Assembly (NCBI GenBank): GCA_038245785.1 | Contig: JBBRSB010000036.1 | Coordinates: forward strand, 1 to 45,728 | DNA length: 45,728 nucleotides | Reading direction: 5' to 3' | From: Gloeobacterales cyanobacterium | GTDB taxonomy: Bacteria > Cyanobacteriota > Cyanobacteriia > Gloeobacterales > PMM-0068 | Part shown: positions 1-45,728 of the stretch, in pieces | Layout: each line of letters begins with the position of its first letter | Position numbering within the stretch: position 1 is the stretch's first letter | The notes under the pieces: model-generated | Database searches by the model: none | Told to the model about the DNA's origin: nothing | The model's input: only the letters and a program-made list of their open reading frames with translations | Position numbers and translations under genes: made by a program

Positions 1-187
1 CTGAGATGGTAATGGGCATTCCTCGCAGTGGGTAGTGCTGGGAAGTCTTCTGCTCTGTCTCACAAGGAACAATCCGAGCAACTGGAATGCCATTCCGAGT
101 AATGACAATTTCAGCTTGCGTAGCAGTCACCTCATCAAGTAGCGCTGTAAGAGTGCCATCTGTCTCTTGGATAGTGAGGTATTTCAT
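1..187 (-). CDS. Phd/YefM (prevent-host-death) family antitoxin, 3' end outside window
   Basis: Manual minus-strand translation from ATG at 187: MKYLTIQETDGTLTALLDEVTATQAEIVITRNGIPVARIVP..., matching the Phd pattern LLDEV...EIVITRNGxPVARIVP. Not in the ORF track because it runs off the edge. Confidence 0.85.
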   Translation of the reverse strand, partial: MKYLTIQETDGTLTALLDEVTATQAEIVITRNGIPVARIVPCETEQKTSQHYPLRGMPITIS

Positions 188-243
188 CCCGCCCAATTCT
201 CAACCATTGCTTCACGCCCTTATTTCAGCTGGATTAACTATTC

Positions 244-340
244 AGGGAAAGCTCTTCAAAAGCGGCATCGTTGGCGTTGGGGACAGACATTATCGTGACT
301 TTGTGCTCACATCATCAGGGTACCCGATAGTTTGAGCCGT
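244..340. repeat. Copy 1 of a 97-bp diverged direct repeat (copy 2 at 2184-2280)
   Basis: Ungapped manual alignment, about 80 of 97 positions identical, offset 1940 bp. Confidence 0.9.
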
Positions 341-386
341 ATTATCTAAGCGACCGAATTCTAGCCTAGACATCTTCAGCCTCTAT

Positions 387-408
387 TAGGTGACGAATAG
401 GTGACGAA
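387..408 (+). repeat. Perfect 11-bp tandem repeat TAGGTGACGAA x2
   Basis: Seen at 387-397 and 398-408; partial third copy GGGTGACTAA at 433-442. Confidence 0.75.
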
Positions 409-618
409 ACCTAGGCAATCCACTTTACACTTGGGTGACTAAATCTTCCCTCGATGGCATGGTTTGTTCGTGGGGAGCGCCTGATATCGACTGGCTAAGG
501 AGGAGGATTCTCTAGGGCTATCTGTCCGTGTCCTGTGTTAAATTCCTACGAGGTTATCTAGAGAATAAGGTTTTGTTGTTATGCTAGGGCTTGAGGGCAA
601 GTAGTTAAAGTCAAATGG

Positions 619-1017
619 GTGGTCCGTCCCGTGGATATTTTAATTAAGTCAACGAAAGATTTTGAGAGAGATCTTAAGGAGCTGAACGAAACCGAGAGAG
701 CAGAAGCTATTGAAGCAATCAACCATTGCGCTAGCCTCTTCCCAACCCATAAAGCCGATGTGTATCTTAAGCTGCTTTCTCCATCCCAGCCTTTATCTCT
801 TATTAACGATTACGAATCTTCGCTCTATAACCTACGAGTTGCTCAAAATTTAGAAGTAGTTTTGGCCGTTGACGAAGATCCTATTTTTGGACAAGTTGTC
901 TTTACTCTTTTTCGAGCAGTCAAACACGATAACCTCGATGAAGCGTACAAGAGTGTGGCAGAGTCCTTATATCAAGGGCTACTTCACCACAATCGAGAAA
1001 CTGCCCAGATCTCGTAA
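619..1017 (+). CDS. Hypothetical protein with RelE/ParE-like sequence pattern
   Basis: 132-aa ORF; I-x-S-T-x-x-F-ERDLKEL N-terminus and LYNLRV..LEVVLAVD..LFRAVKH C-terminal strands resemble the RelE fold. Confidence 0.55.
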   Translation: MVRPVDILIKSTKDFERDLKELNETERAEAIEAINHCASLFPTHKADVYLKLLSPSQPLSLINDYESSLYNLRVAQNLEVVLAVDEDPIFGQVVFTLFRAVKHDNLDEAYKSVAESLYQGLLHHNRETAQIS

Positions 1018-1025
1018 GCTTGTTT

Positions 1026-1361
1026 ATGGCACAAACCCTTACTCTCTGCGATGAATATGGCATTATTTACGAAGCCATGAAAACTTTGCCAGACAACGAG
1101 CTCAAGATTGATTTTCTTGAAGCCTTGGCAGAGCTTGAAGACAAAGAGTGTCACAGAACAAGAAAATTTCCAAAAACGAGACTGTATAGGATAAGCGGGG
1201 TGAAGCAGGCAATTTATCGTGCTGATATTAATAAAGTCTCAGGTTGGCGAATCCACGTCCAATACATCAATGGGCAAATTCACCTCAAGGACATTATTGA
1301 GGGGCAAAGACACGATGATGTAATTCAGGTTATTAAATCTAAAAAATCACGATACGAATGA
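1026..1361 (+). CDS. Hypothetical protein, possible RelE-like fold
   Basis: ATG at 1026, 8 bp after the previous stop; basic protein with IYRADI..GWRIHVQY..IHLKDI..GQRHD pattern. Confidence 0.5.
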   Translation: MAQTLTLCDEYGIIYEAMKTLPDNELKIDFLEALAELEDKECHRTRKFPKTRLYRISGVKQAIYRADINKVSGWRIHVQYINGQIHLKDIIEGQRHDDVIQVIKSKKSRYE

Positions 1362-1440
1362 CCCTCAATCTTGCCTAGCGTAGGGTTTATAGTACTCCTC
1401 TTCCCTAGTCCCGTCTTAACCTATATTGGGCCGCGCCATT

Positions 1441-1683
1441 ATGAGTTTGGTAGTTTCAGATGACCTCATAAAAGCAAGTGGCTTATCAGAATGCGAATTA
1501 TTGCTGGAAATTGTGCTTATGCTTTTCCAACAAGACAAAATTAGTTTGGGGAAAGCTAGTGAGTTGATGGGGATGCACCGGATGGAATTTCAAAAACTGC
1601 TTGACGATCGAGGAATTTGTGTTCACTACGATGTAGCTGAATTCCAACAGGACCTTAAAACCTTGCGAGAAGCAGGTTGGTAA
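1441..1683 (+). CDS. UPF0175 family antitoxin
   Basis: MSLVVSDDLI..LFQQDKISLGKASELMGMHRMEFQKLL..HYDVAEFQQDLKTL is the typical UPF0175 signature; ATG at 1441. Confidence 0.9.
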   Translation: MSLVVSDDLIKASGLSECELLLEIVLMLFQQDKISLGKASELMGMHRMEFQKLLDDRGICVHYDVAEFQQDLKTLREAGW

Positions 1684-1771
1684 TGACCATCGCAATACTT
1701 CGCCAATCTCGAATCTGGCGAAGGTTGGGCGGCTAAATTTGATGAAGTTCTATAGTTTCATCTCAGTTCCT
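1683..1771 (+). pseudogene. Frameshifted, truncated DUF3368 (PIN-domain) toxin
   Basis: TAATG overlap with the UPF0175 stop; after a frameshift reads NTSPISNLAKVGRLNLMKFYSFISVP, the DUF3368 N-terminal motif; homology lost after about 25 codons. Confidence 0.75.
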
Positions 1772-1782
1772 CGGCGTGATCC

Positions 1783-2025
1783 TTATTGCTTCGTTGACCT
1801 TATTGGAAAGATTATTTGGTTCTCTGTGTATTTACAGGTAAAACCTGAATCACCACGATAATTGCGGCATCCCCAAAAATCTCTGGAGTTGACAAGATTG
1901 CTCTGTATAACGACAGGAGGGAAAGCTATTGCACCCAACAAAGGTGCTACTGTTCTTGCCCTTTTTCAGAATGAGGTTACCTGTCTTGCATTTTGGACAG
2001 ACCACACCACCAAACGAATCGGCGC
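1783..2025 (-). pseudogene. Remnant with topoisomerase-type C4 zinc ribbons
   Basis: Minus strand reads VVCPKCKTGNLILKKGKNSSTFVGCNSFPSCRYTE and, in another frame, DFWGCRNYRGDSGFTCKYTE; in-frame stop just upstream. Confidence 0.75.
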
Positions 2026-2183
2026 TTCAAAATTACATTGCTTCTACTCGCTGAGTGTAGCGACTTCCCCAAGAAGCAGATAGCTGAAGGCTCCAAGACT
2101 TAAGGTGCAAAATAGCCTCGACTCTCTTCTGAGCAACTTCTGCAGGCATCGCGTTCAAGCGAGCACGCTCATGTAGCTTACTA

Positions 2184-2280
2184 AGGGCGAGCTTTTCAAA
2201 CGCGGCATTGTTGGCGTTAGGGACAGACATTATCGTGATTCTATGTTCACATAATTAGCGTATCCGATAGATTGGGCTGT
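2184..2280. repeat. Copy 2 of the 97-bp diverged direct repeat
   Basis: Aligns ungapped to 244-340. Confidence 0.9.
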
Positions 2281-2414
2281 CATGAGCCCCACGCCTAAAA
2301 ACAGATGTAGCTAGCACCGATAAGTTGCTATGTGACAGTGGATGACAGTTAAGAGGCTCAAAGTGGGAATACTGCCTTATATCAGAGCAGATATCTCCTA
2401 GTGAACAGGTAATC

Positions 2415-5400
2415 ATGCAACCGCAGCCACTCGATTCCGGTCTGGACATCTTCAACCTCCGGGACGAAGTGATTGGAGACTATCGGAACTACATCAAGAG
2501 CTTCCTCAAAATTCGGGATGAGCGGGTTGATTCCTTTGTCCAGGAAGAACTTGAGCGCGGGGAGCTGTGGCCTGCTCCCCTGATTCAAATGAATCCCTCC
2601 TACAAAGAGGGTGAGAATGTCGCAGCATTAGTACAGCAAGGGGTGTTGCATCCAGCGTGCACAAACTACTTTGCCAAGGATGGAGTCCCTTACACCTTTC
2701 GTTATCACCAAGTTCAAGCCTTTTTAGCCGCCCAGCGTCGTGAATCCTATGTCCTGACTACGGGCACAGGTTCAGGCAAGAGCATGACCTATGTGGTGCC
2801 AATTATCGACGATATCCTGCGAAATCCTCAAATCCAGGGGGTCCGAGCGATTCTGGTCTATCCGATGAATGCGCTCATCAACTCCCAAAAAGAAGAATTC
2901 GACAAATTTCTCAAGACTGTTCCAGGCTCCCCCATTCGCGTTGAACAGTACACCGGACAAGAGAGCCTCGCTAAGAAAAGTGCAATCCAGGAGAATCCGC
3001 CCCAGATTTTGCTCACCAATTACGTGATGCTGGAGCTGATGCTCAGCCGCACCCACGAAAACAAGCTGGTAGAGTCCCCCAATCTAAACTTTCTCATCCT
3101 GGATGAACTCCATACCTATCGAGGTCGTCAGGGAGCCGATGTCGCCCTTCTGGTTCGCAAACTGCGTCAGCGCTGTGGTCAAGACTTTCTCTGTATTGGC
3201 ACAAGCGCTACTATGTCCACCGAAGGAAGCCGAGAGAATCGGCGGCAAACCGTCGCTGGAGTGGCCAGCAAGCTCTTTGGGGTTGAAGTAGAACCAAACA
3301 ACGTTATCGATGAAACGTTGAAACGCTCCATTCAGCGTCCAGATCCCACCGTTGAAGAGTTAATGGCAGTTATAGTCACCCCTTTTCCTCCAGTAGATGA
3401 ACAAACTAAGGCAGCTTTTTTGAAGCATCCTTTGGCAGCCTGGATGGAACAGGCTTTTGGCCTTAAGGATGAAGAGGGTTTCTTGGTCCGGCGCGTGCCT
3501 ATTTCTCTCAAAGAGGGTGCCGTTCAGTTAGCGCTAATTACAGGAGGAGAAGAAGAGTCCTGCTTGGAGAAGCTCAAACAGATGTTCCTCTGGGGAAGCC
3601 GCACCAAGGGATTAGCCTTCCGGTTGCACCAGTTTGTTTCTCAAGGCGGAAGTGTCTATGCCACCATCGAAGCGCAAGAGAATCGTTTCCTGACTTTAGA
3701 AGGCCAGTACACCACAACAGATGACCGCCTGCTCTATCCTCTGGTGTTCTGTCGAGAATGTGGTCAGGACTACTACGCGGTGAGCTATAACAGCGAGCAG
3801 CAAGTAGTCAATCCGCTCATCCCCACAGCCCTTGACGCGAATGAGGATGGTACTGATATCCATGAAGGTTACCTGACGCTGGATGAACCCGATTTATGGA
3901 GTGAGAACGAAGAAGACCGTCTTCCTGATAACTGGTTCAAAGAACTCAAGAAGCTAGGGCGTGTACCCAAAAAAGAATATGTGGAATTCATCCCCCAGCG
4001 GCTTCAGATTTTGCCCGATGGACAAGTTACGTCCTCCATCCTGAAGGGCAAAACCTGCTGGTTTATCAAAAAGCCGTTTCTCACCTGTCTGAATTGTGGT
4101 GTTGTTCACGATAAGCGCAAGAAGGAGTTCACCAAATTATCCCGCCTCAGCAGTGAAGGACGGAGCACCGCCACGACACTCCTTTGTCTATCCACCGTCA
4201 ATCGCCTGAAGACCAGCGGGGCAGTCCTACCCCAAGCCCAGAAGATTCTTAGCTTTACCGATAACCGCCAGGATGCCTCCCTGCAAGCAGGTCACTTCAA
4301 TGACTTTGTGCAAACGAGTCTATTGCGTCTGGCCTTAAATGGAGCCCTTCAGATCCATGGACAGCTTACCCATACCCAGTTGGCTAAACGGGTGGTTGAG
4401 CAGATGGGAGTCAGCCAAGAGAGCTATGCCAAACAGCTTTCAGCCTATGACGGTCCCGGCAAACGTCGCAACGAAAAGGTCTTTCAGCAGTTAATTGAAT
4501 ATCGCCTCTACGAAGACCTGCGTAAGGGCTGGCGATTGGTACAACCGAACTTGGAACAGTGCGGGTTGCTAAAGATTGACTATGACGGCTTAGAGAATGT
4601 TTGCCAGGACGAGCGACTTTGGCAAGCTCATCCTCACGGGCTCCTGTTGAGAGCTACGCACCTAGAGCGATTAACAGTCGTTAGAGCATTTCTAGATCAG
4701 CTTAGAAAAGACCTCGTGATCGATGCCGACTTAATACAGCCGGATCAGATAGAACAATTGAAAAGGGAAGTAAGCCAGGCGATTAAAGATCCTTGGGCTT
4801 TCGATCCCTATGAGCTACCGCACCAAGCGCGATGGGCCGCTTTGGATGGCGACAGCAAAGATACGGTCAAACTCACGTCTCGCAGTAAGATTGGTCGATT
4901 TTTGCGCTCTGAGCGGGCTTGGCCCTGGCTCACTCAGCCTATCGCTGAAACAGACTACGATGCCCTGATCCGAGCCTTGGTCCTTGCTTTAGCCGATGCC
5001 GGATTTTTGATTCAACAAAAGAATCAGGTCAAACTACGGATAGATGCCATGATTTGGCACGCTGCGAAAGCAAACCACATTACGCCCGACCCGATGACCT
5101 CTCGCCGCCTACAGGGTAGCGAAGATGCAAAACTTGAAGTGAATCGCTTCTTTCAAGATTTCTATAGTCAGGGATGCGACCGTATCCAGAACATGGAAGG
5201 TCGAGAGCACACAGGACAAGTGAGCAATGACCGACGCAAAGAGAGAGAAACTCAGTTTCGCGAAGGCCGATTAGCGACTCTATTCTGCTCTCCGACAATG
5301 GAGTTGGGCATTGACATCTCAGACCTCAACGTTGTCCATATGCGAAACGCACCGCCTAACCCGGCAAACTATGCCCAGCGTAGCGGTCGGGCTGGACGCA

Positions 5401-7466
5401 GCGGTCAAGCAGCCTTGGTGCTGACCTACGCCGCTGTCGGCAGTGGCCATGACCAGTATTTCTTTAAGCGACAAGACCAGATGGTAGCTGGGGTTGTTGT
5501 TCCTCCCAAGCTAGAGCTAGGCAACCAGGATTTAGTTAAAGCCCATGTTCATTCCCTATGGTTAGCGCACACGGGGGTCTATCTAGACCACTCCATGAAC
5601 CAGATTTTGGATCTGGACACTGAAGGATACCCACTGAAAACAAGCGTCCGAGATGCCCTCCAACTATCTCCGGTCACGCTGCAAAAATGCTTTCAGGCTG
5701 CCCAGCAAATTCTTGCCGATTCCTTCTGCCAGACAGACCTAAACCACACAAGTTGGTACACGCCCCATTGGCTCAAAGATGCTTTAGAAAATGCGCTAAA
5801 CAGCTTTGATAAAGCCTGTGGTCGTTGGCGAGAACTTTACCAGGACGCAAGTATCCAGCTTGAGAAAGCGCGTCAGGCCATTGACCGTTCTGCAAAAGGA
5901 ATGGTTTCTCAGGAAGAGCGCAACCAGGCTGAGAATCTGGAACGGGAGTCTCGCCGACAAATCGATTTACTGGTAGGCCAGAGTAAAGGGCAGAATCAAT
6001 CTCAGCTTGAGTTCTATCCCTATCGCTATTTCGCGGCTGAAGGCTTCCTGCCCGGATACAATTTCCCTCGTTTGCCTGTACGGGCTTATATTTCCGCAGG
6101 GGAGCAAAGCGAATTTATTACCCGTCCGCGTGCAGTAGCCATTCGCGAGTTTGCCCCTGGCAATATCGTTTACTTCGAGGGCAATAAGTTCCAAATTAGT
6201 AAAACCCGAATTCCGGTTCGAGGCATTGATGAAAACTACCAAAGGGTTGCAGTCTGTCATACCTGTGGCTATTTTCATACAGGCGATGACTGGCAACGGG
6301 AAATATGTGAAAATTGCGGGTCTCAACTGGGAGCAGGGAAAGATGGTACACCTGCTAAGCTCAGTCGGGTTTTATCCATGGATACGCTGTTAACTCGTCG
6401 TCGGGAGAGGATTACCTGTGACGAAGAAGAACGACTGAAGTACGGCTACAACGTTACAACCCACTTCCGTTTTGATAAGCAAAAGCAGGAGATAGCAACG
6501 GTTGTGGCTGAGGACGGCACCCCCCTGCTCAAGCTGACCTATGGGGATACCGCCAACATCTGGCGGATTAATCGTGGACCCCGCAATAGTGAAGAGCGTG
6601 GCTTCAAGCTAGACACCGCAACAGGAGTTTGGGGAGAGCCTCGCCAAGCGCAAGACCTGTCCCAGTCCTCATCAACCGTACAGAATGAAGTGCATCTAAT
6701 GGTGAGTGACACCAGCAACGTCCTGCTCATCGAGCCTCTGGACATCCCACAACAAGGTACAGAAGCTTTCTTAGCGAGCTTCCAATATGTCTTGGAGCGC
6801 TCTATTCAAGCGGCTTATAAATTAGAAGAGTCCGAACTGGCTTCAGAACGGCTGGGGGAAGGTAAGCACCTTCTATTTTGGGAAGCGGCTGAAGGAGGTG
6901 CTGGAGTCCTCTCGCAAATTTTGGAAAATCCCCAGTCCTTTCAGCGCTTAGCAGAAGAGGCCATGGATATTTGCCACTTCCCCCATGGCAAAGAGAGCTG
7001 TGCCAAAGCGTGCTACGAGTGCCTGCTCTCCTACCGGAATCAGTTCGACCATCCTCTGTTAGACCGGAATGTCGTCCGCCCCTACCTTATGCAACTCACA
7101 ACCAGCACTCTTAAACGTCATAGCCAAGGCATATCCCGTGAGGAGCAATATCACCGTTTAAGAGCACAAACAGACCCCAACTCGACCTTCGAGAGAGAAT
7201 TTTTAGATGAACTATACAAGCAAGGTATAAAACTCCCAGATTCAACCCAAGAGCTAATCACAGAGGTTAGTTTAAAGCCTGATTTTGTCTATAAAACAGA
7301 GAAGATTGCCATCTTCTGTGATGGTTCAGTCCACGACCATCCTGAGAAAAAAGAAAAGGACCGAATTGAAAGAGAAAATCTGAAATACTCAGCCGGATAC
7401 CACGTCTTAGTCTTCCGCTACGACGAAGATTGGCGAGCAAAGCTGACCGTTCTTTCTTCAATTTAG
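2415..7466 (+). CDS. Large SF2 DEAD/DEAH helicase with Zn-binding inserts, DUF1998 (MZB) and C-terminal DUF559/Vsr-like nuclease domain (YprA/Hrq1/DruE-like family)
   Basis: Motifs TTGTGSGKS, YPMNAL, DELH, SAT, TMELGID, QRSGRAGR; CxxC pairs; CAKACYECLLSYRNQ (DUF1998); PDFVY..IAIFCDGSVHD..GYHVLVFRY. Confidence 0.9.
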   Translation: MQPQPLDSGLDIFNLRDEVIGDYRNYIKSFLKIRDERVDSFVQEELERGELWPAPLIQMNPSYKEGENVAALVQQGVLHPACTNYFAKDGVPYTFRYHQVQAFLAAQRRESYVLTTGTGSGKSMTYVVPIIDDILRNPQIQGVRAILVYPMNALINSQKEEFDKFLKTVPGSPIRVEQYTGQESLAKKSAIQENPPQILLTNYVMLELMLSRTHENKLVESPNLNFLILDELHTYRGRQGADVALLVRKLRQRCGQDFLCIGTSATMSTEGSRENRRQTVAGVASKLFGVEVEPNNVIDETLKRSIQRPDPTVEELMAVIVTPFPPVDEQTKAAFLKHPLAAWMEQAFGLKDEEGFLVRRVPISLKEGAVQLALITGGEEESCLEKLKQMFLWGSRTKGLAFRLHQFVSQGGSVYATIEAQENRFLTLEGQYTTTDDRLLYPLVFCRECGQDYYAVSYNSEQQVVNPLIPTALDANEDGTDIHEGYLTLDEPDLWSENEEDRLPDNWFKELKKLGRVPKKEYVEFIPQRLQILPDGQVTSSILKGKTCWFIKKPFLTCLNCGVVHDKRKKEFTKLSRLSSEGRSTATTLLCLSTVNRLKTSGAVLPQAQKILSFTDNRQDASLQAGHFNDFVQTSLLRLALNGALQIHGQLTHTQLAKRVVEQMGVSQESYAKQLSAYDGPGKRRNEKVFQQLIEYRLYEDLRKGWRLVQPNLEQCGLLKIDYDGLENVCQDERLWQAHPHGLLLRATHLERLTVVRAFLDQLRKDLVIDADLIQPDQIEQLKREVSQAIKDPWAFDPYELPHQARWAALDGDSKDTVKLTSRSKIGRFLRSERAWPWLTQPIAETDYDALIRALVLALADAGFLIQQKNQVKLRIDAMIWHAAKANHITPDPMTSRRLQGSEDAKLEVNRFFQDFYSQGCDRIQNMEGREHTGQVSNDRRKERETQFREGRLATLFCSPTMELGIDISDLNVVHMRNAPPNPANYAQRSGRAGRSGQAALVLTYAAVGSGHDQYFFKRQDQMVAGVVVPPKLELGNQDLVKAHVHSLWLAHTGVYLDHSMNQILDLDTEGYPLKTSVRDALQLSPVTLQKCFQAAQQILADSFCQTDLNHTSWYTPHWLKDALENALNSFDKACGRWRELYQDASIQLEKARQAIDRSAKGMVSQEERNQAENLERESRRQIDLLVGQSKGQNQSQLEFYPYRYFAAEGFLPGYNFPRLPVRAYISAGEQSEFITRPRAVAIREFAPGNIVYFEGNKFQISKTRIPVRGIDENYQRVAVCHTCGYFHTGDDWQREICENCGSQLGAGKDGTPAKLSRVLSMDTLLTRRRERITCDEEERLKYGYNVTTHFRFDKQKQEIATVVAEDGTPLLKLTYGDTANIWRINRGPRNSEERGFKLDTATGVWGEPRQAQDLSQSSSTVQNEVHLMVSDTSNVLLIEPLDIPQQGTEAFLASFQYVLERSIQAAYKLEESELASERLGEGKHLLFWEAAEGGAGVLSQILENPQSFQRLAEEAMDICHFPHGKESCAKACYECLLSYRNQFDHPLLDRNVVRPYLMQLTTSTLKRHSQGISREEQYHRLRAQTDPNSTFEREFLDELYKQGIKLPDSTQELITEVSLKPDFVYKTEKIAIFCDGSVHDHPEKKEKDRIERENLKYSAGYHVLVFRYDEDWRAKLTVLSSI

Positions 7467-7524
7467 GCACAATACAATGTTGCTAGAGCCATCCTCCTTA
7501 TCACCTCCTCAACTGGAGCCGCAC

Positions 7525-7962
7525 ATGCAGACCACAACCCTCTATGACCAAGACTTCTACGCCTGGACTCAGCGCCAGGTAGAGCTACTGAAAGCGGGAC
7601 AGTGGGAGCAAGTCGATATTGAGAACTTGATTGAGGAGATTGAGTCCTTAGGTAAGCAACAACGCCAAGAGTTACGCAATCGTCTCGGAGTACTCCTGGG
7701 GCATCTCCTCAAGTGGCGCTATCAACCCGAAGCCCGATCAAGAAGTTGGACCGCAACCATTCGGGAACAGCGTCAGAAGATTCAAGACCATCTCGAAGAA
7801 AACCCCAGCCTGAAATCCTATCTCCCCGAGGCCATCAGTAAAGCTTACAAATATGGGTTGGCCTTGGTTGAACGGGAAACCCCGATAGAGATGAAGAGAC
7901 TTCCCCCAACCTGTCCCTTTTCTATCTCGGAAATTTTCGAGGAACCAGTGGAACTAGATTAG
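7525..7962 (+). CDS. DUF29 family protein
   Basis: LYDQDFYAW..DIENLIEEIESLG..LLGHLLKWRYQP..SW..TIREQR..NPSLK; likely ATG at 7525. Confidence 0.92.
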   Translation: MQTTTLYDQDFYAWTQRQVELLKAGQWEQVDIENLIEEIESLGKQQRQELRNRLGVLLGHLLKWRYQPEARSRSWTATIREQRQKIQDHLEENPSLKSYLPEAISKAYKYGLALVERETPIEMKRLPPTCPFSISEIFEEPVELD

Positions 7963-8033
7963 TTTCGGGGAGCAATCGCTACTTCGGCTGCCCTTTCCTC
8001 TAAATAAAGGTTTGAGCTGACGAGAACATACTC

Positions 8034-8087
8034 CTCATCAAGTTTTCATGTCACACTAAGCCCATTTTGGGATTGATCAACGATACT
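8034..8087 (+). promoter_or_regulatory. Phased YTCA-N7 repeats plus -10-like box
   Basis: CTCA(8034)-N7-TTCA(8045)-N7-CTAA(8056), then GATACT at 8082; same spacing recurs at 10142-10195. Confidence 0.55.
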
Positions 8088-8118
8088 CCAGAGAATATTC
8101 CCCAAGAAGGTATGACCG

Positions 8119-10122
8119 ATGTGCATCCAATTTGGGCGGGAGATTAGTGGCGACCTCAGCATCGCTGAGTCCCGTGAGTGGTTGGTCACCAATGGCATCG
8201 GCGGTTACGCCTCTGGAACCGTCGCTGGGCTGCTGACTCGTCGCTATCACGGCTTACTAATCGCAGCCTTAAATCCACCCCTGGGACGCACTTTGTTGCT
8301 GACTAAGTTGGATGAAACGGTCTTCTATGGAGAACAGACTTACGCTCTGTCATGTAACCGCTGGGCCGATGGCACCGTCAGTCCCCATGGCTATCAGCAC
8401 CTGGAACATTTCTCCTTGGAAGGAACTATCCCCGTTTGGCGTTTTGCCTGTGCCGATGCCCTCTTGGAAAAACGAGTCTGGATGCAACAGGGAGCCAATA
8501 CGACCTATGTTCAATACACCCTGAGCCGGGCCACCCTACCACTGAAACTGACGCTCAAAGCACTGGTTAACTATCGCGATTACCACGGCAGTACCCAGGG
8601 TGATGGCTGGCAAATGACTGCTGAGCCTGTTAAACAAGGAATTCAGGTAACGGCCTATCCTGGAGCCTTGCCCTTCTATCTACTCAGTGACCGCGATCAG
8701 GCTAGTCCTGTTCACGACTGGTATAAAGGTTTTGACTTGGCCGAAGAGCATTTCCGTGGCCTGAGCGACCGGGAAGACCATCTGCACATCGCCACTTTTG
8801 AAACCACGCTCAATCCGGGAGAATCGCTCACTTTGGTTGCCAGTACGGAATCGCAACCCAAATTGAATGGTGAGGAAGCACTCAAAGTTCGTCACACGCA
8901 AGAGCAAAAGTTAATCAATGTCGGGAAAGCGAATCGACCAGACAACCATAAAAATACCCCGACCTGGATCAATCACTTATTGCTGGCTGCGGACCAATTC
9001 ATTGTGGACCGCCCTTTGCCGGGTGAGCCTAGTGGTAAAACGATCATTGCTGGTTATCCTTGGTTTGGCGACTGGGGCCGTGACACGATGATTAGCCTAC
9101 CTGGTTTGACGATTGCCACAGGACGTCCAGAAGTTGCTCGCTCTGTGCTTAAGACCTTCGCGCAGTATGTAGACCAGGGCATGTTGCCGAATCGCTTCCC
9201 CGATGCAGGAGAGGTCCCAGAATATAACACGGTGGATGCCACCCTTTGGTACTTTGAAGCCATTCGTGCTTACTACACGGCAACAAAAGATGCAGAGCTA
9301 CTAAGCGAACTCTTCCCAGTCCTGGCGGAGATCATCGATTGGCATGTTCGTGGCACCCGCTACAAGATCCGCCTCGATGCCAGCGATGGTTTGCTCTATG
9401 CCGGAGAAGCAGGCGTTCAGCTGACCTGGATGGACGCGAAAGTAGGCGATTGGGTCGTTACCCCGCGTATCGGTAAACCGATTGAGGTGAATGCGCTTTG
9501 GTATAAAGCTTTATGCATCATGGAAACGTTTGCCCGCCAGCTTGGCAAGCCCTATTTAGTCTATGAAGAACTTGCTGAACGGGCTTTAGCTGGTTTTAGC
9601 CGTTTTTGGAATGAACAGACCGGATATTGCTATGACGTGCTCGATGGTCCTGATGGGGATGATGCTTCGTTGCGGCCCAATCAAATTTTTGCGGTGTCGT
9701 TGTTTGGGGCGGGGGCACGTCAAGCCGTGCCCCTACATCCCCAACAACAACGGGGGGTGGTGGATGTCTGTGGACGGATACTGCTGACTTCTCATGGGTT
9801 GCGTTCGCTCTCGCCGGATCATCCTCAATACCAAGGGCACTATGGCGGTAACCAACTTCAGCGAGATGGGGCCTATCACCAGGGAACCGTCTGGGGCTGG
9901 TTGCTGGGACCTTTTGCGCTGGCCCACCTGCAGGTTTATGGCAATCCGGCTCAAGCCCGTCAGTTTTTAGAGCCTATGGCCAACCATCTCTATGCCCACG
10001 GCCTAGGCAATCTCAGCGAAATCTTTGACGGGGATGCCCCGATGATGCCACGGGGCTGTATTGCCCAAGCCTGGACGGTAGCAGAGGTGCTCCGGGCCTG
10101 GTTCGCAACGGAGGACTCCTAA
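8119..10122 (+). CDS. Amylo-alpha-1,6-glucosidase / glycogen debranching enzyme (GDE_N + GDE_C)
   Basis: EWLVTNGIGGYASGT, IIAGYPWFGDWGRDTMISLPGL, QLTWMDAK, YHQGTVWGWL, GCIAQAWTVAE. Confidence 0.93.
   Translation: MCIQFGREISGDLSIAESREWLVTNGIGGYASGTVAGLLTRRYHGLLIAALNPPLGRTLLLTKLDETVFYGEQTYALSCNRWADGTVSPHGYQHLEHFSLEGTIPVWRFACADALLEKRVWMQQGANTTYVQYTLSRATLPLKLTLKALVNYRDYHGSTQGDGWQMTAEPVKQGIQVTAYPGALPFYLLSDRDQASPVHDWYKGFDLAEEHFRGLSDREDHLHIATFETTLNPGESLTLVASTESQPKLNGEEALKVRHTQEQKLINVGKANRPDNHKNTPTWINHLLLAADQFIVDRPLPGEPSGKTIIAGYPWFGDWGRDTMISLPGLTIATGRPEVARSVLKTFAQYVDQGMLPNRFPDAGEVPEYNTVDATLWYFEAIRAYYTATKDAELLSELFPVLAEIIDWHVRGTRYKIRLDASDGLLYAGEAGVQLTWMDAKVGDWVVTPRIGKPIEVNALWYKALCIMETFARQLGKPYLVYEELAERALAGFSRFWNEQTGYCYDVLDGPDGDDASLRPNQIFAVSLFGAGARQAVPLHPQQQRGVVDVCGRILLTSHGLRSLSPDHPQYQGHYGGNQLQRDGAYHQGTVWGWLLGPFALAHLQVYGNPAQARQFLEPMANHLYAHGLGNLSEIFDGDAPMMPRGCIAQAWTVAEVLRAWFATEDS
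9711..9737 (+). repeat. REP-like palindrome read in-frame inside the debranching gene
   Basis: GGGGCACG-TCAAGC-CGTGCCCC-TACA hairpin of the GTAGGGGC...GCCCCTAC type. Confidence 0.7.
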
Positions 10123-10141
10123 AATTTCATATGTACAGATA

Positions 10142-10195
10142 CTTATCTCTTTCTAATCATGGCCTAAGGGCCACTTCAGTGTGAAGATTCATACT
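10142..10195 (+). promoter_or_regulatory. Phased repeats plus -10-like box
   Basis: CTTA(10142)-N7-CTAA(10153)-N7-CTAA(10164), CATACT at 10190; spacing identical to 8034-8087 and both continue ATACTCCA. Confidence 0.5.
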
Positions 10196-10254
10196 CCAAA
10201 TAGTCCACCATGCCAACCAGCTAGGATGCTTTTTAGCCAAGAGGGAGATGCATT

Positions 10255-12963
10255 ATGGCAACCACAACAGCGGAAGAACAAAGGTTAGAAGAAGCCCTCA
10301 CCCACAAAGCGCACTGGCGCAGGTGGGGACCCTACTTGAGTGAACGGCAATGGGGAACAGTGCGCGAAGACTATAGCCCCTATGGAAGCGCCTGGGATTA
10401 TTTCAGCCATGACCAAGCCCGTTCTCGTGCTTATCGTTGGGGTGAAGATGGAATCGCTGGCATTTCTGATAACCATCAACATCTCTGTTTTGCCCTCGTT
10501 CTCTGGAATGGGGAAGACCCGATTTTGAAAGAGCGACTCTTTGGGCTAACGGGCAGTGAAGGGAATCACGGAGAAGATGTCAAAGAATATTACTTTTACC
10601 TGGACAATACGCCGACCCATTCCTATATGAAAGTGCTCTATAAATATCCGTATAAAGCATTTCCTTATTCCCAATTAGTTGAAGAGAGTAACCATAGAGA
10701 CCGCCAAGCGCCAGAATTTGAACTCTTAGACACAGGTGTATTTGAAGAAAACCGCTACTTTGATGTGTTTGTTGAATATGCCAAGCATTCTGCTGAAGAT
10801 ATTCTGATTCAAATAAAAGTCATTAACCGAGGACCAGAAGCAAAGACTTTGCACGTTCTACCTACGCTCTGGTTTCGCAATACGTGGTCTTGGAACGGAG
10901 ATACAAACAAACCATCACTTCGTACTATCCAGTCAAGCAATGGCTCAAACATCATCGAAGCAGCTCATCCAACCTTGGGAATAAGGTGGTTATATTGTCA
11001 GGGTGAAGCGGAATATCTATTCACCGAGAATGAAACCAATAGCGCAAGAGTATTTGGCTATCCTAATGCTTCAACCTACGTCAAAGATGGAATTAATGAT
11101 TACATCGTTCAGGGTCGAAAAGAGGCTGTTAATCCGGGCAGGACGGGTACTAAAGCGGCAGCTGATTGCACGCTAACGGTCGGTGTCGGTGAAACTAAAA
11201 TAATTCGGCTGCGACTGAGTGATACTCCTGCGCTAGAAGAACCATTTGGCAACGAATTTGATGCTGTTTTTAACCTCCGCCAACAGGAAGCCGATGAGTT
11301 TTATCAACGGATTACGCCTTTCCCCCTCAGCGAAGATATGCGCAATGTACAGCGGCAGGCATTCGCTGGCATGCTTTGGAGCAAGCAGTTCTATCACTAC
11401 GTTGTAGAAGATTGGCTGAAGGGCGATCCGGCTGCCCCAACTCCGCCACCAGAAAGAAAACGGGGCCGGAATCGGGAGTGGGTCCATCTCTATAACGAGG
11501 ATATTCTCTCGATGCCCGACAAGTGGGAATATCCCTGGTTTGCGGCCTGGGATCTAGCTTTCCACACGATCACCTTAGCGATGATTGATCCGGACTTTGC
11601 CAAGTATCAATTGGATGTGCTGACGCGGGAATGGTACATGCATCCCAATGGTCAGATTCCCGCCTATGAGTGGGCCTTTGGGGATGTAAATCCTCCGGTT
11701 CATGCCTGGGCCACCTGGCGTGTTTATAAGATTGAGCAAAAGATGCACGGCCAGGGAGACCGTCAGTTCTTGGAGCGGGTATTTCAGAAGTTGATGCTCA
11801 ACTTCACCTGGTGGGTAAACCGTAAAGATGTAGAAGGGAATAACGTCTTTCAGGGCGGGTTTTTAGGGTTAGATAACATCGGCGTCTTCGACCGGAGTGC
11901 GGCTCTGCCCACGGGGGGCCATATTGACCAGTCCGATGGCACCAGTTGGATGGGGATGTATTGCCTAAATATGCTGGCAATTGCTCTGGAACTTGCCAAA
12001 ACGAACCCTGTTTATGAAGACATTGCCACCAAATTCTTCGAGCATTTCCTCTATATCGCCGATGCGATGAACCACATTGGTGAAGGCGAAGCCAATTTGT
12101 GGAACGACGAAGATGGCTTCTACTATGACGTTCTGCATCTGCCAGAGCGACAGATTGAACTGAAAGTGCGCTCCATGGTCGGGCTGATTCCCTTATTTGC
12201 CGTTGAAACGATTGAACCAGAAACCTTACGTCAACTGCCAGCCTTTAAAAAACGGACAGAATGGTTTATTCAGAATCGTCCTGACCTGACCCAGAATATT
12301 GCCTGTATGAAAACAGAGGGGGTGGGTGAGCGAAGATTACTGGCTATTGTTTATCGAGACAAGCTGCGGCGCATTCTACAAAAAATGCTAGATGAAACTG
12401 AATTTTTTGGACCCTATGGTATCCGGGCTATATCTAGATTCCATGCCGAACATCCCTATATTTTTAACGTCGATGGCGCTCAATTCCGGGTGGACTATGA
12501 ACCGTCTGAATCCAGCAGTGGTTTGTTTGGAGGCAACTCTAATTGGCGTGGTCCTGTCTGGTTTCCGGTCAATTTCCTGCTCATTGAATCTCTGCAAAAG
12601 TTTTACTATTATCTCGGCGATGATTTCAAAGTGGAATGTCCTACAGGTTCCGGTCAAATGATGAATCTATGGGAAGTTGCTGCTGAACTGTCTCAACGGC
12701 TCATCCGAATTTTCTTACAAAATCCAGCGGGTCAACGTCCCGTTTATGGCAGCAGCGAAAAGTTCCAAACCGATCCTTACTGGCGAGATTTAGTTCTCTT
12801 CTATGAATATTTCCACGGGGACAATGGCGCGGGCATTGGGGCCAGTCATCAAACGGGATGGACAGGTTTAGTGGCCAAACTGATTCAGCAATTTGGTGAG
12901 TATGAACCCCAACATAAGGCCCCCAAGTTGGTAGATTTTTCGGCCACTAGAGCTCCTGCGTGA
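10255..12963 (+). CDS. GH63 / MGH1-like glucosidase
   Basis: [69 protein letters not shown]. Confidence 0.92.
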
Positions 12964-13078
12964 ATCTTGCAAGATAATACCAGATGATATTTATCCATTT
13001 TGAAAAAAACGGTTTTGCATGTCAAAACACAAACCATTGGAACGTTTTTGCCGATGGTATAGTGGCATTTTCGGCGTT

Positions 13079-13108
13079 CGTAGGGGCGATTTGCAAATCG
13101 CCTCTACG
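13079..13108. repeat. REP-like palindrome
   Basis: CGTAGGGGCGATTTGCAAATCGCCTCTACG, near-perfect inverted repeat with GTAG end. Confidence 0.85.
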
Positions 13109-13290
13109 ACGTTGGTGGTTTGATGCCACAATCCTGTGCGCCGGGTTCGGCATGATTATCCATTCACCTAAATAATCATATAGATAATATTTTGATAACC
13201 ATCTTTGCGATTCACACATATGTGGGCAAACATTGATTCATGCAGGAGGTCTACTAAATGAATTTTACAATTTGCTTGAGGACTGAATAA
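13079..13290 (-). pseudogene. Decayed REP-associated tyrosine transposase (RAYT, IS200/Y1 superfamily) fragment
   Basis: Minus strand WLSKYYLYDYLGEWIIMPNPAHRIV resembles the RAYT HUH motif LDEWxIMPNHxHGI (first His lost), followed by an in-frame REP as in RAYT genes. Confidence 0.65.
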
Positions 13291-13327
13291 CTTTGACTTT
13301 ATCGAACGTATAGCATTGTGAGTGCCC

Positions 13328-14173
13328 ATGAACCAAGCGAGTGTCCCAGAGCGACATCCTATCAGCACCCAAAGAATTCTGGCCTATGGCTGTGAACTGT
13401 TAGGCATGGCCTTGATTATCTTCAATGCGCTCGCTTGGGCCTGTTGGAATTTCGGAGCTGGCTCTCCGGTTGTTCAGTCAGTTCCTGACCGCAGTGTGCG
13501 ATTGGTCTTGCAAGCTATTTGTATTGCAACGGGATCTGCGATCGTTGTCTACTCACCCTTCGGTAAACGAGCTGGCGGACATCTCAATCCAGCCGTGACA
13601 TTGGGCTTTTGGCTCTTGAATAAAATCTCAATCCGAGATGCCTTTATTTATATCCTGATGCAGTTTTTAGGTGCATTTGTGGGCTCGCAGCTGGTGTGGC
13701 TAAGTTTTCCTGTCTTAGCGCACAGTATTCGTGGGGGTGCCACGGCCTTGGATCAGGGCATCAGTCCAGCACTCGGCTTTGGACTAGAGTTGAGCATGAC
13801 CTTTCTGTTGATGTTTATTATTCTGGTTACAGTTAATTCGGCCTGGATGCGCTGGACAGGCGTGATTGCTTCAACGGTCTTTGCTTTGCTATACGCTAAT
13901 GCTGCTAGGTTTACAGGAGCTAGTTTGAATCCGGCGCGGTCCTTGGCCCCTGCAGTCCTCGCTATGTTCTGGCAAAACCAGTGGATTTATTGGATTGCTC
14001 CCCCCTTGGGGGCGGCTCTGGCGGTACTTCTCTATCGCCAGGGAATTATCGGTACGGGCAAGTCATACTGCTGCAAGCTCTACCATACCTCCGATATTCC
14101 CTGCCATCACACTCGTTGCGGTTACCGTGACCCCGCGAATATTGATGATTTTTCTCGAACGAGAAGCCCGTAA
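13328..14173 (+). CDS. MIP/aquaporin family channel with Cys/His-rich C-terminal tail
   Basis: GGHLNPAVT and ASLNPARS (two NPA boxes), six hydrophobic helices; tail YCCKLYH..PCHHTRCGY. Confidence 0.9.
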   Translation: MNQASVPERHPISTQRILAYGCELLGMALIIFNALAWACWNFGAGSPVVQSVPDRSVRLVLQAICIATGSAIVVYSPFGKRAGGHLNPAVTLGFWLLNKISIRDAFIYILMQFLGAFVGSQLVWLSFPVLAHSIRGGATALDQGISPALGFGLELSMTFLLMFIILVTVNSAWMRWTGVIASTVFALLYANAARFTGASLNPARSLAPAVLAMFWQNQWIYWIAPPLGAALAVLLYRQGIIGTGKSYCCKLYHTSDIPCHHTRCGYRDPANIDDFSRTRSP

Positions 14174-14530
14174 ATGGAAGATCTGTTTAAACTATGGACA
14201 GCTTATTTGGCCTTGGGCGTAGAAGCTAGTGCTGGGATAATTATTGGGCTGGCAGCTATTGAAGCAACGTATAAGGCCTTGTTGCTGTTTTTTTCACGGC
14301 GAGGTGCTCCTGAAGATTTGCCAGAGAACGTGAAGGAAGATATTCGATTGCAATTTGGCCGCTGGCTGTCGCTAGGACTCGAATTTGAATTGGGTGCAGA
14401 TATTTTACGCACAGCCATCTCACCCACCTGGAATGAGATTGGACAGTTGGCGGCGATTGTTGTCTTGCGGACCGCCCTAAATTTCTTCTTGCAACTGGAA
14501 ATCGACAAAGCTGCCAAGAGAAAGCTCTAA
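14174..14530 (+). CDS. DUF1622 membrane protein
   Basis: IRLQFGRWLSLGLEFELGADILRTAISPTWNEIGQLAAIVVLRTALNFFL; starts immediately after the aquaporin stop. Confidence 0.9.
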   Translation: MEDLFKLWTAYLALGVEASAGIIIGLAAIEATYKALLLFFSRRGAPEDLPENVKEDIRLQFGRWLSLGLEFELGADILRTAISPTWNEIGQLAAIVVLRTALNFFLQLEIDKAAKRKL

Positions 14531-14595
14531 ACTGCATAAGCTGGCAAGTAAATCCTCCAGTAAATAGATTGGGCTATCCTAGTATTAAAGAAATT

Positions 14596-14668
14596 CCCGG
14601 TGTGGTGGAGTCTGTCAGGCTGGCGGATCACTAAAATCGCCCAGCCTACCGGGGCCACTTAACGGGAG
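14596..14668 (+). ncRNA. Candidate riboswitch (nhaA-II-like cation sensor) in the antiporter leader
   Basis: P1 CCCGGT(14596)/ACCGGG(14648); inner stem AGGCTGG(14617)/CCAGCCT(14641); pseudoknot GTGGT(14602)/GCCAC(14654) next to SD GGGAG(14664); TAGTAT at 14580. Confidence 0.6.
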
Positions 14669-14674
14669 TGAACT

Positions 14675-15922
14675 ATGTTTTTTCCGCTTATCGCTGCAGG
14701 TTCAGTGGGCGAACTTCCCCCTGGCCTTCTCACCCTTGGGCAGCTTTTGTCCAGTCTTCTTATCATCTATGTGGCCAGCAAAATGGGTGGGGAACTCGCC
14801 CTGCGCCTCAAACAACCTGCCGTTCTGGGCGAACTGCTGGCGGGGGTAGCCGTCGGCGTCTCTGGCTTGCATCTCATTGACCCAACGCAGCCCGTGCTCC
14901 TCCTGTTGGCCCAGGTCGGGGTTACCCTGTTGCTCTTTGAAATTGGCTTGGAGTCGGACCTCCGTTCCTTGCTCAAACTTGGTCCGCAGGCACTAGCAGT
15001 TGCCTTGGTGGGAATGGCTTTGCCCTTCGCCCTGGGCTACGGTGTCATGAAATTTACAGGAGCCTCAGAGCTTTTGGCCGTCTTCGTCGGGGCCACCGCG
15101 ACAGCCACGAGCATCGGCATCAGTGCGAAGGTCCTTTCAGAGCTGGGATACCTCCAACGACCTGAAGGCCAGATCATCTTAGGAGCAGCGGTAATCGATG
15201 ACATCCTGGGGGTAGTTATCCTTTCGGTGGTGGCCGGTATTGCCAAGGGCGGCAGTCTGGAGTGGGGCGAAGTAGCACGGATTGTCTTTTCCTCACTTGG
15301 GTTTTTAGTTGGTGCTATCGTAGTTGGCAACTGGTTTATGCCCTACTTTTTGAAGGTTGTAGAATGGCTACGCACCCGTGGTGACTTACTCACGGCCTCG
15401 CTAATCTTTGCCTTTGCCCTTGCTTGGATAGCAGAACAGGTAGGCTCTGCCGCAATTATTGGTGCTTTTGCTGCCGGACTGGTTCTAGCTGAGACAGATA
15501 AACGTCATGACTTGGAGCACCAGCTGCGTCCCGTCACTGATTTCTTCCTGCCAGTCTTCTTCATTACCGTTGGCGCTGGCGTCAATTTAGCGCTCCTGGC
15601 TAACCAGCAGGCTCTGTTCTTAGCACTTGCCCTTAGTGCAACAGCCGTGCTGGGAAAACTAGTCTGTGGTTGGGCTGCTTTTAGAACTCCAGTCAATAAA
15701 TGGGTGATTGGAGCAGGAATGATCCCACGTGGGGAGGTTGGTCTGGTTTTTGCCAGTGTCGGGCTGTCTACAGGAGTCCTTACCGGGATTAACCACAGCG
15801 CTGTGGTAATCATGGTCATACTTACCACCTTCTTGGGTCCGCTGCTGTTGAGTCTGATGCTTCGCAGTAAGTCTGTGAGTGAGCCAATGGTTGAAGAGAC
15901 AACTGTAAAGTCCGTTGATTAG
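14675..15922 (+). CDS. CPA2 family Na+/H+ antiporter (NhaS3/NapA-like)
   Basis: QPAVLGELLAG, LFEIGLESD, ATSIGI, AAVIDDILG, GMIPRGEVG; about 12 TM segments. Confidence 0.92.
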   Translation: MFFPLIAAGSVGELPPGLLTLGQLLSSLLIIYVASKMGGELALRLKQPAVLGELLAGVAVGVSGLHLIDPTQPVLLLLAQVGVTLLLFEIGLESDLRSLLKLGPQALAVALVGMALPFALGYGVMKFTGASELLAVFVGATATATSIGISAKVLSELGYLQRPEGQIILGAAVIDDILGVVILSVVAGIAKGGSLEWGEVARIVFSSLGFLVGAIVVGNWFMPYFLKVVEWLRTRGDLLTASLIFAFALAWIAEQVGSAAIIGAFAAGLVLAETDKRHDLEHQLRPVTDFFLPVFFITVGAGVNLALLANQQALFLALALSATAVLGKLVCGWAAFRTPVNKWVIGAGMIPRGEVGLVFASVGLSTGVLTGINHSAVVIMVILTTFLGPLLLSLMLRSKSVSEPMVEETTVKSVD

Positions 15923-16630
15923 CTAAAATGCGCTGGCGATAATTACAAGTGGCTGTAGGGGGAAATAGAAGGGAGAAAGCGCACCTCTGAAAATTCGCAA
16001 TCCAAGAGCAGATAAATTCAGCATGAAACTACGGAACAGGGTATTGACGCCGGATGTGCTTTTCCTCATACCTTTGTTCTCCAAGCAAAATTCTTGGTTG
16101 TGGCAACCCCGCTCAAAATTGAAGAGCTCTGTATCAGCCATGATTGACCCAAGGTGATGGGCAAAGTTTTCCAACTCTTCCATATCGCGTTCAGTGAACT
16201 GGTGGGATTGGAACGTGCCGAAGTGCAGAACCCCGATTATGTCTTGATTGACGAGCAATGGGATGCCGACGAGTGATCGCAGACCTTTCTGGCGCAAAAC
16301 TGGGCTAAAGACCTCCGCTCCTGAGAGATCGTTGACTATCATCGGCTTCCTACTTGCGGCAATACTACCAGCTATACCCTGCCCAATGGGAATACGAATC
16401 TGTTGTACAATCTCCTCCTCTAGACCGATGGTGGCGTATACTGCTAAATTTTGTCGATTCTCAGCAGGCAACAGAAGGGTGACAGTGTCTAAGGATTTGT
16501 ATTCTCGTAGCCACAAGAGCAAATTTTGCAAGTAAGGGTCAAACTCGCTTTTCTTGATGTTCTGCTCCCCACTTAAAAGCACATACCAACCTTTATAGGT
16601 TCGTAAACCCAAGCAATTTCTCCAAAACAT
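15923..16630 (-). CDS. Stand-alone GAF domain protein
   Basis: IRIPIGQGIAGSIAASRKPMIVNDL..LRSLVGIPLL..IIGVLHFG..HQFTERD; start uncertain (ATG 16630 or TTG 16651). Confidence 0.8.
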   Translation of the reverse strand: MFWRNCLGLRTYKGWYVLLSGEQNIKKSEFDPYLQNLLLWLREYKSLDTVTLLLPAENRQNLAVYATIGLEEEIVQQIRIPIGQGIAGSIAASRKPMIVNDLSGAEVFSPVLRQKGLRSLVGIPLLVNQDIIGVLHFGTFQSHQFTERDMEELENFAHHLGSIMADTELFNFERGCHNQEFCLENKGMRKSTSGVNTLFRSFMLNLSALGLRIFRGALSPFYFPLQPLVIIASAF

Positions 16631-16984
16631 TTGGTAATCTCTCCAATGCAAGGTTTTACTCCTTTATTCATCCTGAGATTTAAAGAAGATCGAGGACTGG
16701 CGATCCGGATCCGATCGTGCCAATTGGAAGTACTTTACCACACCTCGAAATTGACTTTTCACTGTTTCCATTGTTCGGGTGTCGTCTCAGACACCACTTC
16801 TAGAGCATCCTTCAGAGGCATTCGTCCATCGTCGTCTGGGTTAGTTAAGTTCTTCTCCAAAATTCGCGCATCTATTGGACCTTATTAAAGGGGCCGGTCA
16901 CGCCTAGTTTGTGCAGTTATTGAGAAATTGAGAACACACTCATACTTTTGTGCTCCCAATTTTTAATCAGGAGCTATACATCTA

Positions 16985-16999
16985 CTCAGCAAAAACTCA
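16985..16999 (+). promoter_or_regulatory. CTCA-N7-CTCA direct repeat upstream of the HK/RR operon
   Basis: CTCA at 16985 and 16996. Confidence 0.45.
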
Positions 17000-17139
17000 T
17001 TTTTCTCACAAGTACTCCTACTAGAGTAAACGAGAGAGTATTTAATCAACTTGGAAGAGAGGCTACAACCATCTACGGTTGTAGGTTGTTGAGGTGTTCA
17101 GTGAATTCTGTGGTGAATCGACTAAAAGCTGCAGTCAAG

Positions 17140-18249
17140 ATGATGCCAGAAAGAATTAGTCTTTCTTCTCTTCAATCTCGGCTCATCTTTGGAAACACCA
17201 CTATTTTTATTCTTGGGCTAGGGAGTCTTGTTCTATGGCTGGACTGGGAAACAAGACCGTTATTCATGGCTACACAGCAACAGGAAATTGTTCTTGATTC
17301 CGCTAAGTTGTTGGCTATTCTGCAAAGTTTGAAGCTGGTGAGCCTCTTGTCGCTAACGACGGTAACACTTATCAGTATCCTATTTATCCAATATGTACTG
17401 TTTCCCCTGTACCAGGTGATTCAACAAATGCAGAACCCTATCCATGCTTTGAGTGCGAACCCAATCAATCGTGCTCCTTGTGAGGTTAGACAACTAATCG
17501 AGCGGTGGAACCATCAGTTGGTATACGTCTCTGAAATCAAAGAGCAGCAGAAACAGTTTATCGGTGGTGCAGCCCATGAGTTGCGCACTCCTATGAGCCT
17601 GGTTTATGGTTACTTGCAGCGAGCTAGTCGACGAAATCAGAACTTGACTGATGATCAGCAAGAAGCGCTAGAAATGGCTGCTGCTGAAGCTAAACGCATG
17701 ACACAAGTTCTGCAAGAATTACTGATTCTTGCACGGGCTGACCGAGGAAACATGCCCCTCCATCCAGAATCTCTGAAACTCAATGATCTGTTGCTAGAAA
17801 TAGCGAGCATGGCTGAAAAGTTTGAACAGCGCACTATCCGGATAGAAGCAGACGCAACGCTGATTACGGTTAAGGCTGACCGTAGACACTTAGTGCAGGT
17901 CTTGAACAGACTGCTTGATAATGCAGTCAGATATTCACCTGCTGATAAACCTATTACGCTGAGACTCAAATGCACGGATGATAAGGCCATTATTCAGGTT
18001 TGCGATAGCGGAGGCGCTGACTTATCCGTTGGGGGACAGGGAATTCCAGGTGCGCAACAAGCACGAATTTTTGAACCCTTTTATCGGGTTGATCCTTCCC
18101 GAACTCGCTCAACGGGAGGCGTTGGTTTGGGACTATCTATTGTTAGGGCTCTGGTGGAAAACATGGGTGGATCGGTTACAGTCCAGTCAAAGCCTGATCA
18201 AGGCAGTACCTTTACGCTGACCTTGCCTGCTCTAGGAGATGCATCATGA
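17140..18249 (+). CDS. Membrane sensor histidine kinase (HisKA + HATPase_c)
   Basis: Two TM segments; AAHELRTP H-box, LLDNAVRYS N-box, IFEPFYRVD, GVGLGLSI; likely ATG at 17140. Confidence 0.9.
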   Translation: MMPERISLSSLQSRLIFGNTTIFILGLGSLVLWLDWETRPLFMATQQQEIVLDSAKLLAILQSLKLVSLLSLTTVTLISILFIQYVLFPLYQVIQQMQNPIHALSANPINRAPCEVRQLIERWNHQLVYVSEIKEQQKQFIGGAAHELRTPMSLVYGYLQRASRRNQNLTDDQQEALEMAAAEAKRMTQVLQELLILARADRGNMPLHPESLKLNDLLLEIASMAEKFEQRTIRIEADATLITVKADRRHLVQVLNRLLDNAVRYSPADKPITLRLKCTDDKAIIQVCDSGGADLSVGGQGIPGAQQARIFEPFYRVDPSRTRSTGGVGLGLSIVRALVENMGGSVTVQSKPDQGSTFTLTLPALGDAS

Positions 18250-18920
18250 CAGCCCATATCCTCCTGGTTGAAGATGAAGTCAAACTGGCTCGCTTTCTGG
18301 AGCTGGAACTGAGTAGCGAAGGCTATCGGATCAGTGTCGCTCATGATGGTATCGAGGGGCTAACACTCGCTCGCGAGTCATCTCCTGATTTAGCGGTTCT
18401 AGATTGGATGCTGCCAAGGTTGACCGGAGTAGAAGTCTGTCGTCGGCTACGAGCAACCGGAAGTAAGATACCGATTATTTTGCTAACGGCCAAAGATGAA
18501 GTAGGCGACCGAGTAGCAGGTTTGGATGCTGGAGCAGACGACTATGTGGTCAAACCGTTCAGTATTGAGGAGCTGCTCGCCAGAATCCGTGCTCATCTGC
18601 GGCGAAACCATGAACCTGATGCGGATTTGCTGCAGTTTGAAGATTTAAGTCTCCATCGCCGCACCCGCGAGGTATTTCGAGAGAAGCGAGGAATTGATTT
18701 AACGGCTAAAGAATTTGACCTTTTGGAATATCTACTCAGCCATCCTCGACAAGTAATTACGCGGGAGCAAATTTTAGAAAAGGTCTGGGGATACGACTTT
18801 ATGGGTGATTCCAATATTATCGAGGTCTATATCCGCTATCTACGTCTCAAGATGGAAGAACAGAATGAAAAGCGCTTGATTCATACGGTGCGTGGTGTCG
18901 GCTATGCTTTGCGGGAGTAG
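18246..18920 (+). CDS. OmpR/PhoB family response regulator
   Basis: ILLVEDE, LDWMLP, LTAKD, GADDYVVKPF, wHTH NIIEVYIRYLR..IHTVRGVGY; ATGA overlap with the kinase. Confidence 0.95.
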   Translation: MTAHILLVEDEVKLARFLELELSSEGYRISVAHDGIEGLTLARESSPDLAVLDWMLPRLTGVEVCRRLRATGSKIPIILLTAKDEVGDRVAGLDAGADDYVVKPFSIEELLARIRAHLRRNHEPDADLLQFEDLSLHRRTREVFREKRGIDLTAKEFDLLEYLLSHPRQVITREQILEKVWGYDFMGDSNIIEVYIRYLRLKMEEQNEKRLIHTVRGVGYALRE

Positions 18921-18925
18921 TTTTC

Positions 18926-19756
18926 ATGACTACCAAACTCCTGGTCGGTGATTGCTTTCCTGATTTTGAATTACCCAATCACCAGAACGAAACGATACAG
19001 CTCTCCCATCTCTCTCAGCCCAGCCTTATGGACCAAAAGTTGGGGTTTTTGGATGGTTATCCCCTGATCCTCGTCTTCTATCGTGGTTTCTTCTGTCCTC
19101 GTGATCGCCAACAATTTCGTCAGCTTGTGCAATTTCAAGATGAGCTAGCGGTCAACTATGGCAAGCTCGCCGTGGTTAGTGCAGATCCACCGATTGTGCA
19201 AGCGGCTTTTCGAGCGGGTCTAGGGGCACAGTGGCAATTTTTGTCCGATGAACAGCGAGCGATCATTAAACAGATCAACATCCTGGATGAAACCGAAGGC
19301 GAGTACGCTTATCGTGCTCAACCCTACACCTTCGTATTGCAACCGGATCTGACCATCTACAAAATCTACAACGGTTGGTTCTTTGTCGGACGACCGACCA
19401 TTGAAGAACTAAGGCTGGATCTGCGGGCCATTATGGAAACCCAGTCTAATTATCGCTATGAGGCGTACAATACCCCGGCCGTGAAGCAAATCCGGATTCC
19501 CCAACAAGAGTGGGCAGATGGTTCTTCACCATTGGGTGCCAGTGGCTTACCCGTCGGTCAGGGCATTGTAGGCTGGTTCGATCTCCAGTCCGGTAACGGA
19601 ATGATTCTCAGAGATGGAACGAAGGATCAGATATTTTTCAATTTCACTGCCATTCCCGGTGAAGGTTACCGCACACTGCAAGCAGGTACATCCGTAAACT
19701 TTGAGATTGTTGAAAGCAAAGCGGGTTTAACAGCCCGCAATGTTCAAAAACAATGA
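18926..19756 (+). CDS. Redoxin (AhpC/TSA-like) domain fused to a C-terminal cold-shock domain
   Basis: GDCFPDFELPN..VFYRGFFCPRD redoxin N-terminus; GIVGWFDLQSGNGMI..IFFNFTAIPGEGYRTLQAGTSVNFEI..GLTARNV matches a CSD. Confidence 0.85.
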   Translation: MTTKLLVGDCFPDFELPNHQNETIQLSHLSQPSLMDQKLGFLDGYPLILVFYRGFFCPRDRQQFRQLVQFQDELAVNYGKLAVVSADPPIVQAAFRAGLGAQWQFLSDEQRAIIKQINILDETEGEYAYRAQPYTFVLQPDLTIYKIYNGWFFVGRPTIEELRLDLRAIMETQSNYRYEAYNTPAVKQIRIPQQEWADGSSPLGASGLPVGQGIVGWFDLQSGNGMILRDGTKDQIFFNFTAIPGEGYRTLQAGTSVNFEIVESKAGLTARNVQKQ

Positions 19757-19769
19757 AGGTCTTACCTGC

Positions 19770-21395
19770 TCACGGATAAATGCCAGGAATATTGAGCCGA
19801 ATTCGATAGATTCCCGTTTGGGCGGCTAGGTAGAGTGTTTTACCATCTGCATCACCCCAGGCCAGATTGTGGGGATGTTCAGAACCGACGATTGTCCCCA
19901 GATGCTTGCCTTCCGGGGATAAAATCCACAAACCACCTGGCCCCGAAACATACACATTGCCTTTCTGATCGACCTTGATCCCATCGATTGCATCCTCGCC
20001 CGGTGCCTTCGTCATGTCGTAGAACACTTTGCCCTTGGACAACGTGCCATCGGCATTAACCTCATAGCGCATCACTACTTTATAGTACTCATCCCAATCC
20101 CCCACATATAGGTACTTTTCATCCGGAGAAAACGCGAGGCCATTAGGACCGCTTAGCTCTTTGGTGAGCAATTGCAACTTGTCCTTGAACAGACGAAATA
20201 CACCACTGTAGGGTAGTTCCTTTCGTGGATCTTTGTCGGACTGGGGCAATCCAAAGGGCGGATCGGTGAAGTAGAGGGCACCGTCTGATTTGTAGACTAG
20301 ATCATTGGGGCTGTTAAGGCGCTTACCCTCGTAGCGGTTAGCCAGCACCGTCAAAACACCATTCTTTTCCAGACGGGTAATACGCCGATTGCCATGCTCG
20401 TTGATCGTCAGCCGACCCTCTTTGTCCAAGGTGAGGCCATTTGATCCGGGCTGTTTATAGGCACCAATGTCTAGGCCCGCATAGCCGCTTTTGGTGCGAA
20501 ACACCGAGACTTGCCCTTCGGGAGACCAGCGATAAATGGTGTTAGCGTTAGGGTCACTGAACAGCAGATAACCGCCATCCCGCACCCAGACTGGCCCCTC
20601 TGTAAACTGGAAGCCACTGGCAAGCTTTTCGATTCTGGCATTGGGGGGCACGATCGCATCCAACGCTGGATCTAGACGAATAATTTTGCCCCCGGCATCC
20701 GGCTGGATTTTGCCAACAGCCCCTGGTTTGTAAAAATCCAACGTAGCCGAGCGAATCCAGATGAAGTTACTAGGTGGGCTAGAGAGGGGGCCATTTGCAC
20801 CAAAGACGGCGAGCTGAAACTTTTGTCCCGGTTTAACATTGCGCCCTACTATCACTCGATTGGGTGCGTTATAGCCTTTGATTAAATTGCCTCCCGTTTG
20901 TCCTAAAACCAAGGGAAGCTGCCCATTCACCCAGACTTCGGCATAGTCGTCTACAACAATTTCAAAGACAACATCAGATCCCGTAGGGTCAAAGTTGCCT
21001 AGTTTTTGGGGAATAGTGACGTTGAGCCGATACCAGTTGAAGCAGAGTTTGCCCGTGCAACGGCGTTGATCCAGGGTGTCAGGCGCAATCGTTTCCCATT
21101 GCGAGTCATCAAAGTTCGCTACTCCAGCTTGGGGTGTTACATCGTAGGTTTTATTGGGGGAACCAGATGCTTTGCGGTCTGCTCCGGGATTGCGGAAATC
21201 GACTTCGACGATTTTGGCATCGCTATAGCGCCATTGCCCTTTGACTGAGGTAGTTCCTTCAGGGGTTACGAGATTGACAACCGCCGTCGGATTGACCGCT
21301 GGTGCATCCTGGGTGATTTGAGCATTCGCTTTCAATCCTGGAACCGTCAGCGTAAGGAGGGTTGAAAGCAATAGAGCTTCAATTTGATGTTTCAT
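19770..21395 (-). CDS. Secreted SMP-30/gluconolactonase with N-terminal sugar-binding-like domain
   Basis: Signal peptide; FQFTEGPVW, GSNGL, LNSPNDL, GPNGLAFSPD, DGIKVD; N-domain WYR..VDDYAEVWVNG; ATG 21395 with AAGGGAG SD. Confidence 0.9.
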   Translation of the reverse strand: MKHQIEALLLSTLLTLTVPGLKANAQITQDAPAVNPTAVVNLVTPEGTTSVKGQWRYSDAKIVEVDFRNPGADRKASGSPNKTYDVTPQAGVANFDDSQWETIAPDTLDQRRCTGKLCFNWYRLNVTIPQKLGNFDPTGSDVVFEIVVDDYAEVWVNGQLPLVLGQTGGNLIKGYNAPNRVIVGRNVKPGQKFQLAVFGANGPLSSPPSNFIWIRSATLDFYKPGAVGKIQPDAGGKIIRLDPALDAIVPPNARIEKLASGFQFTEGPVWVRDGGYLLFSDPNANTIYRWSPEGQVSVFRTKSGYAGLDIGAYKQPGSNGLTLDKEGRLTINEHGNRRITRLEKNGVLTVLANRYEGKRLNSPNDLVYKSDGALYFTDPPFGLPQSDKDPRKELPYSGVFRLFKDKLQLLTKELSGPNGLAFSPDEKYLYVGDWDEYYKVVMRYEVNADGTLSKGKVFYDMTKAPGEDAIDGIKVDQKGNVYVSGPGGLWILSPEGKHLGTIVGSEHPHNLAWGDADGKTLYLAAQTGIYRIRLNIPGIYP

Positions 21396-21408
21396 AACGA
21401 TTCTCCCT

Positions 21409-21897
21409 TTAAGGCTGCTTGAGCGCATTGGCTCCAGCAAGGGCAATGTCCTCATCCTGTTGAGCGCTCGCCGTGCCGCTCACCCCGACGGCCCCGACAA
21501 TTTGCCCATCCACTTCAATCAGCACTCCTCCCTGGAGCGGGGTAAAGTCTGGCATAGTCACCAGGGCCGTCCGACCTTTATTAATGGAATTTTCAAAGAA
21601 ACTGGTGGGGTGTTTGAAGATGGCTGCAGTGCGGGCTTTGCCGATAGAGACATTGGCACCAGCAGCAAACGTGTTATCCAGGCGCTCCATCAGCATCAGG
21701 TTGCCGCCATCATCGACAACGGCGATGGCACCTCCTGGTGCGTTTTTACTCTTAGCCGCCGCTTCTGCGGCAGTAATTACCTGCTTTGCGCCTTCCAGGG
21801 TGAGTGCTTTCTTGTTGACGACCTGAGCCTGAACCGTAGCAGCGATGGTTGAAAAGACCATAGCCAGTAGTACAGTAGCGCGAATTAATTTTTTCAT
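21409..21897 (-). CDS. GlcG/HbpS family haem-binding protein (DUF336), secreted
   Basis: AIAVVDDGGNL..ERLD..SIGKARTAA..LQGGVLI..IVGAVGVSG..QQDEDIA; N-terminal signal peptide. Confidence 0.92.
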   Translation of the reverse strand: MKKLIRATVLLAMVFSTIAATVQAQVVNKKALTLEGAKQVITAAEAAAKSKNAPGGAIAVVDDGGNLMLMERLDNTFAAGANVSIGKARTAAIFKHPTSFFENSINKGRTALVTMPDFTPLQGGVLIEVDGQIVGAVGVSGTASAQQDEDIALAGANALKQP

Positions 21898-21900
21898 CGG

Positions 21901-22668
21901 TTATTTCTCTGGATAAATCGTGACCCGCATCACTTTGCTCGTGTCAAAATTAGGCTGATCTTTGACCACTTGCACTACGCCATTCTCGACGGGGCCTGTA
22001 TTGGGAGCTTTCTGACGCGGTCCCTGGTTCGGTCCAATCCCAGGTTCTTCATCAACTTCTGTACCGGCATTCCAAAGCAGAATTTGAGAGGTAACATCAC
22101 CGCTGATTGGTTTGCCCTCCGCATCAAATAAGGCAATGCCTGCTTCATCGGGGGCATAGAACCAGTCGTTGGATTGTCCAAACATGGTGTCCAAGGAAAA
22201 CCGTTGTCCTGGAGTGGCGCTGACCGTAAACTCGAAGATTTGACCAGGGCGGATTCCGCCTACTTTTGCCGCTCCCACTGCCGTATTAAACACTGCGCTA
22301 GAGCGAACCTCCTGCTGGTTCTGGAGTGATTTCGCCAACGGGGTTGGGTCACCGTCTTCGGCGATCGCCTCTACCCCTAGGTTTCGATCTTTCTGCTCAA
22401 CGCTAAACAGAGGAGCGTTTTGGGTGTGGATTAACCAAACGCCCGGTGAAAAGTCCAGTGTCCATTTCGTTCCATTGGAGGCTGTAAATCCATCTTTCGT
22501 GGAGATGTTCTCGATCCGAATTTTGAATTGGGTAACCTGTGATTGTGCTGTTTGTGATTCAGTTGTTTTGGGAAGCAGAGGGCCTCCTTTGGAGAATCCG
22601 GCAGTTTGTGTGCCGATCACCACTGCGATCACTAAAGCTGCACCCATAGCCGATTTACGGAACTGCAT
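21901..22668 (-). CDS. Secreted spondin_N domain protein
   Basis: FSPGVW..H, IAEDGDP, TMFGQSNDWFYAP, LWNAGTEVDEEPG; signal peptide; ATG at 22668. Confidence 0.88.
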   Translation of the reverse strand: MQFRKSAMGAALVIAVVIGTQTAGFSKGGPLLPKTTESQTAQSQVTQFKIRIENISTKDGFTASNGTKWTLDFSPGVWLIHTQNAPLFSVEQKDRNLGVEAIAEDGDPTPLAKSLQNQQEVRSSAVFNTAVGAAKVGGIRPGQIFEFTVSATPGQRFSLDTMFGQSNDWFYAPDEAGIALFDAEGKPISGDVTSQILLWNAGTEVDEEPGIGPNQGPRQKAPNTGPVENGVVQVVKDQPNFDTSKVMRVTIYPEK

Positions 22669-22808
22669 AATCAATCTCCTTAAACATTTTGAGTAATTAG
22701 CTATCAGCCTTTTTTATGGGAATTTACTTTTCCCGAAGGTGTGCTGAACTTAACTATGATTAAAAACCAGCGACCTTAGACTGACCTGATAGCGAAAGTT
22801 GGGCTAAA

Positions 22809-22834
22809 TAAGGCTTTCCTGAAAGAAAGATGAG
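22809..22834 (-). promoter_or_regulatory. Phased CTCA-N7-TTCA-N7-CTTA repeats upstream of the spondin operon
   Basis: Forward-strand TGAG 22831, TGAA 22820, TAAG 22809. Confidence 0.55.
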
Positions 22835-22859
22835 AATCAAAAATTGATGGCGGTCTCTA

Positions 22860-23003
22860 TTAGTTTTTGGTAAGAGCAACACACTGTTTCAGATTTAGCT
22901 TAAGGATCAGGATTTTTTTGCCGCTGGGGGCCAATTTATAAGCCAAAGTTCCGCCTCCAGCACCTGTGCCGATGATAATGAGGTCATAATGATCAGTAGC
23001 CAT
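22860..23003 (-). pseudogene. Truncated N-terminal fragment of a GMC oxidoreductase paralogue
   Basis: MATDHYDLIIIGTGAGGGTLAYKLAPSGKKILIL then unrelated sequence and stop; nearly identical to the N-terminus of 28442-30019. Confidence 0.85.
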
Positions 23004-23083
23004 ATTGTTTCTCCAACGGATTGAGGGACAAATTTGATCGTTTGTTGAGAAAATAGAAATCGAACGGTAGAGGTTTAAAACCC

Positions 23084-23308
23084 TTGAATATCTCTCTAAA
23101 GCCTGAGCATGAGCGCTTTATTCAATCGCAAATTGAGACAGGAAAATATACAAGCCCAGATGAAGTAATTAACGAAGCGTTCAAGGTGCTAGCAGAACGA
23201 GAACATCATCTAAAAGAACTCCGTCAGCAAATTGCTATTGGGACTGAACAGATTGCCAACGGAAAGGTCACCGACGGCGAGATAGTGTTTGCAAGGTTAC
23301 TCTCCTAG
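23084..23308 (+). CDS. ParD-like ribbon-helix-helix antitoxin, probably C-terminally clipped
   Basis: MNISLKPEHERFIQSQIETGKYTSPDEVINEAFKVL..LRQQIAIG.EQI..G.VTDGE.VF. Confidence 0.82.
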   Translation: MNISLKPEHERFIQSQIETGKYTSPDEVINEAFKVLAEREHHLKELRQQIAIGTEQIANGKVTDGEIVFARLLS

Positions 23309-23372
23309 AGAGAATGGAATCGATATTGCCCGTGTGGTCAGTGGATATCGTGATTTAGAAGCATTGTTTTAG
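23298..23372 (+). pseudogene. C-terminal remnant of a ParE/RelE toxin
   Basis: Reads YSPRENGIDIARVVSGYRDLEALF*, the typical ParE C-terminus; rest of gene absent. Confidence 0.78.
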
Positions 23373-23396
23373 TTCCTCGAACGTCATCTGAACGGA

Positions 23397-24713
23397 TTAA
23401 AGCTCAAGAACCACACTGGAGGTTTTAGGCTTAGAAATGCAGATCAGCACTGAACCATCGGCGATCGCAGCAGTAGGTTCTTCCTGATACTCCACCTCCC
23501 CCTCCAGGATTTTGCACATACAGGTGCCGCAAATGCCCTGGCGACAACTGTAGGCAGGGTTCAGATCGTTAGCTTCGGCAAACTCCAAAATGCTGTCATA
23601 ACCCGATTGCCAGGTCAGCGTTTTAGCAGACTTCGCAAAGACGATCTCAGTCCCCTCAGACACTTCCGAAGCCAGAGGGATACTTTCAAACGTCATAGTC
23701 CGCACTTTCATGAATAACTCAAAAAACACGCGATCGTCAGGAACGCCCCAGGCCCTAAGTCCTTCCCTAAGCGATTGTAAAAAAGGAGGCGAACCGCATA
23801 GGAAGAACTCCGCCTCCTGCGTGACCAACGTTTGGATCAAGGCTGTATCGATGTACCCAGTACTTTGGAAATGGCCTTCATCCTCAGGCTGGGGGCGACT
23901 ATAGGCAAAATGAATTCGCAGGTTAGGGTTCTGCTCGGCAAGTGCCAATACCTCGTCCCGGAAGGCATGATATCGACCCTCTCGGGCTCCATGCAAAAAA
24001 TAGAGGGGCCGATCAGGGTTGAGACGGCTGCAGGCTTTCGCCATGCTGATCATCGGTGTAATTCCAACGCCATTGCTGACCAATACGGCGGGTATCGATT
24101 TGCGGATATCAAGCACAAATTTGCCGCTGGGCGGTTTGGCTGGAATCACCGAGCCTTCGTGGACGAAATCGTACATGAAGTTTGAGGAGAGTCCTGGCGG
24201 TACATCCTGGCCCCTGGGGGCAGGTTCACGCTTAATCGATAGCCGATAGTAGTCGCAGGGTTCAGGATAGTCGGATAGCGAGTAGGTGCGAATAATAGAC
24301 TTTACCTGTCCAGGAATATCCAGCTTGATCGTTAAATATTGCCCTGGCTGAAAGTTTGGAATTTCGCCGCCGTCTTCAGGCTTCAGGTAGAACGAAGTAA
24401 TTTCTTCACTCTCTCTTACCTTGCGAATGACCATAAAATTGCGCCAATCTTTCCAGGTCTGACCATCAGCAGTAGATGGAGCAACTAAGCTGGAGGACTC
24501 CTGCGCTTTCCCTGCATAGACTAACCCCAGCAACGCCCCACATCCTGTTCCCAACAGTGAGATATAGACTCCCCATTGATAGGCAGATTGGTCCTTGGGG
24601 TTTATTGCAATGATCGCTACAGCGCTCACCAAAGTGATAGCGGAGAGGGCCGTTGCAGCAGCAGTCAAGCTCCTGACTATAGGGTTTTGAATTCTTCCTA
24701 AGCTTTCGAACAT
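23397..24713 (-). CDS. Membrane-anchored FAD/NAD(P)H oxidoreductase (FNR-like) with C-terminal 2Fe-2S ferredoxin
   Basis: Two N-terminal TMs; FQPGQYL, RTYSLS, GVGITP, LCGSPPF; CRQGICGTC...C. Confidence 0.9.
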   Translation of the reverse strand: MFESLGRIQNPIVRSLTAAATALSAITLVSAVAIIAINPKDQSAYQWGVYISLLGTGCGALLGLVYAGKAQESSSLVAPSTADGQTWKDWRNFMVIRKVRESEEITSFYLKPEDGGEIPNFQPGQYLTIKLDIPGQVKSIIRTYSLSDYPEPCDYYRLSIKREPAPRGQDVPPGLSSNFMYDFVHEGSVIPAKPPSGKFVLDIRKSIPAVLVSNGVGITPMISMAKACSRLNPDRPLYFLHGAREGRYHAFRDEVLALAEQNPNLRIHFAYSRPQPEDEGHFQSTGYIDTALIQTLVTQEAEFFLCGSPPFLQSLREGLRAWGVPDDRVFFELFMKVRTMTFESIPLASEVSEGTEIVFAKSAKTLTWQSGYDSILEFAEANDLNPAYSCRQGICGTCMCKILEGEVEYQEEPTAAIADGSVLICISKPKTSSVVLEL

Positions 24714-24737
24714 GGATTTCTCCTATGAATGCTTTGC

Positions 24738-24850
24738 GCCCCCCTGCCCCCCATAGCGCAGCTCCCCGTAGGGTATACTCGGGGGTTCTGACTCAAAGTC
24801 CCCCAGTATTGGGGGATTTAGGCTTCCCTGAGCGTCAGCCGAACGGGGGC
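24738..24850. repeat. Composite cyanobacterial dispersed repeat with two nested mini-insertions
   Basis: CCCCC..GGGGG hairpin scaffold (TCCCCCAGTATTGGGGGATTTA-GGGGGC) interrupted by about 21-nt (24754-24774) and 24-nt (24821-24844) segments. Confidence 0.7.
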
Positions 24851-24852
24851 AT

Positions 24853-25581
24853 CTATTGAGGCTTCGCCGGAACAGAAGGATTCTGAACAGTACAGGGCTT
24901 CTTATCGCACTGGAGTTCATAGAGTTTCTGCACATAGGGTTCCTGCCAACCGAGAGGAACCTCTAACAATGCCTGCGTTCCAGTAATTCCTTGACCGATA
25001 AAAAGCAAAAAAGCAAAACTATTAAGCACAATATGAACCGTGCGCCAACGATGGGTTTTATCTTGATAAATCTCTTGGAGAATGGCGAGTGAAACAATCA
25101 TCAACACCGCAGCAGTGAGCCCGTAGTAATAGTGCGAGATATACCACTGTTCGGTTTTACGGTAGACTCCATCTTGAGCGCCCAATGCAATTAAACCCAT
25201 ACTGCTTAACGTTGCGAACGCCCCCCGCCACACCCTCGACTTGGCCTGATAGAGCAGGGCCAGAGATGCAATCGTCGCCACAAACATCAGCCCGATTAGA
25301 ACGACCTTAAACGGCTCCTTGCCCCAAACGCCACTCTGAACAATATTGCCGAGCACATCATTCGCCAAGGCTAGTAAAACAAGGCCGACTACACTTCCCG
25401 TTAGCCAGCGGCCAAGCTGGACATGTTCTTGCCCTACGACCGCTGGAATCTTGCTCTTACTGTCTTCAAGGCGACGTTGGCGTACTTGTAGCGCTCGATT
25501 GATAACTATCCCTAATAAGGGGAAGACAACAATCACTGCCGCTACTGGATGCAGTAACAAAATCAGGTCTCGAAATTCCAT
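24853..25581 (-). CDS. DUF4079 membrane protein (cytochrome b561-like)
   Basis: LLLHP..VVFPLLG, EHVQLGRW, SHYYYG, VHIVLN..GQGITG; multiple TMs with four spaced His. Confidence 0.8.
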   Translation of the reverse strand: MEFRDLILLLHPVAAVIVVFPLLGIVINRALQVRQRRLEDSKSKIPAVVGQEHVQLGRWLTGSVVGLVLLALANDVLGNIVQSGVWGKEPFKVVLIGLMFVATIASLALLYQAKSRVWRGAFATLSSMGLIALGAQDGVYRKTEQWYISHYYYGLTAAVLMIVSLAILQEIYQDKTHRWRTVHIVLNSFAFLLFIGQGITGTQALLEVPLGWQEPYVQKLYELQCDKKPCTVQNPSVPAKPQ

Positions 25582-25682
25582 ACAAAACCTCTCTGGAACT
25601 CACGAAAGTCTACGCCCCCCTACCCTAACGGGCATCCCACATTTTCAGGGGGATTGAGTGAGATATCATGAGCAAGTTGTGA

Positions 25683-26066
25683 TTACTTGACTTCAGCAGG
25701 AGCAAACTTTGTAACCTTGCCTTTTTTCACGGCAACAATAACGTCGTACGTTGTACAGAGCGATATGGTGGTGTCGTCAGCTTTGCTATATAGGTTAACC
25801 ACCATCCCTGCACCACCAGGCTGAATACCAATCGGTGTCAGGTCTTTATTTTTGACATATAACTTGCGCATCAACTCAGCACTACCGGGCTTACCTTTTA
25901 CTGCAGTGAGTTGATCGATTTTTTGTTGACTAGTTTCACTATCTGTCATCTTCATTTCTTGAGCAGATGCCTGCACAAGATAAGGGTTAATGGCCTTGAG
26001 CGGTGCATCCCAAAGTGTTACTAAACCAAGCAAAGCACAACTGGTAAGTAAAGAAGTGAATTTCAT
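25683..26066 (-). CDS. Hypothetical secreted protein
   Basis: 127-aa ORF with hydrophobic signal-like N-terminus and GGAG SD. Confidence 0.7.
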   Translation of the reverse strand: MKFTSLLTSCALLGLVTLWDAPLKAINPYLVQASAQEMKMTDSETSQQKIDQLTAVKGKPGSAELMRKLYVKNKDLTPIGIQPGGAGMVVNLYSKADDTTISLCTTYDVIVAVKKGKVTKFAPAEVK

Positions 26067-26167
26067 TTTGGATCTCCAAATGAAGCGACTTTACAAAGAA
26101 TCCCATGAGATGCTGAAATGCATCTGAAGCTAAACGAGAAGTTATCTTAATTTATGGCATTAGAACA

Positions 26168-26193
26168 CTCAGTCACGACTCATCTATTTCTCA
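26168..26193 (+). promoter_or_regulatory. Three perfectly phased CTCA repeats (11-bp period)
   Basis: CTCA at 26168, 26179 and 26190 upstream of the DMT gene. Confidence 0.65.
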
Positions 26194-26253
26194 GAAAAGT
26201 GTAATAGAGTTAAATTTATTCTGACTTTTAGTGTTCTTAGCGCCTTTATTACT

Positions 26254-27303
26254 ATGGCTCAAACCAATCCTTTCCTCCGCAAAATTCCCTCACAAACTTT
26301 TCTCTGGCTTGCCATTGCAATCTTTGGTGCGTCCAGTGCTGTGACCCGGAAGCTCACGGAAATTGGTGCTCAGAACCTTATGGATGGGCGCAATCCAATT
26401 TCGCTGTGCAATGTTTTGTTTGTCGGAAATCTTTGTGCCTTGCTGCTTCTGGTGATGATCCACTGGCGACAGTTGAATCGGATAACGATAGGAAGACTAT
26501 CGGGGAAAGAGTGGTTTGGCTTAGTTCTGGTTGCGCTGCTATCGGGTGCCCTCACCCCTGGATTGATTTTTCAAGCACTCTCGCAAACGGCGGTAAACAA
26601 TGTTGTTCTGGTTGGACGGTTAGAACCGCCGCTTACGCTTGTCTTATCTATTTGGATTCTGCGGGAACGGGTGAATATTTGGGAGCTCATAGGGGCGCTT
26701 GCAGCTTTTATAGGCGTGACCCTGACCATTATCCTCCAGCCTCCCGCCGCAAGCATGATGAATGTTGGAAGCTTTGGTCTCGGGATTGGCGAACTGCTGG
26801 CCTCCCTGGGAGCCGTGGCTTTAGCTATCTCTACCATCATCGTCAAAAAAAGACTCTCCCGCGTTCCTCTAGGGCTTTACAGTATTTTTCGTACCGCCTT
26901 GGGGACGGTCATTTTCTTCTTTTCAGGGCTGCTCCTCTATGGTCACGATCACTTCATGAACGCACTTTCACCATTTCTGTGGCAGTGGATGCTGCTATAC
27001 GGGGCTGTGATTGTAGTGCTGGGTCAGTCATTTTGGATTATGGGTCTACGAGCGTCTACCGTCTCTATGGCTTCTCTAGTGGCTTCCTTTACGCCGATCG
27101 CAGGGATTCTGGCAGCCTATTTCATCCTGGATGAAGCCCCAACCCAGGCTCAATACATCGGCGGCAGCATAATTTTGCTCAGTATTTTGATCAGTCAAAT
27201 TGGCATTCAGCGTAGGGGTTTTGCCAGAAATTTAATGAGTGATACCAGCTCTACTGCGATGGAACAAATTGTAGAGACTCGGATCGGATTTAAGGGGATC
27301 TAG
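26254..27303 (+). CDS. DMT/EamA family transporter
   Basis: About 10 TMs in two EamA repeats; RLEPPL..ILRERV, FTPIAGILAAYFILDEAP. Confidence 0.88.
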   Translation: MAQTNPFLRKIPSQTFLWLAIAIFGASSAVTRKLTEIGAQNLMDGRNPISLCNVLFVGNLCALLLLVMIHWRQLNRITIGRLSGKEWFGLVLVALLSGALTPGLIFQALSQTAVNNVVLVGRLEPPLTLVLSIWILRERVNIWELIGALAAFIGVTLTIILQPPAASMMNVGSFGLGIGELLASLGAVALAISTIIVKKRLSRVPLGLYSIFRTALGTVIFFFSGLLLYGHDHFMNALSPFLWQWMLLYGAVIVVLGQSFWIMGLRASTVSMASLVASFTPIAGILAAYFILDEAPTQAQYIGGSIILLSILISQIGIQRRGFARNLMSDTSSTAMEQIVETRIGFKGI

Positions 27304-27307
27304 AAAC

Positions 27308-28399
27308 TTACTTCTCCACGAGCTGCATCGTATGACCATCCGAATCTCTCACCAAAAAACCTTTTTGGAATCCTAATGTTTGTCCAGGAACTACAATAAC
27401 GCTCGGAGAAACAAATGTTGTCTGATTGAGGCGCAAACGTTTAGCCATTGCCTCCGCATCTTTTACTACCAGTGTGGTTTGCCAGTGCAGCAGATCATTA
27501 GGCTTGGCATCCATCGGTAAAGGCCGTCCATCTTTCGGTTGTAAATATTCCAAAAACTCAATGCCTGGGCCAGCAGGCGATTTCAATCCACTAATATGCA
27601 ACCTTGCCCCTTGCACATTGTTGAGGTGCTCTTGCTCCGTGCCGTAGTTCATACTTTCTCCTGCCACCTTCAAACCCAGAAGATCGCGGTAGAACTTCAG
27701 ACTGGTTTCAGTGTTGGCAACGACAATCGCCGTATGATCAATTCCCAGAAATAATTGATTCGTTGGCTTTTGCCACTTCGGATCACCTTTACCTGGAGGA
27801 AAGTAGATCGTTTCTAGATAGTGTCCGTCGGGATCACGGAAATAGAAGGCGCGAATACCTGCGGCAGCTTTATTCCAAGCGGGGAGCGTTTGAGGTGCAG
27901 TAGAAGCATGTTGAATCTTGAATTGCCGTAAATGCTGGTAGGCTTTGTCCATATCACTGGTTACGATGGCAATATGCTGAAACCAGCGGTCATTACTGCG
28001 CGAATCAATTGGGAAGGGTTTCCCCTTTGGCGTTAGATACTCCGTTAATTCAATAAACTCACTGCCTAGCTGCATCTGCACCACACGCATCCGCACCCCA
28101 AACAGTCCTTGCAGTTGTTCGTATTCAGTTCCTAAAACTTCAACATCTGAAACTTTTTTGAAAGACAGGACCTGCCCGTAGAATTCAACGGCGCGGTCCA
28201 TATCAGAGACCGTCATTCCCGTCGATTCGACTGCGGTAACGGCAGTCGAGGTTTGCTGAGCGAGAATGGTTGAGGATGGTCTACGGCTGGGTTGCTGGAC
28301 ATTCTGCGCGTATGCGGGATTACTACTTGCAATCAGGGCGACTAAGGCACTCACTGATAGGAGAACGCTGGTTGTTTTTTGTGTGAATGTCTTCGTCAT
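27308..28399 (-). CDS. Secreted two-domain VOC/glyoxalase family protein
   Basis: Signal peptide; TVSDMDRAVEFY, QHIAIV, FYFRDPDGHYLE, IDHTAIVV..SLKFYRDLLG, RDSDGH. Confidence 0.9.
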   Translation of the reverse strand: MTKTFTQKTTSVLLSVSALVALIASSNPAYAQNVQQPSRRPSSTILAQQTSTAVTAVESTGMTVSDMDRAVEFYGQVLSFKKVSDVEVLGTEYEQLQGLFGVRMRVVQMQLGSEFIELTEYLTPKGKPFPIDSRSNDRWFQHIAIVTSDMDKAYQHLRQFKIQHASTAPQTLPAWNKAAAGIRAFYFRDPDGHYLETIYFPPGKGDPKWQKPTNQLFLGIDHTAIVVANTETSLKFYRDLLGLKVAGESMNYGTEQEHLNNVQGARLHISGLKSPAGPGIEFLEYLQPKDGRPLPMDAKPNDLLHWQTTLVVKDAEAMAKRLRLNQTTFVSPSVIVVPGQTLGFQKGFLVRDSDGHTMQLVEK

Positions 28400-28441
28400 G
28401 GCAGTTCAGGGGTAAGAGATTGGCATGCTGGGCTTATAGTC

Positions 28442-30019
28442 CTATTTCATCCGCTCCAGCAAGTGCTCCCCTACCCGCAGAGCATTGGCAATGATGGTCA
28501 GGGTTGGGTTTACTGCTCCACTTGAACAGAAGAAGCTGCCATCGACCACGTAAAGATTATCGATGTCATGCGTACGACAATTCAGATCCAAAACGGAGGT
28601 GTCAGGATCTTCTCCAAAGCGGCAGGTTCCCACCTGATGTCCTACCCCATCCAGGGGTAATTTGCCCGTGAAGGTTTTGCCTGCTCCGGCAAAATAGGAG
28701 CAGTTGGGCATGATCGCCTGACCGCATTCAATGGACTTAAGAATTTCAATCCAGCGTGTTTCCAGGCGCTCGTAGGGTTCGTTGTTGTTCTCAGCATAGT
28801 CAAGGATGATTTTGTCCCCATCCACACGGACCCGATTGTTGGGGTCGGGTAAGTCCTCCGTCGTTAGCCACCAGTCAATCGAATTACTGGCTACTTCCGC
28901 TGGGGTCAGCGGGGCATAGGCTTCAGGATTACCTTCCAACGCTTCCTTACTAACTTTACCCAGGGTTTGAATCTGTCCCATTGGGTAGTCATAGCCTTCC
29001 TCCCCCCAATAGAAATCGTTAATGGACAGGGTTTTCTGAAAAATCGTCGGATTGGGCTTTTTGCTGACCCCAATGATTGAACCCAGTACATGCTTCATGA
29101 AGTTACGCCCAACCAGATCTGAGCTATTGGCTAACCCTTGGGGATGTTTCTGATTGGCAGATTTCAGGAGTAGAACCGATGAGTTTACCGCTCCACAAGC
29201 GAGTGCTACGATATCCCCAGAAAATTGCTGCACCTGCGTTTCTCCAGATTCTGGATGACGGATCTCAACCTCGACGCTGGAAATTTTCCGCCCAGAATCG
29301 CTGGTGTGCAGTTTCAGAACCTTTGCTTCTGTTAACAGAGTGACATTGTCCTGGCCCATTACCGGACGAACAGTGCTAACCTCGGCATCGGATTTAGCAT
29401 GGACCAAACAGGGAAAGCCATCGCAAGTACTGCAGCGAATACATTGACTCAAATACATCTGCGCTTGATTGAGCCGAATTCCGACAGGCGTGTGGTAAGG
29501 GCGCAAACCTTTAGTTCTCAGGGTATCGGAAACTTCCTGAATCCGAGGTTCATGGCTCACGGCCGGATAGGCAAAATCCTGACTGCGGAAGGGTTCTGTT
29601 GGGTCTTCCCCGCTTTTGCCATGAACCTGATAGAGCTTTTCTGCTTGCACATAGTAGGGCTCGAAGTCCCGATACTTGAGCGGCCATTCTGGGGAGAGGC
29701 CATCTTTATGCTGGTATGCCTCGAAGTCTCTTTCCCGTAGACGAAAGAGAGCAGCCCCGTAGACTTTGGTATTACCGCCGACGAAGTAGCTCATCCCAGG
29801 ATGCAGTTCCTTGCCGTCTTTGTCGTACCAAACTTCTGGGTTGTGATAGCGGTCGCTGTTGAAGACGACTTTAGTATTCCAGTTATCTTTCTCTCTAGGT
29901 AGAAAGGGACCGCGTTCCAGGAGCAAAATCTTCTTGCCGCTCTGGGCTAATCGATAAGCTAAGGTACCACCGCCTGCCCCGGTACCGATGATGATCAGGT
30001 CGTAATGGTTGCTAGACAT
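28442..30019 (-). CDS. GMC family FAD oxidoreductase
   Basis: YDLIIIGTGAGGG, VGGNTKVYGA, CIRCSTCDGFPC, HQVGTCRFG, NLYVVDGSFF..NPTLTIIANALR. Confidence 0.93.
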   Translation of the reverse strand: MSSNHYDLIIIGTGAGGGTLAYRLAQSGKKILLLERGPFLPREKDNWNTKVVFNSDRYHNPEVWYDKDGKELHPGMSYFVGGNTKVYGAALFRLRERDFEAYQHKDGLSPEWPLKYRDFEPYYVQAEKLYQVHGKSGEDPTEPFRSQDFAYPAVSHEPRIQEVSDTLRTKGLRPYHTPVGIRLNQAQMYLSQCIRCSTCDGFPCLVHAKSDAEVSTVRPVMGQDNVTLLTEAKVLKLHTSDSGRKISSVEVEIRHPESGETQVQQFSGDIVALACGAVNSSVLLLKSANQKHPQGLANSSDLVGRNFMKHVLGSIIGVSKKPNPTIFQKTLSINDFYWGEEGYDYPMGQIQTLGKVSKEALEGNPEAYAPLTPAEVASNSIDWWLTTEDLPDPNNRVRVDGDKIILDYAENNNEPYERLETRWIEILKSIECGQAIMPNCSYFAGAGKTFTGKLPLDGVGHQVGTCRFGEDPDTSVLDLNCRTHDIDNLYVVDGSFFCSSGAVNPTLTIIANALRVGEHLLERMK

Positions 30020-30092
30020 AGGCTTGCTCCATCCAATTCAGGATGGCCAGTAAGTTGTACTGATAATTTAGAAGCTCTGCCTGGGTGAGGAA

Positions 30093-30140
30093 TGATGGAA
30101 AGCTGAGAACTGAATAGGAATATTCTGATAGCCCGCTGAG
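30093..30140 (-). promoter_or_regulatory. Five phased 11-bp repeats upstream of the GMC-VOC operon
   Basis: Forward TGAG 30137, TGAT 30126, TAGG 30115, TGAG 30104, TGAT 30093. Confidence 0.5.
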
Positions 30141-30232
30141 AAAATAGATGATCAGTAAAGGCTCAAAACCAATGAATATTTCTCTAGGACTGAAGAGGCT
30201 TTCAAACTTGGCAACGGTTAGCTGCACCCTGC

Positions 30233-30292
30233 CGACAGGCAGCTGGCTCCCATGAAATTTGGTACGATCCACAGACCAATAGGTACACCACC
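30233..30292 (+). pseudogene. HicA toxin fragment
   Basis: Reads RQAAGSHEIWYDPQTNRYTT, the HicA RQxGSHxxW motif; no start codon and no C-terminus. Confidence 0.7.
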
Positions 30293-30294
30293 AT

Positions 30295-30400
30295 GATCCA
30301 GAGTTTCAGAAAGAGATTTCGGTTTGGGATATTACGGTGGGCGACGGCTAAAATACCTATTGGAAGAAATCGAGAAAGCCGTATGCGTTGAACTTGGTTT
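30295..30400 (+). pseudogene. Possible antitoxin C-terminus plus MazF/PemK C-terminus fragments
   Basis: DPEFQKEISVWDITVGDG* followed by YLLEEIEKAVCVELGF. Confidence 0.45.
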
Positions 30401-30430
30401 CAGTCAGGTATTCAAGTCTATATTGCCTCC

Positions 30431-32077
30431 CTAATGCTGACTAAGCGGCAAGCGCATCTGCACGATAGTTCCTTCAGCCGCTGACGATTGGATAGAAAGC
30501 TCTCCTCCGTGGGCATCTACAATCCGTTTAACAATGGCCAGTCCTAATCCTGTACCAGAAGCCTTCGTTGTATAAAACGGTTTGATCAGTTTCGGTAAGA
30601 TCTCTGGTGGAATCGGTTCGCCGCCATTGTGAAATTGGATATCTACATAGCCAGCTTCAAGTTCTGGATGCACGCTCCAGGTGATCACCGCTCCCTCCAT
30701 TACCGCTTCACAGGCATTGTCCACAAGGTTGGTAAATACTTGTTTGAGCTTATCTTTATCCCCGGTAATGTAAACGGGAATAGGAGCTGGCACAAATTTT
30801 ATCTGCCGCCTCATCGCAGAAGGCATAGTGCGAATCAAACCGAGGAGGCCCGTAATAAATTTATTCAGCTCCAAATCTACAGTCCGCAGTGCCTGTGGCT
30901 TGGCATAAAGCAAGATTTCACTCAATAGGTTTCGTAGCCGCTCTGCTTCGTCCAGAGAAAGGGCAAGGTGTTCCCTAGAAGCCTCTGGCAAATCTATGCG
31001 CTTAAAAGCATTCAGCCCCATCAGCACCGTGGTCAGAGGATTGCGTAGCTCATGCACAATCATGGCAGCCACTTCACCCACTTCGGCCAGCGATGCAAAC
31101 GCTTTTAGCATCTCCTGTTGTGCTTGTTTGCGTTCTGTAATATCTTCTGCAATGCCTGCAATCCGGTAGACCTGCCCCGCTTGGTCTCGAATCGGAAAGG
31201 CTTGGTCGTAGATAATCCGGACCGAACCATCGGGGCGAACGATACGATATTCTTCCTTGAAGTCCACCGATTGCTCAAGCACTGCACATACACGGCTTTG
31301 GTCCTCTGGATGAACGGCATCCCGCCAGATAGACGGATTTTCATACCAGTCTTCACAAGACCGCTGCCAAATTTCTTCGAAGGCTGGACTGATATAGATA
31401 GGCTTGCCCTCCTGGCTGTACATCCAGAAGACCTGATGCATATTCTCCGCTAGCTGACGCAGCCGTTCTTCGCTCGCCTGAAGCGCTTGCTCAGACTCTT
31501 TGCGCTCTCTAATCTCGGCTTCTAGCTGCTCATTAATCTGCTGCTGGCGTTGATACATCTGATAGTTATCAATGGCAGTAGCAGCCCGTTCCGCAAAAAT
31601 TTCAGCCAGTCTAACTTCTTCTTTGGTGAAGTGGCGTGGCTGTTGGTGAAAGGAACAAATCGTCCCCATCACTTCTCCCGTGGGCATACGCAAGGGAACT
31701 CCCAAGTAGGAACGGTATCCTTCTGGAGCGTTGCCATACTCTGTAGAGATTGTGGCATCTTCGACCACGAGGGAAGTGCCCGTAGCAACGACCGTGCCTG
31801 TCAAGGTTCCATGCAGGGTATGAACTTGATTTCCGGTTTCACCCAGATCCAGCGTGCTGGCAAGGACCCGTTCTTGCCCATCCCGGCAAAGGGTGACCGT
31901 AGACCAATCTATATGGATCAGTTCACTAACGCCTTGAGCAATTTCCTGAAGGTATCGACTGAGTTCACCTGTTCGGTAACTCAGTGAGGATAGAACCTCC
32001 AGAACACGCTTTTCTTGATTTTCAGAGAGCGTATCCAATGCGTCCTCGCTCCAAACATGTTCGCAAATCCTTTTCAA
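30431..32077 (-). CDS. Cytoplasmic GAF-PAS/PAC sensor histidine kinase
   Basis: GAF (SYLGVPLR..GTICSF), PAS (YISPAFEEIW..VHPED..EYRIVRPDG), IVHELRNPL, NLVDNACEA, GTGLGLAI; start approximate. Confidence 0.9.
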   Translation of the reverse strand: MKRICEHVWSEDALDTLSENQEKRVLEVLSSLSYRTGELSRYLQEIAQGVSELIHIDWSTVTLCRDGQERVLASTLDLGETGNQVHTLHGTLTGTVVATGTSLVVEDATISTEYGNAPEGYRSYLGVPLRMPTGEVMGTICSFHQQPRHFTKEEVRLAEIFAERAATAIDNYQMYQRQQQINEQLEAEIRERKESEQALQASEERLRQLAENMHQVFWMYSQEGKPIYISPAFEEIWQRSCEDWYENPSIWRDAVHPEDQSRVCAVLEQSVDFKEEYRIVRPDGSVRIIYDQAFPIRDQAGQVYRIAGIAEDITERKQAQQEMLKAFASLAEVGEVAAMIVHELRNPLTTVLMGLNAFKRIDLPEASREHLALSLDEAERLRNLLSEILLYAKPQALRTVDLELNKFITGLLGLIRTMPSAMRRQIKFVPAPIPVYITGDKDKLKQVFTNLVDNACEAVMEGAVITWSVHPELEAGYVDIQFHNGGEPIPPEILPKLIKPFYTTKASGTGLGLAIVKRIVDAHGGELSIQSSAAEGTIVQMRLPLSQH

Positions 32078-32260
32078 GGGGCTAATCCAGCTTTAGGAGC
32101 AAGTATACTCTCCAGCGTTTGGAATATCTCAATCTTGCGCACACCTTCTATATCCCAAGCAGGTCGCGGTGTCTAGCCCTGTATGTTTACCCAGATCTCG
32201 ACATATACTATAACTGGATTTACAGTAATGGACTGACTTATCTAATACAGATCGGTACTG

Positions 32261-33112
32261 ATGAAGCCATATTTTGTCTTAGGTCTTGTTGCCCTGCTGA
32301 CACTCAGCGCTACTCCTTTATTCGCCCAAAACCTTCCAGTTAGTGACCCAAAGACTAGCCAGGAGGCTAATCAGTCAGTCAGCAAAGAGATTCCCATTGA
32401 GCGCATAGAGATCAAAGCCAGCCAACTGTATCAAGGGATGACACGGGCTGAAGTCGAAAAGGTGATGGGTAAACCCACTGATATCAAGACATTTCCCAAT
32501 GCTGACTTCCAACTGAGCATTTTGAGCTATTTTCGCGAACCGATTATTACCAAAATCTCTCTGATCGATGGGCACTTGACAGGACTAACAACACAAGCAA
32601 AGACCATAACGGATAAAAGTAACATTCCTCCCTTCGCTAGAGCTATTGAAGTGGGGATGAGTCGCAAAGAATTACTAAAACGCCTAGGTACGCCCTTTCG
32701 CAGTGAACCCAACCAAATTTCAGGCACTAAGTTTGAACGGCTCACCTTCCGCACAAAGGATAACAAGCAGCAGGCAACGATCATTCTGCGAGATGACCAT
32801 GTAGAAATGGTGAATAAAAAATTTGAATACAGTCCTCAAATTTTGTCGGTAGTTTTGCCTAAAGAGCCTTCTATACCTCAAAGTGCATCCCCCACAGAGC
32901 GCATTCGCATTGGGATGAATCCAGACCAAGTAGTCTCTATCTTTGGTAAACCAGACCAAATGCAGCCCTCACAGCTTGATGAACAGCAAGTGACAGACTG
33001 GGTTTATTCCTCTCTCAAGACCAATGCCTCAACACGTTTTACCTTCGTCAATGGGGTGCTGACACGTTTCGCCTTTATCCCTCAATCTTCTCCTCCTTCA
33101 GCCAAGAATTGA
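32261..33112 (+). CDS. Exported protein with three SmpA/OmlA (BamE)-like repeats
   Basis: Signal peptide; LYQGMTRAEVEKVMGKP, IEVGMSRKELLKRLGTP, IRIGMNPDQVVSIFGKP. Confidence 0.75.
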   Translation: MKPYFVLGLVALLTLSATPLFAQNLPVSDPKTSQEANQSVSKEIPIERIEIKASQLYQGMTRAEVEKVMGKPTDIKTFPNADFQLSILSYFREPIITKISLIDGHLTGLTTQAKTITDKSNIPPFARAIEVGMSRKELLKRLGTPFRSEPNQISGTKFERLTFRTKDNKQQATIILRDDHVEMVNKKFEYSPQILSVVLPKEPSIPQSASPTERIRIGMNPDQVVSIFGKPDQMQPSQLDEQQVTDWVYSSLKTNASTRFTFVNGVLTRFAFIPQSSPPSAKN

Positions 33113-33194
33113 GTGCTGGTAGTGAGTAATAGCAATCTTGAAAACATAGATCAGCTATCGCTTAGAGGACTACCTAAAAATTATTCAATTCAAG

Positions 33195-33238
33195 CGAAAT
33201 ATCTTTCAATTGACTTCTCCTTGCCATTAGCCCATGAT
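33195..33238 (+). promoter_or_regulatory. Sigma70-like promoter with shared 22-bp operator
   Basis: CGAAATATCTTTCAATTGACTT (33195-33216); TTGACT-17-CATGAT. Confidence 0.6.
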
Positions 33239-33287
33239 TTACTCCTTAGCCTATCTAGATAGTTAAAGAGACAAGGACTTAAAGCTA

Positions 33288-34352
33288 ATGAAACGTCTCA
33301 TTGTATGCTGCGACGGAACCTGGCAAAAGTTAGCAAATCCGTATCCGACCAATGTCGTAAAGCTAGCTCAATCTATCCAGTCCAGGGACCAGAAAGGCAT
33401 CCACCAAATCGTATATTACGGCGAAGGAATCGGCACTGATGATGCTGGTGATTTCTTTATCAGAGTCGGTGGTGGCGCTTTCGGCTGGGGCATTGATAGT
33501 AAAATTCAAGATGCCTATCGTTTCTTGTGTCTAAACTATGAGGATGGAGATAAAATCTATCTGTTTGGGTTCAGCCGTGGTGCATATACTATTAGGTGTC
33601 TAGCAGGTTTGATTTATTGTTCGGGACTGTTGCAAAGACAATTCATCCGCAAAGTTCCTGAAGCCTATCGACTGTACCGAAACAGGGATCCGAAAACGAA
33701 ACCAAACGGTTTAGACTCCACTCGTTTTCGTAACGATCATGGAGAAAATGTAGAGATCGAAGTATTAGGATGTTGGGATACCGTTGGTGCACTTGGGATT
33801 CCAGATCTTCTACCCTATTTTCCTCTAGACAACTTATTAAATAAGCAATATGAGTTTTTCAATACTACGATTAACCCCAAAATTCAGAAAGCATTTCATG
33901 CCATCGCTATTGATGAGGGCCGCAAGGTATTCAATGTGACCGCAATGGATCACCATGAAAGCCGTAGTCAAGAGCAAGTAACGTCCAGGTGGTTTCCTGG
34001 TAACCATGGTTGCGTTGGCGGGGGAACTAAAGCGGCACAAGGCTTATCCGACACAGCGCTGCTTTGGATGATGGAACAAGTTGAAGCAGTAGGACTATCT
34101 CTAGACAAAAATTGTGTTGAAGATGGAATCGATCCTAAATATGACACTCTTTTCGATACCAAACCTCGATTGGACTATCTGGGGGGAGAAATTAGGCGGA
34201 CCATCAAAGGTGATTTTTCTAATCTGCATGAAAGTGTAAAGCTACGCTGGAAGGATCCTAAGCTTAACTATCGACCAAAAAATCTTTATGAGAAGTTTCA
34301 GGTGGAGCTTGATGACCACAGTCCATCTAAGCTTTTGACTACAAATCGCTGA
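33288..34352 (+). CDS. DUF2235 alpha/beta hydrolase (Tle1-like phospholipase catalytic domain)
   Basis: LIVCCDGTW, TNVVKL, FGFSRGAY, GCWDTVGALG, HAIAIDE.R, WFPGNHGCVGGG. Confidence 0.9.
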   Translation: MKRLIVCCDGTWQKLANPYPTNVVKLAQSIQSRDQKGIHQIVYYGEGIGTDDAGDFFIRVGGGAFGWGIDSKIQDAYRFLCLNYEDGDKIYLFGFSRGAYTIRCLAGLIYCSGLLQRQFIRKVPEAYRLYRNRDPKTKPNGLDSTRFRNDHGENVEIEVLGCWDTVGALGIPDLLPYFPLDNLLNKQYEFFNTTINPKIQKAFHAIAIDEGRKVFNVTAMDHHESRSQEQVTSRWFPGNHGCVGGGTKAAQGLSDTALLWMMEQVEAVGLSLDKNCVEDGIDPKYDTLFDTKPRLDYLGGEIRRTIKGDFSNLHESVKLRWKDPKLNYRPKNLYEKFQVELDDHSPSKLLTTNR

Positions 34353-34423
34353 GTTACTGTAGCTATCTCTATTTAAGTTGTTTTCGATTTAGAGGTAAGA
34401 TCAGTCCACCCAGCATTTATGAA

Positions 34424-35947
34424 TTGAGTTACCCCTTGCACGCTGACTACCTCAAACGCATCCTGACTGCTCGCGTCTATGATGTCGCTCAGGAAACGCC
34501 GCTGGAGGTTGCACCAAACCTCTCTGCACGGCTGAACAATAAACTTTTGCTCAAGCGAGAAGACATGCAGTCGGTCTTTTCCTTCAAGCTGCGGGGTGCC
34601 TACAACAAGATGGCACAACTGTCCCCAGAGGTTTTGGCTCAGGGCGTGATTGCTGCCTCTGCCGGAAACCATGCGCAGGGAGTAGCCCTCAGTGCTCGCC
34701 ATCTGGGAACTAAAGCGATTATTGTCATGCCTGAGACCACTCCTCAGGTCAAAGTCGATGCAGTCCGAGCGAGGGGGGGCATAGTTGTCTTGCATGGGGA
34801 TACCTATGACGATGCCTATGTCTACGCTCGTCAACTAGAAGCAGAAAAAGCATTGACCTTCATTCATCCCTTTGACGATCCTGATGTGATTGCTGGACAG
34901 GGAACGATTGGGATGGAAATTTTGCGCCAGCATCAAAAACCAATCCATGCCGTTTTTGTGGCGATTGGCGGTGGTGGTTTAATCTCAGGCATTGCAGCCT
35001 ATATCAAACAGCTACGCCCAAACATCAAGATCATCGGCGTTGAACCCACAGATTCCGATGCCATGTCGCAATCACTCAAAGCTGGAAAGCGGGTCCGCTT
35101 GTCCCAAGTCGGTCTATTTGCCGATGGCGTCGCCGTGCGGGAAGTGGGGGAAGAAACCTTCCGCCTCTGTCAGCAGTACGTGGATGACATCATTCTGGTC
35201 GACACCGATGACACGTGTGCCGCGATCAAAGATGTATTTGAAGACACGCGCTCGATTCTAGAACCCGCCGGAGCACTAGCGATTGCAGGAGCTAAGGCCT
35301 ACGTCGAAAGAGAACAGCTTGAAGGCCAAACTTTGATTGCCATTGCCTGCGGGGCCAACATGAACTTTGAGCGGCTGCGCTTTGTAGCTGAGCGGTCAGA
35401 ATTTGGAGAGCGAAGAGAAGCAATTTTTGCCGTTAACATCCCGGAAGCAAGAGGTAGCTTACGCAAGTTTTGTGAATGTTTGGGGCGACGCAACCTCACA
35501 GAATTTAGCTACCGAATTTCTGACAACAAAGAAGCCCATATCTTTGTTGGTTTGCAAATTCGGGACCGGGAAGATGCAGCGCAGATGGCAGCGGCCTTTG
35601 ATAGTAATGGGTTCCACGCTATCGATTTAACGGACGATGAACTGACTAAATTGCATTTACGTCATATGGTCGGGGGACGCTCCGCTTTGGCTGAAAATGA
35701 ATTGCTGTATCGCTTCGAGTTTCTGGAACGTCCAGGAGCTTTGATGAAATTGCTCAAGGGCATGAGCCCTAACTGGAACATTAGCTTGTTTCATTATCGT
35801 AACAATGGCGCCGATTATGGACGGATTGTCATGGGGATACAAGTTCCTCCCCTTGAAATGGCAGAGTGGCAGGCATTTCTAGAAACCATGGGCGATAGAT
35901 ACTGGGACGAAAGCCAAAATCCTGCCTACAAACTGTTTTTGAGATAA
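34424..35947 (+). CDS. ilvA: Threonine ammonia-lyase (biosynthetic threonine dehydratase)
   Basis: KREDMQSVFSFKLRGAYN, SAGNHAQGVA, GGGGLISG, C-terminal regulatory repeats, HYRNNGADYGR. Confidence 0.96.
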   Translation: MSYPLHADYLKRILTARVYDVAQETPLEVAPNLSARLNNKLLLKREDMQSVFSFKLRGAYNKMAQLSPEVLAQGVIAASAGNHAQGVALSARHLGTKAIIVMPETTPQVKVDAVRARGGIVVLHGDTYDDAYVYARQLEAEKALTFIHPFDDPDVIAGQGTIGMEILRQHQKPIHAVFVAIGGGGLISGIAAYIKQLRPNIKIIGVEPTDSDAMSQSLKAGKRVRLSQVGLFADGVAVREVGEETFRLCQQYVDDIILVDTDDTCAAIKDVFEDTRSILEPAGALAIAGAKAYVEREQLEGQTLIAIACGANMNFERLRFVAERSEFGERREAIFAVNIPEARGSLRKFCECLGRRNLTEFSYRISDNKEAHIFVGLQIRDREDAAQMAAAFDSNGFHAIDLTDDELTKLHLRHMVGGRSALAENELLYRFEFLERPGALMKLLKGMSPNWNISLFHYRNNGADYGRIVMGIQVPPLEMAEWQAFLETMGDRYWDESQNPAYKLFLR

Positions 35948-36106
35948 GAAGCTCGTATTCAATCCGATGCACACGCTATGTTCTTTTGGCGTAGACTATA
36001 TTTTACTCCAACTAATAAAACCACCCAGTGTTTTTTCTTTGCTAATGGAGTCTATAACTCCAAACAGTGGGCTAGTTATTTTAATCAAAATATTGACTGA
36101 TTTTTA

Positions 36107-36149
36107 CGAAATATCTTTCAATTGACTTTCTTGTATCATCAGCTACTAT
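36107..36149 (+). promoter_or_regulatory. Promoter region with shared 22-bp operator and possible NtcA box
   Basis: CGAAATATCTTTCAATTGACTT (36107-36128); TTGACT-16-TACTAT; GTA-N8-TAC at 36133-36146. Confidence 0.55.
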
Positions 36150-36330
36150 TTAAATTGGAATATTTAAATTTACATCCCTCCCTGCACGGGGTGCCAGAAG
36201 CACCTTAGTTAGGGAAAGCTTATTCTGCATTTTGGGAAACTTGTGTTTTCGGTCTCGCTGCAGGCGTCTGCAGGTGAGCTTTTGGGGCCGATCTCTGGAA
36301 TATCGGTTAGTACCGAAGTAGGAAGAGGAG

Positions 36331-38637
36331 ATGAGAGGCGGACGGTTGCCACTAACAGAGAGCGGTCTTGAAGAGGGTATTGTTGCCTTCACCAAGAGGT
36401 CGCCCACAAAACAACCTGGAAATAGTCATCTAGTTGCCTTACTGGGATGCTTGCTTTTTGTGACCCTGATTGTTGGCTTGCGTCTAGTGGGCCTGTTCGA
36501 GCCCCTGGAACTTGCTGCCTATGATGCTTTAATGCAGAAGCGTCCGCCGGAAACGACGGATTCGCGGATCTTGTTGGTAAATATTACTGAAAGCGACCGC
36601 AACGAATTCGGTCAGTCAATCCCTGATGACGCTCTCTATCAGCTGCTTCAGAAAATCGATTCCTATGGGCCACGTGTAATCGGTTTCGATATATACCGCA
36701 ACAAACCCTCCGGAAAGCTGGCAGCCTTTCTCGAAAGCAACCCACGCTTGATCGGGGTCGCGAAGATCAACGAACAGAGCAGCGACTTCGAGATTCCTGC
36801 GCCCCCCAACATGCTGCGCGACAGTCGCTACGGTTTTGCAGACGTTCCCATTGACGACAGCAGCAAGATGGTTCGCCGCAGCTATCTGTATACGACACTC
36901 AGCACCCGTAATGTTCTTTCTTTTCCTACGGCCCTCTCCCTCAGCTATCTCGAAGAGCAGAACATCTCTCTGGGCGAGGCGCAGGGGAACGAAGTCTCGC
37001 TGGTGAAGCTGATGGGCAAGAAGCAAGAACCACTCGTTACCCTACAGCGGCTCACCCCCAATTTTGGCGGTTATCAGAATCACAATGAATTCAGCAAAGA
37101 CTACGAGATGCTCATCAACTACCGAGCCCCAAAGGTAGCGCACGAAGTCACAAGGGCAGGGATTTTATCTGGGAAGGTAGACCCAGCGTGGATCCGGGAC
37201 AAAATCGTTCTGATCGGCTACCAGGGAGAGAGTTTTGCAGATCTTTTCCGAGTTCCCTACACCGATGAGCGTGTACCCGGATTCCATATTCATGCCCAAA
37301 TAGTCAGCCAGATGCTCAGTGCTGCGCTCGATAAGCGCACGCAGATCTGGGCCTGGAGCGAACCGCTGGCTGGCCTGTGGATTGTTGCCTTTGGATTGGT
37401 GGCAGGTGTAGTGGTCTGGGGACTGCGCTCACGGTTACTGCTCAGCCTGTCTCTTTTGGTCTTGGTGAGCACCTTGGTCGGGACTGCCTTTGGGGTTTTT
37501 GTTCAGGGGGTTTGGGTACCGCTAGTACCCGCTGTTTTAGCCATTCTCGGCTGTGCTGGTCTGGTCTGGGTCTGGCCAAACGCCGCTGCAGCCAAGCGGC
37601 AGATTGGCAGTTTGGCAAAACTCCCGTCTGCACCTTTGCCACTACCACCAGGAACGGGGACAGAAGACAAGCGAGCAGAGACCGTGCTCGGAACTGGATT
37701 TGTCAGATCCAAAACGTTTGTGGCAAAACCCGACACGGTTGAGGTTGGACGCTACAAGATCCTCCAACCGCTTGACAGTGGCGGCATGGGTGATGTGTAC
37801 ATCGCCAACGACACCCGCATCAATCGAGAGGTTGCCTTAAAGGTTTTGAAGACCCGCCTCTCCGCAGACATGCCTGACCTAAAGTTGCGCTTCCTGCGTG
37901 AGGTACGGGTTTCTGCTGCCCTATCCAGCCTTCACATTGTCCAGGTCAGCGACTATGGCATCACTGAGGAGGGTGCTCCTTACTATGTAATGGAGCTGCT
38001 TCACGGCCAGAGTCTGCGGCAGCTACTTAGGGCTGAAACGCGGCTTTCTGTCGAGCGTACTGTCCGCATCGCCATTCAGATATGCGAAGGCTTGAAACTG
38101 GCTCATGAGGGCGTCTATCTCACGGAAAATGACACCCGCGAATTGGTACGGGTTGTACACCGCGACCTCAAACCCGAAAATATTTTCCTAGTGGAGACGG
38201 GAACGGGCGAACTGGTCAAGCTGCTTGACTTTGGCATCGCTAAGGTCCTGAGTACCGATGGTTACGAGCGAACAGACCTCACGAGGGGAGGTTTCCTCGG
38301 TACATCCCGCTACGCTTCCCCTGAGCAGTGGAGTGGTGCCTATGATCTCGACCAGCGTTCGGATATCTACAGTCTAGGAATGATCTGCTACGAGATGCTG
38401 AGCGGCAGCCAACCCTTTGGTCTTTCCATCGAAGAGACCATGACGCGCCCGATGCTTTGGTATGAGGGACATGTGAACACTCCACCCAACCCCCTACGCA
38501 CCCGGCCAGATTGCCAACACATTCCTGAATCCCTCGACCAGATCCTGATGAGCTGCTTGGCTAAACAGCCAGCAGAACGTTTCACGACCGCCAATCAACT
38601 TCAGCAAGCCTTAAAAAATTCCTTTCCAAACCTTTAG
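36331..38637 (+). CDS. CHASE2 sensor - 3TM - Hanks-type Ser/Thr protein kinase
   Basis: LELAAYD..D.RILLVNITE, PRVIGFDIYR, DKIVLIG, PGFHIHAQIVSQ (CHASE2); SGGMGDVY, VALK, HRDLKPEN, DFG, YASPEQW. Confidence 0.92.
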   Translation: MRGGRLPLTESGLEEGIVAFTKRSPTKQPGNSHLVALLGCLLFVTLIVGLRLVGLFEPLELAAYDALMQKRPPETTDSRILLVNITESDRNEFGQSIPDDALYQLLQKIDSYGPRVIGFDIYRNKPSGKLAAFLESNPRLIGVAKINEQSSDFEIPAPPNMLRDSRYGFADVPIDDSSKMVRRSYLYTTLSTRNVLSFPTALSLSYLEEQNISLGEAQGNEVSLVKLMGKKQEPLVTLQRLTPNFGGYQNHNEFSKDYEMLINYRAPKVAHEVTRAGILSGKVDPAWIRDKIVLIGYQGESFADLFRVPYTDERVPGFHIHAQIVSQMLSAALDKRTQIWAWSEPLAGLWIVAFGLVAGVVVWGLRSRLLLSLSLLVLVSTLVGTAFGVFVQGVWVPLVPAVLAILGCAGLVWVWPNAAAAKRQIGSLAKLPSAPLPLPPGTGTEDKRAETVLGTGFVRSKTFVAKPDTVEVGRYKILQPLDSGGMGDVYIANDTRINREVALKVLKTRLSADMPDLKLRFLREVRVSAALSSLHIVQVSDYGITEEGAPYYVMELLHGQSLRQLLRAETRLSVERTVRIAIQICEGLKLAHEGVYLTENDTRELVRVVHRDLKPENIFLVETGTGELVKLLDFGIAKVLSTDGYERTDLTRGGFLGTSRYASPEQWSGAYDLDQRSDIYSLGMICYEMLSGSQPFGLSIEETMTRPMLWYEGHVNTPPNPLRTRPDCQHIPESLDQILMSCLAKQPAERFTTANQLQQALKNSFPNL

Positions 38638-38653
38638 TAGCGATGGAGTTCGG

Positions 38654-39979
38654 ATGATGAAAAAACGATGGTATCTACCAACAACCGTGGGACTGACACT
38701 CGGCTACCTTTCGATGTTGGCCATACTTAGCAGTCCCGTGAGCGCACAAATCTTCTCACTACGCTCCCCTACTGCACCTTTGGTAGCGGCCTTGCCCACC
38801 CCATCAAGGACATTGAACAACTCCGCTAGCACCTACACCGTTGTCCTAGGTAATACACTCTCGGGGATCTCTAGGAAGTTTGGTCTATCACTCTCTGACC
38901 TCATTACCCTCAATCGCGATACCGTACCAGACCCTGACCTGATCCGTGTCGGACAGATTCTGAAGCTGAGTGCTTCCGAAACTTCTATACCGGAGGCACA
39001 ACGTTCGGAACCTGAAATCAAACCTGCCCCCAAACGGCACCGCCGCGCCCGCACAAAACAGACCGCAAGAAGATTGCTCAGCAGGCCAGAGGAAACCCAA
39101 AGACAAAGCCCGGAACCTGCTATCAACCCTGTCCCTAAACAGCGGCGCACCCAGATGCAATCGACTGCTAGAAAACTGCCCACCGAGCCAGAGTCCAGTA
39201 GCCCAAGCGATGCTGCAGCCCAAACGCCAAAAGGGACGGTGCCCCCCACTTCCGCTCAAAGCGACCTCTCAAAAACGGCCCTGTCTAACCGACAGCCTTC
39301 TCGCCTCGCCAACCTTCCCACCGTAAAACTCTCAGGTAACCGCCTGGGCGCAGCCAAGCGTGGTTCTTGTGCCGCTCCCGGTCAGAAACTTGTCGCCCTA
39401 CTGCCCGATACGAACCTTGGCCAAACGGTGGCTGACCAGCCGACCTTTTTCTGGTCGATGCCCGAATTGAAACCAGAGTGGCAAAATCGCAAGCTGCACA
39501 GCCGTTTCCGCCTGACGAAGGTAGATGCCCAAGACATAGATATTGACCCGCCTCTATATGAAACTGAGTTCGACAGCGGGCCAATGGGTATCAACAGCCT
39601 TACCGTTCCCGAACCCATCCCCGTCGGACAAAATTTGCGCTGGACCTTGATTATTGTCTGTGACCCAGACGACCCAGACGGCAATGAGTATGTCAAAGGC
39701 TGGATCCGCCGGGTCGAACCTTCTCAAGAGCTATCTGCCGAACTAGAGAAAGCCAATCTCGTAGATTATCCAGCGATTTACGCCAAGGCAGGGCTATGGT
39801 TCGATGCCCTTCGCTACCTTTCCGCGATTCGTCGAAAAGTTGGAGACCAGTCTATTGATGACGATTGGGCCGCTCTTCTCAACCAGGTGAACCTGGGCGA
39901 CCTTGCCAAAAAACCGATCAACTGTCAACAGAATCAGTCAAGCACCGACTGTACTACCGTCCCTCAAAAACCTCAGTAG
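38654..39979 (+). CDS. Exported LysM + DUF928 protein
   Basis: YTVVLGNTLSGISRKFGLSLSDLITLN..PDLIRVGQIL (LysM); RLGAAKRGSC..LVALLP..TVADQPTFF..YAKAGLWFDAL..DWAALL (DUF928). Confidence 0.88.
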   Translation: MMKKRWYLPTTVGLTLGYLSMLAILSSPVSAQIFSLRSPTAPLVAALPTPSRTLNNSASTYTVVLGNTLSGISRKFGLSLSDLITLNRDTVPDPDLIRVGQILKLSASETSIPEAQRSEPEIKPAPKRHRRARTKQTARRLLSRPEETQRQSPEPAINPVPKQRRTQMQSTARKLPTEPESSSPSDAAAQTPKGTVPPTSAQSDLSKTALSNRQPSRLANLPTVKLSGNRLGAAKRGSCAAPGQKLVALLPDTNLGQTVADQPTFFWSMPELKPEWQNRKLHSRFRLTKVDAQDIDIDPPLYETEFDSGPMGINSLTVPEPIPVGQNLRWTLIIVCDPDDPDGNEYVKGWIRRVEPSQELSAELEKANLVDYPAIYAKAGLWFDALRYLSAIRRKVGDQSIDDDWAALLNQVNLGDLAKKPINCQQNQSSTDCTTVPQKPQ

Positions 39980-39993
39980 GAATTCTCAGCGAA

Positions 39994-42900
39994 GTGAAAG
40001 CAATTTCTCCCCTAGTTATCTCTTTGGCGCTAGCGGCTACGCTCACCGTTCAGTCCGCACTCTACGCCCAACAGCTTCCGATCCAAGCGGCCCCCGACGG
40101 AACGGGCACTATTGTCAACCCCACAGACAACACGTTCAACATCACGGGCGGAACTACTTCTGGTAGCGGTACCAATCTTTTCCACTCCTTTACTACGTTT
40201 GGCTTGAACAACGGTCAGGTCGCAAACTTCCTGTCGGCCCCCAATACGCAGAATATCCTCAGCCGAGTCACGGGCGGCAGTTCCTCTTTTATTGATGGTT
40301 TGCTAAAAGTCTCAGGCAGCAATGCCAATCTCTACTTGCTCAACCCTTCGGGCATCCTCTTCGGCCCCAATGCCAGTCTAAATGTACCTGCGGCTTTCAC
40401 GGCAACAACGGCCAATGGCATCGCTTTCGGCTCCCAGTGGTTCAATGCCTTCGGCCCAAACAACTATGCGGCCCTCAATGGCTCGCCTGGTGCTCTAGGT
40501 TTTACGATGTCTAAGCCGGGAGCGATCATTAATGCCGGAAATCTGAGCGTTGGGCCTGGTCAGGCTCTTTCCCTCATTGGCGGAACCGTTGCCAGCACAG
40601 GACAGCTTTCTGGTGGTCAAGTGACGGTCGCTGCTGTGCCGGGTGAGCATTACGTGCGCCTCGGCCAACCTGGTAGCCCTCTGAGTATCGAGGTCCCAAT
40701 CAGTGGGGCAGAGCTACCCACCAATTGGAATTTACCGATCTACTCCCTGCCAGAATTGCTCACTGGAACCAACGCTGGTTTGACCGTGGCCAATGACGGC
40801 ACCGTTCAGCTGACCAACTCTCAGCTAACAGTCGAGCAGGGTGATGTGGTAGCGAAAAAAATCGATGCGGAGACAGCAACGCTTTCCGCTAGCCGGAATG
40901 TAACTTTGCCCGAAAGCCAGTTGGGAACGACCAAGGATTTGCTTGTCCAAGCGAAGGATACGGTCACTGTTCGCGACAGCAAGGAAAATCCAGTTCTGGT
41001 AAAAGCTGGAGGCAACCTGACGATTCAGGGTGACAAGAGCATTGACATCCTGGCTCTTGACCATCCAGGTCAAGCATTCCAGAGCGGGGGGAATCTGCGT
41101 CTTATCAGCGATGGAAATGTTTCGGGTGACGCCCACTTCGGCAGCGGCGGAAAGTTCTCGATTGAAACCCTGGCGGGCAAACCCGGCAATTTTGTTAGTT
41201 TGTACGACCCGATTATAAGTTCGGGTAATGATGTGATCTTCGGTGACTATGAAGGAGTTTCGCTGAAAGTGGAGTCGCTCGGCAGCATCACAGGCGGGAA
41301 TATCACGATCACCGGACCTGAGTTGTCGGGCAACTTGCCACCGGGTAATGATACCGACATTCTTATTGGGAATTCGGCATTGATCCTGCGAGCGGGAACT
41401 CAGTTAGGTAATACGAATGTACCAATCTCAACCCCTCTTACCCCCCCTGGCAATATAACTACAACTTTCAACCCAGGAAATACCACCACTTCACCAGGGA
41501 ATATCACTGTAGGTAGCGTCACAACCGTTTTCGGCCCAATCATCCTGGCAGCCTCTGGTGATATCACCACCAATTTCTCCCTCACTTCAAATGGAGGAGC
41601 TATCAGTCTCAACACTTCTAACGGGAATATCAGCACTAAATTCGTCGACTCCTCTTACGCAGGTAATGGGGGGAATATCAGTCTCGTGGCTACTAACGGG
41701 AATATCAGCACTGGATCCTTCGACTCCTCTGGTTCTGAAGGCACTGGGGGGAATATCAGTCTCGCGGCTAACGGGAATATCAGCACTGGATCCTTCGACT
41801 CCTCTAGTACATTCGACACTGGGGGGAATATTAGTCTCGCGGCTAACGGCAACATCACCACTGATCAAGTCACCTTCTCTTTTATTGGAGGCAATGGGGG
41901 GGCTATCAATTTCGAAGCGATGGGCAACATCAACACGGGTAATCTCGCCACAAACGGCAACGCGATTGCCCTGACCAGTGGAGGTCTCATTAGAGCAGGA
42001 ACTATCGACTCAAGTACACCTGCTGCACCTGGTGGGGGAGCAATCACCCTTAGCCATAAGGGCACATCATTCATTGTCAACCGTACACCGAGCAACGCTT
42101 CCAGTTCCTCTGGTACCATTACTAGCCGCTTCAATAACATCATCGCCAGTGGCACTTTCACTGGGACTTCTAAACAGGGCAACATCACCATCATTGGACC
42201 TGATGTACCTGTTATTCTGCCAGAAGAACCACCCACAGTTAACACCCCCCCAACCACGGGCACCTCCATAGGCCTAGGTGGAACGGCAATTGACCCTCAA
42301 ACGATCAAGAGCAGACCGCAACTTCCACTATCTGGTCCTTCAACGCCGATTCTGCCTTATCAACCACAGTCCGGCGAGGTGGTGAAGATCTTTGAGAAAT
42401 ACTTTGGGGAAAAATTCACCCAGAAGCAGTTTTCTCTCCCGGAACTCCAAGACAATTTAGAACGGCTGGAAAAGGCTACAGGGAAGAAGCTTGCCATCAT
42501 CAACGTCGATACAGAATCTAAAATTCTCACCCTGATCACCCCGAAAGATAACACTGTCGTTGCCATCCCTCTGACGGTGACCAGTGAGGCTCTGCGGGAA
42601 AAAGCCAACCTCTTACGGCGCGAAATTGCTGATCCTAGTAATGTCACCTCTAGCCGCTACTTGACTACCTCCCGCCAGTTATACAGTTGGCTCATTGCTC
42701 CTCTGGAACCGTATTTGCAGGCCAAAAAAGTTGACACCCTTATCTTCCAGCTCGACTCTGGCCTACGTTTGACACCTCTAGCCGCACTCAATGACGGTAA
42801 GCAGTTTCTGGTCGAAAAGTACGCCATCAGTTTGATTCCCAGCATCAATCTCCTCGACACTAGTTACGACCCTGAACGAGTGCGCGCATCAAAAGTTTTG

Positions 42901-43545
42901 GCTATGGGTGCCTCCGCCTTTAAAGATGATGTACCTCTACCAGCAGTCCCCGCTGAACTTCGGAACGTAACCCAAGAGGCTGGAGGAAGCGTTTTCCTAA
43001 ACGAAAACTTTACCCTGGGCAACTTGAAGGCACAAACCGCGAGCTATGGCCTGATCCACCTCGCCACCCACGCCGACTTTAACAAAGGCCCCGTTCAGGG
43101 CTCCTACATCAAGTTGAGTGATACCCGCCTCGGCCTCAACCAGATACGCGACCTCGGCTGGAGCCAGCAGAAAATAGAGTTGCTGGTGCTTAGCGCTTGC
43201 CGAACCGCTTTTGGTGACTCCAACACCGAGCTAGGTTTTGCTGGTCTAGCAGTAGGAGCCGGAGTGAAAACAGCGGTAGCAACGCTGTGGCGCTCCTCCG
43301 ACCTAGGAACCTTCGGCCTGATGTCCGATTTCTATGACGAGCTGAAGACGGCCCCGATCAAAGCCGATGCCTTACGTGCTGCTCAGGTAGCGCTGCTGCG
43401 TGGAGAGGTACGAGTCGAAAATGGACAATTGCGCTTCAAAAAGGCTACATTTCCCCTACCGGAAGATCTGAAAGCGCTTGGGGAGGTCCGGTTAACCCAC
43501 CCTTACTATTGGTCGGGCTTCACGATGATTGGCAGCCCTTGGTGA
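39994..43545 (+). CDS. TpsA exoprotein: filamentous haemagglutinin N-terminal (TPS) domain, beta-helix repeats, C-terminal CHAT caspase-like protease
   Basis: NLFHSF..F, NILSRVTGG..S.IDG, LLNPSGILFG; IHLATHADF and LVLSACRTA dyad; HPYYWSGF.MIGSPW; likely GTG start 39994 gives a signal peptide. Confidence 0.9.
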   Translation: MKAISPLVISLALAATLTVQSALYAQQLPIQAAPDGTGTIVNPTDNTFNITGGTTSGSGTNLFHSFTTFGLNNGQVANFLSAPNTQNILSRVTGGSSSFIDGLLKVSGSNANLYLLNPSGILFGPNASLNVPAAFTATTANGIAFGSQWFNAFGPNNYAALNGSPGALGFTMSKPGAIINAGNLSVGPGQALSLIGGTVASTGQLSGGQVTVAAVPGEHYVRLGQPGSPLSIEVPISGAELPTNWNLPIYSLPELLTGTNAGLTVANDGTVQLTNSQLTVEQGDVVAKKIDAETATLSASRNVTLPESQLGTTKDLLVQAKDTVTVRDSKENPVLVKAGGNLTIQGDKSIDILALDHPGQAFQSGGNLRLISDGNVSGDAHFGSGGKFSIETLAGKPGNFVSLYDPIISSGNDVIFGDYEGVSLKVESLGSITGGNITITGPELSGNLPPGNDTDILIGNSALILRAGTQLGNTNVPISTPLTPPGNITTTFNPGNTTTSPGNITVGSVTTVFGPIILAASGDITTNFSLTSNGGAISLNTSNGNISTKFVDSSYAGNGGNISLVATNGNISTGSFDSSGSEGTGGNISLAANGNISTGSFDSSSTFDTGGNISLAANGNITTDQVTFSFIGGNGGAINFEAMGNINTGNLATNGNAIALTSGGLIRAGTIDSSTPAAPGGGAITLSHKGTSFIVNRTPSNASSSSGTITSRFNNIIASGTFTGTSKQGNITIIGPDVPVILPEEPPTVNTPPTTGTSIGLGGTAIDPQTIKSRPQLPLSGPSTPILPYQPQSGEVVKIFEKYFGEKFTQKQFSLPELQDNLERLEKATGKKLAIINVDTESKILTLITPKDNTVVAIPLTVTSEALREKANLLRREIADPSNVTSSRYLTTSRQLYSWLIAPLEPYLQAKKVDTLIFQLDSGLRLTPLAALNDGKQFLVEKYAISLIPSINLLDTSYDPERVRASKVLAMGASAFKDDVPLPAVPAELRNVTQEAGGSVFLNENFTLGNLKAQTASYGLIHLATHADFNKGPVQGSYIKLSDTRLGLNQIRDLGWSQQKIELLVLSACRTAFGDSNTELGFAGLAVGAGVKTAVATLWRSSDLGTFGLMSDFYDELKTAPIKADALRAAQVALLRGEVRVENGQLRFKKATFPLPEDLKALGEVRLTHPYYWSGFTMIGSPW
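41590..41945 (+). repeat. Intragenic tandem repeats of about 75 nt (GGNISLAANGNISTGSFDSS)
   Basis: Four to five units; two are near-identical at DNA level (about 41668-41730 and 41746-41805). Confidence 0.85.
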
Positions 43546-43570
43546 CTCCTGTATTTCCATAGGAAAATAA

Positions 43571-45346
43571 ATGACTGCACCTATATATCTAGCCCGTGTC
43601 TTCTCTCTAATGAGCTGTTTCCCAGGGCTAGTCCTACTAGTCCTGCCCCCTGCAGTAAAAGCCCAGACGACCACCCCGCCGCCACAAATTATTGTTCCCA
43701 GCTCACCCCGGCAGGAAAATCCAAACCAGGACCGTTTGCTCACGCCGTCGCCACCGCCCCTAAAGCCTCTTCCTCAGGAACCGCAGCCTCCCGTCGTAAG
43801 CCCGACCCCGGAACCGCAGCCAGGAGAGAATGCTGAGCTGATCACGGTCCGTCGAGTAGAGGTAACCGGAAGTACGATCCTCACTCCTGAGCAGATTGCT
43901 GCTGTCACCCGACCCGTCGTGTCTGGCAGCCGCAGGCGAGAAGGGCGCACCCTGACGCGGGCAGAGCTTTTCAACACAATAATCATCCCCTTAACCAAGC
44001 TCTACCTTGACCAGGGCTACCTCACCTCTAGGGCGGAACTGGCAGCCATTGAAGATGGCGTTGTGAAGATTCGCATCATTGAAGGCTCCATAGCGCGGGT
44101 TGATGTAGAGGGTCTTCAGCGGCTGAACCCAAACTATGTGCGAGACCGCGTCAAATTGGGTATTGGGACGCCTCTGAACGCCGCCAAACTAGAAGACCAA
44201 CTGCGCCTGCTACGCAACAATCCATTGTTTACAAACTTGGAAGCAACGCTGCGTCGGGGCGAGGCCACTTCAGAAAGCGTCCTAATCGTGCGGGTGACCG
44301 AAGCACCGCCCCTGGCAACGAGCTTCAGTATCGATAACTATTCGCCACCCGCTGTTGGTTCGGAGCGGGGGACCGCAGCGCTCCTCTACCGCAACCCCAC
44401 GGGTGTCGGCGATCAAGCCTCGCTTTCCTACTCCGTTTCCACGGGTGCCTCCAACATCTACGACTTCAACTATCAAATACCACTCAACCCAATGGATGGA
44501 ACCCTCTCCTTTAGAGTGGCACCGAACAACAACCGAGTGACCGAGGCACCGTTCGACACTTTTGGCATTCGTGGTACCTCTGATCTCTATGAAATTAGCT
44601 ACCGACAGCCCCTCTATCGCACCTTCTCCGAAGAATTTGCCCTCTCGTTCGGGTTTGCCTACCAGAGTGGCCAGACGTTCTTCAATAACAACCAACCCCT
44701 TGCGTTCGTTAATGGGGCCGATGCTAACGGCGTGAGTAGTTTGAGCGTATTCAAGTTTGGACAGGATTACCTCAAACGCGACGAGTTGGGGGCATGGCTG
44801 CTGCGTTCGCAGTTCAGTCTGGGCACAGGGCTTTTTGGAGCAACGGTAAACGCCGCGCCCATTCCGGATAGCCGTTTTTTCAGTTGGTTCGGCCAGTTCA
44901 GTCGCTTGCAACTATTGGGCTCAGGCAACTCTCTGCTACTTCAGGGAGATCTCCAACTATCGGCAAATCCCCTGTTACCAGCGCAGCAGTACATTCTTGG
45001 GGGCGTACAGTCCGTGCGTGGCTACAGACAGAACATTCGTCTAGGGGACAACGGTTATCGATTATCCGTTGAAGGCCGCTTTCCCGTAGTTAAAAATGAT
45101 TCAGGTCTACCCGTGCTCCAGCTAGCTCCTTTCATCGAAGGAGGGGGTGTCTGGAATGTGGACAATCATCTCAATCAGCCGCAGGACAATCGTTTCTTAG
45201 CTTCTGCTGGGTTGGGTGTGCTCTGGGAACCCGTACCTGGTTGGAATATACGTGTGGACTACGGTATCCCCTTCGTTTCTCTGCCGGATCGAGGGAACAA
45301 CCTGCAGGACAACGGCTTATACTTCAGCATCGGCTACCGACCTTGA
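43571..45346 (+). CDS. TpsB (ShlB/FhaC/HecB) outer-membrane transporter
   Basis: POTRA (VEVTGST..LYLDQGYLTSRA..IRIIEG), DNYSPPAVGSER, LGGVQSVRGY..GDNG, C-terminal GLYFSIGY. Confidence 0.92.
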   Translation: MTAPIYLARVFSLMSCFPGLVLLVLPPAVKAQTTTPPPQIIVPSSPRQENPNQDRLLTPSPPPLKPLPQEPQPPVVSPTPEPQPGENAELITVRRVEVTGSTILTPEQIAAVTRPVVSGSRRREGRTLTRAELFNTIIIPLTKLYLDQGYLTSRAELAAIEDGVVKIRIIEGSIARVDVEGLQRLNPNYVRDRVKLGIGTPLNAAKLEDQLRLLRNNPLFTNLEATLRRGEATSESVLIVRVTEAPPLATSFSIDNYSPPAVGSERGTAALLYRNPTGVGDQASLSYSVSTGASNIYDFNYQIPLNPMDGTLSFRVAPNNNRVTEAPFDTFGIRGTSDLYEISYRQPLYRTFSEEFALSFGFAYQSGQTFFNNNQPLAFVNGADANGVSSLSVFKFGQDYLKRDELGAWLLRSQFSLGTGLFGATVNAAPIPDSRFFSWFGQFSRLQLLGSGNSLLLQGDLQLSANPLLPAQQYILGGVQSVRGYRQNIRLGDNGYRLSVEGRFPVVKNDSGLPVLQLAPFIEGGGVWNVDNHLNQPQDNRFLASAGLGVLWEPVPGWNIRVDYGIPFVSLPDRGNNLQDNGLYFSIGYRP

Positions 45347-45428
45347 GTTAAAACCGCAAGTGGCCCCGTACTGTTGACTTCTCAAGCAATCAAGGTGCCC
45401 AAAGGAGATTCTCTGGAGTAGCATATCG

Positions 45429-45611
45429 ATGTTTCAGAACTCAAAGACATTGGATGTGCGTTATCAGAAAAGACTTGCTATCTTTGTTCCCTACCGTGAC
45501 AGAAGTCAACATCTGAGCCAGTTTATTCCGCATATGCGAACCTACTTTGAGCGCGATAAACTCGATCGGAATATCAAATATTCAATTCTTATATCGAATC
45601 CGGTTATATAA
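45429..45611 (+). pseudogene. N-terminal fragment of a GT7 (beta-1,4-galactosyltransferase-like) protein interrupted by an IS
   Basis: KRLAIFVPYRDRSQHLSQFIPHM..IKYSILI matches the GT7 N-terminal AIxxPYRxRxxHL motif; homology ends at about 45593. Confidence 0.65.
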
Positions 45612-45728
45612 CCATAACTTAGAATAGAGGGATAAGAACAGCTAGAGGTAAGTGAGCTATGGCCAAACGCATCACTATCCAACCCCACTTGAGCCTTGAG
45701 CAACTCTACACCCGTTATCGTGAAGCTA
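45592..45728 (+). mobile_element. Left end of an IS630-family element
   Basis: Begins at a TA dinucleotide where the GT7 frame breaks; transposase-like ORF starts at 45659. Confidence 0.6.
45659..45728 (+). CDS. IS630-family transposase N-terminus (partial)
   Basis: MAKRITIQPHLSLEQLYTRYREA resembles the HLSxEELxxRYR start of IS630-type transposases. Confidence 0.65.
   Translation, partial: MAKRITIQPHLSLEQLYTRYREA

Follow-up and report, generated by a model that had tools for sequence, protein, structure and literature searches.

The stretch of DNA analysed here, hereafter the window, spans 45,728 nucleotides of a Gloeobacterales cyanobacterium genome and holds a gene cluster with its own two-component regulatory pair. 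On the forward strand, an archaeal-type glycogen debranching enzyme (GDE; 8119..10122, with GDE_N and GDE_C domains and a TIGR01561 match above cut-off) is followed by an MGH1-like GH63 glycoside hydrolase (10255..12963), by genes for a MIP channel, a DUF1622 protein and a CPA2 antiporter (13328..15922), and by an operon encoding a membrane histidine kinase (17143..18249; HisKA and HATPase_c), an OmpR/PhoB response regulator of 224 aa (18246..18920) and, as its last gene, an AhpC/TSA plus cold-shock-domain protein (18926..19756). The kinase start likely lies at 17140/17143 rather than at the TTG at 16948. The reverse strand carries an operon for a spondin-domain protein, a GlcG/HbpS-like protein and an SMP-30 gluconolactonase (19770..22668), genes for an exported-type protein without a Pfam domain (hyp127), a DUF4079 protein and an FAD/NAD-2Fe2S reductase (FNR; together 23397..26066), which are probably a single transcription unit, a GMC oxidoreductase with a VOC (glyoxalase-fold) protein (27308..30019), and a cytoplasmic GAF-PAS histidine kinase (30431..32038). 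An EamA/DMT transporter (26254..27303) is encoded on the forward strand.

The preliminary description had called this region an island, a term that holds for a gene cluster and not for a mobile element: the composition is close to that of the genome (GC 0.490 vs 0.478; GC3 0.507 vs 0.477 +/- 0.067), no tRNA was found at the cluster and no integrase among 30 ORFs scanned, and nothing here points to a horizontally acquired genomic island. A 5' fragment of the GMC gene (22899-23003) is a duplication remnant within the cluster. No Rfam family reached its gathering score in the window, with one chance match at the CPA2 leader.

Most units of the cluster are preceded by direct repeats with the consensus YTCAG-N6-YTCAK and a period of 11 bp, the half-site being best given as YTCAK with CTAA and CTTA variants. 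Upstream of GDE, the half-sites stand on the forward strand at 8034 (CTCAT), 8045 (TTCAT) and 8056 (CTAAG; span 8034..8060), followed by the -10-like hexamer GATACT at 8082-8087, and upstream of GH63 at 10142 (CTTAT), 10153 (CTAAT), 10164 (CTAAG) and 10175 (TTCAG; span 10142..10179, forward), followed by CATACT at 10190-10195. The kinase-regulator operon has the predicted autoregulatory dyad CTCAG-CAAAAA-CTCAT (16985 and 16996; span 16985..17000, forward) and the hexamer TAGAGT at 17022-17027. On the reverse strand, the spondin operon has half-sites at 22834 (CTCAT), 22823 (TTCAG) and 22812 (CTTAT) and two further in-phase ones at 22790 and 22779 (whole span 22775..22834), and hyp127 has a dyad of two TTCAG (26128 and 26117; span 26113..26128) with GATTCT at 26102-26097, 26 nt past the first half-site. 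The DMT transporter is preceded by a near-perfect forward triple at 26168 (CTCAG), 26179 (CTCAT) and 26190 (CTCAG; span 26168..26194) and by TAGAGT at 26205-26210, and GMC by a reverse-strand array of five positions (30140, 30129, 30118, 30107 and 30096; span 30092..30140) with TAAATT at 30070-30065. The sites named in the preliminary description are thus where it placed them, GH63 having gained 10175 and the spondin operon 22790 and 22779; its reading of the GH63 sites as YTCA is right for the phased positions and not for the literal letters, and of its five phased GMC sites four are good half-sites and 30118 is off-consensus.

At six of the seven window promoters the -10-like hexamer (nAnnnT) begins 26 nt downstream of a half-site, the start sites being predicted, which agrees with the earlier placing of phased direct repeats near -35; the spacing at the spondin promoter deviates somewhat from this rule. 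Inside the window alone the preference for the +26 offset is modest (5/12, against 3, 3, 2 and 1 at other offsets). The identical spacing to a -10-like box noted earlier for GDE and GH63 is confirmed, ATACTCCA lying 49 nt past the first box at both, and none of the consensus sigma-70 promoter calls made between 7900 and 27400 coincides with a boxed promoter.

That boxes stand before most units is correct for about 7 of 10 units, or, should hyp127-DUF4079-FNR form one transcript, for 14 of 18 genes, and does not extend to the upstream regions of MIP, CPA2, GAF and the PAS-GAF kinase, where no box was found (ranks 529-2635 with a matrix trained on other genomes). DUF1622 is likewise boxless. In genome G002 MIP stands behind GH63 in what looks like an operon, so that read-through may reach it. 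The weak pair at 25669/25680 before DUF4079, also named earlier, did not hold up: it scores 0.8 + 7.0 bits (rank 2273) and is missing from 8/8 orthologous DUF4079 upstream regions, so that its role as a regulon site is doubtful from these sequences. Separately, an FNR match at 24832 was rejected, as it sits within a repeat with nine genome copies.

The enrichment of the boxes was assessed against the rest of the host genome, using upstream regions from our own gene caller with regions shorter than 80 nt or containing N excluded, two tiny ORFs taken out and the kinase start placed at 17143 by hand. The literal YTCA-N7-YTCA, a motif chosen post hoc, occurs in 5/12 cluster upstream regions vs 85/2917 others, and among periods 6-17 the excess of this equally post hoc repeat is limited to period 11. 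A matrix whose training drew solely on other genomes places six cluster promoters at ranks 1, 5, 6, 8, 10 and 12 of 2929, among them DMT (1), GDE (5), the spondin operon (8), GMC (10) and GH63 (12). Phased triples of at least 12 bits with this foreign matrix are found in 6/12 cluster regions vs 20/2917 others (Fisher p 2e-10), which bears out the expected contrast with the remaining genome, and in 0/12 cluster regions at the control periods 9, 10, 12 and 13. When the other contigs were scanned in 2102 runs of 12 neighbouring upstream regions, no run contained more than a single phased triple. With a foreign 18-nt matrix, the site of the kinase-regulator operon ranks 1/2929 (24.9 bits, the runner-up reaching 15.7). 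Regulon members beyond the cluster were sought as a box plus -10, which occurs at chance level (5/2917 regions vs 2-9 in controls), and the top-ranked regions do not include the other GH63-GMC pair, on contig C45.

The same motif emerges from other cyanobacteria. Run without a seed on 93 upstream regions from foreign genomes, EM yielded CTCAGSAAAWaCTcAK (log-likelihood 430 vs 115 on shuffles), and the 38 regions belonging to neither regulators nor kinases gave the same 11-bp repeat on their own (182 vs 99); loci L003, L009, L011, L013-L080 and most of L101-L130, being duplicates or non-cyanobacterial, were left out of the training. Many families retain the half-sites and the period, with spacers free to vary. 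A strict autoregulatory pattern matched in 45/95 genomes with a regulator of at least 75% identity, 20/149 with a more distant one and 15/157 without (3, 5 and 3 for the backward control), a contrast that is partly circular, since some of these genomes supplied the regulator promoters behind the pattern, and that includes kin genomes which are not independent. Matches lay inside ORFs in 12/15 cases in regulator-less genomes vs 9/25 sampled in regulator-positive ones. Where kinase and regulator lie apart, each often has its own box, and on plasmid pAQ7 of Picosynechococcus PCC 7002 a cupin-kinase-regulator operon has four phased half-sites upstream.

The boxes before the predicted GDE and GH63 targets follow the regulator as well, which supports the expected conservation in orthologous promoters. 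Among the matches examined (the best 30 of 45 and 30 of 37 for GDE, 47 of 87 for GH63 and 34 of 34 for DMT; one GDE and one spondin locus without a 5' end were dropped), a triple of at least 12 bits precedes 10/30 GDE orthologues in regulator-positive genomes vs 1/29 in regulator-negative ones, and a box 13/25 vs 1/22 GH63 orthologues, leaving two thirds of the GDE and half of the GH63 orthologues boxless in regulator-positive genomes. At control periods 10 and 12, too, the GDE rank test gave a weakly positive result (p 0.008 and 0.03). For DMT the difference is not significant (10/25 vs 2/9, p 0.07), with homologues present in 25/40 regulator-positive and 8/40 regulator-negative genomes. The spondin operon has the triple in 3/3 orthologues having a 5' end, and the GMC box is seen in 3/5 close orthologues and 1/14 distant paralogues. 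In orthologues, nAnnnT stands at +26 in 9/14 GH63, 5/10 GDE and 6/7 hyp127 regions, and at +25/+26 in 14/21 kinase or regulator promoters, against a background of 8.2%. Exceptions to the pairing of box and regulator are G001, a genome of the same genus (94% complete, 350 contigs) with full boxes at GH63 and DMT and no regulator found, as well as G156 (DMT) and G067 (GDE).

The regulator combines a receiver (PF00072, 100.8 bits) with a Trans_reg_C winged helix (PF00486, 103.8 bits), and its receiver, read from the translation, is canonical (E9-D10-E11, D53, T81, K103). By sequence, it probably belongs to the Rre28/Sll0396 family, with a family match in 244 of the 401 cyanobacterial-class genomes searched. 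An Rre28-primer-matched gene (L210 in genome G371; 0 and 1 primer mismatches) is 67% identical to it, has the same recognition helix and, in a one-way best match, is the sole match at E<=1e-80 in its genome; in a quick tree of 68 rows the deep forks are weak, with no supported clade joining the window and primer-matched Rre28 copies. No box was found beside the primer-matched genes (L210, L212), and the strict triple pattern has 0 matches in their genomes and in G044. Identity is 89% to Nostoc-type copies vs 65-70% to genomes of the same order, which suggests a horizontal origin, slow evolution fitting these values equally. The best NCBIfam match is NblR (NF045914, 283.5 bits), and assignment as NblR was rejected, the score being under the 300-bit cut-off and the receiver canonical rather than a pseudo-receiver; PhoB (240 bits) and RpaB (223 bits) are also below their cut-offs, and the nearest solved structures are actinobacterial PhoP, MtrA and PrrA. 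The kinase is missing about 110 residues that belong to the periplasmic domain of 480-aa relatives, and an Atlas feature search of its sensor gave, as a lead only, single-Cache/CusS-like matches (scores 0.90-0.91).

Taken from sequence comparison, the repeats are very probably binding sites of the cluster's own Rre28-family regulator, which would control its own operon and the other units, and the earlier proposal of a single regulon under this protein, itself included, is thereby supported. Phosphorylated on D53, the regulator would bind head-to-tail in rows of two to four protomers, one per YTCAK half-site, with the promoter-proximal half-site starting 26 nt upstream of the -10 hexamer (about -38), in the place of a -35 element. 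As the -10 hexamers (GATACT, CATACT, TAGAGT, TAAATT) are weak and a consensus -35 is lacking, PhoB-type recruitment of RNA polymerase is most likely. The regulator would thus activate its kinase-regulator operon in a positive feedback, together with six other units: the glucan and glucoside hydrolases (GDE, GH63), GMC-VOC, the spondin-GlcG-lactonase operon, the exporter and hyp127-DUF4079-reductase. Activation rather than repression, like the operon borders, is what we infer. Envelope or redox stress is a possible, tentatively named trigger; given a membrane kinase without a periplasmic domain, the signal may enter at the membrane itself or through the neighbouring GAF-PAS kinase, a candidate second input encoded at most 10 kb from the regulator in 14/50 relative loci.

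It is improbable that the boxes are instead read, alone or with the local regulator, by a chromosomal NblR-like pseudo-receiver (G000 C10:74190-74906), even though its recognition helix and wing (NIIEVYIRYLRLK) are identical to those of the local regulator, with a helix that the ten remaining OmpR-type DNA-binding domains found in the genome do not share, and even though such a reader would account for the boxes of G001, where the only such gene found is NblR-like. Of 80 regulator-negative genomes (a set that excludes 46 members of the small-genome group f4 and 31 further ones), 63 have an NblR match above the cut-off, yet the GDE and GH63 promoters there are almost never boxed; the boxes outside the host cluster are at chance level, the best site is at the local regulator's own operon, and upstream of nblA, which has no match in the host genome, no dyad exceeds 8.5 bits at seven loci of five genomes. 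A combined reading, in which YTCAG-N6-YTCAK is the target of the whole Rre28/NblR clade sharing one recognition helix, is conceivable but rather unlikely: the pseudo-receiver would compete or pair with the phosphorylated regulator on shared promoters, and in this lineage the regulon would also be rewired, the membrane kinase being without its periplasmic sensor and the signal arriving via the neighbouring cytoplasmic GAF-PAS kinase.

We give equally little credence to control by another OmpR protein, of the CopR/NrsR/ManR type or like Nostoc Hrr1, with the local pair merely another target. The putative CopR site, TTCAT-N4-5-TTCAT (PMC4182526), is similar in its letters, and the 11-nt Hrr1 repeat AGGAATTTACM (PMC13079394) resembles the AGGAA-rich spacer here, but TTCAT-N4-6-TTCAT has 0 matches in the window, H-box matches with up to two mismatches number 22 vs 22.9 expected, with none at the boxes, and the box tracks the presence of the local regulator's family; Hrr1 may itself belong to the Rre28-type family, and no N. 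flagelliforme entry is among the cluster members listed. Promoter duplication or chance in AT-rich intergenic DNA is hardly credible, for although the likeness of the GDE and GH63 promoters extends past the boxes (ATACTCCA) and duplication remnants such as that of GMC lie in the cluster, half-sites and period are conserved over many families with free spacers, seven unrelated genes carry the box, and in the regulator-negative relatives L228 and L231 the boxes are eroded with the -10 context kept.

With binding by the local regulator as the preferred reading, the mechanism would be of the textbook OmpR/PhoB direct-repeat kind, and the regulon itself is new and conserved, so that the gain is the assignment of a regulon rather than an unfamiliar type of system. 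A preprint terms the function of Rre28 undefined and ranks it as a priority for that reason (bioRxiv 10.64898/2026.06.09.731130). In the literature searched, whose scope left out most subscription papers, no description of the motif or regulon was found. For the regulator family this predicts a DNA motif to bind, a layout of the promoter and a set of recurring targets; pAQ7, a plasmid of the laboratory strain Picosynechococcus PCC 7002, unites kinase, regulator and a four-fold box. Were the target clade-wide, the box would give a binding site to both a widespread uncharacterised regulator and the enigmatic NblR.

Among known systems, MprA of Mycobacterium tuberculosis is an autoregulated OmpR-family stress regulator with a TCTCAG-type direct repeat of 11-bp period; half-site and period may correspond to those of the window box, whereas phylum and targets differ. 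The PhoB/SphR pho box and the RpaB HLR1 box are likewise 11-bp-phased direct repeats adjoining or over -35, PhoB being autoregulated, and share the design of the window boxes but not the half-site; pho-like and HLR1-like patterns have no match in the window. Short direct repeats are also associated with two cyanobacterial OmpR regulators, Hrr1 of Nostoc flagelliforme and CopR of Synechocystis (PMC13079394, PMC4182526), but their boxes are neither enriched nor present at window promoters, Hrr1 being compared by motif only. NblR of Synechococcus elongatus acts independently of phosphorylation, in a role described as enigmatic (PMC4390884, PMC12632262); the recognition helix is identical across both groups, and the window receiver is canonical. 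Rre28 (Sll0396) of Synechocystis sp. PCC 6803, tabulated as 224 aa with a single Cys at 65 (PMC4361706), agrees with the window regulator in both respects; the primer-matched Rre28 copies are unboxed orphans whose receiver is altered, whereas the window copy is canonical, kinase-paired and boxed.

The genes at 8119-30019 of the window (contig C36 of the 5.0-Mb source genome, G000) include a kinase (17143-18249) and an OmpR/PhoB-type regulator (18246-18920), and for most promoters in this cluster, the upstream DNA carries phased direct repeats of a YTCAK half-site with a period of 11 bp. Regulator matches were found in 95 of the 401 genomes of the class at E<=1e-112 and in 244 at E<=1e-84. Across 50 loci, two of them from one genome, the cognate kinase lay near the regulator in 29 and a GAF-PAS kinase in 14, and the DMT transporter, a 127-aa protein (hyp127), DUF4079, GH63, the archaeal-type glycogen debranching enzyme (GDE), GMC and AhpC-CSD also recurred around it.

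The box was predicted to be enriched over other upstream DNA of the genome, and literal YTCA-N7-YTCA indeed occurs in 5 of the 12 cluster regions vs 85 of 2917 elsewhere, an excess confined to period 11. Because this literal motif had been picked post hoc, it was re-tested on DNA of other genomes. From 93 upstream regions of such foreign origin, unseeded EM recovered CTCAGSAAAWaCTcAK (log-likelihood 430 vs 115 in shuffles), and the identical 11-bp repeat emerged from 38 regions belonging to neither regulator nor kinase (182 vs 99). When the resulting 18-nt matrix was used to scan the source genome, the site at 16985, in front of the regulator's own operon, ranked first of 2929 regions and is the best in the genome. 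In a second scan, using a tied half-site matrix with three repeats, DMT ranked 1, GDE 5, the kinase 6, spondin 8, GMC 10 and GH63 12, with a phased triple in 6/12 cluster regions vs 20/2917 others and in 0/12 cluster regions at the control periods 9, 10, 12 and 13. Only a dyad precedes hyp127 (rank 140 in the triple scan), and both this dyad and its spacing are conserved. Outside the cluster, no excess of box sites was found in the source genome.

All sites named in the preliminary description were recovered at their positions, including those of GH63, although the latter read CTTA, CTAA and CTAA rather than YTCA, and a true TTCAG forms a fourth half-site at 10175. Its proposal that boxes precede most units stands for DMT, GDE, kinase, spondin, GMC, GH63 and hyp127; the matrix scan of the 2929 regions gave no credible box upstream of MIP, CPA2 and GAF, of the GAF-PAS kinase (30431-32038, after the cluster) or of DUF4079, for which a weaker pair (25669/25680) had been suggested. 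A hit at the FAD/2Fe-2S reductase (FNR) was rejected as a dispersed repeat.

At six promoters, a hexamer of the form nAnnnT begins 26 nt after a half-site (GDE GATACT, GH63 CATACT, kinase and DMT TAGAGT, GMC TAAATT, hyp127 GATTCT), and at the spondin promoter it is one base away from this offset. The -10-like ATACTCCA noted earlier for GDE and GH63 proved to be this hexamer plus three bases. Against a background of 8.2%, the offset recurs in orthologues of GH63 (9/14), GDE (5/10), hyp127 (6/7) and DMT (4/12), and at +25 or +26 in 14/21 kinase/regulator orthologues. Consensus -35/-10 calls fell on none of the boxed promoters within the scanned part of the window. An activator seated over the -35 is established for PhoB-type regulators, and from the same layout here we infer activation by analogy. 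An extra half-site lies within the box-to-hexamer spacer at hyp127, DMT and GH63, and binding may therefore be graded or partly repressive.

Taken as a cis-element, the box is almost certainly functional, and the local regulator is its probable, predicted binder. Four lines of evidence point to it: the genome's best site at its own operon, the distribution of strict sites, the loss of boxes from targets in genomes without it, and the lack of excess sites outside the cluster. Where relatives have kinase and regulator apart, both often retain a box. Strict sites occur in 45/95 genomes with a close regulator, 20/149 with a distant one and 15/157 without, a comparison that is partly circular and includes kin that are not independent; of the last 15 matches, 12 fall in ORFs. 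Conservation at orthologous promoters, anticipated in the preliminary description, was borne out for GDE (box in 10/30 with the regulator vs 1/29 without) and GH63 (13/25 vs 1/22), both of which lose the box in genomes without the regulator. For DMT the difference (10/25 vs 2/9) is not significant, and its homologues are themselves commoner with the regulator (25/40 genomes vs 8/40); spondin orthologues have the box in 3/3 cases and close GMC orthologues in 3/5. In the regulator-negative relatives L228 and L231, the GDE -10 context is kept and the boxes are eroded, as expected for regulon decay. Against the local regulator, both GH63 and DMT are boxed in a congener (G001) whose fragmented assembly shows no regulator, genomes G156 and G067 also break the pattern, and among the orthologues from regulator-positive genomes many are without a box. 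It is improbable that the box is instead read by the NblR-like pseudo-receiver encoded on contig C10 (C10:74190-74906): it shares its recognition helix with the local regulator, but NblR is present in 63/80 regulator-negative genomes, which are mostly boxless, and a search upstream of seven nblA loci in five genomes found no box. In the source genome, which encodes this pseudo-receiver, nothing matched NblA (PF04485), and HIP1 octamers are few (242 over 5.0 Mb).

The local regulator, the favoured binder, is a canonical OmpR protein of 224 aa that scores 283.5 bits with the NblR model, below the cut-off. Its length and single Cys65 agree with Rre28/Sll0396 as tabulated in PMC4361706, and the gene fitting the primers of that paper in genome G371 is its only strong match there (67% identity); at depth, the tree gave no supported orthologous clade. 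Primer-matched Rre28 copies, which are orphans, have an altered receiver and lie beside no box, so the regulon may be absent from that lineage. A 2026 preprint (10.64898/2026.06.09.731130) calls the downstream function of Rre28 "undefined", and its supplements may list inferred targets. According to PMC7865187, an sll0396 mutant shows no non-bleaching phenotype. The accessible text of PMC2491639, PMC3025956, PMC13131328, PMC7007895 and PMC4890671 holds nothing on the box motif.

The cluster comprises 18 genes, namely GDE, GH63, MIP, DUF1622, CPA2, a GAF protein, kinase, regulator, AhpC-CSD, gluconolactonase, GlcG, spondin, FAD/2Fe-2S reductase, DUF4079, hyp127, DMT, VOC and GMC, plus one small ParD-like ORF; the analysis gave no support for a mobile island. 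An unusual fusion of an AhpC/TSA domain with a cold-shock domain at its C terminus (18926-19756) directly follows the regulator in the window, as it does in G204, G212 and G357. Above the spondin operon lie a 35-codon GMC 5' remnant (22899-23003, minus strand) and a ParD-like antitoxin without toxin partner (23084-23308, plus strand), and a similar ParD-like remnant precedes the intact GMC (about 30170-30230); these remnants are traces of local duplication. The CPA2 antiporter leader (14596-14672, plus strand), strongly conserved with genome G002 (L081 9390-9540, minus strand), folds as a long hairpin reaching the ribosome-binding site, matches no Rfam family and is possibly an ion-responsive cis-regulatory RNA. 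Dispersed intergenic repeats lie at 13078-13110, a hairpin after GH63 (17 exact 20-mer copies genome-wide), and at 24816-24850 (9 copies). To the right, 33288-45346 encodes a Tle1-like phospholipase-domain protein, ilvA, a CHASE2 kinase, LysM-DUF928, a TPS-CHAT protein and a ShlB-type transporter.

Relatives of the kinase have about 480 aa and a periplasmic domain, for which an Atlas lead points to a single-Cache/CusS-like type. The window kinase retains its catalytic domains and has cleanly lost, in frame, about 110 residues of this sensor, a loss common to the kinases of G002, Brasilonema and G175 (four genomes, at least two families; loci L081, L012 and L132 besides the window). In a Pseudanabaena-like group (L097, L206, L207), the membrane part is lost too. 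The local targets suggest that glucose is freed from stored glucans or glucosides and oxidized and that aldehydes are detoxified, and they also point to envelope proteins; in other genomes, genes for a cupin, flavin oxidoreductases, VTT-domain proteins and the arsenosugar enzymes ArsM and ArsS lie downstream of the box. Strict boxes stand before arsenosugar-biosynthesis ArsM, radical SAM ArsS and VTT-domain genes at L170, L174, L181, L172 and L176. Our best guess for the trigger, a tentative one, is an envelope or redox stress response. On plasmid pAQ7 of Picosynechococcus PCC 7002, four phased half-sites (L151 3334-3371, plus strand; 3282, minus strand) precede a cupin-kinase-regulator operon (regulator SYNPCC7002_RS15995) adjoining egtB/egtD and ldh, which offers a ready test system.

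The conserved regulon is well supported and apparently so far undescribed. The published motifs of CopR and Hrr1 do not match the present boxes; Hrr1 (COO91_06020), compared by its motif, may still belong to this regulator family. The mycobacterial MprA box is probably similar to the present one. PhoB, RpaB and MprA boxes share the arrangement proposed here, in which an OmpR protein that also controls its own operon reads direct repeats in phase. The regulon, with its predicted binder, is of an already known kind, the OmpR direct-repeat type.

Follow-up and report, generated by a model that had tools for sequence, protein, structure and literature searches.

A conserved leader RNA ahead of cyanobacterial cation/proton antiporter genes, a candidate for a new riboswitch class

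According to the reports on the Na+ and Li+ classes, only a small number of RNAs that sense monovalent cations have been described, and these classes come from other phyla (PMC9646797, PMC9337991). The Na+-I class, or DUF1646 motif, is a leader of about 55–65 nt that stands ahead of genes for monovalent-cation transporters, including one named kefB (66 kefB construct). Of its two stems, P1 has conserved bases at its bottom and P2 has them in its loop; the class usually acts through a transcription terminator and was proposed or demonstrated to be an ON switch, the bound ligand preventing a competing helix from forming (PMC9337991). The same text reports the class from Firmicutes, Proteobacteria, Acidobacteria and Verrucomicrobia, and not from cyanobacteria. 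The Li+-I and Li+-II classes (nhaA-I and nhaA-II) are ON switches for an ion exporter and lie ahead of NhaA genes (pfam06965); the main text describing them does not contain the word ‘cyanobacteria’ (PMC9646797).

The window analysed here is a stretch of 45,728 nt from a Gloeobacterales cyanobacterium (GenBank assembly GCA_038245785.1, contig JBBRSB010000036.1). Gloeobacterales are the deepest-branching cyanobacteria. The leader under study occupies the 144-nt gap between a DUF1622 gene (14174–14530, + strand) and a PF00999 gene (14675–15922, + strand), and its surroundings contain the following features.

14675–15922, + strand: the presumably regulated gene, a 415-aa CPA2-type cation/proton antiporter (PF00999 Na_H_Exchanger, E 7.7e-65)
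14664–14668, + strand: Shine–Dalgarno (SD) sequence GGGAG, 6 nt 5′ of the ATG at 14675, read from the sequence
14580–14585, + strand: −10-like hexamer TAGTAT, a possible promoter of the leader's own, 9 nt 5′ of P1, by match to the consensus alone

The antiporter is nearest to CPA2 proteins in NCBIfam (TIGR00932), with 189 bits, under the cut-off of 238. The stem-loop of the leader ends immediately 5′ of the SD sequence and is present as a single copy in its own genome, which rules out a repeat or mobile element there. Further upstream, beyond DUF1622, lies a MIP aquaporin gene (13322–14173) whose stop abuts the DUF1622 start (14173/14174); the MIP, DUF1622 and CPA2 antiporter genes follow one another head to tail on the + strand over 13322–15922. 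On the 3′ side of the antiporter there are a GAF-domain gene (15923–16651, − strand) and then a histidine kinase gene (16948–18249, + strand). The genes upstream of the motif in a related genome (L010) differ from those in the window.

Relation to described ion-responsive leaders

The initial annotation of this locus noted a resemblance to nhaA-II, and this part of it has to be withdrawn. The leader has no match to nhaA-II (RF03038, at least 70.4 bits required), which has none at E ≤ 1 genome-wide either, and no match to nhaA-I (RF03057, at least 37 bits required); the Sodium model (RF03071, at least 40.5 bits required) likewise leaves the leader unmatched and gives only sub-threshold scores of 20.7 and 18.2 bits elsewhere in the genome. 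The gene, moreover, is of the PF00999 CPA2 type and not NhaA. The cmscan check proposed at the time, run with Rfam 15 at gathering scores over the whole window, returned no matches, and at E ≤ 10 the sole match within 14480–14720 (241 nt) was a chance one to mir-490 on the minus strand. Membership in nhaA-I, nhaA-II or Sodium is rejected because of these negative covariance-model tests. Kinship with nhaA-II (Li+-II), nhaA-I (Li+-I) or DUF1646 (Na+-I), as a cyanobacterial member or as a variant, would fit the shared genomic theme of a structured RNA ahead of a cation/proton antiporter, and the published classes are ON switches serving ion exporters (PMC9646797, PMC9337991), but three things leave it barely credible: the lack of any Rfam match even at E ≤ 10, the variable P2 loop, which like the base of P1 carries conserved bases in the Na+-I and Li+-I models, and the PF00999 gene.

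The element has some features in common with these systems. Like Na+-I (RF03071), it is a short leader RNA ahead of monovalent-cation transporter genes, from which it differs in the placement of its conserved bases (these occupy the 5′ bulge that separates P1 from P2, and the P2 loop varies) and in its expression platform, which would involve the SD sequence or the start codon; no terminator-like site occurs on the + strand of the leader. Like Li+-I (RF03057) and Li+-II (RF03038), it appears to be a cis-regulatory leader of Na+(Li+)/H+ antiporter genes, differing from them in the absence of a covariance-model match and in the gene, PF00999 here and NhaA there. Translational riboswitches in which alternative pairing of P1 frees or hides the SD sequence include the adenine add, SAM-II and preQ1 riboswitches. 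Our element resembles these in its compact putative aptamer beside the ribosome-binding site and in a closing-helix strand with two possible partners; it is unrelated in sequence and architecture and matches no Rfam family.

A motif ahead of cyanobacterial PF00999 antiporters goes unmentioned in the available text of PMC9646797, PMC9337991, PMC5737381 (Weinberg 2017), PMC8632094 (Brewer 2021), PMC11109978 (Narunsky 2024) and PMC12873609. The last of these, a 2026 survey of 202 cyanobacterial genomes, includes only 2 Gloeobacterales and 2 Chroococcidiopsidales genomes, and its supplement might list such a motif (PMC12873609). Full-text literature searches for a riboswitch together with Gloeobacter and an antiporter, or for a Gloeobacter riboswitch candidate, gave nothing relevant, and a search for a K+ riboswitch found none.

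Architecture and covariation of the conserved element

The RNA of 14592–14672 folds at −37.5 kcal/mol against a mean of −26.6 for dinucleotide shuffles (z = −3.79), none of 200 of which reaches this energy; the broader 160-nt stretch is unremarkable (z = −1.12 only). The nested stems described in the initial annotation are present at the coordinates it gave. The minimum-energy fold is a single long hairpin composed, from the inside outwards, of AGGCUGG/CCAGCCU, UCUG/CGGG, GGUGG/CCACU and AUUCCCG/CGGGAGU. Its outer stem occludes the SD sequence: 14593–14599 pairs with 14663–14669, with the SD sequence inside, instead of P1 being formed. Comparison with other genomes reveals more than was visible to a reader of the window alone, pointing to a conserved helix P1, a 16-nt bulge that hardly varies and a hairpin P2 with covariation.

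14595–14600, + strand: 5′ strand of P1, UCCCGG, pyrimidine-rich, pairing with 14649–14654; together with 14593–14594 it doubles as an anti-SD sequence
14601–14616, + strand: 16-nt bulge UGUGGUGGAGUCUGUC, conserved and presumed to be the core that binds a ligand or factor (from conservation, n = 23)
14611–14614, + strand: UCUG within the bulge, 5′ strand of an alternative helix whose partner is 14650–14653 (CGGG) and which excludes P1
14617–14647, + strand: hairpin P2, variable in length and sequence, with conserved closing A-U and G-C pairs (from its basal pairs and folding)
14648, + strand: conserved A joining P2 and P1 (A in 23 of 23)
14649–14654, + strand: 3′ strand of P1, CCGGGG, common to P1 and the alternative helix (from pairing over 23 sequences)
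14654–14658, + strand: GCCAC, the partner of GTGGT (14602–14606) in the pseudoknot of the initial annotation, complementary to it in the window and in L010

The alignment (A3) comprises 23 distinct members from Gloeobacterales, Chroococcidiopsidaceae and metagenomes, left after removal of duplicates (L055 = L016, L057 = L019, L058 = L087 = L014, L060 = L010, L064 = L089 = L018, L077 = L059, L078 = L066 and L097 = L096). The members share a core of a 6–7-bp P1, a G-rich bulge of 15–16 nt, a variable P2 and one conserved A, with motif lengths of, for example, 69, 63, 61, 56 and 54 nt. The bulge has the consensus UGYGGUGGAGYCUGUC, of which 13 of 16 positions never vary among the 23 members; the remaining three are column 13 (A once, in L109), column 14 (U or C) and column 22 (C once, in L019). 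Fifteen of the 23 members came from protein or covariance-model searches that made no requirement of the bulge sequence. The first bulge nucleotide, U14601, is able to pair with A14648, a combination that is U-A in 23 of 23, and RNAalifold adds the corresponding U12-A84 pair.

Pairing in P1 and P2 extends to 96.6% of the alignment cells, compared with 21–66% when the 3′ partners are slid by 1–3 columns, and both sides have changed at 5 of 11 pairs (n = 23), an outcome that answers the covariation check suggested with the initial annotation. The 6 bp of P1 are 97.8% paired over the 23 sequences, with double changes at columns 7–89 (UA 13, CG 8, UG 2) and 10–86 (AU 11, GC 10), and RNAalifold predicts this helix independently. 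The five basal pairs of P2 are 94.8% paired, three of them with double changes (n = 23); the P2 segment forms a hairpin in 22 of 23 members, its stem sequences being unrelated from lineage to lineage. Frequent G-U pairs in the helices place the RNA on the + strand. Since the members are related, fewer independent events underlie the covariation than the counts suggest, and only about 2–3 independent double changes in P1 can be named, one of them being L016 within its order. A conserved structured domain with covariation is a general criterion for riboswitches, and the aligned sequences indicate such a domain here.

The GTGGT/GCCAC pairing fares differently. GCCAC does end 5 nt before the SD sequence and is complementary to GTGGT in the window, as had been claimed, but a conserved pseudoknot is not what the alignment shows: 58.7% of cells are paired (n = 23), and the central two pairs are broken in 16 and 18 of the 23 members, respectively. 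In the minimum-energy hairpin of the window this pairing is nested, and it is a pseudoknot only relative to P1. The more general proposal of a riboswitch-like leader directly 5′ of a cyanobacterial cation/proton antiporter stands, the element being conserved, structured, covarying and found in several gene contexts.

These observations bear on the notion that the element has no function as RNA and is a chance GC-rich hairpin, the remnant of a mobile element or an upstream reading frame for a conserved peptide. The window does contain a 19-codon frame running from GTG at 14602 to TAA at 14659–14661, and several Chroococcidiopsidaceae copies exist, some of them degenerate or next to fragmentary ORFs, but the single copy in the window's genome and the covariation of the helices render this notion very improbable. 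A leader peptide, in particular, is at odds with conservation of all bulge positions, third codon positions included, and is rejected because differences in P2 length that are not multiples of three break the frame or end it early (TGA in L012). A two-tier G-quadruplex in the bulge, considered by eye, was also discarded, as the four GG runs are not conserved and column 10 is A in half of the members. Pairing of the bulge with the 3′ end of 16S rRNA was likewise set aside, no continuous complementarity between them being known.

Competing helices and possible control of translation

What could such a leader do? Part of the bulge has a second partner. The alternative helix between UCUG (columns 22–25) and YGGR (columns 86–89) is paired in 92 of 92 cells (n = 23) and is present in the minimum-energy fold of the window; because it uses the 3′ strand of P1, it and P1 are mutually exclusive. 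Its pairs change to C22-G89 in L019 and to U24-A87 in L107, where P1 has a C·A mismatch. This regularity should be read with the composition of the strands in mind: the 5′ side is almost invariant, and C/U and G/A transitions on the 3′ side pair automatically with G and U, respectively. We put the chance of a 4-bp match somewhere in the bulge at about one in five, by estimate rather than computation.

The two helices are close in predicted stability: enforcing P1 or the alternative helix gives ensemble energies at most 3.5 kcal/mol apart in 17 of 23 members. The effect on the SD region in the same models is modest, with P1 making it more open in 11 of 23 members and less so in 3 of 23. The 5′ strand of P1 pairs with the SD sequence in the minimum-energy folds of the window, L010, L016, L019 and L085; in the Chroococcidiopsidaceae type, the 5′ strand together with GGUGG pairs with AUGGA and CCYACC around the start codon. 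Comparisons with shuffled sequences show these pairings to stand out in few members: only in L009 and L085 (2 of 23) does the 5′ strand pair with the ribosome-binding region better than shuffled strands do (at most 10 of 200 as good), and pairing of the bulge with that region reaches p ≤ 0.05 in 1 of 23 only. When the bulge is kept single-stranded in the model, SD accessibility gains more than 0.15 in 7 of 23 members only.

A two-state translational switch is the reading we favour, because the mutually exclusive helices are nearly isoenergetic in most members and the SD region is more open with P1 in 11 of 23. In state A, the 3′ strand of P1 would pair with the pyrimidine-rich 5′ strand, leaving the bulge free to fold round a ligand. 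In state B, the same 3′ strand would pair with UCUG of the bulge and set the 5′ strand free. In the Gloeobacterales type the freed strand could then pair with the SD sequence; in the Chroococcidiopsidaceae type it could pair with the start codon and the flanks of that codon. A ligand stabilizing state A would turn translation of the exporter ON, both the binding of a ligand and the direction of the switch being inferred; our guess at the most plausible ligand is a monovalent cation or else another signal of ionic or osmotic stress. In the Gloeobacter-type leaders (L012–L014), a small hairpin can mask the SD sequence even in the P1 state, so that the direction of switching may vary by lineage or be OFF.

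The same energetics would suit a switch without a ligand, in which temperature, pH or bulk ionic strength shifts the balance between the two folds and no specific pocket exists. The small energy difference between the states (at most 3.5 kcal/mol in 17 of 23) and the occlusion of the SD sequence or start codon in an extended hairpin agree with such a physical sensor, and the function of antiporters is linked to pH and salt. RNA thermometers and similar sensors, however, usually conserve structure rather than sequence, and in this element all 23 members, from lineages whose antiporters are only 21% identical, agree at 13 bulge positions. The identity of the bulge across lineages therefore argues for a specific tertiary contact, and we regard a purely physical sensor as distinctly unlikely. 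Returning to the ligand-dependent switch, we lean towards the view that this cis-regulatory 5′ leader represents a new candidate class of riboswitches controlling the initiation of antiporter translation; at the least, it is a new regulatory leader for cation/proton antiporters.

Distribution and associated genes

A protein search found relatives of the antiporter in 12 of 14 genomes of the window's order. Nine of the ten close orthologues in this order (at least 72% protein identity) bear CCRGUGYGGUGGAGYCUGUCAG, a hairpin and then CUACYGGG, the upstream element having the pattern YCCRG-UGYGGUGGAGYCUGUC-AG..hairpin..CU-A-CYGGR. The region 5′ of the motif cannot be aligned even within a genus (L009 and L010). 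One close orthologue, 80% identical (L015, genome G007), has no motif; a different, G/C-rich leader containing a possible GCCCGCCCC...GGGGCC hairpin precedes it, and the original leader may have been replaced. Paralogous antiporter genes in the same genomes (L011, L020–L023) also lack the motif.

An exact scan for the pattern over one genome per species gave 12 matches, of which 7 were real (5 in records of Gloeobacterales, 1 in a record of Chroococcidiopsidaceae and 1 in an uncultured bacterium) and 5 were due to chance or coding sequence. Metagenomes gave 29 matches, 11 real and 18 chance or coding; these calls were made by eye, from the lack of the CCRGUGY flank and not with the covariance model. 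The covariance model (R1), made from 11 sequences, found the element in 6 of the 151 genomes sampled from the class, each of the 6 belonging to the window's order, and in 0 of 142 outside that order; in the two non-Gloeobacterales genomes known to carry it, R1 found 3 and 2 copies. In the family of these two genomes it was found in 4 of 28 genomes, and in a sample of their order in 2 of 151. As far as these searches show, the element is confined to Gloeobacterales and some Chroococcidiopsidaceae.

Searching 401 genomes of the phylum with the 15-mer at one mismatch yielded mostly chance matches, and this route was abandoned; among 30 of these loci the covariance model found only partial matches, lacking P1 and reaching at most 21.9 bits. 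The scan also gave exact 15-mers in G391, G319 and G149. The pattern also occurs inside an apparently conserved coding region, GGTGGAGCCTGTCAG..ACTACCGGGG, in L062, L063, L082, L084, L094, L095, L098 and L101, which come from unrelated bacteria (one genome record of Dehalococcoidia and one of Bacteroidales) and from metagenome contigs. Lacking the P1 flank, they do not count as members.

The genes that follow the motif are diverse. It stands ahead of two kinds of PF00999 proteins, the CPA2 type of the window and a K+/H+ (CPA1-like) antiporter in L059, which share 21% identity (E 0.016); in L059 and L073, the downstream PF00999 protein is nearest to K+/H+ antiporters and CPA1. Other downstream genes encode membrane proteins, such as DUF2254 (L088) and DUF1003 (L109). 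In L104, the motif is followed by a short ORF and then an MscS channel gene; in L107, by an 87-aa ORF and then a Ser/Thr kinase gene; in L105, an APC permease gene lies about 430 nt 3′ of the motif. The theme common to the downstream genes is membrane ion and osmotic homeostasis, and placement ahead of functionally related but non-orthologous genes, another general criterion for riboswitches, is what the annotated sequences indicate. The L108 locus, from a Chroococcidiopsidaceae genome (G691, of the same family as G520), encodes a CPA2 antiporter 76% identical to that of the window, exceeding the 72–74% of some orthologues inside the window's own order. This high identity and the retention of the leader suggest that leader and gene were transferred together between the two lineages.

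Occurrence of 2–3 copies ahead of different genes in some Chroococcidiopsidaceae genomes could equally reflect a small regulon of ion and membrane genes, with the bulged hairpin serving as the site of a trans-acting RNA-binding protein or small RNA. The element is small and, like many protein operators, concentrates its information in a single-stranded stretch of 16 nt with a helix on either side. Against this, the motif has no linked gene that is a candidate for a regulator, the upstream genes differ by genome, and a self-contained switch would need just such mutually exclusive helices with the 3′ strand of P1 in common; we therefore judge a trans-acting factor unlikely. The self-contained switch remains the preferred reading. 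In its most specific form it would be an ion-sensing riboswitch with a fold unrelated to Na+-I, Li+-I and Li+-II, native to Gloeobacterales and shared with Chroococcidiopsidaceae, in which a monovalent cation (K+ or Na+) turns ON translation of a CPA-type exporter, a version that we advance only as a tentative possibility.

A motif this compact (about 60 nt), with a core that hardly varies and a place ahead of two distant antiporter families, would, if this interpretation is correct, be a directly testable candidate for a new RNA sensing ions or ionic stress. It would also offer a handle on the control of ion and pH homeostasis in the thylakoid-less Gloeobacterales and the desert-type Chroococcidiopsidaceae, assign a common physiological signal to DUF2254 and DUF1003 membrane proteins, and provide a small natural ON switch usable as a cyanobacterial tool.

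Two further features of the loci concern their flanks. A −10-like TANNNT hexamer ends 3–22 nt 5′ of P1 in 21 of 23 members, compared with 9.0 ± 2.2 (maximum 15) when the upstream 60-mers are shuffled (500 shuffles), and this placement fits a predicted transcript start just 5′ of P1. On the 3′ side, short or interrupted ORFs starting with MD(D/Y)LLATN follow the motif in L066, L074, L080, L096, L097 and L104–L107, loci of Chroococcidiopsidaceae-type genomes and metagenomes with several copies per genome and a conserved SD and start region. Several of these ORFs run into a recurring unannotated LPFG..LLFLIPICFILVKA segment with no Pfam match. Their starts resemble the N-terminus of the CPA1-like antiporter of L059, and the ORFs look like duplicated or decayed 5′ ends of antiporter genes, or like a family of small membrane proteins.
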